From the IMG/VR virus record IMGVR_UViG_3300029914_000004: a stretch of DNA of 64,000 nt; one strand, given 5' to 3'. The notes under the pieces are model-generated. The model had not been told where the DNA came from and ran no database searches. It saw nothing but the letters and a program-made list of their open reading frames with translations. Of this stretch, positions 1 through 64,000 are shown piece by piece; positions within the stretch are counted from its first letter, which is position 1, and every line of letters starts with the position of its first letter. Made by a program: the position numbers and the translations under genes. This DNA comes from a virus. Its lineage: Duplodnaviria > Heunggongvirae > Uroviricota > Caudoviricetes.

Positions 1-214
1 AATATCAGCATTCATAATGGGAACCCATTGAATGTTTTCTAAATAAGCAAATCTAGTCAACAGCAAAGGAGTTAGCCCATCTCCAAAATTTTCTACTTTC
101 TTCCACCAATATACTTTTGTTTTTTTGTGATTTCTCATCAAATCTCCCAACAATATTTAATCATTATATGATTATTTATGTGAATAATCAGATTTTAACT
201 TCATAAATATATGC

Positions 215-634
215 ATGATTGTGAAATTTTATACGTTAATTGATATAACTAAAACAAATGTAACAAGAAATTTTAAATCGCAGGGATCATTATTGTCTCA
301 GCGAGAATGGGATTTTTTGCGCAATAAGCAACGAAATTGGGAAGTAGTTATACAATTGTTAGGATTAAGATTTCAGCCAATGAAAATTTCTGATCCAATA
401 AAATTAATAAATCAAAATTATAATGATTATTCTTTTGGTAATGCTTTTTCTGAAGTAAAAAATTTATCTATATGGAAATTTTATTGTAACTATGACATAG
501 AAACATCTATAGATTTTTTAATATCTGATTTCAATGATATTCCAATTATAAGTGGATTGGATGAGACGATTACTTTAAATAATTCATGTTTCACTACAAT
601 CAATGAAAAAACAAATTTGTTAGTAAAAGTATAA
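215..634 (+). CDS. hypothetical protein (late-type)
   Basis: 139-aa ORF; TAAATA motif immediately upstream (about 204-209). Confidence 0.7.
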   Translation: MIVKFYTLIDITKTNVTRNFKSQGSLLSQREWDFLRNKQRNWEVVIQLLGLRFQPMKISDPIKLINQNYNDYSFGNAFSEVKNLSIWKFYCNYDIETSIDFLISDFNDIPIISGLDETITLNNSCFTTINEKTNLLVKV

Positions 635-665
635 ATATATATATAGATGTAGGACGAGGGCTATA

Positions 666-938
666 ATGTCACCAGAATTAGAAAAAACAAACTTAGAAGT
701 CCACATAGAACTAACAAAAATTCGGGATCAAGCAACATCAAAAGCTATTGAAGATATCAATGATAAAATAACAAATATTCTTGGAGAAATTATAAATTTA
801 AAAAAAGATATAAATATACTAAATGAAAAGAGAAATTCACAAATTATTCATGTTGGAGCAGCAATTATTACACTATTGTTGGGTATGTTAGGAGCATTAC
901 TAATAAAAGTATTAATTCCTTTGTTTTTGGGGAAATAG
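666..938 (+). CDS. small coiled-coil protein with C-terminal transmembrane helix
   Basis: heptad-like N-terminus, hydrophobic C-terminus IIHVGAAIITLLLGMLGALLIKVLIPLFL; AGGA RBS. Confidence 0.65.
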   Translation: MSPELEKTNLEVHIELTKIRDQATSKAIEDINDKITNILGEIINLKKDINILNEKRNSQIIHVGAAIITLLLGMLGALLIKVLIPLFLGK

Positions 939-946
939 GACAAAAT

Positions 947-2110
947 ATGTTATTAACTGATTTTAAAAATAACGTTACGATAAATGATTTGAATTCATTA
1001 TTGCAGGAATATTTTAACTATGATATTCCGTTAGAAAAACTGAATATATCAATAGCTATAAATTTATTAGAATCTTCTCGAAAAAAAATTAATGAAGTTA
1101 AAAATAGTGAATTATTTCATACGAGTGAAAATAGTCCCTCTTATCTTGGATTACTAACTACCGAAAAATTGTTGGAAGCTTGGATTGATGCATCTCAAAT
1201 ACACACAGAAGATATTATTAAATTACGAGGAAAGAGCTATTATTTTAGTGGCGGCGATGGCGGCGATTGGTATAGAGTTAATAAAACAAGTGATGGAAAA
1301 ATAGTTTCTAAAATAGTTACTAGCGGTGATATAATTTCTGATTTAAATAATGCTAAAGAAGATAAAGATGAACTAAAACCAGAATCAAAACCTGAAGTTG
1401 GAGATCAATCAGAACAAGAACCAGAGCAAACACAAGTAAATAATGTTGTGCCAAAACAAGTAGATTCAGTTCCAACAGAAAATAATCAAGATTGGAAAGA
1501 TCATGCAACAAATAATATTACTCCTGCTGCTTCTCACGTTGCAAATTTTCTAGGTGCAACAGTTGGAGCATTTAAAGCTGGTTTGAAGGGAGAAGGAATT
1601 CATAAAGATTGGGGGAAAATGCTACCGTCCGTTAATCCAAAAAATATGAAGGAATTGAAAGGTATTATTGATAAGGATTTTTTAAATCAAAACACATTTT
1701 CAAAATTAAAAGCACCACAAAAAAGTACACTTGAAAAATTTTTCGCATCAATGTATACTCCTGGAAAAATAATATCACATGATGATGTGATAAATACAAT
1801 CAAGAAAAATAAGTTATTCTCCAATATTCCACCTGATGTAAAAGCACAAATTGCTGCTATTTCTTCAGTGTTAAACAAATTTGCACAAAAAACTAATGAA
1901 AGCATCATAAAAGACAAAGCAATAAATATGTTGTATGAGAATTTTAATTCTAATATTTCTTATAATTCTTTTTCAAAACAGCAGGCCAAATTAATTTTAG
2001 AAGATGTATTTGATATTATTGAAGAACTTCATGAAAATAAGCAATATAATAATTCATTAGAAAAAATGATTAAAACTGCTAGATCAGTTATTGATTATAT
2101 TAGAGAATAA
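947..2110 (+). CDS. hypothetical, probably virion-associated protein
   Basis: 387-aa ORF in late-gene cluster with an acidic low-complexity linker. Confidence 0.6.
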   Translation: MLLTDFKNNVTINDLNSLLQEYFNYDIPLEKLNISIAINLLESSRKKINEVKNSELFHTSENSPSYLGLLTTEKLLEAWIDASQIHTEDIIKLRGKSYYFSGGDGGDWYRVNKTSDGKIVSKIVTSGDIISDLNNAKEDKDELKPESKPEVGDQSEQEPEQTQVNNVVPKQVDSVPTENNQDWKDHATNNITPAASHVANFLGATVGAFKAGLKGEGIHKDWGKMLPSVNPKNMKELKGIIDKDFLNQNTFSKLKAPQKSTLEKFFASMYTPGKIISHDDVINTIKKNKLFSNIPPDVKAQIAAISSVLNKFAQKTNESIIKDKAINMLYENFNSNISYNSFSKQQAKLILEDVFDIIEELHENKQYNNSLEKMIKTARSVIDYIRE

Positions 2111-2221
2111 TATATGATAATTTGTAACACAAAAATTTTATAAAGCGATCAATTATTGTTCATAACAATTTTAGATAAATACATTATGGAATTAAATATT
2201 TAACAGATTCAGGAAAAATAT

Positions 2222-3058
2222 ATGAAAAAATTGGTTGAAAATGTAATTAAAAGTAGAGCAAGACAGATGTTACGAGAAGGCGAAGTAGAGAATGCTGAGT
2301 CTGTATTGGCTGCTAAAGATTTGGTTGATCGCCTTCAAGATACTATTGAAGAACTTGGAAAAATGTCTAATGATGAATTGCCCCATCTTGTTGACGCCAT
2401 CAGAAGCAGTTTAGGAACTGACAAAGCTACAGCTTATCAGCAATCCGCTAGTTCTGTAATAAATTCTTTGCTTGATTCTGTTAAAGAAAAGAAGACTGAA
2501 TTAGAAAATGCAACGCTTGTTCTATCAGGTGATGCAACTGCTGATACTTCTTCTGATTTAACATTACCTGATGATGAATCTGGGGAAGATGTTCCAGAAA
2601 TGGATTCAGATGCATTAGATAATGATTTCGCTGAACCATCTAAGACAAAAAATCCACTTGGTCGTGAACAAAGAATGCCAGCAAAAGAAAGTCTTCGTAG
2701 AAAATTTAATAAAAAATTAAATGAAGGGTTGGCGGAATCAAAGAAAATGCTGAATGCAAAGATTATTGCAATTTCTGAAGCTTTGAAGAAGACAGATAAA
2801 AAGAAAAAGCCAATTGTTGCAAAAAGACTGGCTGAAGCATTGAGAAGTCTTGTAACTGAAGCGATTAAGAAAGAAGCTAAAGATATAAAAAAAGTAAAAA
2901 AATTAGATAAGAAGAAAAAAGTAACAGAAACACGAGTTGCAGCCACAGTTGCAGCAAAAAAGAAAGAACAACCAGAAAAATATTGCAAAAATAAGACCTG
3001 TTTATATAGAACTGATGCAGATTATTGTCCAAAACATAAACAAACAGAAAAGAAATAA
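2222..3058 (+). CDS. acidic/basic coiled-coil protein, possibly head scaffold-like
   Basis: several L/V-x-E motifs (LVEN, LREG, LNEG, VTET) like T4-type prohead protease sites; AGGA RBS; TAAATA upstream. Function is inference. Confidence 0.5.
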   Translation: MKKLVENVIKSRARQMLREGEVENAESVLAAKDLVDRLQDTIEELGKMSNDELPHLVDAIRSSLGTDKATAYQQSASSVINSLLDSVKEKKTELENATLVLSGDATADTSSDLTLPDDESGEDVPEMDSDALDNDFAEPSKTKNPLGREQRMPAKESLRRKFNKKLNEGLAESKKMLNAKIIAISEALKKTDKKKKPIVAKRLAEALRSLVTEAIKKEAKDIKKVKKLDKKKKVTETRVAATVAAKKKEQPEKYCKNKTCLYRTDADYCPKHKQTEKK

Positions 3059-3070
3059 TATAGAGGAAAA

Positions 3071-4066
3071 ATGAAATTTATTTATTTGAGTATTGTTGGC
3101 TTATTATTTTCGATTTCTATGTTATCTGCTCAAAATATTTCACCAAAGCAAATTAAATGGCCTCTTATTACCGGTAGTGGTTCTCCCAGTGTTGTTGGGG
3201 CCATATGTAACTCTTCTAATTATGCTCAATCATATCAAGATATATCTGAGACTCCAAATGTTCGTTATCATTGCTCAACTGATGGATGGGAATTGGAATT
3301 TAATATCACCCAATCAGGAATAGAGTATTTGCGCCCAACAGTCGATACTAATAACCCAACATTAGTTGGAAATATAACCGGTACTTGTAGTGGTATTGGA
3401 TTTAATGAAGTAGCAATAGGTCCATTAGATGCTGTATATACTGGAAAATCTGGCAACGGGCCAGTTGGACCATCAGCAACTCAAACCATAACAGGATTAA
3501 GTACATTGCCTACATATGGAGGATCTTACACTTCTATAATATTTTCAAATTGGCAACCAACAACCAATACTTACAACGGATTAGTACTGAATGTTGTTGC
3601 AGAAACATCAGGTGGGTTTGGAACAGGATCATGGTTAGCATATAGTACTGATGGTGGGGTTACTTGGAATTATGATCATATAAATGGAGGCGCTTTATTT
3701 CCAACATTAACAACTAGATCGTTTATCATTACTGGGGCTACACTTTCTAATCTTCAAGTATCTATTTGCGCTGAAGCTAATGGTACTTTGTCGTCTCATA
3801 ATACAACCAATACAATTGAAGATGTGTGGACTACTGGAACCTATGGTGGAAGTGTTGTTAAAGCATCGTTATTTCAATCTTCTATAATTTATAGTGCTGC
3901 ATTAACTCCATTGCCAGCATGTTCTTCTTCTTTGGTTGGATCACGAGCAGTGGTCAGTGATGCAACGATTCCTACATATATGGGAACTTATGCAAGCGGT
4001 GGAGCAATTACAGCAGAAGTGATATGTAGTTATGATGGAAGTTCATATGCGTGGAAAACAAATTAA
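3071..4066 (+). CDS. Thr/Gly/Ser-rich beta-structured protein with signal-peptide-like N-terminus (possible fibre/adhesin)
   Basis: MKFIYLSIVGLLFSISMLSAQ leader; C-terminal LPACSSSLVGSRAVVSDAT...VICSYDG module. Confidence 0.55.
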   Translation: MKFIYLSIVGLLFSISMLSAQNISPKQIKWPLITGSGSPSVVGAICNSSNYAQSYQDISETPNVRYHCSTDGWELEFNITQSGIEYLRPTVDTNNPTLVGNITGTCSGIGFNEVAIGPLDAVYTGKSGNGPVGPSATQTITGLSTLPTYGGSYTSIIFSNWQPTTNTYNGLVLNVVAETSGGFGTGSWLAYSTDGGVTWNYDHINGGALFPTLTTRSFIITGATLSNLQVSICAEANGTLSSHNTTNTIEDVWTTGTYGGSVVKASLFQSSIIYSAALTPLPACSSSLVGSRAVVSDATIPTYMGTYASGGAITAEVICSYDGSSYAWKTN

Positions 4067-4080
4067 ATCGGAGTTATTCA

Positions 4081-4551
4081 ATGCCTCAAAATAATAAAAA
4101 AATTGATCCAATTTTGAAAAATACTTTAATTTCAGTTCTTGCTTTTTTAAAACACAAAGCAGAGGATAAAGGATTATCTCCAGTTATTAGTGTAACCAAA
4201 CTAGTTGATTTGCTTAAATCTTCTGGAATGACAATTACTTATCAACAATTATTGGATATGACTCATGATCAATCTATTTCTAAATCTATTAAATCCATCA
4301 ATAAAAATCAAGTAACAATTTCTTTGGGAGGAGAGGAAAATGAGGAGCAACCATTGCAAGATTTTGGTGGAGAGCCAGAAAGCAGCGAAGATGAATTTAA
4401 TCCAGATGATTTTCAAGCTCCTGAAGAAGATGAAGAGGGAGAAAATCCAGAAGCTGCTCCTGTTGAAAATGAAGCTGAACCGAATCAATATGGAAGACAA
4501 AAGAGCATAGTTGGCTCAATGGCTCATAGAGCTATGTCTCGACCAGATTAA
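4081..4551 (+). CDS. hypothetical protein with acidic C-terminal tail
   Basis: ORF; start moved to ATG 4081 after GGAG. Confidence 0.6.
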   Translation: MPQNNKKIDPILKNTLISVLAFLKHKAEDKGLSPVISVTKLVDLLKSSGMTITYQQLLDMTHDQSISKSIKSINKNQVTISLGGEENEEQPLQDFGGEPESSEDEFNPDDFQAPEEDEEGENPEAAPVENEAEPNQYGRQKSIVGSMAHRAMSRPD

Positions 4552-4596
4552 TTAAATAACTCTTGACTTTTATGTATAACTTGTTATAATTAATTT

Positions 4597-5292
4597 ATGT
4601 TAGTAGAAAAATTCCCATATAAACAATTATCTCGTGATACTATCAATGGTAAGAGATTTTATTCTTGTCCTGATGGTAGAAAATTGCCCAGCGTAACAAC
4701 TATTTTATCTGCAACAAAAACCTCAGAAACACAAGAAGCATTAAATAATTGGAAAAATAGGATTGGTAAAGTCAAAGCTGCTGAAGTATTGGTAGAATCA
4801 TCTGGAAGAGGAACACGCCTTCACTCTTTTTTGGAAAAATATATTTTAACTGGAAATACTGGAATCCCTGGAACGAATCCTTATTCGATTCAAAGTCATA
4901 GTATGGCAAATCATATAATTAAAAATAGTTTATGTAATGCAACAGAATTTTATGGCTGCGAAATTGGATTATTTTATCCAACTATATATGCAGGATCAAC
5001 TGATTGTATTGCATTATATGAGGGAGAAATAGTAATCTTGGATTTTAAGCAAAGTAATAAATTAAAAAAAGAAAGTTATTTAGATGAGTATCGCGCACAA
5101 CTTTGTGCATATATGTTGGCGCATGATGAACTATATGGAACAAAAATAACTCGTGGAATTAATATGATTTGCACCCCAGATTTACAATATCAACAATTTG
5201 AAATTAATAAACATAATTATAATAAGTATGCCGACTTGTGGTGGGAAAAATTAGAACAATATTATGAACAGGAGATTCTCAATGGCGAATGA
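4597..5292 (+). CDS. PD-(D/E)XK (lambda-exonuclease/MGME1-like) exonuclease
   Basis: LPSVTTILS, RGTRLH, YAGSTDCI, ILDFKQS, QLCAY motifs; sigma70 promoter upstream. Confidence 0.85.
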   Translation: MLVEKFPYKQLSRDTINGKRFYSCPDGRKLPSVTTILSATKTSETQEALNNWKNRIGKVKAAEVLVESSGRGTRLHSFLEKYILTGNTGIPGTNPYSIQSHSMANHIIKNSLCNATEFYGCEIGLFYPTIYAGSTDCIALYEGEIVILDFKQSNKLKKESYLDEYRAQLCAYMLAHDELYGTKITRGINMICTPDLQYQQFEINKHNYNKYADLWWEKLEQYYEQEILNGE

Positions 5293-5710
5293 TAAAATTA
5301 AATGGCTGGGAAAACCTGAAGAAAGAATTTTAAGCATTAGGAAATTTAGAAAATATATCGATACAATACCATTCCATCAAGCAGTTAAATTTACGCAAGA
5401 AAATTGGATCAATTGCCCAAGAATAAATAATTTACAGTTTGATATTACTGAAGTGGACCAATGGCCAACTCCTTGGGAATTATTTGGCAACTCAGTATTT
5501 TGCCAAAATTCTCAAGTGCTAGGAGCATTTTATACATTAATTTTAAGTAAACACATTGACGTTCATACAATTGAATTGATCATTGTTGATGATATTATTA
5601 ATGGTGTCAAAGGAGCAATTGTTTTAGATAAAAGCCCATTGAAATTGATTCAAGGAACACCATTAAAAACAATATCAATATCTGACTTAACAAACAAATT
5701 AGGAGAATAA
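5282..5710 (+). CDS. conserved phage hypothetical protein
   Basis: ORF overlapping the exonuclease end; WPTPWEL motif. Confidence 0.6.
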   Translation: MANDKIKWLGKPEERILSIRKFRKYIDTIPFHQAVKFTQENWINCPRINNLQFDITEVDQWPTPWELFGNSVFCQNSQVLGAFYTLILSKHIDVHTIELIIVDDIINGVKGAIVLDKSPLKLIQGTPLKTISISDLTNKLGE

Positions 5711-5712
5711 AT

Positions 5713-6015
5713 ATGGAAGATGAAATTTATAGTTTTAAACTTACAACTGGAGAAGAAATTATTTCAAAATTAATAGGAGAACATTGGAACAATGATTATC
5801 TCATTTTGGATGAACCCAGAACATTAATGATGGGACAAAATGGAAATTTGAGTTTAGCTCCAGTATTATTTTCGGCTGACCCCACGCATCATATATTTTT
5901 ATCTAAATCTGCTATTGCTTGCTGGTCTAAATACATTAGAGAAGAATTAAAAACTGGATACTTGAGTTCAGTATCAAAATTGGTAATTCCAAATAAAAAT
6001 ATTATAATGGGGTAA
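5713..6015 (+). CDS. Sm-like fold phage protein
   Basis: FKLTTGEEII...LDEPRTL pattern; GGAG RBS. Confidence 0.55.
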   Translation: MEDEIYSFKLTTGEEIISKLIGEHWNNDYLILDEPRTLMMGQNGNLSLAPVLFSADPTHHIFLSKSAIACWSKYIREELKTGYLSSVSKLVIPNKNIIMG

Positions 6016-6016
6016 T

Positions 6017-6265
6017 ATGCCTTCTTTGGCTAGAATAACTGATAAAGATAGTAATGGGGATGCTATTACTAACGCATCGCTGTCTGTTATATGCGATAAT
6101 CTTTATGCAGCCAGAAAAGGAAGCATATTGTCTGGTGGAGATTCTATATTAAGTGGGAGTTCATCAGTTAATATAGAAAATCAACCAGCAGCTATTGTTG
6201 GATCGAAAACTAAAAAAGGTTATACTATAATTAAAGGAAGTCAAACAGTATTTGTGGGGAATTAA
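6017..6265 (+). CDS. PAAR-domain spike tip protein
   Basis: PSLAR..D, YAARKGS, QPAAIVGS and G...VFVG repeats typical of PAAR. Confidence 0.8.
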   Translation: MPSLARITDKDSNGDAITNASLSVICDNLYAARKGSILSGGDSILSGSSSVNIENQPAAIVGSKTKKGYTIIKGSQTVFVGN

Positions 6266-8053
6266 ATGAGTAATTCATTGTCAGGTTTTCAAATTATGGC
6301 CGCGCAAGGTTTATTAAATGGTAATGGATTGGCTCCTCCAAATATTTCAGCAAACCTTGCGTTATATAATTCGTTTGCTCCTGTAAATAATTTTATTACA
6401 ATTTATAATAATGCAAATGCAGCCAATGTAACTTTGCCAAATACATTATTATTGCAAAGTATTGGAGCTAATACATTTCCTCATATTTTTGGGCAAGTAC
6501 CGTTTGATTTTAGTTCTGCTTTGACTCCAGGACTTTTATTTAATAAAATACCACCTAGAATTTCTTATTGGTTCGGTAATGTTGCATCCAATAGTATTTT
6601 AATACAAGTTTTAAATCAAGCACAAGTTTATTCACAGCAATCTTCTGATTTAATTAATAGTGCAGCATCTACTCAATGGCCAAATGGTCCTTCTTCAACT
6701 GCTTCTGGAGGATTTTCATCAATTGCAGGAAATAATATAACTGCTGTATCATTAGCTTTTCAACAATTGGGTACATTGATGGATATGTCTGTTCCATTAA
6801 ATGGATTTAGTAATGCTGGATGTTTTAAACAAATTTTGGATTCAGGTAATGATAGTATAGGAAACTTGCATTTAAATTTTTTTGGAAAAACTTTCATTGA
6901 TCCAATAACAGGAAATTCATATATTATTAATGCTGATTTACTAAATTTAATAATTGATAATCCAATGGGAAGAAACGATGATGATTCATTTCAAGTTGTT
7001 GCTCTTAATCCATTGGATTTATTGCTGGGAACTATGGCAAATTCTGCTTTAACTGCAACTGGTGACTTGGATGCTGTTGTAACATTTTTTAAAATTAATG
7101 GTTCTGCTGCATCATTAATAAATCAGTGGACTGATTGCTTAAATATTCCGTTCATGCTTGGAACACAAGCAGCTACAGAAATTAGAACATCTTTAAATTT
7201 AAATTCCACTGATATTTTTGATGCATATGATTTTATAAAATTACTAATTTCTAATATTAAAGGTCTAAGTAATTTAATATCATTGGCTGATCTGGGAACA
7301 ATAATGAGTCATATTTCTTTATTGCCAAACTCAAATTTATCAGCAATGATTTCTCCATTATCAAATACAGATTATAGTAATTTGCAAGCGACTATGGGAA
7401 AAGGTTCAGGGGCCAATGGCAATCCAACTGTTGCTGATATATTGGGATCTACGAATCTAAATGATGCATTAGTTAATACAATGATTGGCTTTTCTCCATT
7501 ACTTATTACTTCTTTATGGGCTAATATAAGTTCAGACACTGGAAATATAGCAAATGCATTATTGCATGGAATATCTTCTCCAGTGTTTTTAAGTAATGGA
7601 AATTCTTATACTGATATAAACTCACTGAGTTCAAATGCTGTAATATTAATAAATCAAGAATCTTTAACATTAACTAACGAAGTGTCGAATCCAAATTTAT
7701 TTTCAGACTATAATGGAATAGCAGAAACTCATAATAATAGTATTTTACTATCCCCAATTGATGGCGTTGATACTTGGGATTTAACACCAGATAATATTTC
7801 ATTATCTGGATTTCCTCAGCAATTAGCTTCCATGGCAATAGAAAATGTAGAAATATCTGGATTAGATGTCATTATTCCTTTATTTGACTCAACTGTTGTT
7901 GGGCAAGCATTAAATGCAATTGTTATTGAAGCTATTAATAATAGAGCATTATCTAATGCTGGATTAATGGGAAGTAGTTTCGATGCAAATCCAACAACTT
8001 TGGCAACTTCTCCAACCGGCACAAATACTATAGGTGGCGGCAGAATAAAATAA
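6266..8053 (+). CDS. probable baseplate/tail-associated structural protein
   Basis: 595-aa Asn/Ser/Ala-rich ORF directly after PAAR; function inferred from context. Confidence 0.5.
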   Translation: MSNSLSGFQIMAAQGLLNGNGLAPPNISANLALYNSFAPVNNFITIYNNANAANVTLPNTLLLQSIGANTFPHIFGQVPFDFSSALTPGLLFNKIPPRISYWFGNVASNSILIQVLNQAQVYSQQSSDLINSAASTQWPNGPSSTASGGFSSIAGNNITAVSLAFQQLGTLMDMSVPLNGFSNAGCFKQILDSGNDSIGNLHLNFFGKTFIDPITGNSYIINADLLNLIIDNPMGRNDDDSFQVVALNPLDLLLGTMANSALTATGDLDAVVTFFKINGSAASLINQWTDCLNIPFMLGTQAATEIRTSLNLNSTDIFDAYDFIKLLISNIKGLSNLISLADLGTIMSHISLLPNSNLSAMISPLSNTDYSNLQATMGKGSGANGNPTVADILGSTNLNDALVNTMIGFSPLLITSLWANISSDTGNIANALLHGISSPVFLSNGNSYTDINSLSSNAVILINQESLTLTNEVSNPNLFSDYNGIAETHNNSILLSPIDGVDTWDLTPDNISLSGFPQQLASMAIENVEISGLDVIIPLFDSTVVGQALNAIVIEAINNRALSNAGLMGSSFDANPTTLATSPTGTNTIGGGRIK

Positions 8054-8091
8054 TTCTTGACTTGCTTAACTATTTGTGTTAAAATCATTAA

Positions 8092-8541
8092 ATGACTAGA
8101 AAATACATAAATCTCGCAATATTGGGAAGTTTTTTGCTTTTTGGGATGACTGTTAAAGCAGAAACTTATACCTCTAAAGACGTAACGTGTCTAGCCTCTG
8201 CCATTTATTATGAAAGCAATGGAGAACCATTAAAAGGGCAATATGCAATTGGTGAAGTTATTATGAATCGACTTCACGCAAGAATCTCAAACTCAATTTG
8301 TGGAATTGTTAATCAGCATGTTGGCAAGCATTGGCAATTTGGATTCAACTCTCAAAAAAATAAAAGAATTCCAAATAATCATCTTGATTATTTTTTAATG
8401 ATTGCTCAGCATGTAATAGATGGGTCAGACAATTTGATTTTGCCCAAATATGTTCTATATTTCAATAATCTTCCATTTCACTCTAAAAAATATCATTTAT
8501 ACTGCAAAATAGGACACCAATTATTTTTCGTAAAGCATTGA
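8092..8541 (+). CDS. SleB-like cell wall hydrolase (Hydrolase_2)
   Basis: CLASAIYYESNGEPLKGQYAIGEVIMNR, ICGIV..QF, CKIGHQLFF motifs. Confidence 0.85.
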   Translation: MTRKYINLAILGSFLLFGMTVKAETYTSKDVTCLASAIYYESNGEPLKGQYAIGEVIMNRLHARISNSICGIVNQHVGKHWQFGFNSQKNKRIPNNHLDYFLMIAQHVIDGSDNLILPKYVLYFNNLPFHSKKYHLYCKIGHQLFFVKH

Positions 8542-8598
8542 AAACAATAACTTTAAAAAATAGTTGACATTTTTAATTTTTTGTTGTAATATTTAGAT

Positions 8599-8808
8599 AT
8601 GAATGATACTGACTCAAATAAGAAAATCGTGAATGTCAATCAGATTGTCGAAGCAATCGAAAAAGCCAATATTGTACTCGAACGAGCGAAAGCCTCTGGA
8701 AATGTTGAAGCAATTTCCACTTGGACTCGAATCTTGGCTAGTCTTCAATGGCGCTGGCGTGATGCTAAAATTGAAATGGATACTCATGGTAGATATTCAT
8801 TTCAGTAA
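8599..8808 (+). CDS. small hypothetical protein
   Basis: ORF downstream of TTGACA promoter. Confidence 0.55.
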   Translation: MNDTDSNKKIVNVNQIVEAIEKANIVLERAKASGNVEAISTWTRILASLQWRWRDAKIEMDTHGRYSFQ

Positions 8809-8941
8809 AAGATAATATGACCAAAACGCTAACCTATATTGTGTTGGCATCAAAATGGCGTCAATTTAAGAATGAAGATAAACTTTGGGAACTGTCTTTG
8901 GAAAATATTGAAAAGTTTCTTGAAGAAAGATTGGCAAAATA

Positions 8942-9175
8942 ATGGAATATAAAGAATTAGTATTATCTGTATATTCTGATGCTAAAATAGTAAACATTAC
9001 AGGACAGCATCGCCATGATTTACGAGATGTAACTCAAGAAAATAGCAATTTTGTTGGAATAAAGACCGCAAGAAAATATCTTGCTTATGGATACGCCTGC
9101 GGAAGCGAAAATGAACTTTGGCATCGAGTATGGATTAGAATACAGCAAGAATTGGAAAGAAAGCTTTCAAAATGA
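8942..9175 (+). CDS. family A small protein
   Basis: VLSVYSDA...LW..VW.RIQQELERKLSK; tandem paralogue. Confidence 0.7.
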   Translation: MEYKELVLSVYSDAKIVNITGQHRHDLRDVTQENSNFVGIKTARKYLAYGYACGSENELWHRVWIRIQQELERKLSK

Positions 9176-9405
9176 AATCTTATAAAGCAAGAATTTTACA
9201 AATTTATCCAGGTGCTTTATTAATGGCTTCTATGGACGGCGAAGGACTTGTTTATATTGTTGATACTTATAAAGGCGCTTTTTCTATTTTAATATTTCGG
9301 AATGCTTTTTATGATCAGAAGCTATTTGAAGAATATAAAACATCAATATGGAAGAGTTTATGGTTAAGACTTCAAGAAGAGTTGGAAAACAAACTAGCAG
9401 AATGA
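9172..9405 (+). CDS. family A small protein
   Basis: ILQIYPGA...IWKSLWLRLQEELENKLAE; ATGA overlap. Confidence 0.7.
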   Translation: MKSYKARILQIYPGALLMASMDGEGLVYIVDTYKGAFSILIFRNAFYDQKLFEEYKTSIWKSLWLRLQEELENKLAE

Positions 9406-9581
9406 AAGTTTTGTCAGTTTATCCAACTGCTATTCGTGCAGAATTATCTGGCTGGATAACCATTTGGGATGGAAATGGTACTGGAATGTTGGCAAAATGT
9501 TATCCATATGAAAAGACTAAAGCTTGGGATTTTGCTTGGGAAGAAGTTAAAAAAAGATTGGTGAAAAAATTGGAAAAATGA
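9402..9581 (+). CDS. family A small protein
   Basis: VLSVYPTA...AWDFAWEEVKKRLVKKLEK; start at ATG 9402 in ATGA overlap. Confidence 0.7.
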   Translation: MKVLSVYPTAIRAELSGWITIWDGNGTGMLAKCYPYEKTKAWDFAWEEVKKRLVKKLEK

Positions 9582-9802
9582 AAACTGCTGAAGATCGCGT
9601 TATAAAAATGTTTCGTACTGCTTATATTTCCATTCACGAATGGGAAGTGTCCATATGGAGTGGATGTGGAAAGGGACGTTTTGCAACAGTAAAACGACAG
9701 CCAATTCTCGGAGAATTATCATTGGCAGATGACACCAAAAAAGCTTGGGAAATGGCTTGGGATAAGATTCAAGAGGATTTAATACAGAAATTGTCTGAAT
9801 AA
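9578..9802 (+). CDS. family A small protein
   Basis: AWEMAWDKIQEDLIQKLSE; ATGA overlap. Confidence 0.7.
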   Translation: MKTAEDRVIKMFRTAYISIHEWEVSIWSGCGKGRFATVKRQPILGELSLADDTKKAWEMAWDKIQEDLIQKLSE

Positions 9803-9841
9803 TGGCAGGCAAGATGCTGAAAACAAACGATTTGTTTACTA

Positions 9842-9870
9842 TTGACATTTAGTGCAAGATTTGATATACT
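9842..9870 (+). promoter_or_regulatory. sigma70-type promoter (TTGACA-N17-TATACT)
   Basis: consensus hexamers with 17-nt spacer upstream of ligase; similar promoters near 4564, 8058, 8563, 23310, 25852, 29839, 30712, 32018, 35649, 37230, 40925, 54157, 57156, 58689, 62005, 62706, 63328. Confidence 0.85.
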
Positions 9871-9896
9871 TTATATAGTGAAAGAGGATATAAACG

Positions 9897-11906
9897 ATGA
9901 ATATTCAAGGACTTGTGAGCCAATTGAATGAGCAACTTCAGACTGCGCAGAAAGATTATTATGTTGGCACTCCATCAATTTCTGATGCTGAATATGATGC
10001 ATTGGAAGTGCAGTTGATTGCTCTCGTTGAAACGAATCCTCAGTTTGCTTCGATTGCAACCGTGTTAAATTCTGTTGGCGATTCAAAAAACTCAGAAACT
10101 CGAATCCTTCACGACCGACCAATGCTTTCAATCGAAAATTATTATACTTCAGAAAGTTTTTGTGAAGCTGCCAAAAACTATGGTTATTTTCTTTTGGAAG
10201 AGCCAAAGCGAGATGGAATTTCTTGTGAATTGAAGTATGAAAATGGCAAGCTTTATCAAGCTGTCACTCGCGGCGATGGCGAAGCGGGCGAAGATATGAC
10301 TGCTCAAGTTAAGCATTGCAAAGCAATTCCTCAAACAATTTCAGTAAAATATAATGTTCGTGTTCGCGGAGAATTGGTTATGCGTAATTCAGAATTAGCG
10401 CGAATTAATTCTCTTGGTGGAAAAATTCATTCCAACACAAGGAATTTGACAGCCGGTACGATGAAACAAAAAGATTTGAGTGTTGTTGATTCTCGTGAAA
10501 TTATTTTGGTTCCATGGGATTTGTATTCTCCCACTGAAGATGCAAAACTTCCTGATAGTGCATATGATCGCATGAAGTTGACTGAATCTTTTGGATTCCC
10601 AAAGTATGAAGGTGTTCGCATTCCCAGCGCAGAGATTCATTCAACACTAGTATCTTTGCTGGCTACACTAAAGAATTCAGATATTACTGCTGATGGAGTT
10701 GTGATTAAAGTTGATAGTCACAAGCTTCGCAATAAGCTTGGTGTTGGAAACAAGTATACAAAGTATCAGCATTGCTTTAAGCCGCAGAATCTTGCTGCTG
10801 AAACAACATTGCTTTCAATCGAATATGGTCTTGGTCGCACTGGAAAGATTACGCCAGTTGCAATTCTCGCTCCTGTAAATCTTGGCGGAGCAATGATTTC
10901 CCGCGCTACTCTTTGCAACGAAACATATATGGAAAATTTGGGAATTATGATTGGAGCGACTGTAAAAGTATTGCGCTCTGGAGATGTGATTCCATTTATT
11001 TGTGGTGTTGTGAATTCAAAGAATGCAAAGCCATATGTTTTCCCAACCACTTGCTTGTCTTGTGGAACAAAGTTGAAGACTGATTTGACTGCGAAGATTG
11101 TTCAGCGTTTTTGTGAAAATAGTGCTTGTCCTGGAAAAGCTGCGGAGCAGTTTGCATACATTTCTCATCGTGATACTTTAGAAATCGATTGTCTTGGCGA
11201 CAGTATGGCAATTGAACTTGTTGAGCATAAAATTGTTGATATTGCAAATTTATTTGAATTTGGTAATGATATTATTTCTAGTCAAAATAGAAACCACGGC
11301 TATCCTACAACAAATGATTTGGCAAATACATATGGTTTTCGCTCTGGTGTAAACATTCTCAAGATGGTAAAGAGTTTGGAAACAGCCAAAAAAGCAACTT
11401 GGGATCGCTGGTTTGCTTCTCTTGGAATCGAAAATATTGGTCATTCTCTTGGAAAAGATATTGCAATTGCATTAAATCTTACTTCAGAAGATATGAAGTC
11501 ATTGCCAAAATTGCTTCTCAACTTGCCTGCATTAAATTTAAATAAGTTGGGGCCAGTTAAGACTGGCGCTATTATTGATTGGGCCAAGAATGCAAGCAAT
11601 ATCACTCTTTGCAATCGTCTGTATAATGCTGGAGTTCGCCCAAGTGTAAAAAATGTTCCTGTAGTTGCTTCTGGCGCTAAGTTGTCTGGTATCAAATTTG
11701 TAGTAACAGGCACTCTTTCAATTGGAACTAGAAAAGAAATTTCTGCTCAGTTGGTTGCATTGGGTGCTGAAGAATTGAGCGCAGTATCTTCGTCTTGTAA
11801 TTTGCTTGTAGTAGGAGAAGATGCAGGAAGTAAATTAGAAAAAGCACAAAAGAAAGGAATTAAAATTGTTGATGAAAAATGGGTCAAGGAAGTTTTGGGA
11901 CTTTAA
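9897..11906 (+). CDS. ligA: NAD-dependent DNA ligase
   Basis: domain Ia YY..P.ISDAEYD, motif I EPKRDG, TRGDGEAGED, OB-fold GRTGKITP, Cys4 Zn finger, C-terminal BRCT. Confidence 0.95.
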   Translation: MNIQGLVSQLNEQLQTAQKDYYVGTPSISDAEYDALEVQLIALVETNPQFASIATVLNSVGDSKNSETRILHDRPMLSIENYYTSESFCEAAKNYGYFLLEEPKRDGISCELKYENGKLYQAVTRGDGEAGEDMTAQVKHCKAIPQTISVKYNVRVRGELVMRNSELARINSLGGKIHSNTRNLTAGTMKQKDLSVVDSREIILVPWDLYSPTEDAKLPDSAYDRMKLTESFGFPKYEGVRIPSAEIHSTLVSLLATLKNSDITADGVVIKVDSHKLRNKLGVGNKYTKYQHCFKPQNLAAETTLLSIEYGLGRTGKITPVAILAPVNLGGAMISRATLCNETYMENLGIMIGATVKVLRSGDVIPFICGVVNSKNAKPYVFPTTCLSCGTKLKTDLTAKIVQRFCENSACPGKAAEQFAYISHRDTLEIDCLGDSMAIELVEHKIVDIANLFEFGNDIISSQNRNHGYPTTNDLANTYGFRSGVNILKMVKSLETAKKATWDRWFASLGIENIGHSLGKDIAIALNLTSEDMKSLPKLLLNLPALNLNKLGPVKTGAIIDWAKNASNITLCNRLYNAGVRPSVKNVPVVASGAKLSGIKFVVTGTLSIGTRKEISAQLVALGAEELSAVSSSCNLLVVGEDAGSKLEKAQKKGIKIVDEKWVKEVLGL

Positions 11907-11922
11907 TTTGAAAGGAAATATA

Positions 11923-12180
11923 ATGGCGTATTAAAAAGCTTCAAAAACTGGTCCTATTGCTGGCACAGTAGTTTGTGCAACTGGAACTTTTGAAAACTGA
12001 TTGTGTGCTGAAGATATTAAATGTTGAATAGAAGATGAGGGAGCAATTTTATGTAAGTGTCGTTACAGATAAATGTACTTTATTGATCGCTAGAAAGCTG
12101 GCCAAACAACTGCAAAAAGCGATTGATAAGGGAATGAAAAATGGTATTGTGATTATATGGATAAGAAATATTCAGAGGTA
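11923..12180 (+). pseudogene. decayed stand-alone BRCT-domain gene
   Basis: broken frames give GPIAGTVVCATGTFEN*, IEDEGAI, VTDKCTLLIA, KAG, LQKAIDKGMK with several stops and frameshifts. Confidence 0.6.
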
Positions 12181-12187
12181 ATATAAT

Positions 12188-12451
12188 ATGAAGAAATATA
12201 TTTTTTTAGGATTACTTTTATTTACAGGTTGCGGCCATAACAAATTAATGAAGATGTATGGATATTTTTATATTCAACCGAATTATGGGACTTATGTTGT
12301 AATGTTATCAACTAGTGATGGATATGATAGTGATGGAGATGTTACTGTAACCAAAAATCTTTCTTTTGAAGAAGCAACAAATGTATGCAATAATTTAAAT
12401 AAAGACTTGTCTCAGAATATAAATGTTGGCCTTAAATATAAAGATAAATAA
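12188..12451 (+). CDS. putative lipoprotein
   Basis: lipobox LFTG-C after a hydrophobic leader. Confidence 0.6.
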   Translation: MKKYIFLGLLLFTGCGHNKLMKMYGYFYIQPNYGTYVVMLSTSDGYDSDGDVTVTKNLSFEEATNVCNNLNKDLSQNINVGLKYKDK

Positions 12452-12487
12452 CATCGTTACAAGAGTTAATATGAATGGAGAAAATTT

Positions 12488-13180
12488 ATGAAGAGATATT
12501 TTTATATTATTTTTATTCTAATTTTTTCTACTCACTATGCTTACGGAAGACCTGTGCATCATTCGCGTGGTCATTCTATAAATCATTTATTATTGCGTTC
12601 ATTCATTCATTCATTCTGGAACCCAATGTTTCCTCCAAGTCATGCATCATTGATTCGACAGAACAAAGAAATAGACAGGATTGGCCTTCATCGTATCAAG
12701 AATGATAAAGAACTTACAGAACTTGTCAATTCTGGCGCGTTGGTTCCTCTTCCTCTTAATTCACATTTGACTGTAGATCCTCGTCTTCCAGTAAATAGAC
12801 GATATTGCAGACCATGGACAGCAGAATTTCTTACTAATTTAAGTGATGATTTTTATGCCAAATTTGGTTCTCCAATTAGAGTAAATTCTGCTGTCAGAAC
12901 AGTAGAAGTACAAAAGAAGCTTTTAAAATATAACCCAAATGCTGCCCCAATTTCTGGAGATTCAGCATCTTCTCATTTGGCAGGACTCACTGTAGATTTG
13001 GAGCGTAAGAATTTAACTATAGAGCAAGTTAGATTTATTGAAGTTAAATTATTGCCATTGCAAAATCAAGGACTTATTGAAATTGAAGAAGAACATCGTG
13101 AATTATGTTTTCATATTATGGTATCAGGCCGGTATGGAGATTTTTCAGAATCAAATGAAAATTTTTATAATTTAAACTAA
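12488..13180 (+). CDS. DUF5715-like (peptidase M15-fold) secreted protein
   Basis: signal peptide; VNSAVRT...Q, SSHLAGLTVDL, EEEH...CFHIMV motifs. Confidence 0.7.
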   Translation: MKRYFYIIFILIFSTHYAYGRPVHHSRGHSINHLLLRSFIHSFWNPMFPPSHASLIRQNKEIDRIGLHRIKNDKELTELVNSGALVPLPLNSHLTVDPRLPVNRRYCRPWTAEFLTNLSDDFYAKFGSPIRVNSAVRTVEVQKKLLKYNPNAAPISGDSASSHLAGLTVDLERKNLTIEQVRFIEVKLLPLQNQGLIEIEEEHRELCFHIMVSGRYGDFSESNENFYNLN

Positions 13181-13196
13181 ATATTTAGAGGATTCA

Positions 13197-13712
13197 ATGA
13201 AAAAATTATTTATTGCCATTGCCTTGCTCAATCCAATAATTGGATTGAGCCAAAATTTATCTTTTCCAACTGATGAAGAAATATTAAATGTAATTTCAAA
13301 TGAAGAAACAAGTATTAATAATTATGAAACTTTTTTAAATACACATTCTTTATTAATTGATGCCAATGTAATAGATGAAAATAAAAAAGAAATAAAAGCT
13401 ATTCGTTATGAAATTTCATATTATAAAACCCATGGTGATAGTGCAATTTTATTAGTTTCATTACTATCTTCTATAGATGATTTAACATTATCATCTTCAA
13501 TAACTCGATCAGACATTATTACCAATGGAATAGGATATTTGGGGAAAGATAAAAATAAAGTATCAGAATGTATTGAAGCTGCCAATTTAATTTTAAAAGA
13601 TCAAAAACTATTACTTGACTCCTCAGTTGATTTATTACAACTGACTTTAAAATATGTTGCAGTTGAAGAACTTATAATAAGTAGCAAATCATCCATTAAA
13701 AATAATAGTTAA
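13197..13712 (+). CDS. secreted hypothetical protein
   Basis: signal-peptide-like N-terminus; GAGG RBS. Confidence 0.55.
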   Translation: MKKLFIAIALLNPIIGLSQNLSFPTDEEILNVISNEETSINNYETFLNTHSLLIDANVIDENKKEIKAIRYEISYYKTHGDSAILLVSLLSSIDDLTLSSSITRSDIITNGIGYLGKDKNKVSECIEAANLILKDQKLLLDSSVDLLQLTLKYVAVEELIISSKSSIKNNS

Positions 13713-13721
13713 AAGGATTAT

Positions 13722-14084
13722 ATGAATTTTTTACAAACAAATGGTGATGAGTGCAGTGTTACTGCATTGGATATTTTATCTGCTGCATTCTTTTTTAAAG
13801 GAATGGTTTTCGGGCAAATTGAACGAGATATTCCAGAAACATTCATTATTATGGCTGACGATCAAAATAATACATTTGAATTAATTACTACTGATAATTA
13901 TATTGCTTGCGTTCTATCTGAATTGGAAGAATCAATAAATGAAAAAGGTTGGAGGCCAATTGCAATCGAATTTTGTGAAGATGACGAAGATTTCACTATG
14001 ATTGATTTGCATTATTTTGGTGATCCTTCAGAAAAAGATATTGCATTGATTAATTCAATGTTTACAGAAGATAAGGAAAAATAA
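13722..14084 (+). CDS. acidic hypothetical protein
   Basis: ORF with AGGA RBS. Confidence 0.55.
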   Translation: MNFLQTNGDECSVTALDILSAAFFFKGMVFGQIERDIPETFIIMADDQNNTFELITTDNYIACVLSELEESINEKGWRPIAIEFCEDDEDFTMIDLHYFGDPSEKDIALINSMFTEDKEK

Positions 14085-14647
14085 TGAAAATATTTTCTAT
14101 TGGTACTCGCAGTATGCTTTTTGGGGCACACTGCTTCTTTTTACACCCGTGGTTTGTAGCATTTTCTTGGTATAAACTTTATGGTTTTCCATTTGATCCC
14201 AGATTGTGGGTTGCATTTTTCTTTCATGATTTCGGATATTTTGGAAAAACCAATATGGATGGTCCAGAAGGCGAGACTCATCCTGAATTTGGTGCAAATA
14301 TAATGACATTTTTATTTGGAGAAGAATGGGGAGATTTTACGAGATATCATTCTCGTTATTATGCCAAAAAGAATGGTAAGCCAGTTTCAAAATTATGTTT
14401 TGCAGATAAACTTTCATTTGTTTACACTCCAAGATGGCTTTATTTACTTATGGTTACTTTAACAGGAGAAATTTATGAATATTTGGAAAATGGAAAATCT
14501 GCTGATAATGATCATTGGAAGCCAACAGGAGATGATGCGAAAGTGTGGCATTCTCAATTAAAATCTTATTTTATAAAATGGGTTAATGAACACCGAGATG
14601 GGGTAGAGGATACTTGGACTGCTAAAAGACATTTAGGAAAAGAATAA
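14084..14647 (+). CDS. HD-superfamily-like protein
   Basis: H...HP, HDFGY, HPEFGA, YHSR, ADKL spacing. Confidence 0.55.
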   Translation: MKIFSIGTRSMLFGAHCFFLHPWFVAFSWYKLYGFPFDPRLWVAFFFHDFGYFGKTNMDGPEGETHPEFGANIMTFLFGEEWGDFTRYHSRYYAKKNGKPVSKLCFADKLSFVYTPRWLYLLMVTLTGEIYEYLENGKSADNDHWKPTGDDAKVWHSQLKSYFIKWVNEHRDGVEDTWTAKRHLGKE

Positions 14648-14898
14648 CAATGGTGAAAAACAACAAGTACTATTATTTTAAATGATGTATTGGCTGATGA
14701 CGCTTTTAAATTTGAGTGGACATATAGCAAATAATAAATATAGGATAAAATATGAGAACAGATCGAACCGATTTTAATGAATCCTGGTTAATGGAAATGC
14801 CAGAAAGTATTGGAACTTTTGAATTATATGATATGATTGAATATAATTATTATAAGGTTGAAAAAATCAGAATTTGCAGAATTTAGATATGTTTTATT

Positions 14899-15171
14899 AT
14901 GATACAAAAAATGGATGCCACACAATTCGATTGGATTATTTGGAGAAATGGTAACGTTTGGGATGATTTTCATATTCCTTGTAGAACGCTTGCGTTAATT
15001 GCAAATCGTGATATACTAAGAACATATGCAATTGGATGGTGCTACGGAGAAAATTTAATTTGCCGCCCAAAAGAAAATCATGTCGCAATAATGTTTTGCA
15101 AAAATGAAAAGCAATTTTGGTTTCATTTGAGACTAAATGAATTTGAAAAAATATTTCAGGAAGAGAAATAA
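14899..15171 (+). CDS. hypothetical protein
   Basis: 90-aa ORF abutting radical SAM gene. Confidence 0.55.
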   Translation: MIQKMDATQFDWIIWRNGNVWDDFHIPCRTLALIANRDILRTYAIGWCYGENLICRPKENHVAIMFCKNEKQFWFHLRLNEFEKIFQEEK

Positions 15172-15172
15172 A

Positions 15173-16132
15173 ATGATTGATGATTTAATAAATATAGGAT
15201 TCTATACACTTTCAGATAATCGCTGCTTAAACTCATCTTCAACTTCAGATTTGCAGAGATGTGAATTATTAGTCTCTTCAAGATGCAATTTCAAATGTAG
15301 TTATTGCAGAAATATCGGTGGGCCAGATATGCCTTATTCGCAGGCAGAAAATGTTGTACGTTTATGGGCCTCGCAAAGATTAAAAAATATAAGATTTAGT
15401 GGCGGAGAACCCACGCTGTATCCTGGCATTGTAAAGCTTGTATTGCTGGCAAAAGAACTTGGATGTGAGCACGTTGCAATTTCAACCAATGGTTCTGCAT
15501 CGAAAGATATGTACGATTCTTTGTTGCAAGCAGGATGCAATGATTTCAGCGTAAGTCTTGATGCTTGCTGTGCTGCTGACGGCGATGTTATGTCAGGCAC
15601 AAAAGGGCAATGGGATAAAATTGTTAGCAATATTAAGTATCTTTCGTCCAAGACATATGTGACTGTTGGATGTGTATTAACAGATGCTAATGCAGATAAA
15701 GTTAACGATATTATTACTTTTGCTGATTCTCTTGGAGTGTCAGATATTCGTATAATTCCCGCTGCCCAAGATGGAGACAGGTTGAAGAATGTTTTTGTGG
15801 CAACAGAATTACTTGATAAGTATCCAATTCTAAAATACAGAATTGAAAATCTTCAAGAAGGGAAACCAGTTCGTGGGTTGGGAAATGATGACACAGACAA
15901 GTGCGGGTTAGTATTGGATGATATGGCTGTTTGTGAAAACAAACATTATCCTTGCATAATTTATTTGCGAGAAGGCGGGCAAGCTGTTGGCTTTGTGAGT
16001 CCAAACATTCGTAAAGAAAGATTGGAATGGTATAAGAATCATAACACCAAGACTGATCCAATTTGTTCTAAGAATTGTTTGGATGTTTGTGTTAGCTTCA
16101 ATAATAAATTTCAGAAATATCATTCTAAGTAA
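15173..16132 (+). CDS. radical SAM enzyme
   Basis: CNFKCSYC cluster motif, SGGEPTL, STNG, SVSLD; Cys-rich C-terminus. Confidence 0.9.
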   Translation: MIDDLINIGFYTLSDNRCLNSSSTSDLQRCELLVSSRCNFKCSYCRNIGGPDMPYSQAENVVRLWASQRLKNIRFSGGEPTLYPGIVKLVLLAKELGCEHVAISTNGSASKDMYDSLLQAGCNDFSVSLDACCAADGDVMSGTKGQWDKIVSNIKYLSSKTYVTVGCVLTDANADKVNDIITFADSLGVSDIRIIPAAQDGDRLKNVFVATELLDKYPILKYRIENLQEGKPVRGLGNDDTDKCGLVLDDMAVCENKHYPCIIYLREGGQAVGFVSPNIRKERLEWYKNHNTKTDPICSKNCLDVCVSFNNKFQKYHSK

Positions 16133-16164
16133 TAAATGGGAATTACTCCCGTAATGTCGATGCA

Positions 16165-16455
16165 GTGACTACAGTGCTTGAAAGGAAGCAGCAAATGAAC
16201 GATGAGAAGTTCCCACTGAGAATCAGTAAATCGGTGGCTCCATTCGGCTATTCGATGCACGCAGATAGAACAGTTAACACCGACAGCAATGTGACTTATA
16301 GATGCACTGGAATGATTGTTACTATTGCTGAAGATAGACAAAGAGCAAAACGGGAATACTGCCCATTTCAAGTGTCTATCGACCCGCGAGACATGGCTGT
16401 AGACACTGCTTGCACCTTGTTCTCTCAGCATTGGGATCAGCAGGAACACGAATGA
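16165..16455 (+). CDS. hypothetical protein in a higher-GC patch
   Basis: ORF in visibly GC-richer DNA; start uncertain. Confidence 0.4.
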   Translation: MTTVLERKQQMNDEKFPLRISKSVAPFGYSMHADRTVNTDSNVTYRCTGMIVTIAEDRQRAKREYCPFQVSIDPRDMAVDTACTLFSQHWDQQEHE

Positions 16456-16681
16456 CGATCAGGCGAAAATTATTAAAATGACAAATGAAAAATTTGTAAA
16501 TCAATTTATCTAGACTGTTGTGAAATATATGGAGGATTGGTGTTATATCTCTCTCTCATAGAGACAGTATTTTTATGAACGAATATTACTGTCAAATCTT
16601 TGTGATAGAATAATCTTGGAAACAAGCATAAACTTATCTAAAAGAAGTAATGATATTTGAATTATCATCATAAATAGTAAT

Positions 16682-17251
16682 ATGAAACTAAATGAAATAA
16701 TTTTAAACGAGCATGTAGTAAATTTATATTCAAGCGAAGATAAAAATAAATATGTGTCTAAAGTTTGGGATATGCTACAATCAAGTTACGAAAAATCAGG
16801 AGGATTCAAATCAGCTTCATCCCCAGAAGAACTTATTAAAAAATCAGGCTTATGGAAATTAGTTACTCGTAATGGAAATATAACTGCTCTTAGAATATAT
16901 AAAAATCAATTTGGAAAAAAAGCAATTGCGGCTGGAACAAATGGAACTACTCAAGGCAAAATAGATTACATGTTTATCAATAAAGAAGATATATCATTAG
17001 GAAGAGCATGGGCAGAAGTTAGTGGAGCACCAGAACATATAATGAAACGATCTGGAGCAATTCCAATTCCAGCCAAATTTGCAGAATTTTTAACAAAGAA
17101 GCTAATATTAAAAATTAGTGATGATGGCTTTCATTATATTAGATTAATAAAAGGTGAGCCATTTGAAAAAATTATTTACGGAACTGCTTCATTGACTGAT
17201 TCTGAAAAGAAAGAAGCTGAAAAATTGGATATAGATTTCAAATTAATTTGA
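16682..17251 (+). CDS. late protein with MKLNE N-terminus
   Basis: TAAATA upstream; LxE motifs at N-terminus. Confidence 0.6.
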   Translation: MKLNEIILNEHVVNLYSSEDKNKYVSKVWDMLQSSYEKSGGFKSASSPEELIKKSGLWKLVTRNGNITALRIYKNQFGKKAIAAGTNGTTQGKIDYMFINKEDISLGRAWAEVSGAPEHIMKRSGAIPIPAKFAEFLTKKLILKISDDGFHYIRLIKGEPFEKIIYGTASLTDSEKKEAEKLDIDFKLI

Positions 17252-17294
17252 CTTTTCTATATTGGTGTTATAAAATAAGAGTAGAGGAAAAATA

Positions 17295-17861
17295 ATGTTT
17301 GTGATATATTTGCATGGTTTCGCTGGAATTGGAATGGGAGATAAAAGTCAAGCATTTGTAAATGCTTTTGGAAAAGAGCATGTTTCTTCTCCAGATTTGC
17401 CAGTTAATCCCATTGAAGTTGAAAAAATTATTAATAATATAGTTAGAAAAAATGAAGATTATCCATTAATTTTTGTCGGAACAAGTCTGGGTGGATTTTG
17501 GGCAAATTACTTTTCTCAAAAATGGGACACTCTATGTGTAATTGTGAATCCAGCAACCAGACCAAGCAAATCTTTAAAAAAATATTTAGGAAAAACTATT
17601 AGCAAATATACCAAAAAAGAAATTATTGTAACTGAAGAAGATTTATTGGAATATGCAAAAATAGAAAAATATTTGTCAGAAAATACAAACGAAAATAATA
17701 TTAGTATGTTCATTGCCAATGATGATAGTATAATTTCGCCAGAAGAAACATTAAAAAATTTGCCAAACACATCATATGTCGAATTAAAGAATGACGGCGG
17801 CCATAGATTTGAAAAATATTGGAATGAAGTAACTGCAAGAATTCAAGAATTACTTAAATAA
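17295..17861 (+). CDS. YqiA/YcfP-family alpha/beta hydrolase (esterase)
   Basis: YLHGF, GTSLGG nucleophile elbow, NPA, DGGHRF. Confidence 0.85.
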   Translation: MFVIYLHGFAGIGMGDKSQAFVNAFGKEHVSSPDLPVNPIEVEKIINNIVRKNEDYPLIFVGTSLGGFWANYFSQKWDTLCVIVNPATRPSKSLKKYLGKTISKYTKKEIIVTEEDLLEYAKIEKYLSENTNENNISMFIANDDSIISPEETLKNLPNTSYVELKNDGGHRFEKYWNEVTARIQELLK

Positions 17862-17933
17862 GTTTTAGGAGAAGCAAATGAGTGTTTTTAAAAATATAAG
17901 TGCTAAATTAGAATCTAATGAACAATTTTTTCG

Positions 17934-18419
17934 TTGTATGTTAAGGAAAATTTGGATTTAAATAGGATAGAGATTCGATTATTAAAATATCCATTTACTG
18001 ATACAACTAATAATATTTGGGATTATTTAAATTTAATTAACATTGAAACTATTATACCAAATTCAGATGAATTAGAAAAATCTGGAAATTTTATAACTGT
18101 TTACCAAATAGAACGAATTTTGTTCAAAGCCATAAATCAAATTTTTACTAATACGCATCGTGGTTTTGGTAATATTATTTTATGTGGGAAAGAATTTAAA
18201 GAAGCAATCAATAATGTAAATATTAATAATTTTAGAAAAAATTTAGATATTAAAATCATTGAATCTTCAGAAATTCCATCTAAAGAAGCAATTATAACTC
18301 GTGTTGGTTGCAGCAATAGTGATTTTCCATTTTTCTATTATGAAAATGGTGATGGTAATATTGAATATAAAAACCATCCATATTTTCAGAAATATGTTGT
18401 TCGTTTGAAACTGTTGTAA
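17934..18419 (+). CDS. hypothetical protein
   Basis: 161-aa ORF. Confidence 0.5.
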   Translation: MYVKENLDLNRIEIRLLKYPFTDTTNNIWDYLNLINIETIIPNSDELEKSGNFITVYQIERILFKAINQIFTNTHRGFGNIILCGKEFKEAINNVNINNFRKNLDIKIIESSEIPSKEAIITRVGCSNSDFPFFYYENGDGNIEYKNHPYFQKYVVRLKLL

Positions 18420-18475
18420 TATACTAAATACATACCTGCACCATAATAAAAATTAAAATATAGAGGAAATATAAA

Positions 18476-21400
18476 TTGAACGATTTTTTAGTTAACCCAC
18501 ACCCATCCCAAGTTACAGTATTTGAAGACAGCTTTTCTGAAGAAGTATGGTCAAATACATATAAAAATTATAAAGACAAAGATATTAATGATACTTTTAA
18601 TCGTGTTGCACAAGCAATTGCAAGCGTAGAAAAAACAGAAGATTTAAGAAAAGAATGGGCAGAAAAATTTTATGATATGATGTGTAATTTTTCTGTCGTT
18701 CCTGGTGGAAGAATTTTAGCAAATGCAGGTACAGAATTTCGTGGAACAAGTTTAATTAATTGTTTTGTTGGTCCAACTCCAAAATATGATTGCGATAGTT
18801 TATCTGGAATTTTAGAAGTTTTAAGAAGCCAATCAATTACTTTAAAGAGCGAAGGTGGGTGGGGAAAGAATTTTTCTTTTATCCGACCAAGAGGAACTTT
18901 TATTAAAGGAATTGGTGTTGAAACTCCTGGAGCAGTAAAGTTTATGGAACTATTTGACAAGAGTTCTGAAATTATTACAGCAGGTTCTGGAAAGAAAGCT
19001 TCAAATAAAAAAGCAAAAGGAAAAATAAGAAAAGGGGCGATGATGGGAATTTTGGATATTTCCCATCCTGACATTATTGAATTTATTACTATAAAGCAAA
19101 CTTCCAATAGATTATCTAAATTTAATCTTAGTATAAACTGCTCTGATAAATTTATGGATAAAGTATTGTTAGTTAGTAAATTAAAAAAAGAAAGTGGTAG
19201 CCAGGAACAAATCGATGAAATAACATGGGATCTAATTTTTCCAGATACAACTTATGAAAAATATAAAGAAGAATGGTGCGGCGATATTCAAGATTGGCAA
19301 GAAAAAAATTATCCAGTAATTGTTTATCAAACAGTAAAAGTAGATTGGTTATGGAACCTTATTACTCAATCAACTTATTCAAGAAATGAACCTGGAATTT
19401 TATTTTTAGATCGTGCAAATAAATTTAATGAATTAAATTATGCTGAAAAAATATTTGCAAGTAACCCATGTGTTACTTTGGATTCATGGGTAACAACAAG
19501 TCGCGGAGCAAAACAAGTTAAAGAATTATTGGGAATTCCATTTACTGCTATTGTTGATGGTATTTGTTGGAATAGTTCTGAAAAGGGATTTTTTGTATCA
19601 GGAAATAAGCCTATTTTAAAAATAAGTACAATAAATGGCTATACCTTAAAAGTTACAGAAAATCATAAAATAAAAATTTTAAGAAATAATAAAATTGATT
19701 GGATTGCTGCTGGAAAATTATCTATTGGTGATCAAATTTTTATTAATAATCATTCGTCAGTAGATGTTAAAATATCTGAAAAAAATGATGCTATTGGATA
19801 TGCGTTAGGATTGCTGGTTGGGGACGGAAATATTAGTGGAAAAAATGCTCATTTATGTTCTTGGGGAAATACAGAAGGAGTTAAAAATGTTCGTAATAAA
19901 GTTATGCAAGAATTGCTTCAATATGCTTCTCCAGCAAAAACTTTTAAAGGATGGCATGAAGTAAAAGGAAGAAATGAATATCGAATTCAATTTAAGGATT
20001 TGCATTCTTATGCAATATCATATGGACTTACTTCATCAAATAAACATGTAAATAAAACAATTGAAGAAGATATTTATATCAGCAAAGGATTTATTCGTGG
20101 GATGTTTGATGCTTATGGGTCTGTTCAAGGAAATAGAGATACAGGTTTGAGTATTCGTCTAAGTCAAAGCAATTTAGAAGATTTGCAAGCAATTCAACGA
20201 ATGTTAGTTAGATGGGGAATTGTTTCTACCATATATGAAAACAAGAGAGATGAATGTTTGAAGGATATGCCTGATGGAAAAGGTGGAAAAAAAGAATATC
20301 TATGTAAAGCAAATCATGAATTGGTATTATCTAAAAGTAATATAGAAAAATATTTAAATATTATTGGATTTTATGATTCAGATAAAAAAGAAAAATGTGA
20401 AAGACTTTTAACTGAATATGTTTATGGATTACATAAAGAAACATATTTAGCAGAAATATCCTCAATTGAAAATTTTCCAAATGAAATTGTAGCGGATTGC
20501 GAAATCCCTGGAATTAATGCATTTGATTGTAATGGATTGGTAATTTCAAATTGCGGAGAGCAATTACTTTCAAATGAAAATATTTGTTGTTTGGGATCTT
20601 TAAATCTAACTCAATTTATTAATAAAAATAGAACTGGATTTGATTTACATAAATTAGCGAAATATACAAAATATTTAATAAGATTTTTGGATAATGTAAA
20701 TGATTATTCAGATGCTCCTCTTCCAGAATACATTAATTCAATGAGAAATAAACGAAGAATTGGCGCAGGATTAATGGGATGGGGAAGCGCATTATTTATT
20801 CTCAAAGTCAAATATGGTTCCAAAGAATCAACAAAGCTAAGAACTGAAATTTTAAAAACTTATACATTGGCTGGTGTTGAAGCGTCATTGGATTTAGCTG
20901 ATGAAAAAGGAATGTTTAATTTATGTGAGCCAGAAAAACATGCCTTTAGTCCATATTGGGATAATATTGATTTGCCAGAAAATCTTCGTAAAAGAATTCT
21001 CAAGAATGGTATTAGAAATTCTTCACTATTTAGTTGCCAACCAACAGGAAATGCTGGTGTAACAGCTCAGATTGTATCGGGTGGAATTGAGCCCGTATTT
21101 ATGTCTGAATATATTAGAACAGTTATCGTATCTTCAACGCCGGATCATATTAAAGATGTAACTCCAAATTGGAATCAAGGAGAATGGGCTGAGACTAATA
21201 TGTTTAAATTCTCCCAAGAAGGAGATGAGCAAATTTTACGCGGTGTGGATAGTAATGGAGTTGTATATAAAATCGATAAAAATAGAGGATTAACAAAAGA
21301 AGTTCTATGTCAGGATTATGGAGTTAGATATTTAACTAAATTTGGAGAGTGGAATCCTTCTGCTGATTGGGCAGCAACAACTACTTCTTTATCAGTCAAA

Positions 21401-22147
21401 GATCATTTGGTTGAATTAGAGGGATTTGCAAAATATTTAGATAGCAGTGTATCAAAAACGATTAATATTCCCAATGATTATCTATTTGAAGATTTTCAAA
21501 ATATATATTTAGATGCATACAATACTGGGTATATCAAAGGATGTACCACATATCGTTCTGGATCAATGACTTCTGTTCTTTCAGCAGTTGATCAAAAAAA
21601 TGATGATATAGATGAAGAAGTTATTTTAGAAGATGTAAAATTGCCTGATAATATGTCTGCTGAAATGAAAGTTCTGCATGATCATGAAGGTGATAGTAGT
21701 CGTAAATGGTATGTAACGATTAGTTTGAATGAAAATAAAGCACCAGTGGCAATATTTGTTCAAACCAATGCAATGGAAAAATCAGTAACAACGAATGATG
21801 CTATTGAAAAATTATTTGCGTTGGCTAAAGTAAAAGGTATTCCAGAACAATATATAGAATCAACATTTAAAAAATGCAATAATGATTCTAATAGTGTTAA
21901 AATTGCTAGAGCAATCGGATTATTATTACGTCATGGAGTAAGAATCAAATATATTGTTGCTGAAATAGATAAAGTTGATGGCGTTACTTTTTCAAGTTTT
22001 CTATTTCATATTAAAAAGATGCTGGGAAGTTTTGTGAAAGATGGCGAAAAAATTGATGGGGCCAAATGCACAGAATGTAATGGTCAACTTGTTTATGAAT
22101 CAGGGTGCCAGAAATGCCTGCAATGTGGAAATTCAAAATGCGGATGA
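18476..22147 (+). CDS. nrdJ: class II (B12-dependent) ribonucleotide reductase with intein
   Basis: PGGRILANAG, NP|C-G-E split by intein, QPTGN, VSKTIN, GCTTYR; C-terminal TSCPD-like and CxxC..CxxC Zn ribbon; no nrdB-like gene in the window. Confidence 0.85.
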   Translation: MNDFLVNPHPSQVTVFEDSFSEEVWSNTYKNYKDKDINDTFNRVAQAIASVEKTEDLRKEWAEKFYDMMCNFSVVPGGRILANAGTEFRGTSLINCFVGPTPKYDCDSLSGILEVLRSQSITLKSEGGWGKNFSFIRPRGTFIKGIGVETPGAVKFMELFDKSSEIITAGSGKKASNKKAKGKIRKGAMMGILDISHPDIIEFITIKQTSNRLSKFNLSINCSDKFMDKVLLVSKLKKESGSQEQIDEITWDLIFPDTTYEKYKEEWCGDIQDWQEKNYPVIVYQTVKVDWLWNLITQSTYSRNEPGILFLDRANKFNELNYAEKIFASNPCVTLDSWVTTSRGAKQVKELLGIPFTAIVDGICWNSSEKGFFVSGNKPILKISTINGYTLKVTENHKIKILRNNKIDWIAAGKLSIGDQIFINNHSSVDVKISEKNDAIGYALGLLVGDGNISGKNAHLCSWGNTEGVKNVRNKVMQELLQYASPAKTFKGWHEVKGRNEYRIQFKDLHSYAISYGLTSSNKHVNKTIEEDIYISKGFIRGMFDAYGSVQGNRDTGLSIRLSQSNLEDLQAIQRMLVRWGIVSTIYENKRDECLKDMPDGKGGKKEYLCKANHELVLSKSNIEKYLNIIGFYDSDKKEKCERLLTEYVYGLHKETYLAEISSIENFPNEIVADCEIPGINAFDCNGLVISNCGEQLLSNENICCLGSLNLTQFINKNRTGFDLHKLAKYTKYLIRFLDNVNDYSDAPLPEYINSMRNKRRIGAGLMGWGSALFILKVKYGSKESTKLRTEILKTYTLAGVEASLDLADEKGMFNLCEPEKHAFSPYWDNIDLPENLRKRILKNGIRNSSLFSCQPTGNAGVTAQIVSGGIEPVFMSEYIRTVIVSSTPDHIKDVTPNWNQGEWAETNMFKFSQEGDEQILRGVDSNGVVYKIDKNRGLTKEVLCQDYGVRYLTKFGEWNPSADWAATTTSLSVKDHLVELEGFAKYLDSSVSKTINIPNDYLFEDFQNIYLDAYNTGYIKGCTTYRSGSMTSVLSAVDQKNDDIDEEVILEDVKLPDNMSAEMKVLHDHEGDSSRKWYVTISLNENKAPVAIFVQTNAMEKSVTTNDAIEKLFALAKVKGIPEQYIESTFKKCNNDSNSVKIARAIGLLLRHGVRIKYIVAEIDKVDGVTFSSFLFHIKKMLGSFVKDGEKIDGAKCTECNGQLVYESGCQKCLQCGNSKCG
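19469..20551 (+). mobile_element. 361-aa intein with LAGLIDADG endonuclease domain
   Basis: starts CVTLDSWV, ends GLVISN followed by Cys+1; blocks LGLLVGDG and RGMFDAYG. Confidence 0.9.
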
Positions 22148-22157
22148 AGGGGGAATT

Positions 22158-23030
22158 ATGGGTTGGACTCAAACTATGGATGGGGACTTTGTGTGGAATA
22201 CTATGAGAAAACCAAGAAAGAAATCTACAAAAAATCTGTGGGAGTTCATTTTTAATGAAAATCCCACAGAACAGGAAAAGTTAGAGGCTGTTAAACAAAA
22301 TGGTTTGCTGCTCGAATTTATTGAAAATCCTTCATATGAAATAATGACAGAAGCTGTACGACAAAATGGAATGGCGATTAGATTAATTGACAATCCAGAT
22401 GATGATTTAAAAATTGTAGCAGTTAAACAAAATGGTTATGTTTTAAAATTTATTGATATTCCAAATGATAAAATTATAAAAGAAGCAATAAAAAAGGATT
22501 ATATTCTAATTAAAACACAAAAAAATCCAAGTGAAGAAATTCAATTAATTGCTGTTAAAAAGAGCAAATCGGCATTTAAGTTGATTGGGAACCCAACAGA
22601 ATTGGTTCAAATTTATTGTGTTGAGAAAGAATCAAAGCTAGTTGAATATATAAGCAATCCGTCTATGGCAGTTCAACTAGCTTTGGTTAATAAAAATCCA
22701 TATGGTATTAGATATATTAAAAATCCACCAGAAGAAATTCAATTAGCTGCGCTGGCAAAAAACAAAAATGTATTAAAATTAATAAATAATCCCAGCGAAA
22801 ATATACAAATTATTATGGTTAAAAAATGTGGAAGTTCGCTTTCATTATTTCCAAATGCAAGTAAAGAAGTTCAAATGGCAGCGATCAACAAAGCTGCAAC
22901 AGCCATTAAATATGTTAAATTTCCAGATGAAGAATTACAAATGACTGCTGTGCAAAAAAAGAAAAGTGCATTGAATTTCATTAAACATCCAACTGCTGCT
23001 GTGAGAATGATGGCAAAAATAGGCTACTAA
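22158..23030 (+). CDS. 22-aa repeat (DUF4116-like) protein, diverged copy
   Basis: about 11 repeats AV.QNG..I.FI.NP.EE.Q; start set at ATG 22158. Confidence 0.75.
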   Translation: MGWTQTMDGDFVWNTMRKPRKKSTKNLWEFIFNENPTEQEKLEAVKQNGLLLEFIENPSYEIMTEAVRQNGMAIRLIDNPDDDLKIVAVKQNGYVLKFIDIPNDKIIKEAIKKDYILIKTQKNPSEEIQLIAVKKSKSAFKLIGNPTELVQIYCVEKESKLVEYISNPSMAVQLALVNKNPYGIRYIKNPPEEIQLAALAKNKNVLKLINNPSENIQIIMVKKCGSSLSLFPNASKEVQMAAINKAATAIKYVKFPDEELQMTAVQKKKSALNFIKHPTAAVRMMAKIGY

Positions 23031-23038
23031 TATTTGGG

Positions 23039-23067
23039 TTGACAATTGCAAATTTATTTGATATACT
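23039..23067 (+). promoter_or_regulatory. sigma70-type promoter
   Basis: TTGACA-N17-TATACT. Confidence 0.85.
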
Positions 23068-23073
23068 CTTAAT

Positions 23074-23280
23074 ATGTTCAAGAAAAAGAGTCTACCACTG
23101 ACGGATTTCTTCAGCGATACAGAGAACGCTCCAAAATTTAAAGTCAAGCGCGAATATTGCTCTGGCCCATCGCGCGGGATGATAACCACTGAGATTACTA
23201 CTAAATCCTTTAAAATCAACAAGTTGGTTAAGAACAAAAAGAGCGGAAATTATCGTGTTCTTTCTGTTGAAAAACTCTAA
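23074..23280 (+). CDS. small basic protein
   Basis: ORF after promoter; its 3' part lies within an inverted repeat. Confidence 0.5.
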   Translation: MFKKKSLPLTDFFSDTENAPKFKVKREYCSGPSRGMITTEITTKSFKINKLVKNKKSGNYRVLSVEKL

Positions 23281-23301
23281 GTTGTTGATTTTAAAGGATT
23301 T
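23203..23301. repeat. perfect 20-bp inverted repeat
   Basis: AAATCCTTTAAAATCAACAA (23203-23222) / TTGTTGATTTTAAAGGATTT (23282-23301). Confidence 0.9.
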
Positions 23302-23368
23302 CTTTTTTGTTGACTTCCATCCCAAACTTTGATATACTATATTTGTTAGTGAGAAAGAAGAGAACAAA

Positions 23369-23713
23369 ATGGCAAAAGTTCATCGTGGTTACATTTTTAA
23401 GACTGACGGGACAATTGTAAAAGTCCGTCCTGCAAATGGCAAGAAATTTGACTACAAAGAATTGAATCTGGCAGTCGGCGGATACATTGAATCATTGGTC
23501 AGCGGCATCAAGAATTGTAGACAGATGTACGCAAACGAAGAGGGTATGCTGAAAAATTTGCCTCCCAATCCACATACGCAAAATATTTGCAATATGAAAG
23601 TTTACGCTATGAATGGATACACGCCGTATTGGCGCGTTTCTGGAAATATAATTTCCATTCTTTCTGAAGAGTCAACTACTGATATTCTTCCAACTGTTTC
23701 TGAAGTTCTGTAA
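23369..23713 (+). CDS. DUF3846-like protein
   Basis: V.P.NG..F...EL...VGGYIE, MYANEEG.LKNLP.N. Confidence 0.75.
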   Translation: MAKVHRGYIFKTDGTIVKVRPANGKKFDYKELNLAVGGYIESLVSGIKNCRQMYANEEGMLKNLPPNPHTQNICNMKVYAMNGYTPYWRVSGNIISILSEESTTDILPTVSEVL

Positions 23714-23919
23714 ACCAGAAAGGAATCAATGAAAGATACACAGAAGTATAAAGTCGAAGGAAATGTGAATACCATCGCTGTTTTGTCGAGTGCTACAAAA
23801 GCTGAAAAGCTTGCGAGAGATCATTCTGATGAACACCAATATGCTGCGGTGTATTCGCGTGAATATCCAGGAGCTGAATATATGCTTTATAGTTCCTTTA
23901 GAAGTGGAAGGAGAAATTA

Positions 23920-24360
23920 ATGACAAGCGTATTTCCAACAACAGGAATGGTGATAATTAACTCGAATTGGCGTAAGAGAAATGTTTCTGTTCATCCTCTT
24001 GAGCAAGCTGCTGTTGACGTTATACAAGCTATCAATGATCTTCCTGTTACAGATTATGGAAAGAGGCAAAATGAAGGAAATGGGATGGCTCGGTCTGAAT
24101 ATTGCTTGCAGAGAGCATTAATATTGATCAATAATCAAATTAACAAAGACAAGTTGCCAGTTCATCCTCTTAGCATGGCTTGTAATGATATTCTCACTGT
24201 TTTGACAGAATATGCAACAGTCGATTATGCAAAGATTCAGTATGATGAAACTGTATTGAAGTCTACTGATACTATTCTTCACAGTACACTTGATTTGGTT
24301 ATTGATCAAATCGCAAAAGACAATGGAAACCAACTACCGCAGCATATCATTGTTACTTGA
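23920..24360 (+). CDS. hypothetical protein with internal duplication
   Basis: two copies of VHPL..A..D.....V.DY.K.Q; GGAG RBS. Confidence 0.6.
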   Translation: MTSVFPTTGMVIINSNWRKRNVSVHPLEQAAVDVIQAINDLPVTDYGKRQNEGNGMARSEYCLQRALILINNQINKDKLPVHPLSMACNDILTVLTEYATVDYAKIQYDETVLKSTDTILHSTLDLVIDQIAKDNGNQLPQHIIVT

Positions 24361-24370
24361 GGAGTTAATT

Positions 24371-24679
24371 ATGAACAAATCAAAAATTACAAAAGAAATT
24401 CTCCCAATCAATGATGCAATTGATCATCCTCTTGTAGTTGGAGATTTTGTGACTGCTGTTTGGGATAGTGGCAATCTTTGCTTATTCAAAGTAATGGGAT
24501 TCGCAAAAAGAAAACGCTGGCTGTTATCTGGGGAAACTTATATTAAGCTAGATCGTGTAAAAAATACTGCTGCTTGGACCAGATATGAAAATGTAAAAAG
24601 GAAGCCTGTGCTCAAAAGAGGAGAGCAAGTGACTTGGGTTGATCCAAACTATGTTTTAATTCACTTTTTGAGCCAGTAA
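24371..24679 (+). CDS. family B-like (SH3/KOW-like) small protein
   Basis: DAIDHPLVVGDFV...YVLIHFLSQ. Confidence 0.6.
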   Translation: MNKSKITKEILPINDAIDHPLVVGDFVTAVWDSGNLCLFKVMGFAKRKRWLLSGETYIKLDRVKNTAAWTRYENVKRKPVLKRGEQVTWVDPNYVLIHFLSQ

Positions 24680-24825
24680 AACATGGAAATATAATATTGA
24701 GATATATTACTAGAAGAAAAAGACAATATACTGCTTTTTATAAAAAATGACAGTGATGAATTTCTTTAGATGAAAGCATGAGAATCAATTCAAAAAGATA
24801 TTGAAGAAAAATTGATGAGGCAATT

Positions 24826-25137
24826 ATGACAGAAAAAGATTTTTCAAAATTCACAGGATATGATGCTTTCGGTCAATCAGTTGTCGCTGGAGATTATGTT
24901 TCTGCTCCTTTTGGAGACAATAGCGATGCTACTTTATTTGTAGTTGATCGCATACTTCCTAATTGGAAAGGAAAATATGGCTCTGGTGGAGGAATATTAC
25001 TATCTATTCATAACAGAGAATCAAAATATTTGTCTGAATGGCAGCGAAGAAACACCAAATTTACCACTGTTCGTGTCTATAAGCAAGTTGTAAAATTGCT
25101 TCCGAGCCAAGTGATGCCGTATTTGCTTAGTAAGTAA
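24826..25137 (+). CDS. family B-like small protein
   Basis: DAFGQSVVAGDYV...VMPYLLSK. Confidence 0.6.
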   Translation: MTEKDFSKFTGYDAFGQSVVAGDYVSAPFGDNSDATLFVVDRILPNWKGKYGSGGGILLSIHNRESKYLSEWQRRNTKFTTVRVYKQVVKLLPSQVMPYLLSK

Positions 25138-25317
25138 AGGAGAAAATTTGGAACTAAATGATAAAACATTAGCTGAATTAGCAGAATATTTGCAAATGAG
25201 ATATGCTCGTTGCAATAAAAATATAGAGTTATTAGGGGACGTGCAAACTACATTGAGTTGGTTTACCCTTATATGGGAAAGAGATTTTTTCCGTGATAAA
25301 TTTTTGGAAAAATAATT

Positions 25318-25821
25318 ATGAATGAAAAAGAACAAATGGCTGCTGTTCGACAAGATGGTCGTGCAATTGAATACATCGACAATCCAAGCGAAGCTGTGCA
25401 ACTGGCTGCTGTTCAACAAAATTATCGTGCAATTCAATACATCGACAAGCCAAGCGAAGCTGTGCAAATGGCTGCTGTTCAAGAAACTAGTCGGGCAATT
25501 TGCTACATCGACAAGCCAAGCGAAGCTGTGCAACTGGCTGCTATTCAACAAAATGGTTGTGCAATTTACCACATCAGCAAGCCAAGCGAAGCTGTGCAAC
25601 TGGCTGCTGTTCAACAATATGGTCGTGCAATTCAATACATCAGGAATCCAAGCGAAGCTGTGCAAATGGCTGCTGTTCGACAAGATGGTCGTGCAATTGT
25701 ATTCATCGACAATCCAACTGAAGCCATGCAAATGGCTGCTATTCAACAAAATGGTAAGGCAATTGAATATATCAAGAAGCCAACAATTAATGTCAAATTA
25801 GTGGCTAAATTGGTGTCTTAA
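25318..25821 (+). CDS. 22-aa tandem-repeat protein (7 units of 66 nt)
   Basis: Q[ML]AA[VI]QQxGxAIxxIxxPSEAV repeats with near-identical nucleotide scaffold. Confidence 0.85.
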   Translation: MNEKEQMAAVRQDGRAIEYIDNPSEAVQLAAVQQNYRAIQYIDKPSEAVQMAAVQETSRAICYIDKPSEAVQLAAIQQNGCAIYHISKPSEAVQLAAVQQYGRAIQYIRNPSEAVQMAAVRQDGRAIVFIDNPTEAMQMAAIQQNGKAIEYIKKPTINVKLVAKLVS

Positions 25822-25898
25822 AATATTCAAAACAAAGCACTTATTTTATTGTTGACAAACAACCCAAACTTTGGTACTATTTAATAGTGAGGGGAAAT

Positions 25899-26228
25899 AT
25901 GACCATTGAATTGACTCGTGAAGGGATCAATGAACAGCTCAGAACGAATGATAGAGCAGTTGCTCGTGCTCTCATTGTAATCAACAACAATCAGACTTTT
26001 GATGAGCAAGCGTGTGAGCAAACCACGCATCACAATGGAACTGGATTTACCAGTTTTGACGCGAAAATGGGAACTTCAATGGCTAATTTCTATGTAAAGT
26101 ATTGCTATCTTTCGCCTAGGCAGTTGGCGTATTGGCGCAAACTTGACAAGAATGGAAACATTCGCATTGGCAAATATTGGCGGCAACTAGTTGACGCTGC
26201 AAATGCCAAGAAAAAGGTGGCTGTTTAA
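25899..26228 (+). CDS. conserved phage hypothetical protein
   Basis: RAL......QT.DEQ...HNG.GFT..DA...TS motif; promoter and RBS upstream. Confidence 0.65.
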   Translation: MTIELTREGINEQLRTNDRAVARALIVINNNQTFDEQACEQTTHHNGTGFTSFDAKMGTSMANFYVKYCYLSPRQLAYWRKLDKNGNIRIGKYWRQLVDAANAKKKVAV

Positions 26229-26938
26229 TGAAAATTAGTTTTCCGTCAATCGCCAATGAAAACTCGTATGTTTATACGTTTGACAGTTATAGCTATAACA
26301 ATTCTTCAGCAATTTGTTCTGATTTTTTATATAAGAAAATAAATGACGAAAAATGGTCCCTCGACCATTCAGTAACAGTTGATTTGTTGGGAGATTATTT
26401 GGCATCATTATCTCTCGCCATGCTATCAAATGATGATTTGAGTCGAGAAATTTCTTGGAAACTTCCTTCCGAAGTTAACAAAAATGAAATTGAATTTGCA
26501 TCGTCTATAACTTATAAAAGTGGAAGCAAGACGCGCTATTATTCAATGGAATTGAGAAAAATTTCTTCAGTTCAATCAAAGAAATATGATCGCAGATTTG
26601 AACAAATAAACAGTGATATGGATGGCTCCCCAAGATCAATTTTTGAATTAATAACTGGCAATAATGGCTGGTCTAATTTATATAAATACGGTCTTGCCGC
26701 TGAAATTCGTGACTGGTTATTTAACAATGGAAACAAACGCACAAAGCGCAAGAGTTCTTATATGCAGCCACCGGCTGAATTTTTGAATTGGACTTCTGAT
26801 GATACCAAAGTTCATGAAATTAGAAATGGTTGGGAAGCTTGTAAATTTGCTATCGCTTCTTATCAAGCAAAACAAAATGTAGCGTCATCCATTTCTTGTT
26901 TTAAGAATTATGCACTTCAATCAAAGTTGGAGAAATAA
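26228..26938 (+). CDS. hypothetical protein
   Basis: 236-aa ORF, translationally coupled. Confidence 0.6.
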   Translation: MKISFPSIANENSYVYTFDSYSYNNSSAICSDFLYKKINDEKWSLDHSVTVDLLGDYLASLSLAMLSNDDLSREISWKLPSEVNKNEIEFASSITYKSGSKTRYYSMELRKISSVQSKKYDRRFEQINSDMDGSPRSIFELITGNNGWSNLYKYGLAAEIRDWLFNNGNKRTKRKSSYMQPPAEFLNWTSDDTKVHEIRNGWEACKFAIASYQAKQNVASSISCFKNYALQSKLEK

Positions 26939-27258
26939 TGAAAAGATCAGAACGCCGTAAATTTATTTCCAAACTGTTTGCAGATTTGAATTGGTTAAAA
27001 TCAAAAGAAAATGCTGATCGAATGGAGTATAAAGGAATCATAGCAACTGGAATTGCGCAAGACGCAGCCGCTATGATTTTTGATTTTGCTGAAAAAGAAA
27101 ATATATCTTTAATTCAATTATTGGATTGGTTAGTACTTGGTATTGCCATGCAGCGTGATCCAGATAGCCAACTTAGAAAAGATTTTATGAAAATATGGCA
27201 AGCGATTGAACCACTGGCAGTAGAAGATTTCAGAAAAAGAATTAAAAGAGGAGAATAA
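26938..27258 (+). CDS. hypothetical protein
   Basis: coupled ORF with GGAG RBS. Confidence 0.6.
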   Translation: MKRSERRKFISKLFADLNWLKSKENADRMEYKGIIATGIAQDAAAMIFDFAEKENISLIQLLDWLVLGIAMQRDPDSQLRKDFMKIWQAIEPLAVEDFRKRIKRGE

Positions 27259-27498
27259 TGAATGATATTACTAATTTATGTCTTGTGTGGTTGCATTTAC
27301 TATGGATTTAGTTATGCTTCTGGCTCTACTTTTCACTTAATGTCAACTAATTCTCAAAGTGAAAAGTTACGCGAATATTCTGAATCAGATAATAAGATAA
27401 AGCAATCATTTGCAAAATTTATGGTGATTCTAACAGTTGTTCTCAAATGGCCAGAAATTTTATTTAAAGAATTAACACGATAAGAAAGGAAAATCATT

Positions 27499-27696
27499 AT
27501 GATGGGATTACTCTATAAGTCCAAAAAGTTATTGAAAGAATCAGTTGGTAAGCCTCTGCGTTATGAAGAGACTTCGATGTTTGGCGAAGAATATAAATCA
27601 AACGGAAAGTTTTGTGGCGTTGGCCCAAGTCCATATGAGCGCAAGTGGTATGCAGAAGTGACTATGGAAAATGGTTTAATAAAGAAAGTCTCTTGA
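27499..27696 (+). CDS. small conserved phage protein
   Basis: L.Y.ETSMFG.EY...G....VGPSPY.RKW.A.VTM.NG.I.KV. Confidence 0.65.
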   Translation: MMGLLYKSKKLLKESVGKPLRYEETSMFGEEYKSNGKFCGVGPSPYERKWYAEVTMENGLIKKVS

Positions 27697-27978
27697 AAGG
27701 AGAATTTATGTTACCGCCAAAAGGTTTTAGAGTTATAAAGATTAGACAATCTCCCACTCTTACCACTCTTCTTAAAACAGTTTTCTGTATTTGTGGAATG
27801 GCGACACTTGGAATTATTGCTTATCTTTTCATCATTTTGAGTTAAAACCATGACAAATAAAATTTGGTCATGAAAGGTAATCGACATATCTATTTAATTT
27901 TTTATTCAGATAGAATTGAACAGATTACTCCAGAATAAGCATTTATTTACAAATTATCAGAATAGAGGGAAATTTTAA

Positions 27979-29064
27979 ATGATTAATTTTTTGATTTTGT
28001 TTTTTGTTCCATTGACTGTGGCAATTATTATTCATTTGCTGTTGCACAAAAATGTGTCGTGGATTGATGTTGCTATTCAATCTGGAATTGTTGCTGCATT
28101 CATAGGAATTTCTTTGACTGTTTGCTATTATTCTACTATTACAGACACAGAAATTTGGAATGGACAGATCACTGCTAGATCAACATATCATGTGAGTTGT
28201 TCTCACAGTTATAGGTGTAATTGCTATATAACAAGTGATAGTAAAGGAAATACTACTGAGCATTGCTCGACTTGTTATGAACATAATTATGACGTGGATT
28301 GGGAATTGGATTCTAATACTGGAGAAAAAGTTTTAATTGATCGAATTGATCGTCAAGGACTTAATATGCCTGATCGATGGGCCAAAGCATATATTGGCGA
28401 ACCATTTTCAAGTTCTCATAGTTTTCAAAATTATATTAAGGCTAATCCTGATTCTGTTTTGTTTGGATCAACTGGTGATGTAGAAAAGTACAAGCAATGG
28501 ATTCCAAAATATCCTGACACTATTTATGATTATTACCGTCATGATTCAGTAATTAATATGGGAGTTCCAAATCTTGATTTAAATGTTTGGAATTGGTTGA
28601 TTCAAAATGACAATAAAATTGTGGGACCATTAAAACAAGCAAATATCATTTTGATTTTTGTCCCATTGTCAAATCGTGACTATGTTGCTGCATTAAAAGA
28701 TGCATGGTTTGGTGGAAAAAAGAATGACATTGATATTATCATTGGCTCTAAAAATGGGCATACTATTGATTTTGTGGATGTAATGAGTTGGACAACTAAT
28801 CCAGCATTTAAAGTTCAATTGAAGAATGAAATATCAACGATTGGCACACTGGATCAACGAGATCAAATTAACTCAGCAATTTTTAATACGACTAAAGATA
28901 AATTCGTTCGTTTGCATATGAAAGATATGAAATATTTAATGCGTTCATATCAACCGTCACGAAAGTCAATGATTATTATTTTTGTGATTAGTTTGATTTT
29001 TAGTATTGCGTATCCAGTAGTGAAATGGTTCGCGCTCAACAACAGTGATCCAAATGACTATTAA
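27979..29064 (+). CDS. membrane protein with Cys-rich extracytoplasmic domain
   Basis: two N-terminal and one C-terminal TM segments; CSHSYRCNC...CSTCYEH. Confidence 0.75.
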   Translation: MINFLILFFVPLTVAIIIHLLLHKNVSWIDVAIQSGIVAAFIGISLTVCYYSTITDTEIWNGQITARSTYHVSCSHSYRCNCYITSDSKGNTTEHCSTCYEHNYDVDWELDSNTGEKVLIDRIDRQGLNMPDRWAKAYIGEPFSSSHSFQNYIKANPDSVLFGSTGDVEKYKQWIPKYPDTIYDYYRHDSVINMGVPNLDLNVWNWLIQNDNKIVGPLKQANIILIFVPLSNRDYVAALKDAWFGGKKNDIDIIIGSKNGHTIDFVDVMSWTTNPAFKVQLKNEISTIGTLDQRDQINSAIFNTTKDKFVRLHMKDMKYLMRSYQPSRKSMIIIFVISLIFSIAYPVVKWFALNNSDPNDY

Positions 29065-29209
29065 TTGGATAAATCATGAATGATTTTGACATTTTATGAA
29101 GCTGTAGAAATTCATGTTATTGTAATATTTTTGATTCTTATTGGCGGAATTAGAATTGGACAAGGTTCTGTAAAGTAATTTAACTTTTAACTTTGAAAAG
29201 GAGAAGAAT

Positions 29210-29800
29210 ATGAAGTATGCTTTGATTGCAGTTGGTTTAGTAGTAGTTTTGGCTGTTCTAGTTTTTGGATCATTGGGAATTGGTTATGTTGGATTCAGTA
29301 ATGATGCGAATCGTTTTGAAGCTGACATTCCTGCGCAGTATGTTCAAATGCAGAATGTATATGATAATGGATGGAAGGAAGTGATGGAAACATCGCAAGT
29401 TCCTGAAAATTATACTGAGGATATGAAGAATGTTTGGCAAGCTTCTTTAACTGGTCGATATGGGGCGAACGGAAGTCAAGCAGTACTTCAATTTATCAAA
29501 GAAAGCAATCCCAACATGGATGCAAGTTTATATAAGCAAGTCCAGGAGAAGATCGAAGAGTTCCATAGTACATTTTCAACTTCGCAGACTCGTATTATTA
29601 GTTTGAAGCAATCATACAATCAATATTTGACAGCCACAACTTCTGGTCGATTTTATAATATGGTTGGGCATTATCCTCATCTTCGTGTTGGTATCCCATA
29701 TGGTTCTGTTGATGATTTTGCAATTTTGACCTCTGGAAAGACTACACAAGACTTCAAAAATCACTCTGCTGAGGTATTGCAGCTTAGACCAAAGAAGTAA
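29210..29800 (+). CDS. membrane-anchored LemA-like protein
   Basis: single N-terminal TM then helical domain; adjacent to the previous membrane gene. Confidence 0.55.
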   Translation: MKYALIAVGLVVVLAVLVFGSLGIGYVGFSNDANRFEADIPAQYVQMQNVYDNGWKEVMETSQVPENYTEDMKNVWQASLTGRYGANGSQAVLQFIKESNPNMDASLYKQVQEKIEEFHSTFSTSQTRIISLKQSYNQYLTATTSGRFYNMVGHYPHLRVGIPYGSVDDFAILTSGKTTQDFKNHSAEVLQLRPKK

Positions 29801-29884
29801 CTTGTTGAAACTAAATAACTTAAAAGCCAATATTTTTATTGACATTGGCTTTTTAATTTGATATACTTGTATTTAGGTGAGCAT

Positions 29885-30100
29885 ATGAGAGATTGCACTG
29901 GTGAACAGCTAAAAGCAGGAGATTATATTTTATATAATGCTATTTTCAATGATAATAATTATTTTTTCTGCGTTACTTCAACAAATAATTTTGTGACTAA
30001 AGTGAAAAATATGGAAGGAGGACGATATACAGTATCGATTCCAGAAAGAATCAAATTGCTTTCTAAAGAGGAAGCATTGATTTATAAGCTGGGACAATGA
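29885..30100 (+). CDS. family B small protein
   Basis: MRDCTGEQLKAGDY...EEALIYKLGQ. Confidence 0.7.
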   Translation: MRDCTGEQLKAGDYILYNAIFNDNNYFFCVTSTNNFVTKVKNMEGGRYTVSIPERIKLLSKEEALIYKLGQ

Positions 30101-30244
30101 CAGATAAAAATGGAACAGAGTTAAAAGTTTTTATTTGAAAATCAACAAAAATAAGAAGGAGGAGAATAAAATGATATTTGTGTTTCTTGTTATATTTTTT
30201 ATTTGCATCGCAATTTTTGGTGAAGTTGAAAAAGGGGATAAATA

Positions 30245-30688
30245 ATGGAAAATGAGAAGAGATTTTATATTTTGGTTCCTAAAACAGTTCAAGTGAAGAC
30301 TGTAGTAAATACGCAGCATATGGTATCAAGTACAATCGAGACATATCCAGTTGAAACAATAACGTCTTTTAGAATGGTTCCTGGTCGTTTGCTGGCGCAG
30401 ACTTTTCATATTGGTAGAAAGATCGAGTCGTGGCGGCGATCCTTGGGAATTCAATATGAAGATATTACAGCAATTTCTCTCAGCGTCCGTAATACTCGTG
30501 AATTGCAAAAAGTTAGCAAGGAATTGATGAGTTTCAAGCTTCGTGAACCTGCTTTTTACGATGAATTTTACGACACAAATCTTGATTTTTATGGTACGAC
30601 TGATAGCGTTCAAACTGCGACAGTTATTGGGCCAGTTTTTAAGGAAGAGTTGGACAGTATTATTGGCCATTTAGAACTGTATGAATAA
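30245..30688 (+). CDS. PTH2-like peptidyl-tRNA hydrolase fold protein
   Basis: MVPGRLLAQTFH, ISLSVRNTREL, FYD, QTATVIGP resemble the PTH2 motifs GK.AAQ.AH, V.L.V...EL, D, T...IGP. Confidence 0.55.
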   Translation: MENEKRFYILVPKTVQVKTVVNTQHMVSSTIETYPVETITSFRMVPGRLLAQTFHIGRKIESWRRSLGIQYEDITAISLSVRNTRELQKVSKELMSFKLREPAFYDEFYDTNLDFYGTTDSVQTATVIGPVFKEELDSIIGHLELYE

Positions 30689-30744
30689 GAAACAAAGAAC
30701 TTATTTTCTTATTGACAAATAAATTTATTTAGGATATTCTTTAT

Positions 30745-31182
30745 ATGAATGAAAAAGCACAACTGGCTGCTGTTCAACAATATGGTCGTGCAATTGAATA
30801 CATCAGCAAGCCAAGCGAAGCTATGCAAATGGCTGCTGTTCAACAAAATGGTCGTGCAATTTACCACATCAGCAATCCAAGCGAAGCTGTGCAACTGGCT
30901 GCTGTTCAACAATATGGTCGTGCAATTGAATACATCAGCAAGCCAAGCGAAGCTGTGCAAATGGCTGCTGTTCAACAATATGGTTGGGCAATTCAATTCA
31001 TCAGCAATCCAAGCGAAGCTGTGCAACTGGTTGCTGTTCAAGAAGATGGTTGTGCAATTCAATTCATCAGCAATCCAAGCGAAGCCATGCAAATGGCTGC
31101 TATTCAACAAAATGGTTGTGCAATTAAATTCATAAAAAATCCAACAATTAATGTCAAATTAGTGGCTAAATTGCTGTCTTAA
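30745..31182 (+). CDS. 22-aa tandem-repeat protein (6 units of 66 nt), paralogue of 25318
   Basis: same repeat; near-identical C-terminus and about 40 nt of 3' flank. Confidence 0.85.
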   Translation: MNEKAQLAAVQQYGRAIEYISKPSEAMQMAAVQQNGRAIYHISNPSEAVQLAAVQQYGRAIEYISKPSEAVQMAAVQQYGWAIQFISNPSEAVQLVAVQEDGCAIQFISNPSEAMQMAAIQQNGCAIKFIKNPTINVKLVAKLLS

Positions 31183-31212
31183 AATATTCAAAACAAAGCA
31201 CTTATTTTATTA

Positions 31213-31241
31213 TTGACATTTAAACTTTAGGATGATATACT
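31213..31241 (+). promoter_or_regulatory. sigma70-type promoter
   Basis: TTGACA-N17-TATACT; preceded by AAAGCACTTATTTT also seen near 25836 and 40906. Confidence 0.85.
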
Positions 31242-31441
31242 GTATTTGCAGTCAAATTTTAGGAGGCGTTATGGAATATGAATTAGTGGAAGATATGGAT
31301 TTTGAAAATGATGTTGTTCTGTTATTTGATGAAAACAGAACTGTTGATTTCGATGAATATGACGTAAATCTTGAATATGGAGATGAACTGGCAAAGCGCG
31401 GCGTTATTTTTTTCTTAAACTACTAAACGAAAGGAAATGAA

Positions 31442-31849
31442 ATGCTGAGCGGAAGTTGGAAGCGTGGTATGGATGCTGCATCTGCTGCGGCCCTGAGTAG
31501 CAACGGGCCGCAGAAGGGATTTCGCCTTGGCGCAGCACTTTATGCTGGTTCAAATTTGCTGGCTGCTGGGCATAATTTTTGGGGAAAGACTACTCCGATT
31601 TCCTCTTTTGATTCTTACAACGGCAATGTTCACGCGGAAATCAGTACGCTTGTGAAACGTAGATATTACGATAAGTCGAACAATCTTATTCTCTATGTTT
31701 CGCGTACTACTACAAATTCGCGCCAAACAGTTGAGCAATATGGATGTTCCCGTCCGTGTAATCGTTGCATGTCTGCTATAAAAGTTGCTGGCGTTCGACG
31801 TGTTCGATTCTTTGACGAGAATGGCGAACCTGCTGAAATCAAACTTTAA
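31442..31849 (+). CDS. Zn-dependent CMP/dCMP/tRNA deaminase-superfamily protein
   Basis: GAAL...AAGHN, VHAE, SRPCNRC, AGVRRV motifs. Confidence 0.85.
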   Translation: MLSGSWKRGMDAASAAALSSNGPQKGFRLGAALYAGSNLLAAGHNFWGKTTPISSFDSYNGNVHAEISTLVKRRYYDKSNNLILYVSRTTTNSRQTVEQYGCSRPCNRCMSAIKVAGVRRVRFFDENGEPAEIKL

Positions 31850-31954
31850 CTTGTTCATTCTAAAGGTCCAAAAATGGCTAAATTGCCCCATAAACCGCTC
31901 TAAGCCTTTGGTAATGTCTAAGTACCAGAAAGCAAAAAGAATCGCTACAAAGTC

Positions 31955-32014
31955 CAAAATAAGTATAGTGTTTTCAACGAGATACAAATCATTGAAAACA
32001 CTATACTTATTTTG
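31955..32014. repeat. perfect 23-bp inverted repeat directly upstream of a TTGACA box
   Basis: CAAAATAAGTATAGTGTTTTCAA / TTGAAAACACTATACTTATTTTG with 14-nt loop. Confidence 0.9.
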
Positions 32015-32837
32015 TGCTTGACAAATAACCTAAAGTTTGGTATTCTATATTTGTTGGTGGAGAGAATATGCCAGAAGCAATAGATTGGTCGAGTCGAAGG
32101 GCGATTGCGTGACGTAAGAATGACTGATAATCTGTCACTGCAAGATGGCAACACAGATTACGCTTGGGGAAAAACTTGAATCTTTTGGCTGGTCAATTCA
32201 GATTGTAATTGCATGTAAGAATATCGTGATTGCTGAAGAACGGTTGGAAGCCCTGAAGATTGACAAGTATGGACGGAGAAAATAATGGACGAATTTTACA
32301 ATTCGCTGAAACAGTTTGTTGATGGCTGGTGTCAGAACGAAAACAATAAACGGCGAATCAGTGACAATATTAGTCGTTCCAATTATGAAATTTTTTGGCT
32401 GAAAAATGAAATTAGCAAATTGGAATTGAATCTTTCTAAAAAACCATCTACCATTCGCCAGATCAATCAATACGAGCATCAAATTTTGGAGTTGAAAGTT
32501 AAGCTGGCGTTTGATCCTTGGTATGGTGCAAAGATTCAAGAGATGGAGAATGAAAATGACTGACAAAATGTTGAAAATTCTTTTGAAAAAACTCACGCCA
32601 TTTTCTGACACTAAATAATGGTATTGTTTTGCCAATAGAAATGGATTGGCTTATTAAGAATGGAGCAAAGAATCCTTATCCAAATCAAGATAACAATTTT
32701 GGTTATTGGATTAAAGGTGTAAAGACTGGTGAAGGCAGAAGTAGCTGTTTTTATTTTATTCCGTCTGGAGAAATTTTGAAACTTCTAATCAAGTGGCATC
32801 CGAACGAACCATCATTGCTTTAAGAAAGAGAGAAAAT

Positions 32838-33221
32838 ATGTCAAATAAGATTTTTACCGCAGAGATGTTCACAGCGACGAAATGGGACACAGCACAGGAT
32901 AAAGCTGATTTTGCTAACAAGTTTGTTAGTTTTGTTGAGTCAGGGTTCAAGGAAACACTCTTCACGAAGAAATTTTATACTCGTCTTTCAAATTGTTTTG
33001 GACACATCGCGTCCTATAACAAGCTTGGATTTTATGATAAATGGTTTTCAGATTTTGATTCGCAAGTGCGATTTTTAAATAACGCATTGACTCATCCAAG
33101 CTTTGGTGATGCGTCATACACTTATTCAGATGTTGAAAGAGCATTGAAGATGATAATTACCAATCGCCAGATGATTTCAGGAATTACCACCAGAATGATT
33201 ATGGAAAAATTGATGCGATAA
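32838..33221 (+). CDS. hypothetical protein
   Basis: ORF; ends MEKLMR. Confidence 0.6.
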   Translation: MSNKIFTAEMFTATKWDTAQDKADFANKFVSFVESGFKETLFTKKFYTRLSNCFGHIASYNKLGFYDKWFSDFDSQVRFLNNALTHPSFGDASYTYSDVERALKMIITNRQMISGITTRMIMEKLMR

Positions 33222-33436
33222 TGCGCGATAAAAATTGCAAAATATTAAAAGCAAATGACTATATTTTAATACATTTTTCATCCCAAGATGTATTGGCTCA
33301 AGTTATTGAGCCACAATCTAACAAGTTTAATCAAGCATGGTGCAGAATTCATAATGGCAATCAAACAATTATTGCTTTGAGTGCGTGTAGTTTAATTACA
33401 GAAAACGATGCACTAATTTGGAAGCTGGCGCAATGA
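33221..33436 (+). CDS. family B small protein
   Basis: MRDKNCKILKAND...DALIWKLAQ. Confidence 0.7.
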   Translation: MRDKNCKILKANDYILIHFSSQDVLAQVIEPQSNKFNQAWCRIHNGNQTIIALSACSLITENDALIWKLAQ

Positions 33437-33657
33437 CAGATAAAAATGGAACAAAGTTAAAAAATGGAGATTGGGTTAAAACATCACGTTGGCAAGAAGG
33501 TTGCTATGTTACAATAATGGGAAAAATTATAAAAATTATATACTTTGACAATCTTGCTATTATACAAGACGATAAAGGTTTTATGATTCGTAGAGTCAGT
33601 AATGAAATTGAATTGGCCACAATGGACGAAATGTTAATCTATAAGTTGGAGAGATAA
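33433..33657 (+). CDS. family B small protein
   Basis: MTDKNGTKLKNGDW...EMLIYKLER. Confidence 0.7.
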   Translation: MTDKNGTKLKNGDWVKTSRWQEGCYVTIMGKIIKIIYFDNLAIIQDDKGFMIRRVSNEIELATMDEMLIYKLER

Positions 33658-33888
33658 ATGTTAGATCGCTGCGGAAAAGAATTAAAAGTTGGAGATTGTA
33701 TACGATTTTCTCCTAATCCTGCACACGATACTTTTGATGAAATTTCTTTTATATATAAAATATATACGCAGCGTTCAATGAAAGACGCGGCTATATTTAA
33801 ATATAAAGATGTATTATATGCCAGAAATTCATGCGAAATAGAAAAAATTACCAATGAGGAGGCATTAATTTGGAAATTAGAAAGATAG
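33658..33888 (+). CDS. family B small protein
   Basis: MLDRCGKELKVGD...EALIWKLER. Confidence 0.7.
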   Translation: MLDRCGKELKVGDCIRFSPNPAHDTFDEISFIYKIYTQRSMKDAAIFKYKDVLYARNSCEIEKITNEEALIWKLER

Positions 33889-34103
33889 ATTGCTATAAAA
33901 AGCCAATAAGAATTGGAGATTATGTTTTATATTTTGGATTTAACGCAGTGGGAATAGTTATAGATTCAATTTCTTGCTACAACGATGAATCGTGTGTTTC
34001 ATTCTTTGGAGAAAATTACAACAACAAACTTTATTGGTTGGCATCATCGCAATTAAAAATAATTACCAAAAATGAAGCTTTAATTTGTATATTGGAAAAT
34101 TAA
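33870..34103 (+). CDS. family B small protein
   Basis: IDCYKKPIRIGDY...EALICILEN; start uncertain (ATA 33885?). Confidence 0.6.
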   Translation: MEIRKIDCYKKPIRIGDYVLYFGFNAVGIVIDSISCYNDESCVSFFGENYNNKLYWLASSQLKIITKNEALICILEN

Positions 34104-34112
34104 GAAAATTAT

Positions 34113-34343
34113 ATGACAGACAAAAACGGAAAAGAATTAAAAGTTGGAGATTATGCTTGGTTTTCAATAGAAAAAATTGAAACCAAATATGATAAAATTT
34201 TAATTAAACTTACCAAAGACAACTCAACTAATTATGACTGTTTATATAGTCTTGGCGAAACTCTAAGAAAAGGTGTAGCACGACCAGAATATTGCACGTT
34301 GGCAACATTAGACGAAGTGCTGATTTATAAGTTGGAAAGATAA
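34113..34343 (+). CDS. family B small protein
   Basis: MTDKNGKELKVGDY...EVLIYKLER. Confidence 0.7.
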   Translation: MTDKNGKELKVGDYAWFSIEKIETKYDKILIKLTKDNSTNYDCLYSLGETLRKGVARPEYCTLATLDEVLIYKLER

Positions 34344-34545
34344 TGAAAGACAAAAACGGAAAAGAATTAAAAGTAGGTGATTGGATTATTTTTCTGGAGG
34401 AATAGAACAGATCAGAGGTTTCTCTAGTATTGATTACAACTTAATAGCAATAATTAATATTGGGATATATACTACATGGAGATTTGGAGAGGAAATTTGG
34501 CTTGCTGAGAATGATGAAATATTAATACACAAATTGGAGGCATGA
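34343..34545 (+). pseudogene. family B gene frameshifted in a T5 run
   Basis: MKDKNGKELKVGDWIIF then continues in another frame to EILIHKLEA*; adding one T at 34389-34393 restores the frame. Confidence 0.65.
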
Positions 34546-34642
34546 TGAAATATAGAACTGATGAGCGTATTAAATAATGATGATTATGGTTGGCACTTAT
34601 TTTTCACTTGACTTTACTCTTAAAGTTTGATATCATTTTTAT

Positions 34643-35652
34643 ATGAAGAAATTATTTCAAACATTATATGGGTCATCTTTGTATGGAACAGCCACAGCTA
34701 ATTCTGACATAGACATCAAGGTTATTATTCTTCCTTCTTTAGATGATTTATTGCTAGGAATTTCTCCCAAGAATAAAGTCAAAAACAATAATAAAAAGTT
34801 TGGAGAAAAAAACACTGCTGAAAACATTGATATTGAGGAAATTCCATTACATATGTTTGCTAAAGATTTTATGGAAGGACAATCTTATGCAATTGAGTTA
34901 GCTTTCGCAGTTGAATGTGTTGATGCTGAACAAGCAATTTACGATGGAAGATTTCCAAAATTTGTTTCAGAATTAAGAAGTAAATTTTTGACTTCAAATA
35001 TTTTTGCTATTTGTGGTTATAGTTTGCATCAGGCGAATCTATATTCTGATAAAGGCGATAGATTGTGCGCTGCTTTTGAAGCTGAAAAATTGTATTCTGA
35101 ATTTCCACTATTGGATAAAATTTCAGATCATTCTGAAAACTTCAATAAAGAGGCAAATATTGTTCAGAATAAATTTCCTAAATATTTTCAAGTGACTGAA
35201 TATGCAGTTGACGCAACCAAAACTGTAATGCGCCCATGCGTTAAACTTCTTGAAAAGACTCTTCCATATTCAAATACTTTTGAAACAAACCTTGCAACTA
35301 TCAAAAAGCAGATTGGAAAGTTTGGTACAAGAGCCAAAGCCGCTTCTCTATCTGGCGCAGACTGGAAGGCAATTTCTCATAGTTTGAGAATTGTAAATGA
35401 AGGAATTGAGTTGCTTTCTGGAAAAAATTGATATATCCATATCCTAAAGAATATTGTGAATATCTGCTTAGTATTAAGCGCGGAGAACATTCAATTGAAG
35501 AAATTTCTGCCTTAATTAGTGATGGAGTTGATAAATTGAAAACTTTGTCTTTGAGTTCTAAATTGCCTGAATGCAATGCAGAACTTACAGAAAAATTCAA
35601 TATTTGGTTTTTGGAATGGTTGAAGAAATTTTACAGTTTGAAGGATTGTTGA
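34643..35652 (+). CDS. Pol-beta-superfamily nucleotidyltransferase (RlaP/PF10127-like), split by a -1 frameshift
   Basis: YGSSLYGT....SDID motif; ORFs 34643-35431 and 35428-35652 join at the A6 run 35422-35427. Confidence 0.7.
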
Positions 35653-35846
35653 CATTTCTTCTAGATTGTGGTATACTAATTATGAAAGGATTATATGACT
35701 AGTGCAACAGATTTCTATTTCAAGATTGACAAAGGCACTTTTTATTTTCCAATTATAAGCGAAGAAATTTCTTTTGATTTGGAAGATATAATGGCTTTCG
35801 CAGAAGCATATGCAAAATATGTAATTGAAGAGAAAGAAGGAAAATA

Positions 35847-36833
35847 ATGACTCCTGATTATGGAATAATTTGCGGCAGATTTCAGATACCAGAGTTGCAT
35901 GATGGCCACAGAGCATTGCTCAATGCTGTTGGGCAGTTGCATCCTAGAGTAATTGTATTCATTGGATGTGTTCCTGCTGGTGTGGCACCGACAAAAAATG
36001 ATCCTCTTGATTTTGATACCCGCCGACGGATGGTTCAACAGTTGTATCCAAGTTATGAAGTGTATCCAATTCATAATCGCAAGAGTGATGAACTATGGAG
36101 CGCAGATTTGGATCGACTAATTACTGAAAGAGTTCCATATGGAAAAGCAACATTGTATGGAAGTCGAGACAGTTTTGCTAAGAGTTACACTGGAAAGCGT
36201 AAAGTTGTTGAATTGACACTGGCTGTTTCCAGAAATATTTCTGGAACTGATTTGAGAAATGAAATTGCGAATGTGGTGCAGGACAGTCCAGCATTCCGAG
36301 CAGGAATTATTTATGGACAGTTGAACACGTTTGATCGCGTTATACCCACAGTTGATATTGCGATTATTCATCGAGGACTTCCAAAAATTGATGGAGTATC
36401 CAAAAATGATAACGGCGATACATACGTTGTAAATCCAACATGCGGGATTGAACTTCTGTTGGCAAAACGAGCAGATGAAGCTGGCTGGAGATTTCCTGGT
36501 GGTCACGCTATGGGGAAAAATCGCCCGCAGAATCAGAGCTATGAACACGATGCAAATATGGAAAGTTACGAGGAAACAGCAAGCTATCCTGAAAATTTGA
36601 AGTATATTGGAAGCACCCAGATTGATGATTGGCGTTATAAGGACACCCCTGAATCTATTAAAACTGTTTTCTTTCTTGGCGAAGTTATGACATTGGCAAG
36701 TGTTGGAGGAGATGATATTGCTACAACACGATTCTTCCCAATTGAAAAAGTAAGTGAAGAAATGTTTGAGCCAGAACATAAAATATTATTCAATATGTTA
36801 ATGAATTATTTAAAGAAGGAAAAGTATTTATAG
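35847..36833 (+). CDS. bifunctional NMN adenylyltransferase / Nudix hydrolase (NadM-Nudix type)
   Basis: GRFQ..ELHDGH, NDPLDFDTR, YGSRDSF, ISGT.LR; C-terminal Nudix box WRFPGG...ESYEET and GGDDI. Confidence 0.9.
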   Translation: MTPDYGIICGRFQIPELHDGHRALLNAVGQLHPRVIVFIGCVPAGVAPTKNDPLDFDTRRRMVQQLYPSYEVYPIHNRKSDELWSADLDRLITERVPYGKATLYGSRDSFAKSYTGKRKVVELTLAVSRNISGTDLRNEIANVVQDSPAFRAGIIYGQLNTFDRVIPTVDIAIIHRGLPKIDGVSKNDNGDTYVVNPTCGIELLLAKRADEAGWRFPGGHAMGKNRPQNQSYEHDANMESYEETASYPENLKYIGSTQIDDWRYKDTPESIKTVFFLGEVMTLASVGGDDIATTRFFPIEKVSEEMFEPEHKILFNMLMNYLKKEKYL

Positions 36834-36868
36834 TGCAGCAGTAAGTGAAATTATTGAAAGTCTAGAAG

Positions 36869-37054
36869 ATGAAAGAAATCTCTGATAAAGAAAAGAAAAT
36901 TTATTTAAAATTCTGTGATTGGGATATTGGACCAAAAAATTATTATTCTGGCCCTGCATATTATATTCATCCTGATACAACCAAATTTATGTTTATTGAT
37001 AATGCTTTCAATTATCAAATGCAATTGGATGGGCACGATGAAATATCCAAGTAA
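36869..37054 (+). CDS. small protein, tandem paralogue 1
   Basis: KIYLKFCDW...AFNYQMQLDG. Confidence 0.55.
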   Translation: MKEISDKEKKIYLKFCDWDIGPKNYYSGPAYYIHPDTTKFMFIDNAFNYQMQLDGHDEISK

Positions 37055-37241
37055 AGAAGAAATGAAAATTTACTTAAAATTTTGTGGATGGTGGGAATTA
37101 AATAATGATGAGTGGTTTCCTATTCCTTTATTGTTTCCGCCAAATCCAGAGCCAAGCGAAGCTACTGGATTTTACACAATTTTAGAAGCATTTAAATGGC
37201 AAATGAAAAAAGATGGGCAACTTGACAATTTAGACCAATAA
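37038..37241 (+). CDS. small protein, tandem paralogue 2
   Basis: KIYLKFCGW...AFKWQMKKDG. Confidence 0.55.
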   Translation: MKYPSKEEMKIYLKFCGWWELNNDEWFPIPLLFPPNPEPSEATGFYTILEAFKWQMKKDGQLDNLDQ

Positions 37242-37276
37242 TGATATACTAAGAACATAGAAAAAGGAGATTCAAA

Positions 37277-38695
37277 ATGCCGAGGCCGCTCGTAATTAAC
37301 CCACTTTTAGACGATGATAGTTATAAAAAAACTCACCCAAAAATGCTTCCAGATAATTTAACTGAGGCAATGAATTATTATTGTAATCGCGGAGGAATTT
37401 ATAGCGAAGCTGTGTTTTTTGGTCTTCAGTATCAGTTAATCTCTGAATTTGAAGGGAAGTTTTTCACTCAGGAAAATCTTGATGAAGCATATGCAGATAG
37501 CCAGATTCATTTTTATGATGGATTTCCTTATCCTAAAGAACAGTGGCAGTATATATTAGACAAATATGATGGAAGATTGCCTATTGAAATTAAAGCCATC
37601 AAAGAAGGACAGCCATTTAATATCTCCAATGATGGAGTAAATACTGTTGTATTTACAGTAGAAAGTACTGATGAAAAATGTGCATGGCTCCCAGGATGGT
37701 GCGAAACTCGTTTAATGCGTAATTGGTATGGTAGTATTGTTGCTACTCAGAGTCGAGAAGTTAAAAAATTGGCCAAGGAATATTTGACATTAACGGCTGA
37801 TTCTTATAATTCTCTTCCATTTATGTTGCATGATTTTGGAGGTAGAGCAGTATCTTGTACTCATCAGGCTGCACTCGGAGGCGCGGCTCATCTTATTAAT
37901 TTTAAAGGAACTGATACTGGAATTGCTATGAGTCTTTTGCATCAGTATTATGATGCACCACGAGTTTCTGCTTATAGCGTTCCTGCTTCTGAACATTTTG
38001 TTATGACTATGGAAGGACCAGAAGGAGAAAGAAGTGTAACTGGAAGAATTCTTGGAGTATATAAAGATGCTCCAATCGTAAGTATTGTTATTGATAGTTA
38101 TGATGATGAATATTTTGTTCGTGAAATTCTTGGTGGGACATTTCGTGACCAGATTTTACATGGAAAGAGCAAAATTGTTGCAAGACCTGATTCTGGCGAT
38201 CCAGAAATTAAAGTTCCAATTCTTTTGAATATCCTTGGTGATAGATTTGGTTATACCATCAATAACAAAGGATTCAAAGTTTTGAGCCCTTGTGTTGGCA
38301 TTCTTTGGGGAGATGGAATGGATATTTTTAGTATTCGCAAATTATATGAAGCTTTGCGTCTTGCTGGGTGGAGTGTTGAAAATACTGTAGTTGGAATGGG
38401 TGGCGGTTTATTACAGAAAATTAATCGAGATACGAGTCGAGCCGCGATGAAATTTTGTAATATTGTTTTAAATGGAGTAGATACACCAGTGTATAAAAAA
38501 CCAAAAGATGATCCATTCAAAGCCAGCTTTGCTGGAAGGCCAGCATTGGTTTATAGTGAAGCAACTGGTTTATATAGAACGGTTAAAGATAATGGAAATG
38601 GAGTATATGGAAATTGTCTTGAATTGGTTTTTAGAAACGGAAAAGTTCTTCGTCATCAGACATTGGAAGAAATTCGTCAGTTGGCTGATGTATAA
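37277..38695 (+). CDS. nadV: nicotinamide phosphoribosyltransferase (NAMPT)
   Basis: DSYKKTH, FFGLQY, LHDFGGR, GGAAHL.NFKGTD, SVPASEH, SIVIDSYD, RPDSGDP, GDG, GMGGGLLQK..RDT. Confidence 0.95.
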   Translation: MPRPLVINPLLDDDSYKKTHPKMLPDNLTEAMNYYCNRGGIYSEAVFFGLQYQLISEFEGKFFTQENLDEAYADSQIHFYDGFPYPKEQWQYILDKYDGRLPIEIKAIKEGQPFNISNDGVNTVVFTVESTDEKCAWLPGWCETRLMRNWYGSIVATQSREVKKLAKEYLTLTADSYNSLPFMLHDFGGRAVSCTHQAALGGAAHLINFKGTDTGIAMSLLHQYYDAPRVSAYSVPASEHFVMTMEGPEGERSVTGRILGVYKDAPIVSIVIDSYDDEYFVREILGGTFRDQILHGKSKIVARPDSGDPEIKVPILLNILGDRFGYTINNKGFKVLSPCVGILWGDGMDIFSIRKLYEALRLAGWSVENTVVGMGGGLLQKINRDTSRAAMKFCNIVLNGVDTPVYKKPKDDPFKASFAGRPALVYSEATGLYRTVKDNGNGVYGNCLELVFRNGKVLRHQTLEEIRQLADV

Positions 38696-38770
38696 TTGCC
38701 AGAATAAAGTGGTAACGCTATTGGTGTTAAGATTGACAGCGGATTCTTAGGAAACTTGGAGGAAAAATAA

Positions 38771-38950
38771 ATGCACCCTTATGACCAGCTAGTAAAGGAT
38801 ATGCTTGCTTGGGTGCATGAGCAAAGCACACCTAAATGTTCGTGGTGCGAAAGACAATTCGCTGTTAGTCAAGGTTTTTGCTCTCAGAACTGCTGCAACG
38901 AACAAAGAGAATACGAACGTAAGCACGGTATTGCAGCCGATACTCTGTAA
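38771..38950 (+). CDS. 59-aa Zn-finger-like protein (CxxC...FCS..C)
   Basis: below ORF-track cutoff; GGAGG RBS; CSWC, FCSQNC. Confidence 0.55.
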   Translation: MHPYDQLVKDMLAWVHEQSTPKCSWCERQFAVSQGFCSQNCCNEQREYERKHGIAADTL

Positions 38951-38979
38951 GGTATCACTGAATGTATTAAAATAATTTT

Positions 38980-39129
38980 GGCTAGGCCAGTCTTCAGAGA
39001 TTGGCTCTCTGATCGCAGTTGCTGACGGCAGAGTGACATAATATAGAGGGGTTCATACATAAAATCCTTGCAACAGGAAAAGATATGGATGAGTATATAA
39101 AGATGGTTAAACTCCATCCCTAGCCACCA
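38980..39129 (+). ncRNA. 150-nt tRNA-like RNA candidate with 7-bp acceptor and ACCA end
   Basis: GGCTAGG/CCTAGCC-ACCA enclosing several hairpins. Confidence 0.5.
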
Positions 39130-39147
39130 AATTTATAAAGGAAAAAT

Positions 39148-39345
39148 ATGAAATTTATACCAAACTATTCAAAGGCCCCAGACATTGGCGAAGAAAAGAT
39201 TAAGAGAAAATTTATAATTTTTCCTCGCCAATGCCCAATGACTGGGACATATTATTTTCTGCAAACTTGCACATTTCACTATAAATATGGCTCATTTTGT
39301 AGCGATACCAATGATTATTGGTATCTAGTAAAAATTACTGATTAA
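39148..39345 (+). CDS. small protein, paralogue of 39791
   Basis: F..FP..CPM.GT.Y.L. Confidence 0.55.
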   Translation: MKFIPNYSKAPDIGEEKIKRKFIIFPRQCPMTGTYYFLQTCTFHYKYGSFCSDTNDYWYLVKITD

Positions 39346-39358
39346 GAAAGGCAAAATT

Positions 39359-39577
39359 ATGATGTGTAATTCATGTGGAAGCATAAGAATATTGGAAGTA
39401 TCTGGAAAAGTTTCAGATGCGTGTTTTATTACTTTTGCAAATGAGGAGCATGATGGATATGTTCCTTATAATTTAAGAATTGGAGGCGGGGATTATTTAG
39501 AATTTAATCTCTGTATGGAGTGTGGGAAAGTGCAAGGAAAATTTCCAGTTGCTGAAGTGAATCTTGAAGGAAGATAA
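39359..39577 (+). CDS. small Zn-ribbon protein
   Basis: CNSCGS...CMECGKVQG. Confidence 0.6.
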   Translation: MMCNSCGSIRILEVSGKVSDACFITFANEEHDGYVPYNLRIGGGDYLEFNLCMECGKVQGKFPVAEVNLEGR

Positions 39578-39790
39578 GAAATTAACTATGATTTCGCTGA
39601 GCCCTCAATTGTGGCTGCCGTTTTATAGAAGAAATAAAGATGGAACTATTGTATTTAATGGTTCTATTGGTTGTTTAACAGATGATTGTAAATACTGGAA
39701 TGATAAAAGTTGTAATCCAGGAGTTAAAGACAATAATCCAGATTTATGTAAATTGCCACAAGATCCTTGGTGGCCAGATTGGAGTAAATT

Positions 39791-40006
39791 ATGAGATGGA
39801 AAGCACAAAAGAATATAAAAATTGGAACAGTTAGAATATTTCATCATTTTGCACTTTTTCCTATAACTTGCCCAATGAGTGGCACTACTTATTGGTTGGA
39901 ATGGGTTAATGTTTCTCAACAAATGGATTGCCCTCTTAAATGGGATTCTATAGGATTTAAGAATGATAATAGCAAAAAATATTGGAAAGTAGTTAAAATA
40001 AATTAG
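39791..40006 (+). CDS. small protein, paralogue of 39148
   Basis: FALFPITCPMSGTTYWL. Confidence 0.55.
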   Translation: MRWKAQKNIKIGTVRIFHHFALFPITCPMSGTTYWLEWVNVSQQMDCPLKWDSIGFKNDNSKKYWKVVKIN

Positions 40007-40335
40007 GAGAATTATGAATTATTGGATAATTATTATTCCAACAGTTGAAACATTTGTTTTCTATGGATGGGAAAGAGAAGCATTTTTTGAAACTGAGAAT
40101 AAATCAAAATGGTATAATGTTAAAGGAAAATATAAACTTGCAGATAAAAAAGATCCCAAAGATTTTGAAATGGTTCAATTGGAAATCATAGGATCGCAGC
40201 AAGATAGAAAAGCGCAATCTGATATTCCTTATATGCCAAGAGAGGGATGGTTTTAAATGATTAAGTGGGAGATAAATATTTTAAAATAATTTTGCATTTA
40301 TTAAAAATTTACAAATTCTCAGGATAAATAAATAT

Positions 40336-40509
40336 ATGAAGAGCATGATTACAACTGATACAATTTCTAAAAATATTTTACGAGAAGTGAAATATGATGC
40401 TACAGGAAATGTTATTACTAATGGAGAATTTATTACAGTGAAAGACGGCGGGCAAATATTAAATCAAAATAAATTTGCAGCCGCTGATAAATTCGGAGTA
40501 TATTTGTAA
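40336..40509 (+). CDS. 57-aa late-type ORF
   Basis: TAAATA just upstream; followed by terminator-like hairpin. Confidence 0.4.
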   Translation: MKSMITTDTISKNILREVKYDATGNVITNGEFITVKDGGQILNQNKFAAADKFGVYL

Positions 40510-40669
40510 ACGCCAGGATTCAAAAAGATTTAAAAGATCCTGGCGAAAGTCAGGATCTTTCATTTGCAGTAAAGAATAGTTATCCGTTCCGCTTCACGTT
40601 AACCGAGCACTCTTTATAAAGAGAATGGAAAATATCAAAGATAACTATAATGTAGTAAAAATGTTTTAT

Positions 40670-40744
40670 GGGGCAGTAGCTCAGAGGGAGAGCGCTGCGT
40701 TAGCATCGCAGAGGTCGAGATTTCAAAATTCTCCTGCTCCACCA
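40670..40744 (+). tRNA. tRNA-Ala(AGC)
   Basis: acceptor GGGGCAG/CTGCTCC with G3:U70, ACCA; stem CTGCG/CGCAG, loop TT-AGC-AT. Confidence 0.85.
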
Positions 40745-40818
40745 TAAAGTTTTTGCTTGGGGTGGTTACTTATTTGACAGATTTATATAAACGAATTAAA
40801 GATTGGAATGAAAAATAT

Positions 40819-40893
40819 GGGGAATAAGTGTTGATAGGAGCACGATAGATTCGCAATTTATAAGGGTGAGGGCAGTTCTCACATTCTCCACAA
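40819..40893 (+). tRNA. tRNA-Ala(CGC), non-canonical T-loop
   Basis: GGGGAAT/ATTCTCC with G3:U70; loop TT-CGC-AA; T-loop GGCAGTT. Confidence 0.7.
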
Positions 40894-40971
40894 GTTATTG
40901 AAAATAAAGCACTTATTTTTTACTTGACAAATGATCTAGAATTTAGTATTATTAAAGAGTAGCAAGAATAT

Positions 40972-41064
40972 GGGCTATGGGGCTGCTAGGGTGGCCACTG
41001 GTTTTGCACTCCAGAATCATCGAGAAATCGATACAGCGGGATTCAAATTCCCGATAGTCCACCA
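40972..41064 (+). tRNA. tRNA-Ala(TGC) with long variable arm
   Basis: GGGCTAT/ATAGTCC with G3:U70, ACCA; loop TT-TGC-AC; 22-nt variable arm. Confidence 0.8.
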
Positions 41065-41075
41065 AAAAATTTAGG

Positions 41076-41104
41076 TTGACAAACAAAGTAAAGTTTGATA
41101 GTAT
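41076..41104 (+). promoter_or_regulatory. sigma70-type promoter driving the ncRNA/tRNA run
   Basis: TTGACA-N17-TAGTAT. Confidence 0.7.
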
Positions 41105-41119
41105 AAAAGAGTAGCAAGA

Positions 41120-41522
41120 AATTGGTGCAACACAGCACGAAGTAGCACTCCAAATGCAGCGAATGAGAATTCGTTCAACAGATGGACAGACACATAATGT
41201 TTACTTGTAAAAGTGTTCTGACCTTAACGTGCCTGCGATAGTGAGTTGAATGGTGAAATGCCAGAAGAAAGTTCACCAGCCAATGAAGTTTAAAAATCGC
41301 TTTAGTAGCGATCTGATAGTAAATCAGTTCAGGAAGTATTTGACAATTGAAGAGAATATTGCAGAGCAACAGTGCTCTGTTTGAATATGAAAGTTACACC
41401 CGCCTACGTGGCAGTCCTAACTGAGACAGCATCACGACTTCAGGTGGCACGATGGTTGTAACGGGGCAAGCTTTCAGACTAATTAACAATTAGCGGCTGC
41501 GTACTGCCCGTAAAGTACGCAT
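41120..41522 (+). ncRNA. about 400-nt structured ncRNA candidate
   Basis: no credible ORF; many hairpins (GCGAAT/ATTCGT, GGTGAA/TTCACC, ATCGCT/AGCGAT, CAGAGCA/TGCTCTG, TGAAAG/CTTTCA, TGCGTACT/AGTACGCA). Confidence 0.65.
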
Positions 41523-41541
41523 AAAGTTTTGAAGTAAATAT

Positions 41542-41627
41542 GCCGTAATGGTGGAACGGAATACACTTTGGACTTAAAATCCAACGCTCTTATGAGATTG
41601 AGGGTTCAAATCCCTCTTACGGCACCA
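41542..41627 (+). tRNA. tRNA-Leu(TAA), class II
   Basis: TTGGA-CTTAAAA-TCCAA; long variable arm; ACCA. Confidence 0.9.
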
Positions 41628-41638
41628 AAAAGTTTAGT

Positions 41639-41756
41639 AGATCAATAGCTCAATTGGTTAGAGCAACGAGATTAACAGATCAAGTCGTAAAGCCACAAGC
41701 CTAAGATACTTGAAGTCACTCGTCGGTTGAAGGTTCGAGTCCTTCTTGATTTACTA
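41639..41756 (+). tRNA. tRNA, probably Leu(TAA), with 41-nt anticodon-loop insert
   Basis: intact D and T arms, stem ACGAG/CTCGT, 48-nt loop 41671-41718. Confidence 0.65.
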
Positions 41757-41767
41757 GAAAAGTTTAA

Positions 41768-41880
41768 CTCTGAGTCGCAAGACTATCGAAGTGACTAGGA
41801 AACTAGCTGGCATAACGAAATATTATGTTGGACCTTGAGAGTGACCACAGATGAATCTCAGTGAAAGCTAGAGATTTCAG
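41768..41880 (+). ncRNA. multi-hairpin spacer RNA candidate
   Basis: GTC-GCAA-GAC, CTAG-GAAA-CTAG, CATAAC/TTATG hairpins; CTGAG/CTCAG long-range pairing. Confidence 0.35.
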
Positions 41881-41894
41881 AGTTATAAAGTTTT

Positions 41895-41971
41895 GCCGCG
41901 TTCGTATAACGGATTATTATGCTCCGCCTTTAACGGAATCGATATGGGTTCAAATCCCATGCGCGGCACCA
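41895..41971 (+). tRNA. tRNA-Lys(TTT), C33
   Basis: loop CC-TTT-AA; GCCGCGT/GCGCGGC, ACCA. Confidence 0.75.
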
Positions 41972-41985
41972 AAGTTTAGATGTAT

Positions 41986-42062
41986 GCGTTCGTCGTATAG
42001 CGGCTTATTATACTTGTCTCTTAAACAAGCTGACGTGAGTTCAAATCTCACCGAACGCACCA
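41986..42062 (+). tRNA. tRNA-Lys(CTT)
   Basis: CTTGT-CTCTTAA-ACAAG; ACCA. Confidence 0.9.
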
Positions 42063-42078
42063 AAAGTTTTATAGTTAT

Positions 42079-42198
42079 GAGATTGTAGCTCAATTGGTAG
42101 AGCAACGCCCTTTTTTCGGGATGCTTCTTTGAGAGAGCATTCGATGGATGCTTTCAAAAAGGCGCAGGTTGTGGGTTCGATTCCCACCAGTCTCACAA
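42079..42198 (+). tRNA. tRNA-Lys(TTT) with 44-nt anticodon-loop insert
   Basis: GAGATTG/CAGTCTC; CT-TTT[insert about 42115-42158]AA. Confidence 0.7.
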
Positions 42199-42250
42199 AG
42201 ATTTGAAATTAAAACCATCTTCGCATAAATAAAGATGGAGGATCAATTAA

Positions 42251-42865
42251 ATGCCATTAGTAAATTGTCCAAAATGTAATACTGAATTTGAGAATAAAGG
42301 AAAATGGGGAACCAAAAAATTTTGTAGTAGAAAATGTGCCAATTCAAAAGATCGGCCACAAGAGTTAAGAGATAGAGTTTCTAAAAAATTAAAAGGAAGA
42401 ATTGGAAAAAGTATTTTTCTTTCTCCAGAGAAACTCATAAGTCGTAATCTTAAACTTAGAAAAACTTGGGATTTAAAATATGAGAATATTCCATTTGAAG
42501 AACTTTCTTGGGATTTACAAAGATTGCGAGTAATAAAAGAACAAAATAATTCTTGCGGAAAATGTGAAATTACTGAATGGTTTGAAAATCCAATAACTTT
42601 AGAAGTTGATCATATAGATGGAAACCGAAAGAATAATTGTAGAGAAAATTTAATTGCTATTTGTCCAAATTGTCATAGTATTACTACAACATGGCGCGGA
42701 AGAAATAGAAAAACTGTGGATTATAAAACTGATGAAGAAATTTTAAATGTTATTTTACAAACTGAAAATATTCATCAAGCATTAAAATTTCTAAATATGG
42801 CATGTCGAGGAGCCAATTATAAAAGATTACAACAGTTAATGGAAAAAAATAATATCTCTTACTAA
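42251..42865 (+). CDS. HNH homing endonuclease with N-terminal FCS..C Zn finger
   Basis: CPKC, FCSRKCAN, CGKC, LEVDHIDGN..NN.RENL..ICPNCHS; TAAATA upstream. Confidence 0.9.
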   Translation: MPLVNCPKCNTEFENKGKWGTKKFCSRKCANSKDRPQELRDRVSKKLKGRIGKSIFLSPEKLISRNLKLRKTWDLKYENIPFEELSWDLQRLRVIKEQNNSCGKCEITEWFENPITLEVDHIDGNRKNNCRENLIAICPNCHSITTTWRGRNRKTVDYKTDEEILNVILQTENIHQALKFLNMACRGANYKRLQQLMEKNNISY

Positions 42866-42871
42866 ATTTAT

Positions 42872-42976
42872 AGCCGTATAGCTCAATTGGTTCAGAGCAT
42901 TCCCCTTATTTAGGGCCTGTGCATCAGACCTTAAATAAGGGAAAGGTTGATGGTTCGATCCCATCTACGGCTACCA
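42872..42976 (+). tRNA. tRNA-Ile(TAT) with 27-nt anticodon-loop insert
   Basis: AGCCGTA/TACGGCT-ACCA; stem TTCCC/GGGAA; 34-nt loop 42905-42938. Confidence 0.75.
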
Positions 42977-42990
42977 CAAAGTTTAAATGT

Positions 42991-43051
42991 TGGCTTGTAG
43001 CATAATTGGCAATGTGTGACCCTGTTAAGGTCAAAGATGATGGTCCAGCCA
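42991..43051 (+). pseudogene. T-arm-deleted duplicate of tRNA-Asn(GTT)
   Basis: identical to 47275-47351 except GTTCGAGTCCCTCTGAG is replaced by T. Confidence 0.85.
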
Positions 43052-43062
43052 AAATTTAAAGT

Positions 43063-43181
43063 TTCGCTGTAGGGAAAATATACCCCGCTGCATGAGGCAG
43101 AAAGATATTGAGGGGCTGGTCAACGGCTATAGACGCCCAGTGAGTAAATATTTGATGGTGCAAATCCATCCGGCGATACCA
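43063..43181 (+). tRNA. tRNA-like element with shrunken anticodon loop and very large variable insert
   Basis: acceptor TCGCTG/CGGCGA + ACCA, T arm GATGG-TGCAAAT-CCATC, CTGC-ATGAG-GCAG arm. Confidence 0.5.
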
Positions 43182-43188
43182 ATTTTAT

Positions 43189-43323
43189 GGGATGGTAGCT
43201 CAGTAGAAGAGCAATGGCTATGAGGGGTAGTCTAGCGACGGTTAGATGAGACTCAAGTGCAAAAGTCATACGTCGAGAAGTCTGAAGGCCAAGGACATTG
43301 TGCAAATCCCTCTCATCCCATCA
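43189..43323 (+). tRNA. degenerate tRNA-like element with about 60-nt anticodon-loop insert
   Basis: GGGATGG/TCATCCC, D arm GCTC..GAGC, TGGC/GCCA stem; T stem poorly paired. Confidence 0.4.
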
Positions 43324-43395
43324 ATTTTAAAGAAAAGATGTTGGGTTCAATGGTCCGACTTCAAACTAACGTTAAGTCAAGTTTGAATAGTTTAA

Positions 43396-43469
43396 GCGGG
43401 GATAGTTTAAATAGTAGAATATCTGAGTTTCCGCTCAGAAGATGGGTTGCAAGTACCCTAACCGCTCCA
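43396..43469 (+). tRNA. degenerate tRNA-Gly(TCC)
   Basis: CTGAG-TTTCCG-CTCAG (6-nt loop); two acceptor mismatches; TCCA. Confidence 0.5.
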
Positions 43470-43480
43470 ATTTTATATAT

Positions 43481-43565
43481 GCGGGAGAAGCCTACTTGGT
43501 ATGGCACTGGTCTTCCAAACCAGAGATGAAAATCGCTGCGAGTTCAAATCTCGTCTCCCGCTCCA
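43481..43565 (+). tRNA. tRNA-Gly(TCC) with long variable arm
   Basis: GCGGGAG/CTCCCGC-TCCA; CT-TCC-AA; 14-nt variable arm. Confidence 0.9.
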
Positions 43566-43845
43566 TATTTATACATATGGAATAAAGGAAGAAAATTAAA
43601 ATGAAATATTGGTGTAAAAATTGTGAACATCTTCTGCCATTGAAGAACAATGAAAGAACAGAAAATTTCAAAGAATGGTGGATAGAAAATCGAGAACAAT
43701 TCAGAGAACTGCATCTCAATGGAGAGTGTGAAATAAAAACAACTCAGATACAGAAGGTGAATTTATATGCATAAACTTTTGTTTTTCTTAGCATTTGTTA
43801 TAATTGTATTTGTGGTGCATATGTTGAAGTGTAAATAAAGTTTGT

Positions 43846-43916
43846 CGCGGGGTGCAGGTTGCCGTTTCAGGCTCATAACCTTGAAATGTACGTGAGTTTC
43901 GATACTCCCTCCGCAT
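43846..43916 (+). tRNA. degenerate initiator-like tRNA-Met(CAT)
   Basis: CGCGGGG/CTCCGCA with C1:A72 mismatch, CT-CAT-AA; shortened D arm; no CCA. Confidence 0.45.
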
Positions 43917-43967
43917 CTTTTGAGCAGACACGCCGCCATGTTAATAACAAAAGATGCGTGTGAAAGT

Positions 43968-44190
43968 TTAAAATAATAATTTTTTAATTTCCTCAAATGC
44001 AGTATCAGGAGAATAAACACCATCATTAAATGATAAAACTTCCCAACCCGAATTTGTCAATTCTTTGATTTTTATTTTATCTCTGTTTTGAACTTGTTTT
44101 AAAGAAAAATTTTTAATTTTTAGTTGTTTGTAATGCCATGGTCCATTCCAAAGAATAGCAACTTTATAATCATCAAGAATAATTGTTTTG
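43968..44190 (-). pseudogene. inverted remnant of a Vsr/DUF559-like endonuclease C-terminus
   Basis: IILDDYKVAILWNGPWHY...QNRDKIK...GW.V; no credible N-terminus. Confidence 0.5.
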
Positions 44191-44304
44191 CATTGAAACC
44201 TCATATAAATAAAGATATGGCAGGACAAACTTGCAAAACCTCACAAGTGAACAAATATTCACAAGATATTTGTTCTTGCTGCCAATAGTATTTATCTTTA
44301 TTAA

Positions 44305-44375
44305 GGCACAGACAAGGATTTGCGCTCACCCTCATAAAGTGGTGCGAGTGGGATTATTCCCCACCTGTGCCACCA
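44305..44375 (+). tRNA. tRNA(CAT) Met/Ile2 with truncated D arm
   Basis: GGCACAG/CTGTGCC-ACCA; CT-CAT-AA; T-loop ATTATTC. Confidence 0.55.
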
Positions 44376-44757
44376 AAAATAACTAGGAGTTATCAAATGG
44401 CTTATTTACTTAAAAAAGGATATAAAATAGACAAAGGGATCAGAATATATGATAATGAAGAATCATTATTGCCTTGGTGTGATTTTAAAAATTGTAATAC
44501 ATTGGCGTCTCATAATGCTGATCAATATGTTGAGTTAAAATGCAATAAATGGTAGAATTGGTTATCATATCCAAAATTTTTATGCAAAGAACAGGAATTA
44601 ATGGGATGTGATCATCATCCAGTATCTTCAGAAATTGTTTATTTGGATGGACATTCAGAATTTTTTATTAAAATTCCACAAACAAGATGGCATAAACATA
44701 AATATGAGTTTATATTAGCTTTGATTTTTGCGGTACTTTGTGCGATAATTATTTAAG

Positions 44758-44786
44758 TTGACAAAAGATTTTAAAAGTTGTATAGT
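44758..44786 (+). promoter_or_regulatory. sigma70-type promoter
   Basis: TTGACA-N17-TATAGT. Confidence 0.8.
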
Positions 44787-44798
44787 AAAAGAATAGAG

Positions 44799-44869
44799 AT
44801 TTGCAGCACGCCGTAAATGTCTTATGACCTACCTCCAATTTGTTATAGACAACGATTCGTGTTGCAAAT
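44799..44869 (+). ncRNA. small three-way-junction RNA candidate
   Basis: ATTTGCAGCACG/CGTGTTGCAAAT closing stem with two inner hairpins. Confidence 0.45.
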
Positions 44870-44892
44870 AAAAGATATTGGTATAATGAGTA

Positions 44893-44963
44893 GTGCTTGT
44901 AGCTCAGTGGTAGAGCAGCCCCATTAAGAGGGCTGGTCGTTGGTTCGATTCCAACCAAGTATC
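44893..44963 (+). tRNA. tRNA, probably Leu(TAA) short-arm; anticodon uncertain
   Basis: canonical D and T arms; GCCCC-ATTAAGA-GGGCT with one mismatch; no CCA. Confidence 0.55.
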
Positions 44964-45058
44964 AAAGTTATACTAGGCGCAGATAGACCATAATTGGTTC
45001 GCGGCCATGTTGGGAACGTCTCGTGAAATCCATCGCGCCCGCGATCTGAAGTAAAGTT

Positions 45059-45213
45059 TGTGTTAGTTGCTGTATTATTAGCCGAAGGAGCAAGAGCACC
45101 AGATGGAAAACTGGAGATTTGGCATTACGCCAACCAATTGCGTAATGTGTCTGTGATCTAGCTAGGCGAGATGGGATTATCACTATTGGTAGATAACTCC
45201 ACTGACTAACACA
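45059..45213 (+). ncRNA. 155-nt multibranch RNA candidate
   Basis: TGTGTTAGT/ACTAACACA closing stem; CATTACGC/GCGTAATG, CCAG/CTGG, GTGAT/ATCAC helices. Confidence 0.5.
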
Positions 45214-45245
45214 ATTAGATATTAAAAAAAGTAGTGTCGCTGTAA

Positions 45246-45311
45246 GTATAATGTCGTCTAATGGAAGGATAGCGTGAACGCAAGATGCGAGTTCGACTCT
45301 CGCCTTATACT
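45246..45311 (+). ncRNA. tRNA-like RNA lacking an anticodon loop
   Basis: acceptor GTATAA/TTATAC, D-loop TAATGG, perfect T arm GCGAG-TTCGACT-CTCGC, anticodon arm only GCG-TGAA-CGC. Confidence 0.6.
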
Positions 45312-45368
45312 GAAGACACTTGAGAGTTTTCTTTAAACGAAAACTCTCCGCGATTAGTAATACAAGTA

Positions 45369-45478
45369 TGAAATGTCTGACTTGAAGCGCTCTCTGGCAA
45401 GGGCGTAAAGGCCAGATCGATGCAATATCCAAAGGCCAGAGTGCTGATGGAAGTGCAAAGTTCAAGTCAGACATTTCA
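45369..45478 (+). ncRNA. 110-nt rod-like RNA closed by a perfect 18-bp stem
   Basis: TGAAATGTCTGACTTGAA/TTCAAGTCAGACATTTCA; inner CTCTGGC/GCCAGAG. Confidence 0.55.
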
Positions 45479-45489
45479 GTAATTTTATC

Positions 45490-45615
45490 GGGGAGAAACT
45501 ATAGAGTTAGCTATAATGGGGAGAACTAAAGCGATGGCTGGCGATGGCCCAGAAGGAGCTACTTTAGTTTTATGATCTAGAAATAGTTGCTGGTTTCAAC
45601 ACTAGCGCCCCGCCA
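45490..45615 (+). ncRNA. CCA-ended tRNA-mimic candidate
   Basis: GGGG/CCCC-G-CCA; T-like arm GCTGGT-TTCAAC-ACTAGC; AACTAAAG/CTTTAGTT helix. Confidence 0.45.
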
Positions 45616-45698
45616 ATTTAGTAGTGACATTTGTTAGGCAGAGGTTAACGGTTTAGGGCACTCTGCCTGATGATGGAAAGAAATATACTAAAAAGACT

Positions 45699-45911
45699 GT
45701 GCCGAACGAAATATATGAAGCACTACTTGAATATATTGAAGAGTACAACCTTGATTGTGCTGACAATTTTCGATATTCTCCAAAAAATGATCCAGAAGGA
45801 ATGGATGAATATTTAACTATTTCTCAACGTGGGTGTTGTGGTCGTGCTGACTTTTTAGCATGGGAAAATAATGGGCAAGAGTGGGTTATTGGTTGTAATT
45901 ATGGACATTAA
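45699..45911 (+). CDS. small hypothetical protein
   Basis: GCCG..D...G..W.IGCNYGH. Confidence 0.55.
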   Translation: MPNEIYEALLEYIEEYNLDCADNFRYSPKNDPEGMDEYLTISQRGCCGRADFLAWENNGQEWVIGCNYGH

Positions 45912-45931
45912 ATTTAACAAAAAAGGAAAAT

Positions 45932-46450
45932 ATGATCACATTAGAACAATGGTTAAAAGCAATTAAGTATAGAATCACTGAGGGATCAGATTATAATTGG
46001 GAAAGCTATGGACCAAATGCATATAGTTTGGATTATTGGGATCAACTCCACAATGGAGTTGACACTTCAATAATTATCGATAAATTAACTGGAATTGTTT
46101 ATCAATGCGAAGTTTGTGATTATGAAAAGAATGTTGCATATCGCATTATCAATCCAGCCTTTAAAGACAGTCATATTGGAGAAGCTGAGCAGAAAAATCT
46201 TGATCATGGTTATGTTGATGAAGCTTGGGAAAATGTTCCATATTGTGACTCAGAAGTTGATGATTTCCTAGAGAAACTACATGCCATTGTCAATCATGAA
46301 TCATACGATACTCGTTCAAGTGTTTCACTAGATTTAGATGAAAAAACAACATTTACATTGATGAAGATGGCGCATGAAAAAGATATAACTTTTAATCAAT
46401 TAATTTGTAATATTTTAAACGAGGTGTTTTTGAATCCAAATACAACATAA
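45932..46450 (+). CDS. conserved phage protein
   Basis: MITLEQW..AI.YRITEGS.Y.W; C-terminal L..L.KMAHE.DITFNQ. Confidence 0.7.
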   Translation: MITLEQWLKAIKYRITEGSDYNWESYGPNAYSLDYWDQLHNGVDTSIIIDKLTGIVYQCEVCDYEKNVAYRIINPAFKDSHIGEAEQKNLDHGYVDEAWENVPYCDSEVDDFLEKLHAIVNHESYDTRSSVSLDLDEKTTFTLMKMAHEKDITFNQLICNILNEVFLNPNTT

Positions 46451-46462
46451 CTAGATTTATAT

Positions 46463-46540
46463 GGCTCTATAGCTTAATTAGATTAAAGCACTTCACCGTC
46501 AATGAAGGAGATGGGGATGCAACTTCCCTTGGAGCCGCCA
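46463..46540 (+). tRNA. tRNA-Asp(GTC), C33
   Basis: CTTCA-CCGTCAA-TGAAG; G73, CCA. Confidence 0.85.
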
Positions 46541-46679
46541 ATTTTTAAATAGTCTGGTTAAGTCCAGCAAGCGCAGGATACGCGAGAGTTAATGACTCTT
46601 CCACCAGCGCCTTAAATTTAGGAGCAAACTGCCAGAAAATTAGGAATTAGTTCTACTGCTATTAGAAAAAGATTAAAAC

Positions 46680-46755
46680 GGCAACTTAACACTGATGGTC
46701 AGTGTGCTAGACTGAAAATCTAGAAAACTCAGATCGTTACTGAGAGTTGCCACCA
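46680..46755 (+). tRNA. tRNA-Phe(GAA)
   Basis: CTAGA-CTGAAAA-TCTAG; T-loop ATCGTTA; ACCA. Confidence 0.85.
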
Positions 46756-47158
46756 TAAGTTTAGGAGTATTATGACAACAATAACAATTAAGGAAGCAGC
46801 GATTCTTTCTTATCTGTCAAAACAGCCAATTGAATCTGAAAGAATTGAATTAACAAAACGCTTGGGTGTAGAAGCTAAAGAACTTGCTATTTCTTTGATA
46901 AATAAAAAATAATATGAAAATTGAATTAGATTTGACTGAAGATGAAATAAAAATGCTCAAAAAGCTTACAACTACTGGTGGAAATAGAGCCGCAGTTTGC
47001 AGACCAGTTCATGATTCAGTATATTCAAAAATTTGCAAGGCAATAAAGTTAGAAAAAGAAAATCAAGAACCAGTTAAATTTCTTGGATTTTCTGGACCAT
47101 TGATGATTTTTCTGATTATCCATTATTAGCAGAAAATCATAAGAAATAAAATTAAGTT

Positions 47159-47261
47159 CATTCAGTAATTCATTTATCATAGTAGCGAAGTAACGCATGA
47201 GTAAAATCGGAAAAGGTTGTTAGCCAATCCATGATAAAATTCTAGATGGAATTACTGAATG
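47159..47261 (+). ncRNA. about 100-nt rod-like RNA candidate
   Basis: CATTCAGTAATTC/GAATTACTGAATG and TTATCAT/ATGATAA stems. Confidence 0.45.
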
Positions 47262-47274
47262 TTAGTTTAAATGT

Positions 47275-47351
47275 TGGCTTGTAGCATAATTGGCAATGTG
47301 TGACCCTGTTAAGGTCAAAGATGATGGGTTCGAGTCCCTCTGAGCCAGCCA
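47275..47351 (+). tRNA. tRNA-Asn(GTT)
   Basis: TGACC-CTGTTAA-GGTCA; G73, CCA. Confidence 0.85.
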
Positions 47352-47379
47352 AAAATTTAGTTGTTGAAGGGTGTGCCGA

Positions 47380-47769
47380 ATGGCAAGTATGACAAAAGAT
47401 CAAATTAGATATAATGATCCTACAACTGGAAGAAAAAAATATCTTATTAAAAAGGTAACAGATCGCAGAATTACAATTCGCAAAAAAGTAGTAGAAATTT
47501 TGGGAGGAAAGTGTTTGCTATGCGGTTATGATAAGTGTGGAAATGCATTATGCGCACATCATCTTGATCCAAAAGAAAAAGAGTTTGGTTTAAGTTATAA
47601 AGGTTTGTGTAGGAGTTGGATTAAAGTTCTTTCTGAATTAAAGAAATGCGTTTTGCTTTGCGCTAATTGTCATGCAGAAGTGCATGATGGATTGATTATT
47701 CCTAATGAATTAATAATACAAACTAGAAAACGTGTAGAGTGTGAAGAAAGTTTAGTTGTTCCTTCGTAG
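47380..47769 (+). CDS. HNH endonuclease
   Basis: GGKCLLCGY.KC..AL..HHLDP..K.F...ELKKCVLLCANCHAEVH; stop overlaps the next tRNA; flanked by TTTAGTTGTT direct repeats (47356, 47751). Confidence 0.9.
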   Translation: MASMTKDQIRYNDPTTGRKKYLIKKVTDRRITIRKKVVEILGGKCLLCGYDKCGNALCAHHLDPKEKEFGLSYKGLCRSWIKVLSELKKCVLLCANCHAEVHDGLIIPNELIIQTRKRVECEESLVVPS

Positions 47770-47885
47770 CTCAATTGGTAGAGCGGGCGGCTGTGCGAGA
47801 TAGATAATGGAATTTAACCAGTTCAAATCTGGAATCTCGAAAAGTAACCGTCAGGTTGGGGGATCGTGGCCCTCCGAAGGAGCCA
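47760..47885 (+). tRNA. tRNA-Asn(GTT) with 50-nt insert inside the anticodon
   Basis: TCCTTCG/CGAAGGA-GCCA; GGCGG/CCGTC; CTGT[47795-47844]TAA. Confidence 0.75.
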
Positions 47886-47890
47886 AAAAT

Positions 47891-48028
47891 TATAGTGGTG
47901 TGTTTTGAACGGATAACAAGTCAGACTCTATGTGTATACAACGGTGATATGACACTGATTGGGATGGCCGACTGTTGCGAACGGGAATATGACCGTGAAG
48001 TGCCCCAAAGTCTGTGTCTGCCACTATA
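47891..48028 (+). ncRNA. 138-nt structured RNA candidate
   Basis: TATAGTGG/CCACTATA closing stem; CAGAC/GTCTG pairing; GC-richer than flanks. Confidence 0.45.
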
Positions 48029-48381
48029 AATAATTTTATACAATTGTCAGTCAATGATTAGGAAAATATTTCAACAAGGAGAAAATATGGTATATATAAA
48101 TAATAACGGAGTTGTTTTAACAGGAACGGATGCGTGGCCTGTGAATCCATACAAGTCCGAGTCTACAACAAAAATTTTTGAAAATAATGGAGTATCAGAT
48201 TTTACGACGGTACATTTTATAGCAGATGATCCTGGTATTCCGAGAAAATCAGCACGATATAATAATAAACAGAAATTAATTTCAATTTGTGAAAATAATA
48301 ACATATTATATGAAGTCGTTCCTGACGAGTAAAATTATATTTTCTGAAGTTAACATACTATAATTAATCATAAATAATAGT

Positions 48382-48612
48382 ATGAATTATAGTAAACTAT
48401 ATAAAAATATCATTAATAATGCGAAGAATAGAAACAATAATTTATGTTATATTGAATCTCATCATATAATTCCGCGATCTTTGGGTGGAGAGAATGGCAG
48501 TAATAATTTAATAAATCTTACTGCGATAGAACATTTTATATGTCATTTCTTATTGACAAAAATGTATAAAATAATACCGAATTGGTCTAATGGCAATGAC
48601 GCTTCGCTTTGA
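48382..48612 (+). pseudogene. truncated HNH endonuclease running into tRNA-Gln
   Basis: Y.E.HHIIPRSLGG.N...NL..LTA.EHFICH.LL.K, then tRNA sequence. Confidence 0.75.
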
Positions 48613-48650
48613 ACGAAGAAGCACAGATTCGATTTCTGTATTCGGTGCCA
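48576..48650 (+). tRNA. tRNA-Gln(TTG)
   Basis: CTTCG-CTTTGAA-CGAAG; ACCGAAT/ATTCGGT-GCCA. Confidence 0.85.
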
Positions 48651-48895
48651 AAATATTATGAAAAATAAACCAAAAGTTGGACAAAAAATTAGATTAAATA
48701 AATTTGGAGTTAGGCAAATTTATAATAGTTCTATAGCTCCGTCTGGTTTACTGAGGCAAGTGTTTACAATTACTGAAGTAGACGAAGAATCAATGACAGA
48801 GCCAGAAAAACTTGGATGATTGAAGTTGATGATCCAGAGTTAAATCAATTTATGCTTGACAACTGGTGTTTTGATTTAGTGTCATAAATATTAGT

Positions 48896-49384
48896 ATGAG
48901 ATTAAATGAATTTCAAAATAACACAACTTCTACTGAAGTGACCAATTTTGTTAAAGATATAATGCAAATATTGGGTTTATCATCATTTAAATCTCCAGTA
49001 ATTATATATGACGATAATTTTCCTGAAAAAACATTGGGCAATTGTTCATGGTATATTGGAGAAAAAGAAGTTGAAATTCACATTAATATAAAAGTTTTAG
49101 ATTTCAATGACGAAATGATTTTATTTAGGATTTTGGCACATGAATTGTGTCATATGGCAGAATATTTATTGTATTGGATTCCTACTTTAGAAAAACAATT
49201 AAAAATTGTTCATGGAAAAGTTGGATATGAAAAAGAAAAATTTAGAGATTGGTGTAATAACGAAATACAAAAAGCAAGTCATGGACCTCAATGGCAACAT
49301 TTTGCTGATTTATTAAATAGTGAAGTTCCAAATTTTGTTACAAAAACATCAGACAAAAGTTATGATTTAACCAGCAAACAGTAG
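48896..49384 (+). CDS. SprT-like zinc metalloprotease
   Basis: ILAHELCH...HGPQW; MRLNE N-terminus; TAAATA upstream. Confidence 0.75.
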   Translation: MRLNEFQNNTTSTEVTNFVKDIMQILGLSSFKSPVIIYDDNFPEKTLGNCSWYIGEKEVEIHINIKVLDFNDEMILFRILAHELCHMAEYLLYWIPTLEKQLKIVHGKVGYEKEKFRDWCNNEIQKASHGPQWQHFADLLNSEVPNFVTKTSDKSYDLTSKQ

Positions 49385-49521
49385 TAAGCAGAATAACAGA
49401 TAACAAAACTGTAATATGTAAAAAGTAGTTTGCTAAATTTGGAGAACGACTGTAGCCTGATAAAAAGTCGTGGCAGCTTGGAGAGACAGCGAAAATAATT
49501 TAATATAAATGAAGATTTATC

Positions 49522-49550
49522 TTGACAAAGGATAAATAAAGATGTATACT
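49522..49550 (+). promoter_or_regulatory. sigma70-type promoter
   Basis: TTGACA-N17-TATACT. Confidence 0.85.
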
Positions 49551-49580
49551 ACAAGAGTAGTCAGAAATTTGGAGAATAAA

Positions 49581-49655
49581 ATGACATTCAGACATACACA
49601 TATCGAGCCAAGTGACCCACGCATTACAGTCATGGAACCCCGTTTCTGTGTCTGA
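49581..49655 (+). CDS. 24-aa peptide MTFRHTHIEPSDPRITVMEPRFCV
   Basis: GGAG RBS 6 nt upstream, own promoter and terminator. Confidence 0.45.
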   Translation: MTFRHTHIEPSDPRITVMEPRFCV

Positions 49656-49676
49656 AGCTAGATAGTTTGTATTATC

Positions 49677-49708
49677 AAACCTTCTGGCAAATGTCAGAAG
49701 GTTTTTTG
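49677..49708 (+). terminator. intrinsic terminator
   Basis: AAACCTTCTG/CAGAAGGTTT followed by T run. Confidence 0.75.
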
Positions 49709-49925
49709 ATGTTGGAGTGAACATGAAAGAATATAGAATTACAACTCAGAATATAGATTACGGCCAAGAAAATGATTGCGTTATTGATGAGAATGATCCA
49801 ATAAACGAGATTAAGAAATCACTCTTGCTTGGTGGGTTAGGGATGAATAAACCAAAATTGAATACTGAGTTAATTGATAAATTTTGGCCCAAGAAAGATT
49901 AGCAGTGAATTTACCTGCAACAAGT

Positions 49926-50014
49926 GTGCTAGAGGCAACTATCGGTTTGTTGCGCCAGATTGTGACCCTGGACTCGAAAGAGTATTACGGATTCGACTTC
50001 CGCCTAGCACCCCA
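49926..50014 (+). tRNA. tRNA-His(GTG) with long variable arm
   Basis: TT-GTG-AC; C73; 15-nt variable arm ACTC-GAAA-GAGT. Confidence 0.85.
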
Positions 50015-50038
50015 TGTTTAGTAGTAAAGTTTAAATGT

Positions 50039-50126
50039 CGGAATGGCGGCAGGCCTGGTTTGCCTCCACGTTTGGGGCGTGGCGTTCGTAAGAACATCGT
50101 AGGTTCAAATCCTATCATTCCGACCA
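50039..50126 (+). tRNA. tRNA-Pro(TGG) with long variable arm
   Basis: CGGAATG/CATTCCG-ACCA; TT-TGG-GG; 16-nt variable arm. Confidence 0.85.
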
Positions 50127-50167
50127 TAATATTAATAGTAATGTTTCATGTTTATATAAAGTTTAAT

Positions 50168-50246
50168 CAGAGTGAGGGCCATTTGGAAGGCCACTTGGTC
50201 CGGAGCCAAGAAAATCGTGAGAGTTCAAATCTCTCCACTCTGACCA
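50168..50246 (+). tRNA. tRNA-Pro(CGG), C33
   Basis: CTTGG-TCCGGAG-CCAAG; ACCA. Confidence 0.85.
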
Positions 50247-50277
50247 TTTTAAACTAAATACATCTGGAGGGTTTACT

Positions 50278-50574
50278 ATGTATTCAGATGAATTTAGAAA
50301 ATATATGAAAGTAGTTGATGATAATTCTGAAGAAGATTTAGATCAATGGGGTAGACTTGTTAAGAAAATGTTTGGAGAAGATTCTTATGTTGTTAAAGAA
50401 AAAACATCATATGGTCCCAAATATAGAGTTTATGCTAGATTTTATCCACAAGCAATATTGGGGCTCAAAGGAGAAGATGCTGAAATTGAAAAAGCTGTAG
50501 AGAAAGCAAAAGATACTATAGAACATTACAAAACTCCCAAAAAAGCAGTCATAAAATATGAAGGTGGGTGGTAA
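50278..50574 (+). CDS. late-type hypothetical protein
   Basis: TAAATA and GGAGG upstream. Confidence 0.55.
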   Translation: MYSDEFRKYMKVVDDNSEEDLDQWGRLVKKMFGEDSYVVKEKTSYGPKYRVYARFYPQAILGLKGEDAEIEKAVEKAKDTIEHYKTPKKAVIKYEGGW

Positions 50575-50943
50575 ATGAAACTTTGGTTAGATGATATTCG
50601 TGATCCAAAGAGATATGGTTATCATGATATGTATTGGGCTAAAAATTATAATGAAGCGATTGCTGCTTTGAAACTTGGTAAAGTAACATTTGCTTCATTA
50701 GATCATGATATTGGTGCTTGTGAAGATTGTGTAAAATCGTTGTCACACATTGGAGACATGCGCTCGCCTGAGACAACATTTTTTAATCATTGCTCACATG
50801 AAAAATCTGGTTACGATGTAATTTGTTTTATGGAAGATAATGATATATGGCCAACAGACGGTGTAAAAGTTCATAGTATGAATCCAGTTGGCAAAGAAAG
50901 AATGAATCAAGTGATTAGAAAGCAGTATGGAAGAACTTGGTAG
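50575..50943 (+). CDS. cyclic-phosphate-processing receiver-domain (cREC-like) protein
   Basis: MKLWLDDIR, W.KNY.EAI, SLDHD.G, GYD, VHS.NPVG. Confidence 0.75.
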   Translation: MKLWLDDIRDPKRYGYHDMYWAKNYNEAIAALKLGKVTFASLDHDIGACEDCVKSLSHIGDMRSPETTFFNHCSHEKSGYDVICFMEDNDIWPTDGVKVHSMNPVGKERMNQVIRKQYGRTW

Positions 50944-50955
50944 GTATTAATTTGT

Positions 50956-51029
50956 GGAGTATTAGATTAACAGTGGATCGTATCCCTTTCAAGGATAAGG
51001 AGTGGGGGCAGCACCCACATACTCTACCA
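50956..51029 (+). tRNA. tRNA-Glu(TTC)
   Basis: TATCC-CTTTCAA-GGATA; T-loop GGCAGCA; ACCA. Confidence 0.8.
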
Positions 51030-51169
51030 TAAGTTCAAATGCATTTTGCGCTACCTTGCACCTGAATATGAATATACTTGTTGTACTTGTAATAAATTAT
51101 TTAGAACTGATAGAAAGAGAAAAACACAAAATGTTTGTTGTAGCAGAGAATGTAGTTGGCATCAAAAAT

Positions 51170-51245
51170 GATCTATTAGAATAGTTGGTTAGTTCGCAAC
51201 TCCCTCAAAGTTGAAACGAGAGTTCAAATCTCTCATAGATTACCA
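51170..51245 (+). tRNA. tRNA-Glu(CTC), C33
   Basis: CAACT-CCCTCAA-AGTTG; ACCA. Confidence 0.85.
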
Positions 51246-51263
51246 TAAAGTTTGATGATTTAT

Positions 51264-51339
51264 AGGCCTATAGCTCAAGCGGCAGAGCACACGATTGATA
51301 ATCGTGAGGTTGAATCTTCGATTGATTCTAGGCCTACCA
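51264..51339 (+). tRNA. tRNA-Ile(GAT)
   Basis: CACGA-TTGATAA-TCGTG; ACCA. Confidence 0.9.
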
Positions 51340-51350
51340 AAAATTAATAT

Positions 51351-51428
51351 GCGCTCGTATGCCGCTTCGCTTCGAACGAAGAGAAAGCTAATGGATACAT
51401 ACAGGTTCGAGTCCTGCCGAGCGTTCCA
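51351..51428 (+). tRNA. rearranged tRNA-Arg(TCG) with no D arm 5' of the anticodon arm
   Basis: GCGCTCG/CGAGCGT-TCCA; CTTCG-CTTCGAA-CGAAG only 7 nt after the acceptor; 19-nt segment containing GCTAATGGATA 3' of it. Confidence 0.65.
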
Positions 51429-51441
51429 CATTGGAGTTAGA

Positions 51442-52070
51442 ATGAATTGTACTTTATGTAATAAAGAAACAAAAATCCAAAATTTTGTTCGCAATCTTGC
51501 TCAGCAAAATTTTCAAATAAAAATAGAGAACGATCTTTTGATTCACGAGTAAAAATAAGTTCGTCTTTAAGAAATTGTAAATCTCTTTCAACAAGTATTG
51601 AATGTTCAATTTGTGCTAGGAAATTTTATAAATTTGAGTCTAAAGGTAGAAAATATTGTAGTCTTAAATGTTGTGGAATTGCAAAGAAAAATAAATTCAC
51701 TGCTGATTTTTCTCTGAATGGAAAGGGAAATCATAAAAGAGTGTTAATACATGAGCGTGGTTATAAATGCGAACGATGTAAAAATAGTGAATGGATGGGA
51801 ATAGAAATTAATTTGCAATTAGAACATAAGGATGGAAATCATTTTAATAATGAAAAAACAAATTTAGAGCTTTTATGCCTCAATTGCCATAGTCAAACAT
51901 TAACATTTAATCGTAAGAAAACAGCAAAACTTATTTCTGACGATGAATTTTTAAAAGTATTAAATTCATCTAAAAATATTCGTCAATGTTTATTAAAATT
52001 AGGTTTGCAGCAAGGTAGCACAAATTATGATAGAGCCAAAAGATTATTAAGAAGAAATATGCAGCCGTAG
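51442..52070 (+). CDS. HNH endonuclease with Zn fingers, frameshifted at an A5 run
   Basis: MNCTLC; one extra A at 51471-51475 gives NPKFCSQSC ... LEHKDGNHFNN..NLELLCLNCHS. Confidence 0.75.
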
Positions 52071-52147
52071 CCTAGTGGATTCAGGCACCAGTCTACGAAA
52101 CTGGAGAGGAAACTCTAACGCAAGTTCGAATCTTGTCGGCTGCACCA
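52061..52147 (+). tRNA. tRNA-Arg(ACG) with long variable arm
   Basis: CCAGT-CTACGAA-ACTGG; AGAG-GAAA-CTCT arm; overlaps the HNH stop. Confidence 0.9.
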
Positions 52148-52158
52148 AAAGTTTAAAT

Positions 52159-52234
52159 GCAATTATAGATTAGCGGCTAAATCGGATGGTCTACACCCAT
52201 TTCATCACAGGTTCGAGTCCTGTTAATTGCACCA
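52159..52234 (+). tRNA. tRNA-Val(TAC), C33
   Basis: GATGG-TCTACAC-CCATT; ACCA. Confidence 0.85.
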
Positions 52235-52236
52235 AG

Positions 52237-52401
52237 TTTTCTCTGCATCGTGGAATGGACACGAGGCGTTTACCAGGTGATTTGACGCTAAGTTTACTGA
52301 TTTGCATTGCGATCACGGCAATGCAATGGTTGGTCTAAGAGACTAGTAAAATAGTGGTAATATATCAGTTTAGCGATTGATAAGTAACCCACCAGAGAAA
52401 A
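52237..52401 (+). ncRNA. 165-nt multibranch RNA candidate
   Basis: TTTTCTCTG/CAGAGAAAA closing stem; TTGCATTGC/GCAATGCAA, CGTG/CACG, TATCA/TGATA helices. Confidence 0.5.
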
Positions 52402-52466
52402 ATAACTTGTAGCATTATTCTATATTGTGCTATAATAAAGAAGTAAATCAAAGGAGAAATATATTC

Positions 52467-53441
52467 GTGAGTACTTTAAGTACTAAATATTTACCACTCC
52501 CATCAAAAGTTAATCCGGATAAATTAGAAACTCTTTTAAAGAAGCAAGGAAACAAAAATAATATTATTCAAGATGTATATTCTGAGGTTATAGATTTCAT
52601 CACTCAAAATAATCTCATATCAAATGAATTATTAATACCAGAAAAACCTCCAATCCGCATGTTAGAAATAGGCAAAGTTCTATTGTGTGTCATTGAAGAT
52701 TATTCCAAATTTAATACTGAAATGCTCCCCAAAAAATATGTGGAGAATTTTCATTTTTCTTGGGTTAAAAAAGGGTATCGAGTAATTTGGATTAAAAGAT
52801 TTGAGTGGGAAGATTTGAGAAAGCGTAATGTATTACAATCTTTAATTCTTCATGCTTGCGGTAAAACAAAAAATAGATTTTTCGCAAGGAAAACATACGC
52901 TGAAATTATTCCTAGTAAAGATTTAAGAGAATTTTTTAACAATTCTTCTTTTTATGGTTATCGCAATGCTTCGTTTGCTGTTTGTTTAAAAGATAAAAAG
53001 ACTAATGAAATTTTAATGGCTATGAATTTTGGACACCCATATTATGGAAAAAACAAGTATGGAGAAGGCGCTGTAGAATGTATCAGAGCAGCTTCTAAAC
53101 CTCACACAGTTATTGTTGGCGGAATGTCAAAATTAATGAAATTTATGATTGAGCAGTTCGGAAATACTTTTAAATCTTGCGTGTATTATATTGACAGTTC
53201 CCATTATGGGAGTGGATCGATGGGGGCGGCTGGATTTACTTATTCTCATTTTGCTGGAGGAGCGTCACATAATGTTTGGAAAAAAACAGGAAGTATGTTT
53301 ATGAGAACACCAGCATTACATCAGGAAATAATGTTTATGATTAAACAAAACGAAATAGTTGCAGTTCCAGATGTGGGAAATGAAACTTTTATATTTAATA
53401 CCAGCAACGAAATTGGTAATGCAAGTTCAACAGATACATAA
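52467..53441 (+). CDS. Hef-like putative homing endonuclease
   Basis: GYRVIWI..FEW, R.FARK, GGMSKL.KF, YID motifs; free-standing inside the tRNA array. Confidence 0.55.
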   Translation: MSTLSTKYLPLPSKVNPDKLETLLKKQGNKNNIIQDVYSEVIDFITQNNLISNELLIPEKPPIRMLEIGKVLLCVIEDYSKFNTEMLPKKYVENFHFSWVKKGYRVIWIKRFEWEDLRKRNVLQSLILHACGKTKNRFFARKTYAEIIPSKDLREFFNNSSFYGYRNASFAVCLKDKKTNEILMAMNFGHPYYGKNKYGEGAVECIRAASKPHTVIVGGMSKLMKFMIEQFGNTFKSCVYYIDSSHYGSGSMGAAGFTYSHFAGGASHNVWKKTGSMFMRTPALHQEIMFMIKQNEIVAVPDVGNETFIFNTSNEIGNASSTDT

Positions 53442-53510
53442 AGATTGTGTAAGTATGTATTTTCTTGGATCAAAACCAAAGGATACAAATTTCATGATAA
53501 ATAATAATGT

Positions 53511-53585
53511 GCCGAAATGGTGAAAGTGGCATCACGAGACTCTCGTAAAGTTTAATTACGTCCTCAATTGACGTTTTCGGCTCCA
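53511..53585 (+). tRNA. tRNA-Thr(CGT)
   Basis: AGACT-CTCGTAA-AGTTT; T-loop CTCAATT; TCCA. Confidence 0.75.
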
Positions 53586-53598
53586 AAGTTTAATATGT

Positions 53599-53675
53599 GG
53601 CCCTATAGTCTAGTTGGATCAGGCAACTGCCTTCTAAGCAGTATCACGGGAGTTCGAGTCTCTCTAGGGTCACCA
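53599..53675 (+). tRNA. tRNA-Arg(TCT)
   Basis: ACTGC-CTTCTAA-GCAGT; ACCA. Confidence 0.9.
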
Positions 53676-53687
53676 AAAGTTTACTAT

Positions 53688-53762
53688 GCCTCTTAATAAT
53701 AGGTAGCGATTTACTTCACTTGTAATGAAGATAGCTCGGCGCAAGTCCGGGAAGAGGCTCCA
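53688..53762 (+). tRNA. tRNA-Thr(TGT)
   Basis: CTTCA-CTTGTAA-TGAAG; T-loop CGCAAGT; TCCA. Confidence 0.8.
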
Positions 53763-53771
53763 AAATATTAT

Positions 53772-53848
53772 GCTCTCGTGGTCTAAATGGAGAAGGCGCT
53801 TCTTTCCTAAAGAAGAAGATGGGGATTCAAATTCCTCCGAGAGTACCA
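53772..53848 (+). tRNA. tRNA-Arg(CCT)
   Basis: CTTCT-TTCCTAA-AGAAG; ACCA. Confidence 0.85.
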
Positions 53849-53861
53849 AATTTAAATATAC

Positions 53862-53936
53862 GCCCTTTAATAATAGGTAGCGATTTGCAACTCCAGTAAA
53901 GTTGATAGCTCGGCGCAAATCCGGGAAAGGGCTCCA
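53862..53936 (+). tRNA. tRNA-Thr(AGT), paralogue of Thr(TGT)
   Basis: CAACT-CCAGTAA-AGTTG; D and T arms nearly identical to 53688; TCCA. Confidence 0.8.
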
Positions 53937-53943
53937 TTCTATT

Positions 53944-54153
53944 ATGACGAACAAAGAATTTGTTCAATCACTATATCCGCAAGCATATTGTATTCATGCA
54001 ACGTGGCTTCCTTTTAAATCGTATGTAATATGGTGTGTTAATTTTAATAATTATCTCCATAATATGACAAATTATTGCTCAACTGAAAATGATGCATGGA
54101 AACAAGCGGCAATAAAAATTCATGAAAAATTAATTCAAAAATTAGAAAAATAA
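53944..54153 (+). CDS. family A small protein
   Basis: FVQSLYPQA...DAWKQAA..IHEKLIQKLEK. Confidence 0.7.
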   Translation: MTNKEFVQSLYPQAYCIHATWLPFKSYVIWCVNFNNYLHNMTNYCSTENDAWKQAAIKIHEKLIQKLEK

Positions 54154-54860
54154 TCCTTGACATAAATGAATAAATGATATATCATTAATAGTGAAAGAGA
54201 TAAAATATAATTTTATCATTGGTAATTCTTCCATTTGTGATACTTATATGTTTCTGAATTATTATTTGGCAAAAACATGACTCATAGTGAATTTAAAATC
54301 AGTGAAAAATTTACTTGCGGCGATCATATTTGGATGACTACTGATGTTGGCTCTCGCGTTATTGTGGCAATTCAAATTGATGAAGTTAATAAATTAAATT
54401 ATGAGGATGCAAAATCAGAAGGATGGTTTGTTGGTCCTCCTTATGCTGTAAATGAAACTGTATTTGATGAGTACGATATAGTTTTTTGCAAGAAATATTA
54501 ATACGGAGAAATTTTGATTATAATTTGTATATTAGTATTGGGATTAATAGCGATAATTCTTTATTATTCAATAAAATTGCGAAAAGCAAATAATTGTATA
54601 AAGAAAAAACAATTTATTATAGATAACCAATCAAAAGAATTGAGCAGATTTCATTTGTCATGGTCTGTCAATCCGCATGTATATAAAAAGAATAAAACTT
54701 CAGGGATTGGATTTTGTGATGTTTGCTTTAGTGATGACGAAAATGATGGAAACCACATTAAATAATAAAGAGAAATGCACTTGCAATTATATATCAAAAA
54801 CGAGAATGAGTGCAAATTCTTAATAACGAAAAATATTAACTATAAATTTAGAGGATAATT

Positions 54861-55808
54861 ATGAAAAATCTGTATTCAATTGTATTACTATTTTCTGCAT
54901 CTCTTGCTTTGGCTTGCCCTACCCCGCCTCCCACACCAAAGCCAACTCCTACACCAAAACCAGCCCCAATTTTAACAGTTAATTCAGCATCCAATTCTTC
55001 ATCAAAATCCAATTCAACTTCAAAATCTAATTCTTCATCAAAATCCAACTCAACTGCAACAACAGGAGCAAGCACATCAAATGCAACAACAGGTCCAAGC
55101 AGCGCAAATTCAGTAACTGGGCCTAGCACATCATCTGCTACAACTGGAGATCAGTCTGCGACAACTGGAGATCAAAGTGTTACTTCTGATTCAGGCAACC
55201 GAGATGCTATGCTATTCATTCCTTCAGTAGTTCCAGTAACACCACCAAGCACATTGGCAGTAGGAAATATTGTTCAAGTCACATCTGCTTGTGGTCCATT
55301 ACAAAGAATTGTTCAAAATCCAATTAGTGGAACATTTTTTGGAGTAGTTAAAAAATCACAAATTATTCAAGGAAATACTGATACATTAGCTCCTTACTTA
55401 GACGAAAAAGGATTGCCACAATATTATAATGATGTTCCATTGAATGATGGCAGAAAAGGATATACTCGTTTCGGCCATCAAGTAACTCAATATACTACAA
55501 TAGTTGGATTGAGTGGAGTTCGTAATGTTGCGGCTGGCGCCGGCGGAGGAAGTTCTTGGGGACAAGTTGGTGGAGGATCAAGTGCTTCAATTCAGCAAAT
55601 TGTAACAACAATTCAATTGCAAATATGCGAAGTTGGTACTTTTGTTCAGCCTGCTCCAGTTGTAACTCATACTCTTACACAAGGTCCAATTACTGTCCCA
55701 GATGTAACTATTATGGTTGTGGATGAAAACTATACTAAAAAATTAACTCACAAAAAAGTATCGCCGCAATCTTCAACAGTTAAGAAACCAACCAATTGTG
55801 TTAAATAA
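54861..55808 (+). CDS. secreted Pro/Thr- and Ser-rich protein
   Basis: signal peptide; PTPPPTPKPTP; SNSSSK and ATTG repeats. Confidence 0.7.
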   Translation: MKNLYSIVLLFSASLALACPTPPPTPKPTPTPKPAPILTVNSASNSSSKSNSTSKSNSSSKSNSTATTGASTSNATTGPSSANSVTGPSTSSATTGDQSATTGDQSVTSDSGNRDAMLFIPSVVPVTPPSTLAVGNIVQVTSACGPLQRIVQNPISGTFFGVVKKSQIIQGNTDTLAPYLDEKGLPQYYNDVPLNDGRKGYTRFGHQVTQYTTIVGLSGVRNVAAGAGGGSSWGQVGGGSSASIQQIVTTIQLQICEVGTFVQPAPVVTHTLTQGPITVPDVTIMVVDENYTKKLTHKKVSPQSSTVKKPTNCVK

Positions 55809-55823
55809 ATTTTAAGGATAAAT

Positions 55824-56141
55824 ATGTTTTTTAGAAAAATTCCAGTGGTTATAGAAGCAGTTCAAATCAAAGCATCAGATTTTAATGGATCGACATTTGA
55901 TGGTTGCCCGTTTTCAGACACGCCAAAATGGTTATTGAAAGCATTAAAAGATGGAACAGTATCAATATACAAAGATGATCGAGATTATGCAAGATGGCAA
56001 ATTAAAACTTTAGAAGATGGCCCAAATGGAGAAGCAAAACATATTGCAGATCCTGGAGACTGGATCATTAAAGGAGTTAACGATGAATTATATTTCTGTA
56101 AACCTGATATATTTAAAAAGACATATGTAACTCTTGAATAA
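55824..56141 (+). CDS. conserved phage protein (PGDYG-like)
   Basis: K.PVVIEAVQ, TLE.G, PGDWIIKGV..E.Y.CKPDIF.KTY. Confidence 0.75.
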   Translation: MFFRKIPVVIEAVQIKASDFNGSTFDGCPFSDTPKWLLKALKDGTVSIYKDDRDYARWQIKTLEDGPNGEAKHIADPGDWIIKGVNDELYFCKPDIFKKTYVTLE

Positions 56142-56400
56142 AGGATTTCTATGATTAGAATGAATAACAACGATGCAGTTATCATCGCTTGTATTGCTCA
56201 ATTTTCAAAAATTCCTAAAAAGAATCAAGATGAATTATTATCAGAATTGAATGATAAACAATTAAAATCTCTTTGTAAATTTATAATGCATCCTGCTTTA
56301 ATTGATGGAAAACCAGACTCTGAAGAAGCAAAAGTTGCAAAATATTTTATAAAATGGGTTGAAAATAATAAAGCCAATAAAGAAAAAAGAAGGAGAATCA

Positions 56401-56742
56401 ATGAATCAAGAATTAAAAAATAAATTATTTGAACGATTCCCCAAAGAATGGTTTCCAGCAGATATATCAATTGGTGACGGTTGGTTTCAAATTCTTTATG
56501 ACTTATTAGCACAATGGGAATTATTTGTAAAGAACTTTGGCGAACCAAAATTTAAAATTCTTCAAATAAAACAAAAATTTGGCGGATTAAGAATTTATAC
56601 AAATCATGGAGCAGAAGAAATTATTCGTCTAACTACCAATATGGCAGAAAAAAAATCAAGTATCACTTGTGAAGTTTGTGGCTCTCCTGGAATATTTAGA
56701 GAAGATGGTTGGCTTTCTGTTAAATGTGAACAACATAAATAA
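56401..56742 (+). CDS. conserved phage protein with Zn ribbon
   Basis: GDGWF, QIKQKFGGLR.Y, CEVCG.PG, WL...CE.H. Confidence 0.75.
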   Translation: MNQELKNKLFERFPKEWFPADISIGDGWFQILYDLLAQWELFVKNFGEPKFKILQIKQKFGGLRIYTNHGAEEIIRLTTNMAEKKSSITCEVCGSPGIFREDGWLSVKCEQHK

Positions 56743-56744
56743 AA

Positions 56745-57130
56745 GATTCTTTAGGGAAGTTGCCCTGAAAAGGCATCTTTTAAAGAGTAACAAGTGGAGG
56801 AAAGTAAGCCTAGCGCGGCAGAAATCAAGAGTCTAGACAATGTTTTGAAGATGCACTACAGTCTAGCGTATAACCACAGGGATGTGAAAAAGTACCTAAA
56901 TTAATCGACAGATGGCTTTATCTCCATAGCAATATGGCTAGTATCCTCCATCATCGTTAATTCAGCAAATTAGTAGCAAATTATGGTTTTGCCCACCCAG
57001 TACGAGAGGAACTGTGGGTTTGATCGAGAACAGGGATTGAAGACATCTTTACCTTTGTATCGAGACGACCATAATAGCCCTTAGAGTTTTTGGCTGAGAA
57101 GCACACCTTTAGATAAATTTAAATAACTGC
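56745..57130 (+). ncRNA. about 385-nt structured ncRNA candidate
   Basis: ORF-free and GC-richer; CTAGAC/GTCTAG, GATGG/CCATC, CCCAC/GTGGG, ATTATGGT/ACCATAAT helices. Confidence 0.55.
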
Positions 57131-57190
57131 TTTAATGTCAATGACTTAAAAATCATTGACATTTTGCTTTGGATTTGATATAATGAAAAT

Positions 57191-57790
57191 ATGGAACAAT
57201 ATCCGACAATACTTGGTAGTTCAAAAGCGCCATTAGGAAAGCCGTGTATTGCTTTCTACAAATATGATGGCAGCAATTTACGTTGGGAATGGAACCCAAA
57301 GAAAGGTTGGCATAAATTTGGGACTCGTCACCAATTATTTGACTCTTCTAACCCATTGTTTGGCCAAGCAATTCCAATCTTTTTAAACACGATGGGAGAT
57401 GAAATAGTTGAACGAGTAAAGAAGATCAATAAGAAAATACATAGAATCACTGCGTTCACAGAATTTTTTGGACCATCCAGTTTTGCTGGAAAGCATGAAA
57501 TTGACGAGCTGAAAGAATTGAGATTGTTTGATGTTTATTTGTTTCATCAGGGAATGATGCTGCCAAAAGAATTCGTTAAAACTTTTGGAGATTTGCCTTA
57601 TACAGCACAAATTGTTTATCAAGGAAATTTAAATAAACAATTTATTGATGATGTTCGTACTGGAAAATATCCTGTGATTGAAGGAGTTGTAGCAAAAGGA
57701 AATGATTTTAGTGTAAAAATTAAAACAAATTCATATTTTCAAAAACTAAATGAAGTGTATGGAACTGCATATCGTCAGTATTGGGAATAA
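57191..57790 (+). CDS. compact ATP-dependent RNA-ligase-like nucleotidyltransferase
   Basis: motif I KYDGSN, FTEFFG, LFD, EGVV, VKIK. Confidence 0.7.
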   Translation: MEQYPTILGSSKAPLGKPCIAFYKYDGSNLRWEWNPKKGWHKFGTRHQLFDSSNPLFGQAIPIFLNTMGDEIVERVKKINKKIHRITAFTEFFGPSSFAGKHEIDELKELRLFDVYLFHQGMMLPKEFVKTFGDLPYTAQIVYQGNLNKQFIDDVRTGKYPVIEGVVAKGNDFSVKIKTNSYFQKLNEVYGTAYRQYWE

Positions 57791-58371
57791 ATAATAGTAA
57801 TGTGTTCGCAAATAATATGAAAATTTTTGAAAGGAGAAATCATATGCAATAGTAAATCAATAAAGGAGAAAATTGCAAATGAGTAAATCTTATCGCAAAC
57901 CATATTCGTCGCCAACTGGAAGTCTCAGTGCAAAAAAAGATAAACAAATGGCCAACCGATCAATTAGAAGAACACAAAATAATTATTTAAAATTAAATTG
58001 GGATGAAGAGGATTTTTTAATTCCAAATAAGTATGAATGCGCAAACAATGAAATTTATGGTTGGAGTAGAGATGGAAATAATCGATATCAAGAACTAAAT
58101 ACATCTTGGAATCGATACTGTTTATTTCTCATTGGAAATTATTATTACAAAAACTATAATATTTTTCCTCCAATATGGTACGCTAGATTAGTAAGAAAAT
58201 AGGAGTATTATATGAAAAAAGAATTAATTAATATAGAAGAAGCAGTAATTACTTATTATATAAGTGAAGGAAGAGAAAGAGATTTAATAAATGGGTGTAT
58301 TTGTTGGTATGACAACGGCGAGTTTGAATTTGATACAACTTGCCCAGTTCATTTTGCAAAGGAAATAGAAT

Positions 58372-58554
58372 ATGGCATTGTATGAATATAAATGTAGCAA
58401 ATGTGGAAATAGATATGAAAAAGTGCAAAGCATGAACTCAAAATCAGATACTATTTGTTCTAAATGTTATGGAAAAGTTGAAAAAGTGTTATTTCCATCT
58501 GCATTGCAATTTAAAGGTTCTGGTTGGTATGTAACAGATTACGCTGGCAAATAG
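58372..58554 (+). CDS. FmdB-family zinc ribbon protein
   Basis: LYEYKCSKCG...CSKC...FKGSGWYVTDY. Confidence 0.85.
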   Translation: MALYEYKCSKCGNRYEKVQSMNSKSDTICSKCYGKVEKVLFPSALQFKGSGWYVTDYAGK

Positions 58555-58566
58555 CAAGGAATAAAT

Positions 58567-58643
58567 TGAGGCATAGTTTAATTGGCCAAAACATTCGGCT
58601 CTGACCCGAAAGATTCTAGGTTCGACGCCTAGTGCCTCAGCCA
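58567..58643 (+). tRNA. tRNA-Gln(CTG)
   Basis: TTCGG-CTCTGAC-CCGAA; TGAGGCA/TGCCTCA-GCCA. Confidence 0.9.
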
Positions 58644-59076
58644 AAAATTAGAAAGGAAATATTAAATAGGTTTGGGTTGCATTCTTTCTTGACATTTAAT
58701 TTAAAAGTTGATATAATCATTATATGAAAAGCTATCAATGGGCAAATACTCCAAAAATAGCATGAAAACTCATGGTTAGAGATTGAAATTGAATTATTAA
58801 GAAAGTTAGAGAAATGACTAAAATAGATAATGAAATTTTACAATCAATTATTTATTCTCCATCTTTAGAAGAATTTCATGGAGATTGGGATCCTCAATGT
58901 AGGTGGGTTAGTAGAATAACATTAATCCAACTTAAATATATGATAAAACAAAATTGGATTATATCCAAGTTTGGGATGTACAAAGCAAGTAATAGTTTTG
59001 CCTATTTTAATGGATACACAGAAGGAATTGCGTTTACTCCAGATAAAAACACTGAGCTTTTAATAAAATTAATGAG

Positions 59077-59847
59077 ATGAATTGGATTATTCAAGATTCG
59101 ATGACTTGGGCGGCATTGCAAAATAATTGCAATCCTCTCATTACTGCTCTTCAAAAATTGAATAAGAAATTCCATACTTGCGGAGTGATTCCATTTGATA
59201 ATGTAATTACTGGTATAGAAAATATTGATTTATCAAAATCTACTATGTTTTATGGCGGAACATTGCTTCCAATATTGGCCAAAAAATTGAATACTAATTT
59301 GGAAATCTTTTGGGAAGATGAATGGTTCTATCCTGCAATATGGGCAGCAAATAGAAATGATATGCTTAATCAAGAAATTACAGAAAGAACTATTGGTGAT
59401 TTAAAAACTAATTGGATTTTCGAGCCCACATTTATTAAATCAAAAGAAGTAAAAGAATTAACTGGAATGGTATTAGAAGGTGAAGATAAAGATTGGTGGC
59501 TAAAAGAATATTCTGATTTAACGTCTGATGTAGAAATATGTTGCTCTCCTGCACAAAATATAGAAAAAGAATGGAGATTCTGGATCATTGACGGAAATAT
59601 AGTTACTGGATCACAATATAAAAGGAATGGATGTTTAGCAATAAAATCTCCAATTGAAAACAGTGTTTTCAATAAAGCAATAGAATTATCCAATAGCTGG
59701 CTGCCAAACCCAAATATTGTAATGGATATTGCTGAAATGCGGAATGGAACTTTCAAAGTTGTTGAATTTAATTCAATTCATTCAAGTGGATTTTACAATG
59801 CTAATGTTGAGAATTTCATCAATGCAATGGAAAATAAATATGACTGA
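59077..59847 (+). CDS. ATP-grasp protein (DUF4343/R2K-like)
   Basis: FIKS, K..TGMV, EWRFWI.DG.IVTGSQY, VMDIA, VVEFN..HSSGFY. Confidence 0.8.
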   Translation: MNWIIQDSMTWAALQNNCNPLITALQKLNKKFHTCGVIPFDNVITGIENIDLSKSTMFYGGTLLPILAKKLNTNLEIFWEDEWFYPAIWAANRNDMLNQEITERTIGDLKTNWIFEPTFIKSKEVKELTGMVLEGEDKDWWLKEYSDLTSDVEICCSPAQNIEKEWRFWIIDGNIVTGSQYKRNGCLAIKSPIENSVFNKAIELSNSWLPNPNIVMDIAEMRNGTFKVVEFNSIHSSGFYNANVENFINAMENKYD

Positions 59848-60064
59848 CAAGCAATTTGTAAAATCATTTTATCCAAACGTAAAATTATGTAAAGCAACAA
59901 AATTTTATAGAATGAATTTTCCAAAAGATTTAAATATTTATTGTATCTATCACTATGATTATACAATATTTTTTGATTTACCGTGGGAAAAAACTTCAAA
60001 ATTAACATGGAAGCACGCTAGAGAAAAAGTTGAAAATAAATTAATTAAAAAATTATCTTATTAA
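59840..60064 (+). CDS. family A small protein
   Basis: FVKSFYPNV...TWKHA.EKVENKLIKKLSY. Confidence 0.7.
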   Translation: MTDKQFVKSFYPNVKLCKATKFYRMNFPKDLNIYCIYHYDYTIFFDLPWEKTSKLTWKHAREKVENKLIKKLSY

Positions 60065-60076
60065 CCAGGAAAAAAC

Positions 60077-60367
60077 ATGAATATACAAGAGCAGATTCGT
60101 AATATATATCCAAATGCAGTCTTAATTAAAGATTGTCATAATTATGGAAAATTGGAGATAAATTTAAATTACATTGTATTACACGATGTAATTCCATCAG
60201 AAAATATTAGTAGCAAAATTAATGATGAAATAATTTTAGATTTCATGCAAATTAGAAATAAAACAGAAATACATCCTTTATCAACATGGCAATCAACATC
60301 TGAAGAAGCATGGCAAGAAGCATGGAGATTAATTCAATCTAAAATGGAATCAAAATTAGCATCATGA
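60077..60367 (+). CDS. family A small protein
   Basis: IRNIYPNA...EAWQEAW..IQSKMESKLAS. Confidence 0.7.
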   Translation: MNIQEQIRNIYPNAVLIKDCHNYGKLEINLNYIVLHDVIPSENISSKINDEIILDFMQIRNKTEIHPLSTWQSTSEEAWQEAWRLIQSKMESKLAS

Positions 60368-60612
60368 CTTTAGAAGAAAATATACAATTTGTACGAGCAA
60401 TGTATCCAGATGCAATTGCTATTAAAGGAATCAGTAGGTATGCAATTATAACTATTTCTCAAAGAACACTAGAAGAAATTGAAAATTATAAACATACTGA
60501 ATTAACCTCACAAACCTATGAAATTAGCAGATGGGTTAAAACCATTGATGAAGCTTGGAATGACTCTGCGTATTGCTTAAATAAGAGATTAGAAGATAAA
60601 CTTGCATATTAA
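60364..60612 (+). CDS. family A small protein
   Basis: FVRAMYPDA...EAWNDSA..LNKRLEDKLAY. Confidence 0.7.
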   Translation: MTLEENIQFVRAMYPDAIAIKGISRYAIITISQRTLEEIENYKHTELTSQTYEISRWVKTIDEAWNDSAYCLNKRLEDKLAY

Positions 60613-60632
60613 ATACAGAAAAGAGAAAAACT

Positions 60633-61250
60633 ATGATAGATTTATCAAAAAAACCAGTATTGGTTCTTAACACTGCATTTGAACCTTTGAATGTATGCAG
60701 CGCAAAACGCGCCCTTAAACTTATTGTTAAAGGCAGAGCGAAAATAGAAGAATCACATTTACAAAAAGTTCATACTACAAAAATGTGGGATGAGCTAACT
60801 GGAGAATTTGTTTTAATTGATCTATTTTTGCCAAGTGTCATTAGATTACTATCCTACAGATTTATTCCTGTACGCACACAACTTCTAACTAGGAAAAATA
60901 TATTTAGCAGGGATAAAAATACTTGTCAATATTGTAATCATGTATTTTCTCCAAAAAATTTAACTCTCGATCACATTTTACCAAGATCAAAAGGCGGAAA
61001 ATCAACATGGGAAAATCTTGTTGCGTGTTGCCATGAATGTAACACGTACAAAGGTGACACATTGCTATGTGATCTTAGAGATATGAAATTAATTAAAAAC
61101 CCCAAATCAATTAATTCTCATACTTCTAAGCATTTGCTTAGAAATCAAGGAGCTGATGACCCTTTTTGGCGCAAATATTTATTCTTCGATAATGATAGTG
61201 AGGAAAATCAATGGACAGAGGAAATAGGAGATACAAAACTCAAAAAATAG
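60633..61250 (+). CDS. McrA-like HNH endonuclease
   Basis: VLVLN..FEPL, PSVIRL, RKNIF.RD..TCQYC, TLDHILPRSKGG..TWENLVACC..CN..KG. Confidence 0.9.
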   Translation: MIDLSKKPVLVLNTAFEPLNVCSAKRALKLIVKGRAKIEESHLQKVHTTKMWDELTGEFVLIDLFLPSVIRLLSYRFIPVRTQLLTRKNIFSRDKNTCQYCNHVFSPKNLTLDHILPRSKGGKSTWENLVACCHECNTYKGDTLLCDLRDMKLIKNPKSINSHTSKHLLRNQGADDPFWRKYLFFDNDSEENQWTEEIGDTKLKK

Positions 61251-61489
61251 CAGAACGTAGAGCCAAACAACTGAAAGATTATCATAATAAATTTGGAGTA
61301 TTTAATATATTACCAGAATCAGAACTAGAAACTGGTTATTTTAAAAAAAATAATGGATTTACCATTAAAAAAGAATCTTCCAGATTGTGGAATAAAATAC
61401 TTAAAAATAAAAAAGCTAAAAGAAAATACGAAAAGAGAAACCCACTTATTGAAAAATAGGTGGGTTTCTCTTTTCGTATAAATAGTAAT

Positions 61490-61972
61490 ATGAATAATAC
61501 ATTCAATAATTCTATTGGTGGCTCATCAATTACTATAAGTGGCACGACTGCTACTTCTTTCGTCAATGCTGTTAATTCAGCTAACATATATGGCATAACT
61601 GCAAATGTGACTGCAAATAAGATCAATATAATTTATGCAAATCCTGGGCCATTTTATATAAATGAAACTGATACTAAAAATACTCCTCTGGCTAATGCTG
61701 GAATAAAAACAGGAGAATATGGAATTTCTTCAAATTTGACAGTAATTTCAGGAAATGTAGCAAGTCCATCTTTTAATGCCAATAGTTATTTTAGCTTAGG
61801 TGTAAATTGGAATTCCATTATAAATGCCATGCCCAAATCTGCTAGAAGAGCATTTAAATGTAGCAACATTGCTACTCCAGAACGAAAAGCAGTTGGCACA
61901 ATAGGATTTCGATCATTAAATAATTTTGCTAACACCCACAGTCCAACAGCAGGCCATCCTTGGAGTACTTAA
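61490..61972 (+). CDS. late-type Asn/Ser-rich structural-protein fragment
   Basis: TATAAATA upstream; SFVNAVNSANI.GITA beta-rich motif. Confidence 0.45.
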   Translation: MNNTFNNSIGGSSITISGTTATSFVNAVNSANIYGITANVTANKINIIYANPGPFYINETDTKNTPLANAGIKTGEYGISSNLTVISGNVASPSFNANSYFSLGVNWNSIINAMPKSARRAFKCSNIATPERKAVGTIGFRSLNNFANTHSPTAGHPWST

Positions 61973-62049
61973 CTTCTTTAGTATCAAACATATAAATCAT
62001 ACTTGACAAATCTATTTAAGTTTGCTATACTATATTCATAGTGTGAATT

Positions 62050-62709
62050 ATGAATAATATTCAGCAAACTCGATATAAATACCCAAGAACTTTCCATTTC
62101 CCAGAAAGCCCTGGTGCCATGAATGACGATAGGATTCTTGATCCAATAGAGTCTTATGCAAAATGGGATCATGAAGTCGTGATTACTGAAAAGAGAGATG
62201 GCGAAAATTTTTCAGGATATAATGACGGCTAGCATGTGAGAAGTTTGGACTATGAAGCGCATCCAAGCAGAAATCGAATCGCTGCACTTCACGCTCGTTT
62301 CTCTTATCTTATTCCTGATGGTTGGAGAATTTGCGCAGAAAATCTTACAGTGAAACACAGCATCAAGTATAAAGATTTGCAAGAAATTTGTGAAGTATTT
62401 GGAATTTGGAATGGAGAAACTTGTTTAAGTTGGGACGATACTGTGATATTTTCTGCATTATTGGAATTACCAACAGTTCCTATTTTATGGAGAGGAATTT
62501 GGAATCCTGAATATTCTAGCGTGTTTGTAGATCAAATTTCAAGAATGATAAATCCAGAAACTCAAGAAGGATTTGTTGTTCGCCCAACAGCATCATTTCA
62601 AATGAAAGATTTTAATCATTTGGTTGGAAAATGGGTTAGAAAAGGTCACGTTACTTCTGGAGAACATTGGATGCGTTCTCAAATTGAATATAATGAAATC
62701 AGTGGTTGA
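62050..62709 (+). pseudogene. Rnl2-type RNA ligase interrupted by an in-frame TAG (62230-62232)
   Basis: KYPRT.H.P.SPG...DD, TEKRDGEN, *HVRSLD..HPSR, ENL..KHSI, EGFVVR, KWVR..HV; both parts in the same frame. Confidence 0.8.
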
Positions 62710-62808
62710 CAAAATTTAAGAAAAAGGATAATATGAAATATATAGCTTGTATACTTTTACTATTAATTTTGGGATGCACTACTAGCTGAGGCTGGTGAAG
62801 GAGCAGAG

Positions 62809-63168
62809 ATGATTCAGCAATACGGGTTTGTTGCAGACTTCGATAACGAGACAGAGAATCTAGTTCCTCAAGAATCTGGCGAATGGGTTACTCACGCGGA
62901 TCACGTTGCGAAGTTGCAGCGGTGGAAGGATGCGCCGAGCGATCTGGTGGAACAGATGTGCCACGCATACGCTGGGGCTACAGGAGATCACCGCGCAAAG
63001 ATGACCGCTGCACTCTCTGTAGAACAGTCGCATCCTCCTTCTGGATGGGTATCAGTGGAGGCAGTGCAAGAGGCTATTGTGAAGTGCTACAAAACATATT
63101 GCGGTGAAAGCGAGATCGTATTTGCTGAATATATGTGTAAGTATCTCTCCTCTGCCAAACCGAAGTAG
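62809..63168 (+). CDS. hypothetical protein in a GC-rich patch
   Basis: GGAG RBS; visibly higher GC than flanks. Confidence 0.55.
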   Translation: MIQQYGFVADFDNETENLVPQESGEWVTHADHVAKLQRWKDAPSDLVEQMCHAYAGATGDHRAKMTAALSVEQSHPPSGWVSVEAVQEAIVKCYKTYCGESEIVFAEYMCKYLSSAKPK

Positions 63169-63386
63169 CGTGTGACAGTGGAAGCAGAGACAGAGGAGTG
63201 CCTTCCATTTGATATTGTTTTGAAATGGAGAAAGATTAACCGCAAGTAACCGCTCCCAACGATAAATATTTTAATTTTCATGATGTTTTTATATGAAAAG
63301 TTTTCAAAAAATAACAAAATAATGAGTTGACAAGGATAAATAACTATGATACTATAAATACAGTAAAGAAACACACAAATAATATG

Positions 63387-63466
63387 ATAAACATCAATCA
63401 GTAGTGTAAATTTAAAATAAGAAAAATAACTAGTATAATAAATATCAATCAGTAGTGTAAAATTAA
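63387..63466. repeat. two 29-nt direct repeats, period 51 nt
   Basis: ATAAA[C/T]ATCAATCAGTAGTGTAAA[T/A]TTAA at 63387 and 63438. Confidence 0.85.
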
Positions 63467-63476
63467 GGATAAAGAA

Positions 63477-63575
63477 ATGAAAAACAAAATGCGTAATCTC
63501 TACAATAGTTTCTGTGTATGGTATTTGAGTTCACCGCTCTATTGGCTAGTTATGCGTATCGGGATGGGGATGTAA
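63477..63575 (+). CDS. 32-aa hydrophobic peptide
   Basis: AAGGA RBS; followed by terminator. Confidence 0.4.
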   Translation: MKNKMRNLYNSFCVWYLSSPLYWLVMRIGMGM

Positions 63576-63592
63576 AAGTTCATTAGAACTTT

Positions 63593-63622
63593 AAAAAAGC
63601 CCCAATAATATTGGGGCTTTTT
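63593..63622 (+). terminator. intrinsic terminator (bidirectional type)
   Basis: AAAAAGCCCCAAT/ATTGGGGCTTTTT. Confidence 0.85.
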
Positions 63623-63630
63623 AATTTTGT

Positions 63631-63708
63631 AGCTGAATAGCGCAATTGGCAGGAGGCAACAGACTCAAAATCTGTACAGTGTGGGTTCGAGTCCCACTTC
63701 AGCTACCA
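63631..63708 (+). tRNA. tRNA-Leu(CAA) with short variable loop
   Basis: ACAGA-CTCAAAA-TCTGT; variable ACAGT; ACCA. Confidence 0.85.
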
Positions 63709-63728
63709 AAAGTTTAAATGTAAAATGT

Positions 63729-63806
63729 GCCGTTGTAGACCAATTGGAAGGAGTCACTTGACTTAGAATCAAGACAGTATGGGTTCGAATCCCTTGGACG
63801 GCACCA
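63729..63806 (+). tRNA. tRNA-Leu(TAG) with short variable loop
   Basis: CTTGA-CTTAGAA-TCAAG; variable ACAGT; ACCA. Confidence 0.85.
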
Positions 63807-63820
63807 AAAGTTTTAAATGT

Positions 63821-63914
63821 ATGAGTGAAGGGCAATCCGGTTTGGCTCAGCAGTCTCCAAAACTGCCGTCTCTGAGAAGAGCAAATGTAGGTTCAAATCC
63901 TACCACTCATGCCA
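63821..63914 (+). tRNA. tRNA-Trp(CCA) with long variable arm
   Basis: GCAGT-CTCCAAA-ACTGC; 20-nt variable region; GCCA. Confidence 0.85.
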
Positions 63915-63927
63915 AAGTTTTAAATGT

Positions 63928-64000
63928 GCGTTAGCTAGTGAGACGATGGACACTGACTGGCCGTAACCCAGTTCTCTCTTTGAGAGCGATGGAGGTTTGA
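63928..64000 (+). tRNA. tRNA-Tyr(GTA), cut by the window end
   Basis: ACTGG-CCGTAAC-CCAGT; long variable arm. Confidence 0.7.

Follow-up and report, generated by a model that had tools for sequence, protein, structure and literature searches.

Why should many small proteins from apparently unrelated families, all encoded by one phage, end in nearly the same few residues? Much of a big phage genome consists of small ORFan genes, nearly all of which are uncharacterised. The question arose from a 64,000-nucleotide stretch of DNA (the window), part of a 127,373-bp contig that is 49% complete and comes from an uncultured phage of roughly 260 kb. The original prediction held that some 20 small proteins in the window share a C-terminal KLxx tail, and that this tail is a common address label which makes its bearers one sorting system.

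Genes were called over the whole contig with our own crude caller (n = 230 proteins of at least 40 aa). A common L/I-x-K-L-x-x ending was found in roughly one-sixth (about 15%) of the contig's genes. K-L occupied positions -4/-3 in 35 of the 230 called proteins, where the internal KL frequency predicts 1.7 (binomial p ~4e-34). After shuffling of the last 20 residues of each protein the count averaged 2.6 and never exceeded 11, and KL occurred 0–9 times at every other offset from -2 to -15 in the same gene set. When each sequence-independent family was counted once, 15–16 of 197 families carried the tail relative to 1.5 expected (P ~4e-12), while the same gene caller, run on the first 50 kb of the phage T4 early region, found the tail in 1 of 83 genes. 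Leucine was present at -3 in 59 proteins, and lysine directly preceded it in 35 of these. Among the 35 tail proteins, 28 had Leu at -7 and 29 had Ile, Val, Met or Leu at -6. Residues at -1 were for the most part S, E, K, R or Q, those at -2 mainly E, S or A, and both positions were free to vary among the tail proteins of this phage. The tail was rare in large proteins (6 of 89 above 130 aa, chiefly repeat proteins) and missing from enzymes and virion-size proteins, as had also been proposed.

Every listed tail-bearing product was present at its place (Table 1). The window held 20 of the 35 K-L proteins, plus two uncalled ORFs. The span originally given for the tail (8817–60612) proved too narrow, as further tail arrays lie outside the window at 88.1–88.6 kb, 104.5–107.1 kb, 118.8 kb and 121.4–122.7 kb of the genome.

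Table 1. Tail-bearing features and related copies in the window
Feature	Position	Strand	Remark
Short family-A copy, 41 aa, ends ERLAK	8817–8942	+	family-A HMM E 0.001–0.004
Tandem array of four family-A genes, ATGA overlaps	8942–9802	+	family-A profile E 1e-11 to 1e-16
Family-A gene ending RKLSK	8942–9175	+	in four-gene array
Family-A gene ending NKLAE	9172–9405	+	in four-gene array
Family-A gene ending KKLEK	9348/9360–9581	+	in four-gene array
Family-A gene ending QKLSE	9578–9802	+	in four-gene array
Family-A gene, 69 aa, ends QKLEK	53944–54153	+	the protein modelled
18-codon remnant of family-A 3' end (...LLRKLEK)	58761–58817	+	stop overlaps ATG of next gene
Three family-A genes	59729–60612	+	family-A profile
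Family-A gene ending KKLSY	59729–60064	+	
Family-A gene ending SKLAS	60077–60367	+	
Family-A gene ending DKLAY	60364–60612	+	
Family-B gene, 71 aa, ends YKLGQ	29885–30100	+	
Array of six family-B genes	33221–34545	+	last one with damaged N-terminus
Family-B array endings WKLAQ, YKLER, WKLER	end at 33436, 33657, 33888	+	
Family-B array endings ICILEN, YKLER, HKLEA	end at 34103, 34343, 34545	+	
DUF4116-like repeat ORF ending AKIGY	22041–23030	+	overlaps 3' end of RNR gene
DUF4116 repeat protein ending NVKLVAKLVS	25318–25821	+	Pfam DUF4116 E 5e-19
DUF4116 repeat protein ending NVKLVAKLLS	30745–31182	+	
Singleton, 236 aa, ends SKLEK	26228–26938	+	ortholog in related contig L001 ends SKLEQ
Singleton, 127 aa, ends EKLMR	32838–33221	+	
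Singleton, 88 aa, ends IKLMR	58814–59080	+	
142-aa protein ending NKLGE	5282–5710	+	missing from the original prediction

Chance or composition, in which K-L would fall near helix ends of a Lys/Leu/Ile/Glu-rich, AT-rich proteome without selection, is refuted for the set as a whole by these per-gene and per-family probabilities, by the specificity of the register, by the shuffles and by the T4 count; we regard it as exceedingly improbable. It may account for the one or two of 16 families without the upstream hydrophobic pattern, about 1.5 being expected; examples are a gene at 60633–61250 ending DTKLKK and a minus-strand gene at 43968–44204 ending KKLLF. A constraint on nucleotides would instead have the last codons serve as the ribosome-binding site or re-initiation region of the next overlapping, coupled gene, with AAR-TTG-GAR providing a GGA(G) Shine-Dalgarno-like core and NNA-TGA providing ATGA. 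ATGA or TAATG overlaps do occur at many junctions, the TCA-TGA ending is dominant in contig L007, and a body-less family-A 3' end is kept directly before a start codon. TTG is mildly over-represented at the tail leucine (17 of 34 cf. 26% genome-wide, p 0.003), although this excess is largely due to five recent DUF4116 paralogs. The tail leucine was encoded by TTG (17), TTA (10), CTT (2), CTG (2), CTC (2) and CTA (1), so that all six Leu codons, as well as both Lys and both Glu codons, occur with the amino acids unchanged. Tails in two other phages used TTA, TTG, CTG, CTC and CTA for Leu, and both GAA and GAG for Glu. Coupling was seen in 17 of 28 small tail-bearing genes and 51 of 112 other small genes (p 0.2, no difference), and 11 of the 28 had no downstream start within 12 nt. 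With every Leu codon represented and coupling no more frequent in tail-bearing genes than in other small ones, selection acts on the peptide and not on the DNA. The synonymous-codon and coupling data thus mostly reject the nucleotide explanation, which is very unlikely and may explain the last residue, but not K-L or the upstream hydrophobic pair.

The proposal that unrelated families share the tail was upheld in that no homology among families A, B and C was detected outside it. When these families were compared with hhalign, the six tail residues alone aligned, with a probability of 1–5%. Alignments of the in-genome families, run with and without the last 8 columns, showed similarity only when tails were kept, and a rich family-A HMM searched against the phage proteome did not find families B–E. 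Terminal helices were about 21, 10 and 15 residues long in A, B and C. Because no homology is detectable outside the tail and helix lengths differ, common descent of the three families is an assumption.

A scan of viral contigs with one family-B protein found no relatives, and families B, D and E, as well as the singletons, had no Pfam or PHROGs match. The invariant positions of the family-B alignment were L70, I71 and L74 of the tail, which are the sole invariant positions besides Met1. Its model (pLDDT 70.5) placed the tail within helix 66–75, the best-modelled part, and its best structural matches had Z scores of 3.6 or less, so family B was given no fold. An ESM-Atlas lead for family B, DUF7205 (score 0.87), found no confirmation with hmmscan even at E values up to 10, and ESM-Atlas searches with families C and D returned nothing informative. 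Family C, located outside the window, matched the RNase H1 N-terminal/Cauli_VI domain PF01693 weakly, in 1 of 8 members (E 0.008; 16.8 bits, under the cut-off of 21). The RNR gene that one repeat ORF overlaps had no megablast match in 50,697 phage records.

The repeat proteins consist of arrays of 22-residue units of the same kind as DUF4116 (PF13475), of which the protein at 25318–25821 is a member (68.1 bits, gathering score 24.9). The K-L tail of these proteins is formed by a half-repeat cap that has diverged: precisely where K-L arises, its sequence deviates from the consensus of the repeats. This cap is specific to the copies in this phage, whereas DUF4116 homologs in Salicola phage SCTP-2, Agrobacterium phage Atu_ph07 and a spring-water podovirus have other endings.

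Family A is a large, widespread family that is absent from Pfam and PHROGs: it comprised 220 representative clusters at E ≤ 1e-3, with no match in either database, and a literature search for a described family found nothing relevant. Single-sequence searches with families A and B of a 5.8-billion-protein set returned self matches only. Tandem family-A arrays of roughly 15–25 copies occur on two other phage contigs. The consensus ending is AWxxAWxxIQxxMLxKLES. In 145 homologs from other phages (<50% mutual identity), the conservation check that had been called for showed that the tail register was kept in 120, with a K-L-x-x end in 96; about 10–15% had extra residues past the motif. Column conservation was 85% for K66, 94% for L67 and 99% for W52, such that the tail leucine is one of five family-A columns conserved at ≥90%. 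Other conserved columns included V7, Y11, P12 and A14, and residues 15–46 were hypervariable. K66 was more conserved than its neighbours M63 and L64. A conserved Trp/Trp/Ile/Met stripe sets one face of the helix, and the tail Lys and Leu are on that face.

Only family A has a confident model. AlphaFold2, given 125 sequences, modelled the 69-residue protein with a pLDDT of 93.8 and secondary structure (DSSP) H3-10, E15-18, E27-32, E38-40 and H48-68. Family A is thus predicted to form a compact alpha-beta-beta-beta-alpha fold resembling a double-stranded RNA-binding domain (dsRBD). In this predicted model the tail forms the final turn of a 21-residue helix (last block pLDDT 91), and helical periodicity together with model confidence suggests that its conserved residues face the core.

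Nearly all of the best ~25 matches in a structure search independent of Foldseek were dsRBDs, with Z scores of 5–6.3 and an rmsd of 2.1–3.5 Å over 54–66 residues, where Z below 8 may mean a common arrangement only. DRBM domains recurred in further structure searches, with Foldseek E values of 0.17 or worse. The model has the alpha1-beta1-beta2-beta3-alpha2 topology of dsRBDs (PF00035) and their size (about 65–70 residues). In the Pfam consensus the second dsRBD helix closes with a conserved ...L..L hydrophobic anchor, placed a few residues short of the domain end, an arrangement comparable to the family-A helix end. The leading matches included Loquacious dsRBD3, ADAR1 dsRBD3, Staufen dsRBD5 and PACT D3. 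These belong to the "type B" dsRBDs, which are protein-interaction domains that do not bind RNA. There were also differences from dsRBDs. None of 125 family-A members matched the PF00035 profile at E ≤ 0.01, and the RNA-binding motifs KKxAK (start of helix 2) and GPxH (loop) were absent from the family-A column profile, in which helix 2 starts with T-E-x-x-A-W and the loop region is hypervariable. Helix 2 is longer in family A than in most of the matched dsRBDs, with many alignments stopping at model residues 61–66, and family A further differs in its hypervariable beta-sheet and its arrays of roughly 15–25 tandem copies. A PDB profile search found no relative. Its match 9W3G_G (E 0.31) is VP1, a three-helix-bundle RNA polymerase inhibitor (bioRxiv 10.64898/2025.12.17.695035), and was rejected because its fold differs from that of family A. 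The best Foldseek match, SPO1 Acb4 (E 0.17), was too weak to accept.

On balance, then, the tail is probably a structural helix end, belonging to the fold, rather than a loose address label, a reading for which our confidence is moderate; it is put forward because the family-A tail is modelled as a core-facing last turn and is conserved in hundreds of relatives. The main alternative makes it a portable recognition helix, i.e., a C-terminal docking motif, carried from one gene body to another by recombination at array junctions, that would bind many small proteins to one phage or host partner, possibly an adaptor, a protease or chaperone, a polymerase or the capsid interior. We consider this somewhat unlikely. 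It would fit the occurrence of the tail in 15–16 sequence-independent families in which the tail alone can be aligned, the very strong conservation of the lysine, the fixed distance to the free C-terminus, and the move of the DUF4116 cap towards K-L, unlike DUF4116 proteins elsewhere. It would also fit contig L006, where a membrane protein and a family-B-like body share a KLES ending with the neighbouring family-A genes, and contig L001, where orthologs gain or lose the ending (KLLS cf. FLEK, RLEQ cf. KRGE). A more specific form is a little less likely still: within a clade of large environmental phages the K-L end would be a transferable module, grafted by fusion to surviving 3' ends of array genes onto many unrelated small early proteins, repeat and membrane proteins among them, and docking them all to one partner as a phage-wide C-terminal address code.

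The bodies are indeed unrelated by sequence, one of them being the L006 membrane protein, but the conserved family-A residues lie on the probable core-facing side of a confidently modelled helix, inside a compact domain, which argues against the address label and the single sorting system first proposed. A C-terminal reader would bind at positions -2 and -1 and at the free end, and these vary freely in this phage; a reader of the free carboxylate would not tolerate the family-A homologs that extend past the motif. ClpX, Tsp and PDZ signals have non-polar last residues, and the end of an ssrA/ClpX or Tsp degron is accessible and unstructured; here the last residues are polar and the tail is helical in both the A and B models, and no computed result favours a degron. 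Nor did any computed result support a packaging signal. The T4 capsid-targeting sequence is N-terminal and is cleaved off by the prohead protease at an L/I-x-E site, whereas the motif here is C-terminal and its bearers share no N-terminal peptide. Encapsulin cargo-loading peptides have a G-S-L type core and sit on flexible linkers. All three systems resemble the present case in placing a short terminal peptide on unrelated cargo, and differ from it in that our motif sits within a structured helix with a polar end and, in family A, side chains that probably face the core. No candidate partner gene was found on the contig (49% complete). An IF-1-like gene and a 397-aa neighbour of the arrays, both present in L006/L007, were absent from it.

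Under the structural reading, [L/M]-[I/L/V]-x-K-L-x-x-COOH would be the last two turns of an amphipathic C-terminal alpha-helix in a folded core, in small, fast-evolving families that have expanded into dense tandem arrays, often with translational coupling. The conserved stripe would pack on the beta-sheet and helix 1. Leu -3 would act as the last hydrophobic anchor and close the core, while Lys -4, on the flank of this face, would pack its aliphatic chain and cap the helix end. Two more residues may complete the last turn, and the chain would then end, since no residue past the final anchor is required and the stop codon touches or overlaps the start of the next gene. The families that share the ending could be diverged branches of a single beta-beta-beta-alpha superfamily whose helix end evolves slowest, or the ending could stem from 3'-end capture, in which array ORFs become joined to 3' ends left over from decayed neighbours. 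Material for such capture is present in the in-frame 18-codon family-A end without a body, and in contig L006 a two-TM membrane protein ends AFLRKLES, the tail DNA of which is that of an L007 family-A tail at 21 of 24 bases. The tail would thus be scaffold, and the hypervariable beta-sheet between conserved ends may be the working surface. Several observations run against a scaffold. A generic structural role leaves the Lys-before-Leu bias (35 of 59) without obvious reason, K66 is conserved above the neighbouring, probably buried M63 and L64, the DUF4116 cap has been remodelled towards K-L, and the L006 membrane protein lacks any beta-sheet body against which the helix could pack.

The arrays resemble the hyperplastic regions of T4-type phages, which are likewise dense in small, fast-evolving, mostly unannotated early-type genes, ORFans and paralog families among them, with stop/start overlaps and subject to cassette duplication, decay and recombination. 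They differ in that one ending recurs across many families here, whereas the first 50 kb of the T4 early region lacks a shared C-terminal motif. The tail provides a simple sequence handle for finding such small genes. The architecture of family A, in which conserved helices frame a hypervariable beta-sheet, would suit a diversified binder library, directed for example at targets in host defence or takeover. Were the label reading true, it would represent a new sorting code in phages.

A C-terminal Lys-Leu at positions -4/-3 (K-L-x-x, here termed the tail) was present in 35 of 230 proteins contig-wide, against 1.7 expected (p about 4e-34). Briefly, genes were called with a crude purpose-written caller (codon log-odds score, ribosome-binding site (RBS) bonus and greedy tiling), which returned 248 genes, 230 of which encode at least 40 aa. 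KL occurred 0-9 times at the remaining offsets from -2 to -15 in these 230 proteins, and after shuffling of the last 20 residues K-L stood at -4/-3 in 2.6 proteins on average and in 11 at most. When each sequence-independent family was counted once, 16 of 197 families carried the tail (1.5 expected, P about 4e-12); one or two of the 16 may have acquired it by chance, an explanation that is largely excluded for the tail as a whole. The identical caller found it in 1/83 in the early 50 kb of T4, and thus the tail is no general property of AT-rich phage ORFans. Twenty of the 35 proteins fall inside the window, and the tail is also present on two family-A ORFs that the caller missed (9172-9405 and 59729-60064). 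Every gene and tail listed in the original prediction was recovered, including decayed copies and a third repeat protein, and, in keeping with that prediction, proteins above 130 aa rarely bear the tail (6/89). The motif extends past K-L, with Leu at -7 in 28/35, Ile, Val, Met or Leu at -6 in 29/35, often Asn/Asp at -10 and often Glu at -9, and therefore reads as a capped amphipathic helix of two to three turns. Leu at -3 was three times background and was preceded by Lys in 35 of 59 cases.

Remnant and repeat-protein features of the window, and family-A arrays of two other phage contigs (L006 and L007)
Feature	Coordinates	Remarks
Decayed family-A copy, ERLAK end	8817-8942	
Third repeat protein, AKIGY end	stop 23030	
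Family-A 3' end without body or start, 18 codons in frame (...LLRKLEK)	58761-58817	TGA overlaps ATG of gene 58814-59080
Family-A tandem array, 65-100-aa genes, roughly 15-25 copies	L006:880-11103	
Family-A tandem array, 65-100-aa genes, roughly 15-25 copies	L007:167-10073	

The window spans bases 19,536-83,535 of a 127,373-bp IMG/VR virus contig with 33% G+C and nearly all genes on the + strand; because its completeness is 49% (CheckV), the full genome probably measures about 260 kb. Genes recognised in the window encode an NAD-dependent ligase, ribonucleotide reductase (RNR), nicotinamide phosphoribosyltransferase, a radical-SAM protein and an HNH endonuclease, and the remainder are mostly small and unannotated. 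RNR profiles matched only residues 41-336 and 693-1222 of the 1223-aa large subunit (18476-22147), and the ~350-residue insert between them may be an intein or a homing-endonuclease domain. In another frame, the last ~100 nt of this gene are overlapped by a 329-aa ORF (22041-23030) whose end resembles DUF4116 repeats, and ORFs are sparse, with low coding scores, at 40700-49700.

BLAST and HMM clustering divided the tail-bearing proteins into families A (8 genes and 2 remnants), B (7), C (8, outside the window), D (2) and E (2), the DUF4116 repeat proteins (5 tail-bearing) and several singletons. With hhalign, only the tails aligned among the in-genome families and nothing aligned after the last 8 columns were removed, while a 125-sequence family-A alignment matched B and C over just 6-7 residues at 1-5% probability. 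By sequence comparison the families thus appear unrelated, as originally proposed, and no homologous C-terminal domain common to them was detected.

Family A is the largest group and is widespread. Its profile matched 220 clusters at E ≤ 1e-3 among 1.84 billion representative proteins, and among 145 usable homologs (<50% mutual identity) 96 end in K-L-x-x and 120 keep the register, with the consensus ending AWxxAWxxIQxxM[L/I]xKLE[S]. No member matched Pfam or PHROGs, and a sequence search for solved structures found none. Traced homologs in L006 (116 kb, 35% G+C) and L007 (39% G+C) each lie within a tandem array with typically ATGA-overlapping junctions; tail counts and listed gene ends indicate roughly 15-20 and 20-25 paralogs, respectively, in the fetched stretches, nearly all ending in M[L/I]xKLES. 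Both arrays embed an IF-1-like (PF01176) gene and adjoin a conserved protein of ~400 aa. An AlphaFold2 model built from the alignment (69 residues, pLDDT 93.8) comprises a helix (3-10), three strands (15-18, 27-32 and 38-40) and a last helix (48-68). A Foldseek-independent search of 48,161 PDB chains ranked almost wholly dsRBDs at the top (rmsd 2.1-3.5 Å over 54-66 residues), including Loquacious dsRBD3, T. maritima RNase III, ADAR1 dsRBD3 and PKR, and DRBM domains recurred in Foldseek lists. The structural match is modest (Z 5-6.3). The modelled fold is described as dsRBD-like, but membership is not claimed because family A lacks both a dsRBD Pfam profile match and the dsRBD RNA-binding motifs. 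A limited literature search found no description of small dsRBD-like array families.

The conserved family-A columns are V7, Y11, P12, A14, A51, W52, A55, W56, I59, K66 (85%) and L67 (94%), and the beta-sheet and loops (residues 15-46) are hypervariable. On the last helix, taking 100 degrees per residue, W52, W56, I59, M63 and L67 cluster in an arc of about 60 degrees, with K66 flanking this face beside A55 and I59 and variable residues 65 and 69 off it. Going by this periodicity, the conserved tail residues continue a stripe that would pack against the sheet and the first helix.

In family B, the moderate model (pLDDT 70.5) places the tail within its best-modelled part, as a helix (66-75) after three strands, and a structure search with it gave no convincing fold match; L70, I71, L74 and Met1 are the only invariant residues. 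Of the relatives in L001, the contig of a diverged phage, two retain the tail (KLTQ, KLCE) and two no longer have it (…EEALLQKC, …KEEALT), and a family-B-like body in L006 ends in EALIRKLES. One copy (34381-34545) has lost the normal N-terminus found in the intact 67-aa form P0007 (start MKDKNGKELKVGD) of a related population, so decaying members are present in the array. The family-B HMM also matched a 236-aa protein without the K-L tail outside the window (genome 114638-115348, E 1e-7), indicating that the body can also form one domain within a larger protein. Family C has a predicted strand-strand-strand-helix pattern, and one member matched the RNase H1 N-terminal domain below threshold. 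In the DUF4116 (PF13475) proteins the tail is a half-repeat cap (...V-Q-L-A-A-V-Q-Q becoming V-K-L-V-A-K-L-L), and the DUF4116 proteins in three other phages have other endings. Close orthologs differ by gain or loss of the K-L-type ending. L001:106-279 and window 25148-25315 end in KLLS and FLEK, and L001:1397-1711 and 26938-27258 in RLEQ and KRGE.

Selection on the tail acts, judging from codon usage, on the peptide and not on the DNA. All six Leu codons and both Lys codons are in use, and in two other phage contigs the tail amino acids are unchanged while written TTA/TTG/CTG/CTC/CTA and GAA/GAG. An explanation by RBS function or coupling is largely excluded. TTG is mildly enriched at the tail Leu (17/34 against 26%, p 0.003), with five of the 17 in recent DUF4116 paralogs, and a start codon lies within 12 nt downstream in 17/28 tail-bearing small genes against 51/112 other small genes (p 0.2, no excess), the tail being retained in the 11 of the 28 that lack a start close behind. 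The ATGA/TAATG overlaps probably affect which residue comes last (its codon ends in A before TGA) but not K-L.

The original prediction, which took the motif for an appended address label, is partly supported: the motif is real, but on balance the evidence points to a structural helix end belonging to each small domain. In family A, the one family with a confident model, the tail forms part of a confidently modelled helix, would face the core and is retained in hundreds of distant homologs. Within each family it is among the slowest-evolving segments, beside a hypervariable middle. A docking tag, rather unlikely overall, would fit the near-invariant Lys, the remodelled DUF4116 cap, the gain and loss between orthologs and a tail-bearing membrane protein, but positions -2 and -1 and the free end, which a C-terminal reader would contact, vary here, and 10-15% of family-A homologs tolerate extensions past the motif. 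As a structural helix end, the tail could be shared by sequence-unrelated families because beta-beta-beta-alpha mini-domains have a very ancient common ancestor or, alternatively, because genes in coupled arrays have captured 3' ends that survived there. Candidate material for capture is the body-less family-A end, which abuts the next start. The membrane protein (L006:8894-9109, 71 aa, two predicted transmembrane segments, AFLRKLES end) is a possible case, its tail DNA being identical to an L007 family-A tail at 21/24 bases.

Overall, the hyperplastic arrays hold families of small, dsRBD-like phage ORFans that have a K-L helix end in common, for which a second role as a docking motif is possible. 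With conserved first and last helices and a hypervariable beta-sheet, the family-A arrays of L006 and L007 look like a diversified binder library.

What the first reader, a model, noticed from the sequence alone, without database searches (positions are those of the whole stretch)
25318..31200. Two 66-nt tandem-repeat genes with a frozen scaffold and hypervariable fixed positions
Seen: loci 25318 (7 units) and 30745 (6 units). Scaffold codons (GCT GCT, GCA ATT, ATC, CCA AGC GAA GCT, CAA) are essentially identical, including silent sites, across 13 units. Variation is mostly non-synonymous and concentrated at fixed slots: D/N/T/Y, G/Y/S, R/C/W/K, E/Q/C/Y/V/K, Y/H/F, D/S/R/K, N/K. The loci also share N- and C-caps and about 40 nt of 3' flank, and an older diverged paralogue sits at 22158. 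Inference: a modular, recombination-shuffled binding repertoire with a PPR/TALE/DARPin-like surface code, possibly against host defence proteins or nucleic acids.
Basis: partly seen in the sequence, partly recalled or inferred. Interest (0 to 1): 0.7.

Follow-up and report, generated by a model that had tools for sequence, protein, structure and literature searches.

The report
Phage repeat proteins with variable slots
Two small genes of an uncultivated giant peat-bog phage encode helical repeat proteins (DUF4116 family, function unknown) whose 22-residue units are almost identical in DNA except at about nine surface codons; recombination probably keeps the units alike while selection keeps the surface different, and what the proteins bind is unknown.

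Summary
Gene A (25318-25821, 7 units) and gene B (30745-31182, 6 units) are tandem arrays of a 66-nt unit with a near-frozen scaffold, silent sites included, and variation at fixed codons.

Both are clear members of Pfam DUF4116 (PF13475). This is a large, mostly viral family of 22-residue alpha-solenoid repeats with no known function and no solved structure.

They belong to a family of about 10 DUF4116 genes in this 127-kb phage record. The scan had already noted that family in the neighbouring window (e1-1858379).

Across 39 internal units of the young paralogues there are at least 86 non-synonymous and about 6 synonymous changes. For A and B alone the skew is only marginal (p = 0.054).

The variable slots coincide with the family-wide variable positions. 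They lie on the exposed side of the short helix and its two turns.

Independent assemblies show 6-unit and 9-unit forms of gene B and swapped array ends at locus A, with identical flanks. Gene A itself is invariant in four assemblies.

No reverse transcriptase or A-biased changes were found, so this is not a DGR.

The best analogy is the high-internal-conservation repeats of fungal NLRs, or TALE arrays. A binding function is inferred, not shown, and a per-unit TALE/PPR-like "code" has no support.

The parts
25318..25821 (+). Gene A: 167-aa DUF4116 repeat protein. It has an N-cap of 5 aa, 7 units of 22 aa (25333-25794), a C-terminal tail and a stop. It has no promoter of its own and starts 2 nt after the stop of the small ORF 25148-25315.
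   Evidence: ORF and translation. PF13475 E = 4.8e-19, 68 bits against a cut-off of 24.9. PHROG 5925/17056, unknown function. AlphaFold2 pLDDT 98.1. Identical in L010, L011, L013 and L017.
30745..31182 (+). Gene B: 145-aa DUF4116 repeat protein. It has an N-cap, 6 units (30760-31155), a C-terminal tail and a stop. This is the array that differs between assemblies (6-unit and 9-unit forms).
   Evidence: PF13475 E = 7.3e-20. All 23 differences between the window and record G000 lie in 30876-31117. A 9-unit form is in L005; other 6-unit forms are in L004, L006 and G000.
25822..25880 (+). Shared 3' flank of gene A: 36 nt (25822-25857) matching gene B's flank at 35/36 and ending in the -35 hexamer TTGACA (25852-25857). 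The locus-specific spacer and the -10 TACTAT (to 25880) of the promoter of the next gene follow.
   Evidence: Alignment of the two flanks, motif search, promoter scan.
31183..31241 (+). Shared 3' flank of gene B, with the -35 at 31213-31218 and the -10 TATACT ending at 31241. It is the promoter of the downstream gene.
30699..30740 (+). Copy of the same promoter element in front of gene B (-35 TTGACA, 17-nt spacer, -10 TATTCT ending 4 nt before the ATG). The same element precedes five other DUF4116 genes of the record.
   Evidence: 14 copies in G000, 11 of them directly before or after a DUF4116 gene.
22158..23030 (+). Older, diverged DUF4116 paralogue (about 10 degenerate 22-aa units, basic, pI 9.4). 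Its units differ at silent sites as much as at replacement sites.
   Evidence: PF13475 E = 5.1e-15. 10 unit matches. pS 0.60, pN 0.44 between units. pI.

Best explanation
Genes A and B are two of about ten paralogous genes of an uncultivated jumbo phage. Each encodes nothing but a capped array of 22-residue DUF4116 units.

Fold. Each unit is predicted to form a 10-residue helix, a one-residue break, a 6-residue helix and a 5-residue loop. The units stack into an alpha-solenoid.

How the DNA pattern arises. The 66-nt units are kept almost identical, silent sites included, by concerted evolution. That means unequal crossing-over and gene conversion between units, within a gene and between the paralogous loci. 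The promoter copies that bracket most of the genes provide extra homology. About nine codons per unit stay different: the end of the long helix, the turn, the exposed side of the short helix and the loop. Selection favours units with different surface residues at these codons, which are rich in Tyr, Arg, Trp, Cys, Asp, Asn and Ser.

Likely function. The most likely role is a set of small cytoplasmic binding proteins with a conserved framework and a diversified recognition face, probably made early in infection and binding host or phage proteins.

Shown: the family, the predicted fold, the DNA pattern, the excess of replacement changes, the mosaic units, and the unit-number and array-end variants in assemblies. 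Inferred: selection as the cause, the single-face geometry, early expression, and binding with its target.
For: Family: PF13475 well above the cut-off in all three genes. AlphaFold DB DUF4116 clusters match the model with TM up to 0.94. ESM Atlas neighbours are DUF4116 clusters, mostly viral.

Fold: pLDDT 98.1, pTM 0.89, with regular helix(10)-helix(6) units.

Identity by descent, not codon bias: Ala is always GCT at unit positions 3, 4 and 21 but GCA at 11. Ile is ATT at 12 but ATC at 15. Val is GTT at 5 but GTG at 22. Only 5 of 312 four-fold third positions differ from consensus in 39 units.

Concerted evolution: the paralogue at G000 86360 carries its own silent variants (GTA, GGC, AGT) in all three of its units.

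Excess of replacement changes: at least 86 non-synonymous and about 6 synonymous events on a unit tree, binomial p = 3e-5. Without any tree there are 26 distinct replacement codons at the slots against 5 silent variants anywhere, p = 0.005. Silent variants are all rare (at most 2 of 39 units), while slot alleles are common. pN/pS is 1.8-5.1 in the young genes but 0.45-0.74 in the old paralogue, in Salicola phage SCTP-2 gp45 and in two metagenomic homologues.

Mosaicism: 38 of 39 units are distinct. 37 of 55 slot pairs show all four allele combinations. The nearest relatives of gene A's units lie in other genes.

Population variants with flanks 99.98-100% identical:
- a 9-unit gene B (L005, with L007 and L009 agreeing over their length);
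- three different 6-unit forms, each a 198-nt in-frame difference from it;
- locus A ending in units typical of gene B (L012) or of paralogue G at G000 126207 (L014).

Slots equal surface positions: per-position entropy in this phage tracks the entropy in 273 units of distant homologues (rho 0.78, p = 2e-5). On the DSSP assignment, positions 10, 13 and 14 fall on the side of the short helix opposite to the conserved A11, I12 and I15.
Against: - For A and B alone the silent/replacement skew is marginal (p = 0.054).
- Recombination inflates parsimony counts of slot changes, and no recombination-aware codon model could be run.
'One face' rests on helix periodicity and conservation, not on measured exposure.
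- All arrays come from short-read metagenome assemblies. For highly conserved repeats these are known to mis-reconstruct unit order and number (PMC12222747). Logan's 31-mer contigs break at both ends of the array.
- Gene A does not vary between four assemblies, so diversification is not rapid.
- Several family members are decayed: a frameshifted C-cap at G000 126207, a missing C-cap at 111452 and a remnant at 111237. That fits turnover and weak constraint on single copies.
- There are no expression, localisation or binding data.
Confidence: 0.6

Rival explanations
1. Recent amplification without diversifying selection. The units were copied very recently, so silent sites have had no time to change. 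The slot differences are simply unconstrained surface positions drifting, or old unit types inherited and reshuffled.
For: The slots are the family's generally unconstrained positions. For A and B alone the skew is marginal. Units 1-3 and 4-6 of the 9-unit gene B differ at only 3 of 198 nt, so very recent duplication does occur. Decayed copies exist.
Against: Neutral drift predicts equal rates at unconstrained replacement sites and silent sites. Observed rates are at least 3.3-fold higher at the slots even when only distinct variants are counted (p = 0.005), and 4-6-fold higher on a tree. Six of 23 variant codons in A and B differ by two or three bases, with no silent change nearby. Slot alleles are frequent while silent variants are singletons or doubletons.
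Confidence: 0.17
2. Assembly artefact. The arrays, or at least their unit order and number, are wrong paths through a repeat graph. The differences between assemblies are collapse errors, not biology.
For: Illumina assemblies fail on such repeats in fungal NLR genes (PMC12222747). Many contigs end inside or at the arrays (L007, L008, L009, L012, L014). 31-mer contigs cannot bridge the array. The 6-unit forms differ from the 9-unit form by exactly one 198-nt higher-order repeat that is 98.5% identical to its neighbour.
Against: Gene A is reconstructed identically in four assemblies from different samples and assemblers. The ENA contigs are named k141_..., which I read (my inference, not a tool result) as a 141-base assembly word. 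If so, contigs hold only 141-mers seen in reads. The diagnostic spans are shorter than that: about 135 nt for the window/L004 form, about 96 nt for L006 and about 60 nt for the L014 join. The chimeric last unit of G000 joins two unlike units inside the scaffold, which a collapse of near-identical copies does not produce. Frames stay open and every change is a multiple of 66 nt.
Confidence: 0.1
3. Sequence-reading repeat protein. Like TALE or PPR proteins, each unit reads one base of DNA or RNA through its slot residues.
For: It shows the same kind of DNA pattern as TALE arrays, with near-identical repeats and a few hypervariable codons. It is a helical solenoid, and PPR proteins appear among the weak structural matches (Z 4.7-5.8). 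The older paralogue is basic (pI 9.4).
Against: The unit is 22 aa, not 33-35. There is no Pfam match to TAL effector or PPR families. A and B are near neutral (net charge -0.4), unlike nucleic-acid binders. About nine positions per unit vary, not two. Arrays of 2-10 units would read very short sites. The PDB matches are generic and have high rmsd.
Confidence: 0.06
4. Targeted mutagenesis. A diversity-generating retroelement or a similar system rewrites the slot codons.
For: Variation is confined to fixed codons. At unit position 8 every variant is a change of an A in AAT.
Against: The 127-kb record has no reverse transcriptase, although it is only about half of the genome. The changes are not A-biased: G>A is commonest, and A changes are 41 of 210. 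There is no template/variable repeat pair. Slot residues of gene A are identical in four assemblies, so there is no ongoing rewriting.
Confidence: 0.02

Closest known systems
Pfam DUF4116 (PF13475); PHROGs 5925 and 17056
   Same: Genes A, B and the older paralogue are members. Scores are 55-71 bits against a cut-off of 24.9. They share the repeat consensus (NPSEAVQLAAV...G.AI.YI) and the predicted fold of AlphaFold DB DUF4116 clusters (TM up to 0.94). The family is multi-copy in the jumbo phages Salicola SCTP-2 (22 places) and Agrobacterium Atu_ph07 (14 places).
   Different: The family has no assigned function and no solved structure. The near-identity of units at silent sites together with pN/pS above 1 was seen only in this phage's young paralogues. 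It was not seen in SCTP-2 gp45, in two metagenomic homologues or in the older paralogue.
High-internal-conservation (HIC) repeats of fungal NLRs, e.g. Podospora het-d/het-e WD40 repeats (PMC12222747)
   Same: The repeats are 80-100% identical through concerted evolution. A few fixed codons are hypervariable under diversifying selection and map to the interaction surface. Repeat gain, loss and shuffling occur within and between paralogous loci. Short-read assemblies are unreliable for them.
   Different: Those are beta-propeller repeats forming the sensor domain of large NLR immune receptors of a eukaryote. Here the units are 22-aa helical units that make up the whole of small phage proteins, with no NB-ARC/NACHT or effector domain. 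The resemblance is in evolutionary mechanism only, not in homology.
TAL effector repeat arrays
   Same: Tandem repeats nearly identical in DNA, with variation confined to fixed codons, and arrays that evolve by repeat recombination (my own knowledge, not tested here).
   Different: TALE units are 33-35 aa with two variable residues, each reading one DNA base. Here units are 22 aa with about nine variable positions, the proteins are neutral, and there is no Pfam match.
PeSL (promoter-early stem-loop) cassettes of T4-type phages (Arbiol et al. 2010, PMC2839356)
   Same: Copies of one strong sigma-70-like promoter bracket small non-essential genes and can serve as recombination sites for modular shuffling. 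Here 11 of 14 promoter copies flank DUF4116 genes, and the A/B homology ends at the -35 hexamer.
   Different: No stem-loop terminator accompanies the promoter at these two genes. Gene A has no upstream copy. Recombination at the promoters was not shown here.
Designed consensus repeat binders (DARPins, designed armadillo repeats) and the LRV repeat (PDB 1lrv)
   Same: A fixed framework with varied surface positions. These are among the best, though weak, structural matches (6sa7 Z 6.4, 6moj Z 5.4, 1lrv Z 5.2). LRV also alternates a longer and a shorter helix in a 24-residue unit (my own knowledge).
   Different: The rmsd is 5-8 A and sequence identity 6-13%. Foldseek found no PDB match with E below 0.1. 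The resemblance is in general architecture only.

Membership tests
DUF4116 (PF13475) | Match to the Pfam model above its gathering score | tested here: met
   68.1, 70.7 and 55.2 bits against a cut-off of 24.9 for genes A, B and the older paralogue.
DUF4116 (PF13475) | Same predicted fold as other family members | tested here: met
   AlphaFold DB clusters named DUF4116 match with TM 0.94 and rmsd 1.1 A over 163 residues, among many others. ESM Atlas structural neighbours have TM up to 0.93.
HIC repeats (fungal NLR type) | Units more than 80% identical in DNA within a gene | tested here: met
   84-89% matches by TRF. Internal units differ at 0-7 of 66 nt from their nearest unit.
HIC repeats (fungal NLR type) | Fixed hypervariable codons with an excess of replacement changes | tested here: met
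   At least 86 replacement against about 6 silent events, p = 3e-5. Distinct variants give p = 0.005. For A and B alone the skew is marginal, p = 0.054. Not corrected for recombination.
HIC repeats (fungal NLR type) | Repeat-number polymorphism and exchange between paralogues in populations | tested here: inconclusive
   There are 6- and 9-unit forms of gene B, and array ends typical of gene B or of paralogue G (G000 126207) at locus A. These come from short-read assemblies only. Long reads are lacking.
HIC repeats (fungal NLR type) | Repeats form the sensor domain of an NLR (NACHT/NB-ARC plus effector domain) | tested here: not met
   The proteins consist of caps and repeats only. No other Pfam domain is present.
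TAL effectors | 33-35-aa repeats with two variable residues (positions 12/13) and a match to the TAL effector repeat family | tested here: not met
   The unit is 22 aa with about nine variable positions. The only Pfam repeat family above its cut-off is DUF4116.
PPR proteins | 35-aa helix-turn-helix units and a match to PPR models | tested here: not met
   The unit is 22 aa and there is no PPR match in Pfam. Structural similarity to PPR chains is Z 4.6-5.8 with rmsd 9-14 A, which by itself is inconclusive.
Ankyrin repeats / DARPins | 33-aa unit with a beta-hairpin or loop plus two helices, and a match to Ank models | tested here: not met
   The unit is 22 aa with two helices and no hairpin. There is no Ank match. 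The fold comparison (Z up to 6.4) is inconclusive.
Diversity-generating retroelement target | Reverse transcriptase and a template repeat near the variable repeat | tested here: inconclusive
   PF00078 has no match in the 127-kb record, but the record is about 49% complete.
Diversity-generating retroelement target | Variation restricted to adenines of the template | tested here: not met
   Changes from the unit consensus: G>A 69, T>C 23, G>T 21, C>A 19. Changes of A are 41 of 210.
PeSL cassettes | Strong sigma-70-like early promoter repeated around small genes | tested here: met
   14 copies of one promoter element in G000, 11 of them beside DUF4116 genes. They match 10-11 of 12 consensus positions. 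Activity was not tested.
PeSL cassettes | Stem-loop terminator joined to the promoter | tested here: not met
   No terminator-like site lies between the stop codons and the promoters at 25822-25880, 30689-30740 or 31183-31241.

The most novel reading that the evidence does not exclude
The roughly ten DUF4116 genes would form a phage-encoded combinatorial binder repertoire: a natural 'consensus-framework, randomised-surface' library. Unit shuffling within and between promoter-bracketed loci would continually make new recognition surfaces, and selection would keep those that neutralise changing host proteins such as defence systems. It would be the phage counterpart of the HIC repeats of fungal immune receptors and of TALE arrays, built on a fold with no solved structure.
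Probability: 0.25. Interest if true: 0.75.

Novelty: new variant of a known kind. Interest (0 to 1): 0.5.

Why it matters
DUF4116 is one of the large repeat families of phages and giant viruses. It has no function, no structure and almost no literature: four papers in the searched library mention it, none on function.

This phage offers an unusually clean natural experiment. About 40 units share one framework down to the silent sites and differ only at surface codons. The family's functional surface can therefore be read directly from the sequence, and matched sets of natural variants are available for binding screens.

If the proteins prove to be diversified binders of host factors, this would be a mode of phage adaptation not described for phages in the papers I searched: concerted evolution plus slot diversification, known so far from fungal NLRs and TALEs. 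The framework might also be a compact 22-residue scaffold for protein engineering.

If they are ordinary repeat proteins, the case still warns that such arrays are reconstructed differently by different short-read assemblies.

Tried and rejected
Searches for related sequence:
- Megablast of 24000-32000 against 50,697 phage records gave no match.
- Exact flank patterns and a neighbour protein in IMG/VR contigs found nothing. Own and near records are left out there.
- An exact-protein look-up of ORF 25887-26228 found nothing, probably because the called start differs.

Sequencing runs:
- 24 peat-metagenome holders were listed, and no RNA holder was listed.
- Laying four runs (Logan 31-mer contigs) could not bridge the array. 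Flank contigs stop at 30723 and resume at 31182-31216. The array is covered by about 150-170 short unitigs per run that also come from the paralogues, so the 'other letters' there cannot be assigned to locus B.

Structure comparisons:
- The PDB sequence search gave nothing relevant.
- Foldseek against the PDB gave no match with E below 0.1.
- VIA-align against 48,161 chains gave only generic helical repeats, with Z up to 6.4.

Family context:
- Fusion partners of DUF4116 in other proteins (DUF7666, DUF6378, DUF7220, PcfJ-like and others) are themselves of unknown function and gave no functional clue.

Readings considered and rejected:
- A DGR.
- Codon bias as the cause of the frozen silent sites, because the synonymous codon is position-specific.
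- The long ORFs in other frames and on the minus strand of the arrays (25021-25749 minus strand, 25322-25801, 30749-31135, 30709-31110 minus strand), which are stop-free by-products of the repeat.

No complex prediction was run, because no partner is known.

Full report
WHAT IS THERE

The window is bases 19536-83535 of a 127-kb IMG/VR virus record that CheckV rates as about 49% complete. It has about 33% G+C, nearly all genes lie on the + strand, and the window holds 24 tRNA genes. All runs that hold the sequence are peat metagenomes. This is an uncultivated jumbo phage.

Tandem Repeats Finder reports a 66-nt period at 25333-25783 (6.8 copies) and at 30760-31144 (5.8 copies, also 132 nt). Both arrays lie in + strand ORFs. 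Gene A is 25318-25821 (167 aa) and gene B is 30745-31182 (145 aa). Each consists of a five-residue N-cap, 7 or 6 units of 22 residues, and a short C-terminal tail.

- the invariant scaffold codons and the seven named slots;
- the shared caps;
- the shared 3' flank, 35 of 36 nt;
- an older paralogue, ORF 22041-23030 with probable start at 22158.

WHAT FAMILY

All three proteins match Pfam DUF4116 (PF13475) far above the gathering score. They also match PHROGs 5925 and 17056, both of unknown function.

The library of papers holds four that mention DUF4116, none on function. One modelling study predicted an alpha-solenoid. No solved structure is related by sequence.

Hundreds of homologues exist, mostly repeat-only proteins from metagenomes and viruses. 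ESM Atlas neighbours are chiefly Uroviricota and Nucleocytoviricota. The cultured jumbo phages Salicola SCTP-2 and Agrobacterium Atu_ph07 carry 22 and 14 matching places.

FOLD

With a 45-sequence alignment, AlphaFold2 gives mean pLDDT 98.1 and pTM 0.89. I number the unit from the invariant Gln (consensus QLAAVQQNGRAIEYISNPSEAV).

Each unit has:
- a 10-residue helix (positions 20-7);
- a break at position 8;
- a 6-residue helix (positions 9-14);
- a loop (positions 15-19).

AlphaFold DB DUF4116 clusters superpose at TM up to 0.94. Against the PDB, Foldseek finds nothing with E below 0.1. An exhaustive VIA-align search gives only generic solenoids: armadillo/DARPin fusions, ankyrin, PPR and the LRV repeat, with Z up to 6.4 and high rmsd. 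The DARPin/PPR/TALE comparison therefore holds for architecture only. The unit length and the Pfam results exclude membership.

THE DNA PATTERN

I built a unit profile and ran it over the six frames of the record. It finds about ten DUF4116 genes. Seven are 'young': A, B and the genes at G000 86360, 100991, 111452, 116433 and 126207. The gene at 86360 has its own set of silent codons (see below), so the pooled counts use the other six.

In 39 internal units of those six genes:
- 38 are distinct;
- only 5 of 312 four-fold third positions differ from consensus;
- silent variants never occur in more than two units, whereas slot alleles are common.

The synonymous codon is position-specific, which shows identity by descent rather than codon preference:
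- Ala is GCT at positions 3, 4 and 21, but GCA at 11.
- Ile is ATT at 12, but ATC at 15.
- Val is GTT at 5, but GTG at 22.

The gene at 86360 carries its own silent variants in all three of its units. That is the classical mark of concerted evolution.

A parsimony count on a unit tree gives at least 86 replacement and about 6 silent events (omega about 4, binomial p = 3e-5). A tree-free lower bound is 26 distinct replacement codons at the slots against 5 silent variants anywhere (p = 0.005). For A and B alone the skew is marginal (2 against 23, p = 0.054; pN/pS 2.8).

pN/pS between units is 1.8-5.1 in the young genes. It is 0.45-0.74 in the 86360 gene, the old paralogue, SCTP-2 gp45 and two metagenomic homologues. 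The pattern is thus a feature of this phage's young paralogues, not of the family as a whole.

Recombination confounds all these counts. 37 of 55 slot pairs show all four allele combinations, including adjacent codons 16 and 17. That means frequent exchange, recurrent mutation, or both.

WHERE THE SLOTS LIE

Per-position entropy among this phage's units correlates with entropy among 273 units taken from distant homologues (Spearman 0.78, p = 2e-5). The slots are therefore the family's generic variable positions, and position 10 is the most variable in both sets.

On the DSSP assignment, slots 10, 13 and 14 fall on the arc of the short helix opposite the conserved A11, I12 and I15. Slots 6-9 are the preceding helix end and turn. 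Slots 16 and 17 are in the following loop. The long helix is Ala-rich and conserved all round.

I infer one variable side, formed by the short-helix layer and its two edges, and one conserved side.

Slot residues are rich in Tyr, Arg, Trp, Cys, Asp, Asn and Ser. Such residues are typical of protein-binding surfaces (my own knowledge). A and B are near neutral (pI 6.6), which speaks weakly against nucleic-acid binding or DNA mimicry.

POPULATION VARIATION

The held genome record and the window are identical over 64 kb except at 23 positions, all inside gene B's array.

Contigs from other assemblies that carry the exact neighbouring proteins show the following at locus B:
- A 9-unit gene B in L005. 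L007 and L009 agree with it as far as they reach.
- Three different 6-unit forms: window/L004, L006 and G000.
- Each 6-unit form differs from the 9-unit form by one in-frame 198-nt step at a different register.
- The G000 form has a chimeric last unit joined inside the scaffold.

Units 1-3 and 4-6 of the 9-unit form differ at 3 of 198 nt.

At locus A, four assemblies (L010, L011, L013, L017) are letter-identical to the window. L012 ends in units like those of gene B, and L014 ends in the frameshifted tail of the gene at 126207. Both are joined to locus A's unique flank.

Flanks are 99.98-100% identical throughout. This supports unequal crossing-over and exchange between loci.

The caution is that all of this is short-read assembly, which is known to fail on such repeats (PMC12222747). 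Some ENA and JGI assemblies may also derive from the same reads. The ENA contigs are named k141_..., which I read (my inference) as a 141-base assembly word. If so, each diagnostic junction spans fewer than 141 nt, so the junctions themselves should exist in reads even if long-range order is uncertain. Logan's 31-mer contigs cannot bridge the array.

FLANKS

The shared 3' flank ends exactly at the -35 hexamer of the promoter of the next gene. The same element (ACTTATTTTCTTATTGACA) occurs 14 times in the record, 11 of them directly before or after a DUF4116 gene. Gene B has a copy upstream and gene A does not.

This resembles the PeSL cassettes of T4-type phages (PMC2839356), but no stem-loop is present. 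I re-derived those points here independently. Other notes of the scan report DUF4116 arrays fused to F-box and HECT domains. I did not test these, and they serve only as leads for a protein-binding role.

MECHANISM AND RIVALS

Best reading (confidence 0.6): concerted evolution homogenises the units while diversifying selection keeps the surface codons apart. The result is a set of small binding proteins with one framework and many surfaces. The target is unknown.

Rivals:
- recent amplification with neutral surface drift (0.17);
- assembly artefact as the source of the variants (0.10);
- a TALE/PPR-like nucleic-acid reader (0.06);
- DGR-type targeted mutagenesis (0.02). There is no reverse transcriptase in the record, no A bias, and gene A is stable across samples.

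VERDICT

The thing is a member of a known but uncharacterised family. It shows an evolutionary mode known from fungal NLR repeats and TALEs that I did not find described for phage proteins. Function remains inferred.

Interest is moderate (0.5).

Noticed in passing
window 30876-31117 against G000:C1:50411-50652: The window and the held genome record are identical over 64,000 bases except at 23 positions, all inside gene B's repeat array. The two texts therefore hold different array versions of the same phage.
   Followed up: yes
window 30712-30745; G000 100967, 111428, 116409, 126183: The -10 hexamer (TATTCT) of the promoter in front of the DUF4116 genes ends 4 nt (gene B) or 6 nt (four other copies) before the ATG, and no Shine-Dalgarno sequence lies between them. 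The mRNAs may be leaderless.
   Followed up: partly
G000:C1:126207-126710, 111452-112138, 111237-111407 (outside the window): Some family members are decayed. One has a 1-nt deletion that frameshifts the C-cap, one lacks the C-cap, and a remnant of a gene end lies just upstream of another copy.
   Followed up: partly
window 29858-30100, 33221-34103 (also 24290-24679 and 24826-25137): This is a second paralogous family of small (71-80 aa) proteins with similar C-terminal ends (such as ...EALIWKLER). Four of them stand in tandem at 33221-34103.
   Followed up: no
window 18476-22147: A 1223-aa ORF looks like a ribonucleotide reductase interrupted by an intein-like insert, judged from the translation only. 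Its 3' end overlaps the long form of the older DUF4116 ORF.
   Followed up: no
window 24593-24669 against L010: A JGI contig that is otherwise 100% identical lacks 75 nt here, inside the ORF 24290-24679. This is another indel polymorphism in the small-gene region.
   Followed up: no
window 30245-30688: The 147-aa protein just upstream of gene B has a weak, sub-threshold match to peptidyl-tRNA hydrolase PTH2 (E = 3e-4, 21.4 bits against a cut-off of 23).
   Followed up: no
window 25021-25749 (-), 25322-25801 (+), 30709-31110 (-), 30749-31135 (+): Long stop-free ORFs run in other frames and on the opposite strand of both arrays. They are by-products of the repeat and could be mis-called as genes.
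   Followed up: partly

Follow-up and report, generated by a model that had tools for sequence, protein, structure and literature searches.

Adenosine-first tRNAs in described systems

To our knowledge, adenine-first anticodons for Ala, Thr and Ser are rare outside eukaryotes. In eukaryotic cells, the ADAT2/ADAT3 system produces inosine at position 34 (I34) of tRNAs for Ala, Thr, Ser, Arg, Pro, Val, Leu and Ile. Natural tRNAs with unmodified adenosine at this position (A34) are very rare, and their decoding in vivo is poorly known (PMC11066159). According to reviews, the ANN anticodons that are "prohibited" in bacteria are missing from phage tRNA sets as well (PMC8007984). As summarized in a passage of PMC11066159 that cites Andachi 1987 and Inagaki 1995, tRNA-Thr(AGU) of Mycoplasma capricolum, whose A34 is unmodified, reads ACU and some other ACN codons. 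The Leuconostocaceae, including Oenococcus oeni, have Leu-AAG, Thr-AGU and Ser-AGA besides Arg-ACG (PMC11066159; PMC8007984); in O. oeni only two of the four A34 tRNAs are edited, and Thr-AGU and Ser-AGA are left unedited (PMC11066159).

The phage tRNA set described here shares with O. oeni the Thr-AGU and Ser-AGA species, the use of A34 instead of G34, the restriction to four-codon boxes and an AT-rich genome. Unlike that of O. oeni, it is phage-encoded, includes Ala-AGC and no Leu-AAG, and its A34 genes stem from U34 genes (by an ortholog switch and a tandem duplication) rather than from G34 genes. The M. capricolum tRNA has the same anticodon as the phage threonine tRNA, likewise in an AT-rich genome and with no known deaminase for that tRNA; however, it belongs to a minimal tRNA set, whereas the phage gene is an extra one beside CGU and UGU, with C33 and a non-canonical T loop. 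Four of the eight ADAT2/ADAT3-type A34 anticodons (AGC, AGU, AGA and ACG) occur in the phage, and G34 is absent from those boxes; in contrast to the eukaryotic system, the phage keeps U34 for Ala and Thr, and its NNC codons are depleted, not favoured.

The phage record and its tRNA genes

The source of these genes is an uncultivated peat-bog phage, record IMGVR_UViG_3300029914_000004 (127,373 bp), with a CheckV completeness of 49%, so that about half of the genome is seen. The lineage comes from peat and is distant kin of the XacN1/RsoM2USA-type jumbo phages. Its tRNA set is near-complete and private, with many unusual anticodon loops. Four A34 tRNA genes are present (Ala-AGC, Thr-AGT, Ser-AGA and Arg-ACG). 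Positions below refer to the window, the whole 64,000-nucleotide stretch that was analysed, unless marked as genome positions. The first-pass annotation had described an alanine box of AGC, CGC and TGC and a threonine box of AGT, CGT and TGT, and all six genes were recovered by ARAGORN, Rfam or a cloverleaf scanner. It had also noted that GGC and GGT tRNAs are missing from the window, which holds true there and throughout the 127,373-bp record (49% complete), where no G34 tRNA was found for any four-codon box.

The alanine genes are as follows.

40670..40744, plus strand: tRNA-Ala(AGC), A34 at 40702, loop UUAGCAU, CCA encoded
40819..40890, plus strand: tRNA-Ala(CGC), found among standard tools by Rfam only (35.4 bits), and by our own cloverleaf scanner
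40972..41064, plus strand: tRNA-Ala(TGC), found by ARAGORN and the scanner, with a 22-nt variable region

Ala-AGC is called by ARAGORN and by Rfam (54.7 bits), its cloverleaf is the minimum-energy fold, and it carries the alanine identity features, G3 opposite U70 and discriminator A73. Ala-CGC has the same G3:U70 pair, an odd T loop (GGCAGUU) and a 3' end reading ACAA, which means that its CCA is not encoded.

The threonine genes lie further downstream.

53511..53585, plus strand: tRNA-Thr(CGT), found by ARAGORN and the scanner
53688..53762, plus strand: tRNA-Thr(TGT), found by the cloverleaf scanner, with covariation and a homolog in metagenome locus L147
53862..53936, plus strand: tRNA-Thr(AGT), A34 at 53895, found by the scanner, with covariation

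U33 is near-universal in tRNAs, and E. coli ThrRS recognizes the identity set G1-C72, C2-G71 and G35-U36. Thr-AGT forms a cloverleaf with this complete set, and has the loop CCAGUAA (with C33), U73 and an encoded CCA; C33 also replaces U33 in at least six other tRNAs of the phage, making at least seven in total. Neither Thr-TGT, with its non-canonical T loop CGCAAGU, nor Thr-AGT received an ARAGORN or Rfam call, even at E<=10, and both were detected by the custom scanner; Thr-AGT is missed by the standard tools because of its T loop (CGCAAAU) and weak D stem. In an alignment of the AGT gene, the TGT gene and the L147 homolog, 96.8% of stem cells are paired and 8 of 21 pairs are compensatory, as opposed to at most 56% pairing in slid controls.

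The remaining two A34 genes are for arginine and serine.

52061..52147, plus strand: tRNA-Arg(ACG), found by ARAGORN; Rfam 58.4 bits; fold z = -3.1
genome 85027-85121: tRNA-Ser(AGA), 1.5 kb past the window, loop CUAGAAA

The Arg-ACG gene, already reported in the earlier annotation, has a 15-nt extra arm and the loop CUACGAA. Ala-AGC, Thr-AGT and Arg-ACG are confirmed as real tRNA genes. In contigs from independent peat samples (including runs X3 and X4), both Ala-AGC and Thr-AGT are unchanged.

Origin of the A34 genes

Ala-AGC is 78% identical to Ala-TGC of the sister phage G002, with the same T arm, and is the ortholog of the relatives' Ala-TGC; among 88 IMG/VR tRNAs bearing this T arm, none has A34. 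Thr-AGT is a local duplicate of Thr-TGT, its parent and neighbour: the two genes are 81% identical, with five stem pairs fully compensated. Ala-AGC and Thr-AGT, the two new A34 genes, both go back to U34 genes.

Codon usage follows the A34 boxes

GCU and ACU, noted earlier as frequent, are the commonest Ala and Thr codons of the phage (0.42 and 0.49, against 0.08 for GCC and 0.08 for ACC), and UCU reaches 0.46 against 0.07 for UCC, with NNC codons strongly depleted (0.07-0.08) in all three boxes. The box-by-box comparison was made with essentially one sister genome, G002 (GC 34.2% vs 33.0%), in which A34 occurs only in Arg-ACG, and with a record that is about half complete; in it, the U:A ratio of the phage rises 1.8-fold for Ala, 1.9-fold for Thr, 1.6-fold for Ser and 1.8-fold for Arg, and changes only 0.6-1.2-fold in the Val, Leu, Pro and Gly boxes. 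Across 44 orthologous genes the corresponding increases are 2.7, 2.3, 1.3 and 2.2-fold, with 0.6-1.3-fold in the other boxes. Relative to G002, Ala, Thr, Ser and Arg are the only boxes in which U-ending codons are raised. For Ala, the U:A ratio is lower in five of five relatives.

The explanation that we consider probable is that these are functional phage A34 tRNAs, derived from U34 genes and matched to NNU codons, with A34 most likely unmodified, and that a 135-aa deaminase of the phage belongs to pyrimidine-pool metabolism. In this explanation, a recent substitution at position 34 turned U34 genes into Ala-AGC, Thr-AGT and probably Ser-AGA, in the orthologous gene itself for Ala and in a tandem duplicate for Thr. 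The main task of these tRNAs today would be the Watson-Crick reading of GCU, ACU and UCU, codons that are very abundant in the phage, and an unmodified A34 would be safe because all A34 tRNAs sit in four-codon boxes. Arg-ACG would be an ordinary bacterial-type tRNA that host TadA can convert to ICG.

It seems unlikely that the A34 (and C33) variants serve chiefly to escape host anticodon-loop nucleases or tRNA-targeting toxins, with codon matching secondary. Phage tRNAs with loop changes that evade anticodon nucleases are documented (PMC10264068), and the C33 tRNAs, the near-complete private set and neighbouring genes that may repair tRNA would fit such a role. However, no nuclease targeting position 34 of Ala, Thr or Ser(UCN) tRNAs is tied to the system, the phage retains U34 and C34 isoacceptors in these boxes, and the box-specific increase in NNU codons is what codon matching predicts and escape alone does not.

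Anticodon loops and bacterial TadA

The TadA consensus for loop positions 32-38 is YUACGAA in E. coli and Klebsiella and YUAMGRA in S. pyogenes (PMC11472039). The Arg-ACG loop matches YUACGAA and alone fits, being a perfect TadA substrate; UUAGCAU (Ala), CCAGUAA (Thr) and CUAGAAA (Ser) fit neither consensus. These three loops share A34-G35 and differ mutually and from Arg at positions 32, 33, 35, 36 and 38. The 127,373-bp record (49% complete) contains no gene for an ADAT2/3-like or TadA-like enzyme. One of two proposals in the first-pass annotation, that unmodified A34 tRNAs match phage NNU codons, is supported by the box-specific codon shift and by the three loops, none of which fits any TadA consensus known from bacteria.

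The serine box speaks the other way. In the record, the UCN box consists of AGA and CGA only, without UGA, and UCA is the sole frequent A-ending codon lacking a phage U34 tRNA. This is the pattern expected if AGA becomes IGA, and it counts against unmodified A34. It would suit a host TadA of broadened specificity that edits A34 to I34, comparable to the streptococcal and Oenococcus enzymes acting on Leu-AAG. Bacterial TadA with an expanded range exists (PMC11472039), and extra A34 tRNAs typify AT-rich hosts (PMC8007984). We nevertheless regard such host editing as quite unlikely, since the known expansions reach Leu-AAG (UAMG) only and O. oeni leaves Thr-AGU and Ser-AGA unedited (PMC11066159), the three loops resemble neither one another nor the Arg loop at the positions named above, Thr-AGT even having C33, and the A34 genes are recent U34 switches, not copies of host-like genes.

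The 135-aa deaminase

The other proposal of the first-pass annotation concerned a deaminase gene, listed here with two nearby genes and the other deaminase of the phage.

30245..30688, plus strand: PTH2-like candidate (peptidyl-tRNA hydrolase 2), 147 aa; PF01981 match at E 3e-4 and 21.4 bits, short of the cut-off (23)
31442..31849, plus strand: zinc deaminase of the CDA superfamily, 135 aa, with HAE and SRPCxxC
34643..35431, plus strand: nucleotidyltransferase of the Pol-beta type, in PHROG 388, matching RlaP and NTP_transf_2 weakly
genome 9593-10078: canonical dCMP deaminase

The HAE/PCxxC deaminase at 31442 was correctly recognized (Pfam PF00383 at 31.7 bits), and the zinc-site residues H64-A65-E66 and P105-C106...C109 are invariant in 26 homologs. 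HAE and PCxxC are common to the whole superfamily and so do not discriminate TadA from other families. In Iyer et al. 2011, EPCxMC is a synapomorphy of TadA/Tad2 (PMC3239186); others are helix 4 between strands 4 and 5, which run parallel, and two extra helices beyond strand 5, and in TadA/ADAT2 the C-terminal helices hold the anticodon arm (PMC3239186). EPCxMC is absent from the 26 homologs, whose motif is (G/A)CSRPCxxC(M/L), with S103 invariant, R104 nearly so and a residue other than Glu preceding the Pro. The AF2 model (pLDDT 85) shows a strand at 118-124 and, five residues on, another at 130-134, just short of the last residue, 135, with no helix between strands 4 and 5 and none past strand 5; all homologs stop at the same place. 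As modelled, the protein is a minimal CDA core ending right after strand 5. It shares with bacterial TadA the CDA core and the HAE/PCxxC zinc site, but has SRPCxxC instead of EPCxMC and neither helix 4 nor the C-terminal helices.

Profile searches of solved structures returned dCMP or dCMP/dCTP deaminases only (9hfq, 4p9c, 2w4l and 2hvv; E 2e-4 to 5e-3), and the PHROG dCMP deaminase match is 2.8e-6 (6e-15 for the homolog in phage G008), all dCMP-type scores being weak. The hhalign comparisons gave 72% probability over 110 columns with the phage's own dCMP deaminase and 45% over 78 columns with E. coli TadA. Unlike that canonical enzyme, with which it coexists, and the PDB targets, the family lacks the Asn of HAExNA, its motif being HAE-(I/V)-(M/S/A)-x-L, and the model also departs from the helix-4 topology of dCMP deaminases; the helix-2 form HAE-(I/V)-(M/S)-x-L is nearer to TadA HAEIMAL than to HAExNA of dCMP deaminases. 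By structure, the best match is the CDD 3dmo (VIA Z 13.5 over 116 residues, through residue 135), with dCMP deaminases at about 12 and S. aureus TadA at 11.4; TadA is only about 2 Z units below the best match, and the fold alone therefore does not exclude it. The C terminus is CDD-like, with an antiparallel short-turn hairpin of strands 118-124 and 130-134 in the model and an invariant E132 at the end of strand 5, and alignments reach residue 134 with CDDs and only about 126 with dCMP deaminases. Unlike most CDDs, however, the protein has His (HAE) in place of the Cys of CAE, and its PCxxC(M/L) lacks the Arg that ends PCxxCR; sequence searches recover no CDDs.

The family is large and confined to phages, with thousands of members of 120-140 aa. 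Among its carriers are G002, where the extra A34 tRNAs are lacking, and G008, a complete genome whose 10 tRNAs include none with A34; in G008 the gene lies between NrdD/NrdG and dUTPase genes, and in the complete phages G008 and G006 the family member is the sole PF00383 protein. Such distant members among RNR/dUTPase genes recall cytidine deaminases and dCMP deaminases. The proposal of a broadened TadA making I34 is thus not supported: the TadA motif and helices are missing, relatives that have no A34 tRNA for Ala, Thr or Ser carry the family too, and the solved-structure matches are dCMP deaminases only. The protein looks like a minimal CDA-fold enzyme of a phage-specific family, not a partner of the A34 tRNAs. 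It is most likely a nucleotide-pool enzyme acting on a free pyrimidine nucleoside or nucleotide, a substrate that we infer, and it would work in a nucleotide-pool module rather than on tRNA. Given the canonical dCMP deaminase already present, a second pyrimidine deaminase needs its own explanation.

That second deaminase could instead be a novel minimal tRNA A34 deaminase converting Ala-AGC, Thr-AGT and Ser-AGA (and Arg-ACG) to I34. The PTH2-like gene is conserved just upstream of it in relatives, the nucleotidyltransferase gene is syntenic with it there, the tRNA array lies 9 kb downstream, and close relatives carrying the gene all have at least Arg-ACG; the TadA-like helix-2 motif, the AGA+CGA serine box and the A34-G35 common to the three loops are consistent with this role too. 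Still, we consider it very improbable, as the protein has neither EPCxMC nor helix 4 nor the C-terminal helices by which TadA/ADAT2 grip the anticodon arm (PMC3239186), the hhalign probability with TadA is low, the family has its thousands of members and is kept in G002 and, among RNR/dUTPase genes, in G008, and NNC codons, which I34 reads well, are depleted. Conversion of A34 to I34 in the Ala, Thr and Ser tRNAs during infection, whether by this deaminase or another enzyme, is doubtful.

That the A34 genes are decaying copies with neutral anticodon mutations in a redundant tRNA array, as the array debris (interrupted tRNAs and, at 42991-43052, an Asn copy cut short) and the C33 and escape from standard finders of Thr-AGT might suggest, is hardly credible in view of intact stems with compensatory changes, retained identity elements and CCA, unchanged genes across samples, and one A34 design in four boxes with codon usage shifted in exactly those.

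Implications

If I34 were made, the phage would be a bacterial virus with eukaryote-like inosine decoding in four codon boxes, and decoding of its AGA+CGA serine box would exactly parallel that of the arginine box by ICG + CCG in bacteria; if the 135-aa deaminase made it, broad A34 editing would be possible by a CDA core without ADAT-type RNA-binding extensions. With the probable reading, functional A34 tRNAs matched to NNU codons, the phage has four A34 tRNAs in one genome whose recent U34 origin is traceable, and the sister phage without the extra A34 tRNAs offers a natural before-and-after comparison. Together they provide a clean system for asking why A34 is usually avoided, what unmodified A34 reads and at what pace codon usage responds to a change in the tRNA set. 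The analysis also draws attention to very small phage deaminases that form a large, uncharacterised family, with a substrate that merits study.

The Phage and Its A34 tRNA Genes

The phage record is a single contig of 127,373 bp (33% GC) from peat metagenomes, estimated by CheckV to be 49% complete; the window covers its bases 19536-83535, and the peat samples with this phage are runs X1-X10. It has no close relative among GenBank phages, in which the tRNA region finds no megablast match; distant kin, recognized by one conserved protein with 35–41% identity, include the jumbo phages XacN1 and FLC9 and Vi1-like phages. All tRNAs and nearly all genes lie on the + strand. A LAGLIDADG domain, which probably marks an intein or a fused homing endonuclease, is found at the N-terminal end of the ribonucleotide reductase gene (window 20102-22147).

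ARAGORN called 24 tRNAs in the window, 29 in the record, and 33 when inserts were allowed, including Ala-AGC, Arg-ACG, and Ser-AGA, the last located 1.5 kb outside the window. Rfam scored Ala-AGC at 54.7 bits and added Ala-CGC at 35.4 bits, and both contain the alanine identity pair G3:U70. Two threonine tRNAs were missed by ARAGORN and by Rfam, even at E ≤ 10, and were recovered, like His-GTG and Glu-TTC, by a cloverleaf scanner that accepts only sequences with a D stem, an acceptor stem of 7 bp, and T and anticodon stems of 5 bp each:

53688-53762, + strand, tRNA-Thr-TGT (cloverleaf scanner)
53862-53936, + strand, tRNA-Thr-AGT (cloverleaf scanner)

These genes are 81% identical, and two acceptor and three anticodon-stem pairs are changed on both sides with pairing kept. 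Their unusual T arm recurs in a third homolog, a Thr-TGT gene of an unrelated, GC-richer phage contig (L147); that gene adjoins Arg-TCT and Arg-CCT, as in the window. The cloverleaf of the three sequences is 96.8% paired, with 8 of 21 pairs changing on both sides; none of 500 shuffles reached the observed value, and slid registers were at most 56% paired. Thr-AGT possesses G1-C72, C2-G71, G35, U36, U73, and an encoded CCA, and its anticodon loop, CCAGUAA, places C at position 33. Both Ala-AGC and Thr-AGT are letter-identical in contigs from other peat samples (X3 record 1, X3 record 8, and X4 record 16), so their A34 bases are not assembly errors. A34 is at window position 40702 in Ala-AGC, 52095 in Arg-ACG, and 53895 in Thr-AGT.

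The Ala and Thr sets and the Arg-ACG described in the first-pass annotation are therefore real, as supported by ARAGORN, Rfam, the scanner, and covariation. The lack of GGC and GGT isoacceptors reported for the window extends to the whole 127,373-bp record, in which, at 49% completeness, no method found a G34 tRNA in any four-codon box. The observation is thus confirmed and broadened to four A34 tRNAs, whose boxes have no G34 tRNA in the record. The 700 bp separating Ser-CGA from Ser-AGA yielded no tRNA-Ser(TGA), either with relaxed ARAGORN settings or on inspection by eye.

Origin of the A34 Genes

Five IMG/VR contigs encode homologs (56–69% identical) of the phage's 135-aa deaminase in the same gene order, and their tRNA arrays are syntenic with that of the phage, with G34 or U34 in place of A34. 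The sister phage G002 has Ala-TGC/CGC, Thr-TGT, Ser-GGA/TGA/CGA, and Arg-TCG/TCT; relative G001 has Ala-GGC, Thr-GGT, and Ser-GGA; and relative G005 has Thr-GGT. When the relatives were rescanned with the cloverleaf scanner, the sole A34 gene to emerge was an Arg-ACG in G002.

Ala-AGC is 78% identical to the Ala-TGC of G002, with an identical T arm, and its ortholog is also TGC in two more relatives (L084 and L121). Of 88 distinct IMG/VR tRNAs with the Ala-AGC T arm, 54 have T at position 34, 20 have G, 14 have C, and none has A. Given this orthology and the absence of A34 from the 88, Ala-AGC arose by a U34-to-A34 switch, and its old role is covered by a second, structurally different Ala-TGC. 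Thr-AGT originated when Thr-TGT was duplicated in tandem and the copy underwent the same switch. Sequence comparison demonstrates a recent descent of both genes from U34 genes. A metagenome scan with the Thr T-arm pattern found no second Thr-AGT, yielding one true homolog (the Thr-TGT of L147) and two chance matches; two IMG/VR matches to the Thr D-arm 18-mer were chance as well, not tRNAs.

The tRNA body of Ala-AGC (window 40670-40744; D arm GCUCAGAGGCAGAGC, T arm GAGAUUUCAAAAUUCUC) recurs at loci L022-L140 and is reused for at least 19 anticodons in the 88 distinct tRNAs, which come from many unrelated IMG/VR phage contigs. It resembles a scaffold for phage tRNAs that is either mobile or convergent.

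Codon Usage in the A34 Boxes

Codons were counted in ORFs that begin with ATG, do not overlap, and span 100 aa or more, 121 in the phage and 111 in G002, which has no Ala, Thr, or Ser A34 tRNA (GC 34.2% vs 33.0% in the phage). GCU and ACU are frequent in the phage genes, as the first reading had stated, with shares of 0.42 and 0.49 (GCC and ACC, 0.08 each); for Ser, UCU stands at 0.46 and UCC at 0.07. The quantity compared was the NNU:NNA ratio of the phage relative to G002.

Table. tRNAs of the phage in each box, and NNU:NNA ratio relative to G002 in the whole record and in 44 orthologous genes.
Box; phage tRNAs; whole record; 44 orthologs
Ala; AGC, CGC, TGC; 1.77-fold; 2.7-fold
Thr; AGT, CGT, TGT; 1.88-fold; 2.3-fold
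Ser (UCN); AGA, CGA; 1.56-fold; 1.3-fold
Arg (CGN); ACG and an odd TCG-like gene; 1.78-fold; 2.2-fold
Val; TAC; 1.15-fold; 0.89-fold
Leu (CUN); TAG; 1.22-fold; 1.09-fold
Pro; TGG, CGG; 1.13-fold; 1.32-fold
Gly; TCC; 0.57-fold; 0.59-fold

The shift is confined to boxes with an A34 tRNA, and it matches the prediction of translational selection by working NNU-reading tRNAs, with the Arg row being no clean test because G002 has Arg-ACG too. The Ala ratio is below that of the phage in all five relatives. NNC codons, read well by inosine, are scarce in all boxes; since U/(U+C) is about 0.85 genome-wide, their low share is mainly mutational bias and serves as a mild hint against I34.

Recognition by TadA

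Bacterial TadA recognizes the anticodon loop's sequence, with the consensus YUACGAA in E. coli and Klebsiella, and the S. pyogenes enzyme, relaxed only to YUAMGRA, edits Leu-AAG too (PMC11472039). Of 15 A34 anticodon variants, 3 were modified by E. coli TadA, and in O. oeni inosine occurs in only two of four A34 tRNAs; unmodified A34 reads mostly U, and also C and G if the first two codon positions are G/C-rich, as in Ala (PMC11066159). The CUACGAA loop of Arg-ACG fits the consensus perfectly, and the loops of Ala (UUAGCAU), Thr (CCAGUAA), and Ser (CUAGAAA) fall outside both versions.

The 135-aa Deaminase

The first-pass annotation had proposed, as one of two alternatives, that the HAE/PCxxC deaminase encoded at 31442 is a broadened TadA making I34. 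The phage has two CDA-family deaminases:

31442-31849, 135-aa deaminase (Pfam PF00383, 31.7 bits)
genome 9593-10078, upstream of the window, canonical dCMP deaminase (L018, 161 aa; E 6e-23 to PDB 7fh4, PBCV-1 bi-DCD), flanked by primase-like and DnaB-like helicase genes

The canonical enzyme is the only PF14437 match in the record, and a search of this half-complete record with E. coli TadA found no TadA-like gene. The 135-aa protein, which also has weak matches to PHROG dCMP-deaminase families, has 45 close homologs; clustering at 50% identity leaves 232 representatives, almost all 120–140 aa long, and its ESM Atlas neighbors are clusters that are 97–100% viral and have as many as 1,836 members. 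An identical deaminase is encoded on a contig of 148.6 kb. Family-invariant residues include HAE, S103, P105, C106, C109, E132, R73, R88, and R122, with R8 and R104 nearly so. Against solved structures, the family profile found only dCMP or dCMP/dCTP deaminases, and hhalign gave 72% probability with the phage's own dCMP deaminase vs 45% with E. coli TadA.

The AlphaFold model (pLDDT 85, pTM 0.81) has a CDA core in which strand 4 (118-124) is followed by a five-residue turn, strand 5 (130-134), and the chain end. On this predicted fold, the protein falls outside the helix-4 division (TadA/Tad2 and dCMP deaminases) of the classification of Iyer et al. (PMC3239186); it lacks EPCxMC and the pair of helices after strand 5, both TadA synapomorphies, and shares with CDDs a Glu at the end of strand 5. 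Foldseek ranked CDDs, dCMP deaminases, and blasticidin-S deaminases highest, with TadA not among the matches listed (PDB top 50, Swiss-Prot top 30). An exhaustive VIA search does place TadA (Z: CDD 3dmo 13.5; dCMP deaminases 12.1–12.3; guanine deaminase 11.8; S. aureus TadA 11.4), a spread that makes the fold alone no sharp separator of CDA families.

The deaminase is kept in G002, whose sole A34 gene is Arg-ACG, and a member 29% identical is encoded by G008, whose genome is complete, bears terminal repeats, and has 10 tRNAs, none with A34. There it lies between anaerobic ribonucleotide reductase genes and a dUTPase gene; in close relatives it is found 1–8 kb downstream of a ribonucleotide reductase gene. 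The family member is the sole PF00383 protein in G008 and in the relative G006. No homolog was found in five IMG/VR records sharing the Ala T-arm scaffold (G010-G014), which at 27–74% completeness are uninformative. The missing synapomorphies, the distribution in G002 and G008, and the ribonucleotide reductase/dUTPase context argue against a broadened TadA. A PTH2-like gene conserved directly upstream (a weak match of 21.4 bits, under the cut-off) and a Pol-beta nucleotidyltransferase gene downstream leave room for a tRNA-related role. We class the protein in a large phage family of minimal CDA-fold deaminases, with a pyrimidine nucleoside or nucleotide as its probable substrate.

G001 has three CDA-family deaminases. 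One of them, a 157-aa protein (L153, 3081-3554, − strand; PF00383, 97 bits) adjoining a putative ThyX thymidylate synthase gene and a canonical dCMP deaminase gene, was examined as a possible phage TadA and set aside by eye in view of its CEPCPMC motif and C-terminal GFDDEFIY, which we take to be guanine/nucleoside-deaminase-like.

Unusual Features of the tRNA Array

U33 is near-universally conserved in tRNAs. At least seven tRNAs of the phage have C33, and seven normally class I tRNAs have extra (variable) arms of 14–22 nt, that of Arg-ACG folding into a clean 4-bp hairpin (all + strand):

41895-41971, Lys-TTT, C33
46463-46540, Asp-GTC, C33
50168-50246, Pro-CGG, C33
51170-51245, Glu-CTC, C33
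52159-52234, Val-TAC, C33
53862-53936, Thr-AGT, C33
genome 83463-83553, Tyr-GTA, C33
40972-41064, Ala-TGC, long arm
43481-43565, Gly-TCC, long arm
49926-50014, His-GTG, long arm
50039-50126, Pro-TGG, long arm
52061-52147, Arg-ACG, long arm
63821-63914, Trp-CCA, long arm
genome 85128-85219, Cys-GCA, long arm

As six other tRNAs share it, C33 is no defect peculiar to Thr-AGT; it occurs in only 4 of the 88 IMG/VR tRNAs with the shared scaffold, and its excess here may bear on escape from anticodon nucleases. Many T loops also depart from the canonical UUCRANU (GGCAGUU, UGCAACU, AUCGUUA, GGCAGCA, CUCAAUU, and CGCAAGU; window 40819-40890, 46463-46540, 46680-46755, 50956-51029, 53511-53585, and 53688-53936), which is why several tRNAs were missed by Rfam or ARAGORN.

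A 71-nt class I tRNA at 44893-44963, called Leu(TAA) by ARAGORN, appears on inspection by eye to lack an encoded CCA and to have an anticodon loop of 8 nt (CAUUAAGA); decoding of four bases or suppression could be its role. A truncated tRNA-Asn(GTT) copy comprising the 5′ two-thirds (42991-43052) is identical to the intact gene 4.3 kb downstream (47275-47351), indicating recent recombination within the array, and a degenerate Gly-TCC-like element lies at 43396-43469. In the jumbo relative G001 (360-kb contig, L012 and L013), ARAGORN called two CTA (amber) and one TTA (ochre) suppressor-type tRNAs along with Asn-ATT, Leu-AAG, and Arg-GCG, a hint that this lineage may recode stop codons and have other unusual anticodons.

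Decoding by the A34 tRNAs

A remaining hint in favor of inosine is the Ser box, with AGA and CGA and no UGA, a hint weakened because the record is half complete and holds no Met tRNA at all. On the best reading of the A34 tRNAs, A34 stays unmodified and decodes NNU codons directly by A:U pairing, resembling the Thr-AGU of Mycoplasma and the unedited tRNAs of O. oeni; Arg-ACG would undergo the usual editing by the host. In this second proposal of the first-pass annotation, the match to NNU codons is borne out by the box-specific codon shift, and the Ala, Thr, and Ser loops lying off the TadA consensus speak for it; the unmodified state itself we infer. What emerges is a phage with four A34 tRNAs and no G34 tRNA in those boxes, and its NNU usage has moved in exactly those boxes.
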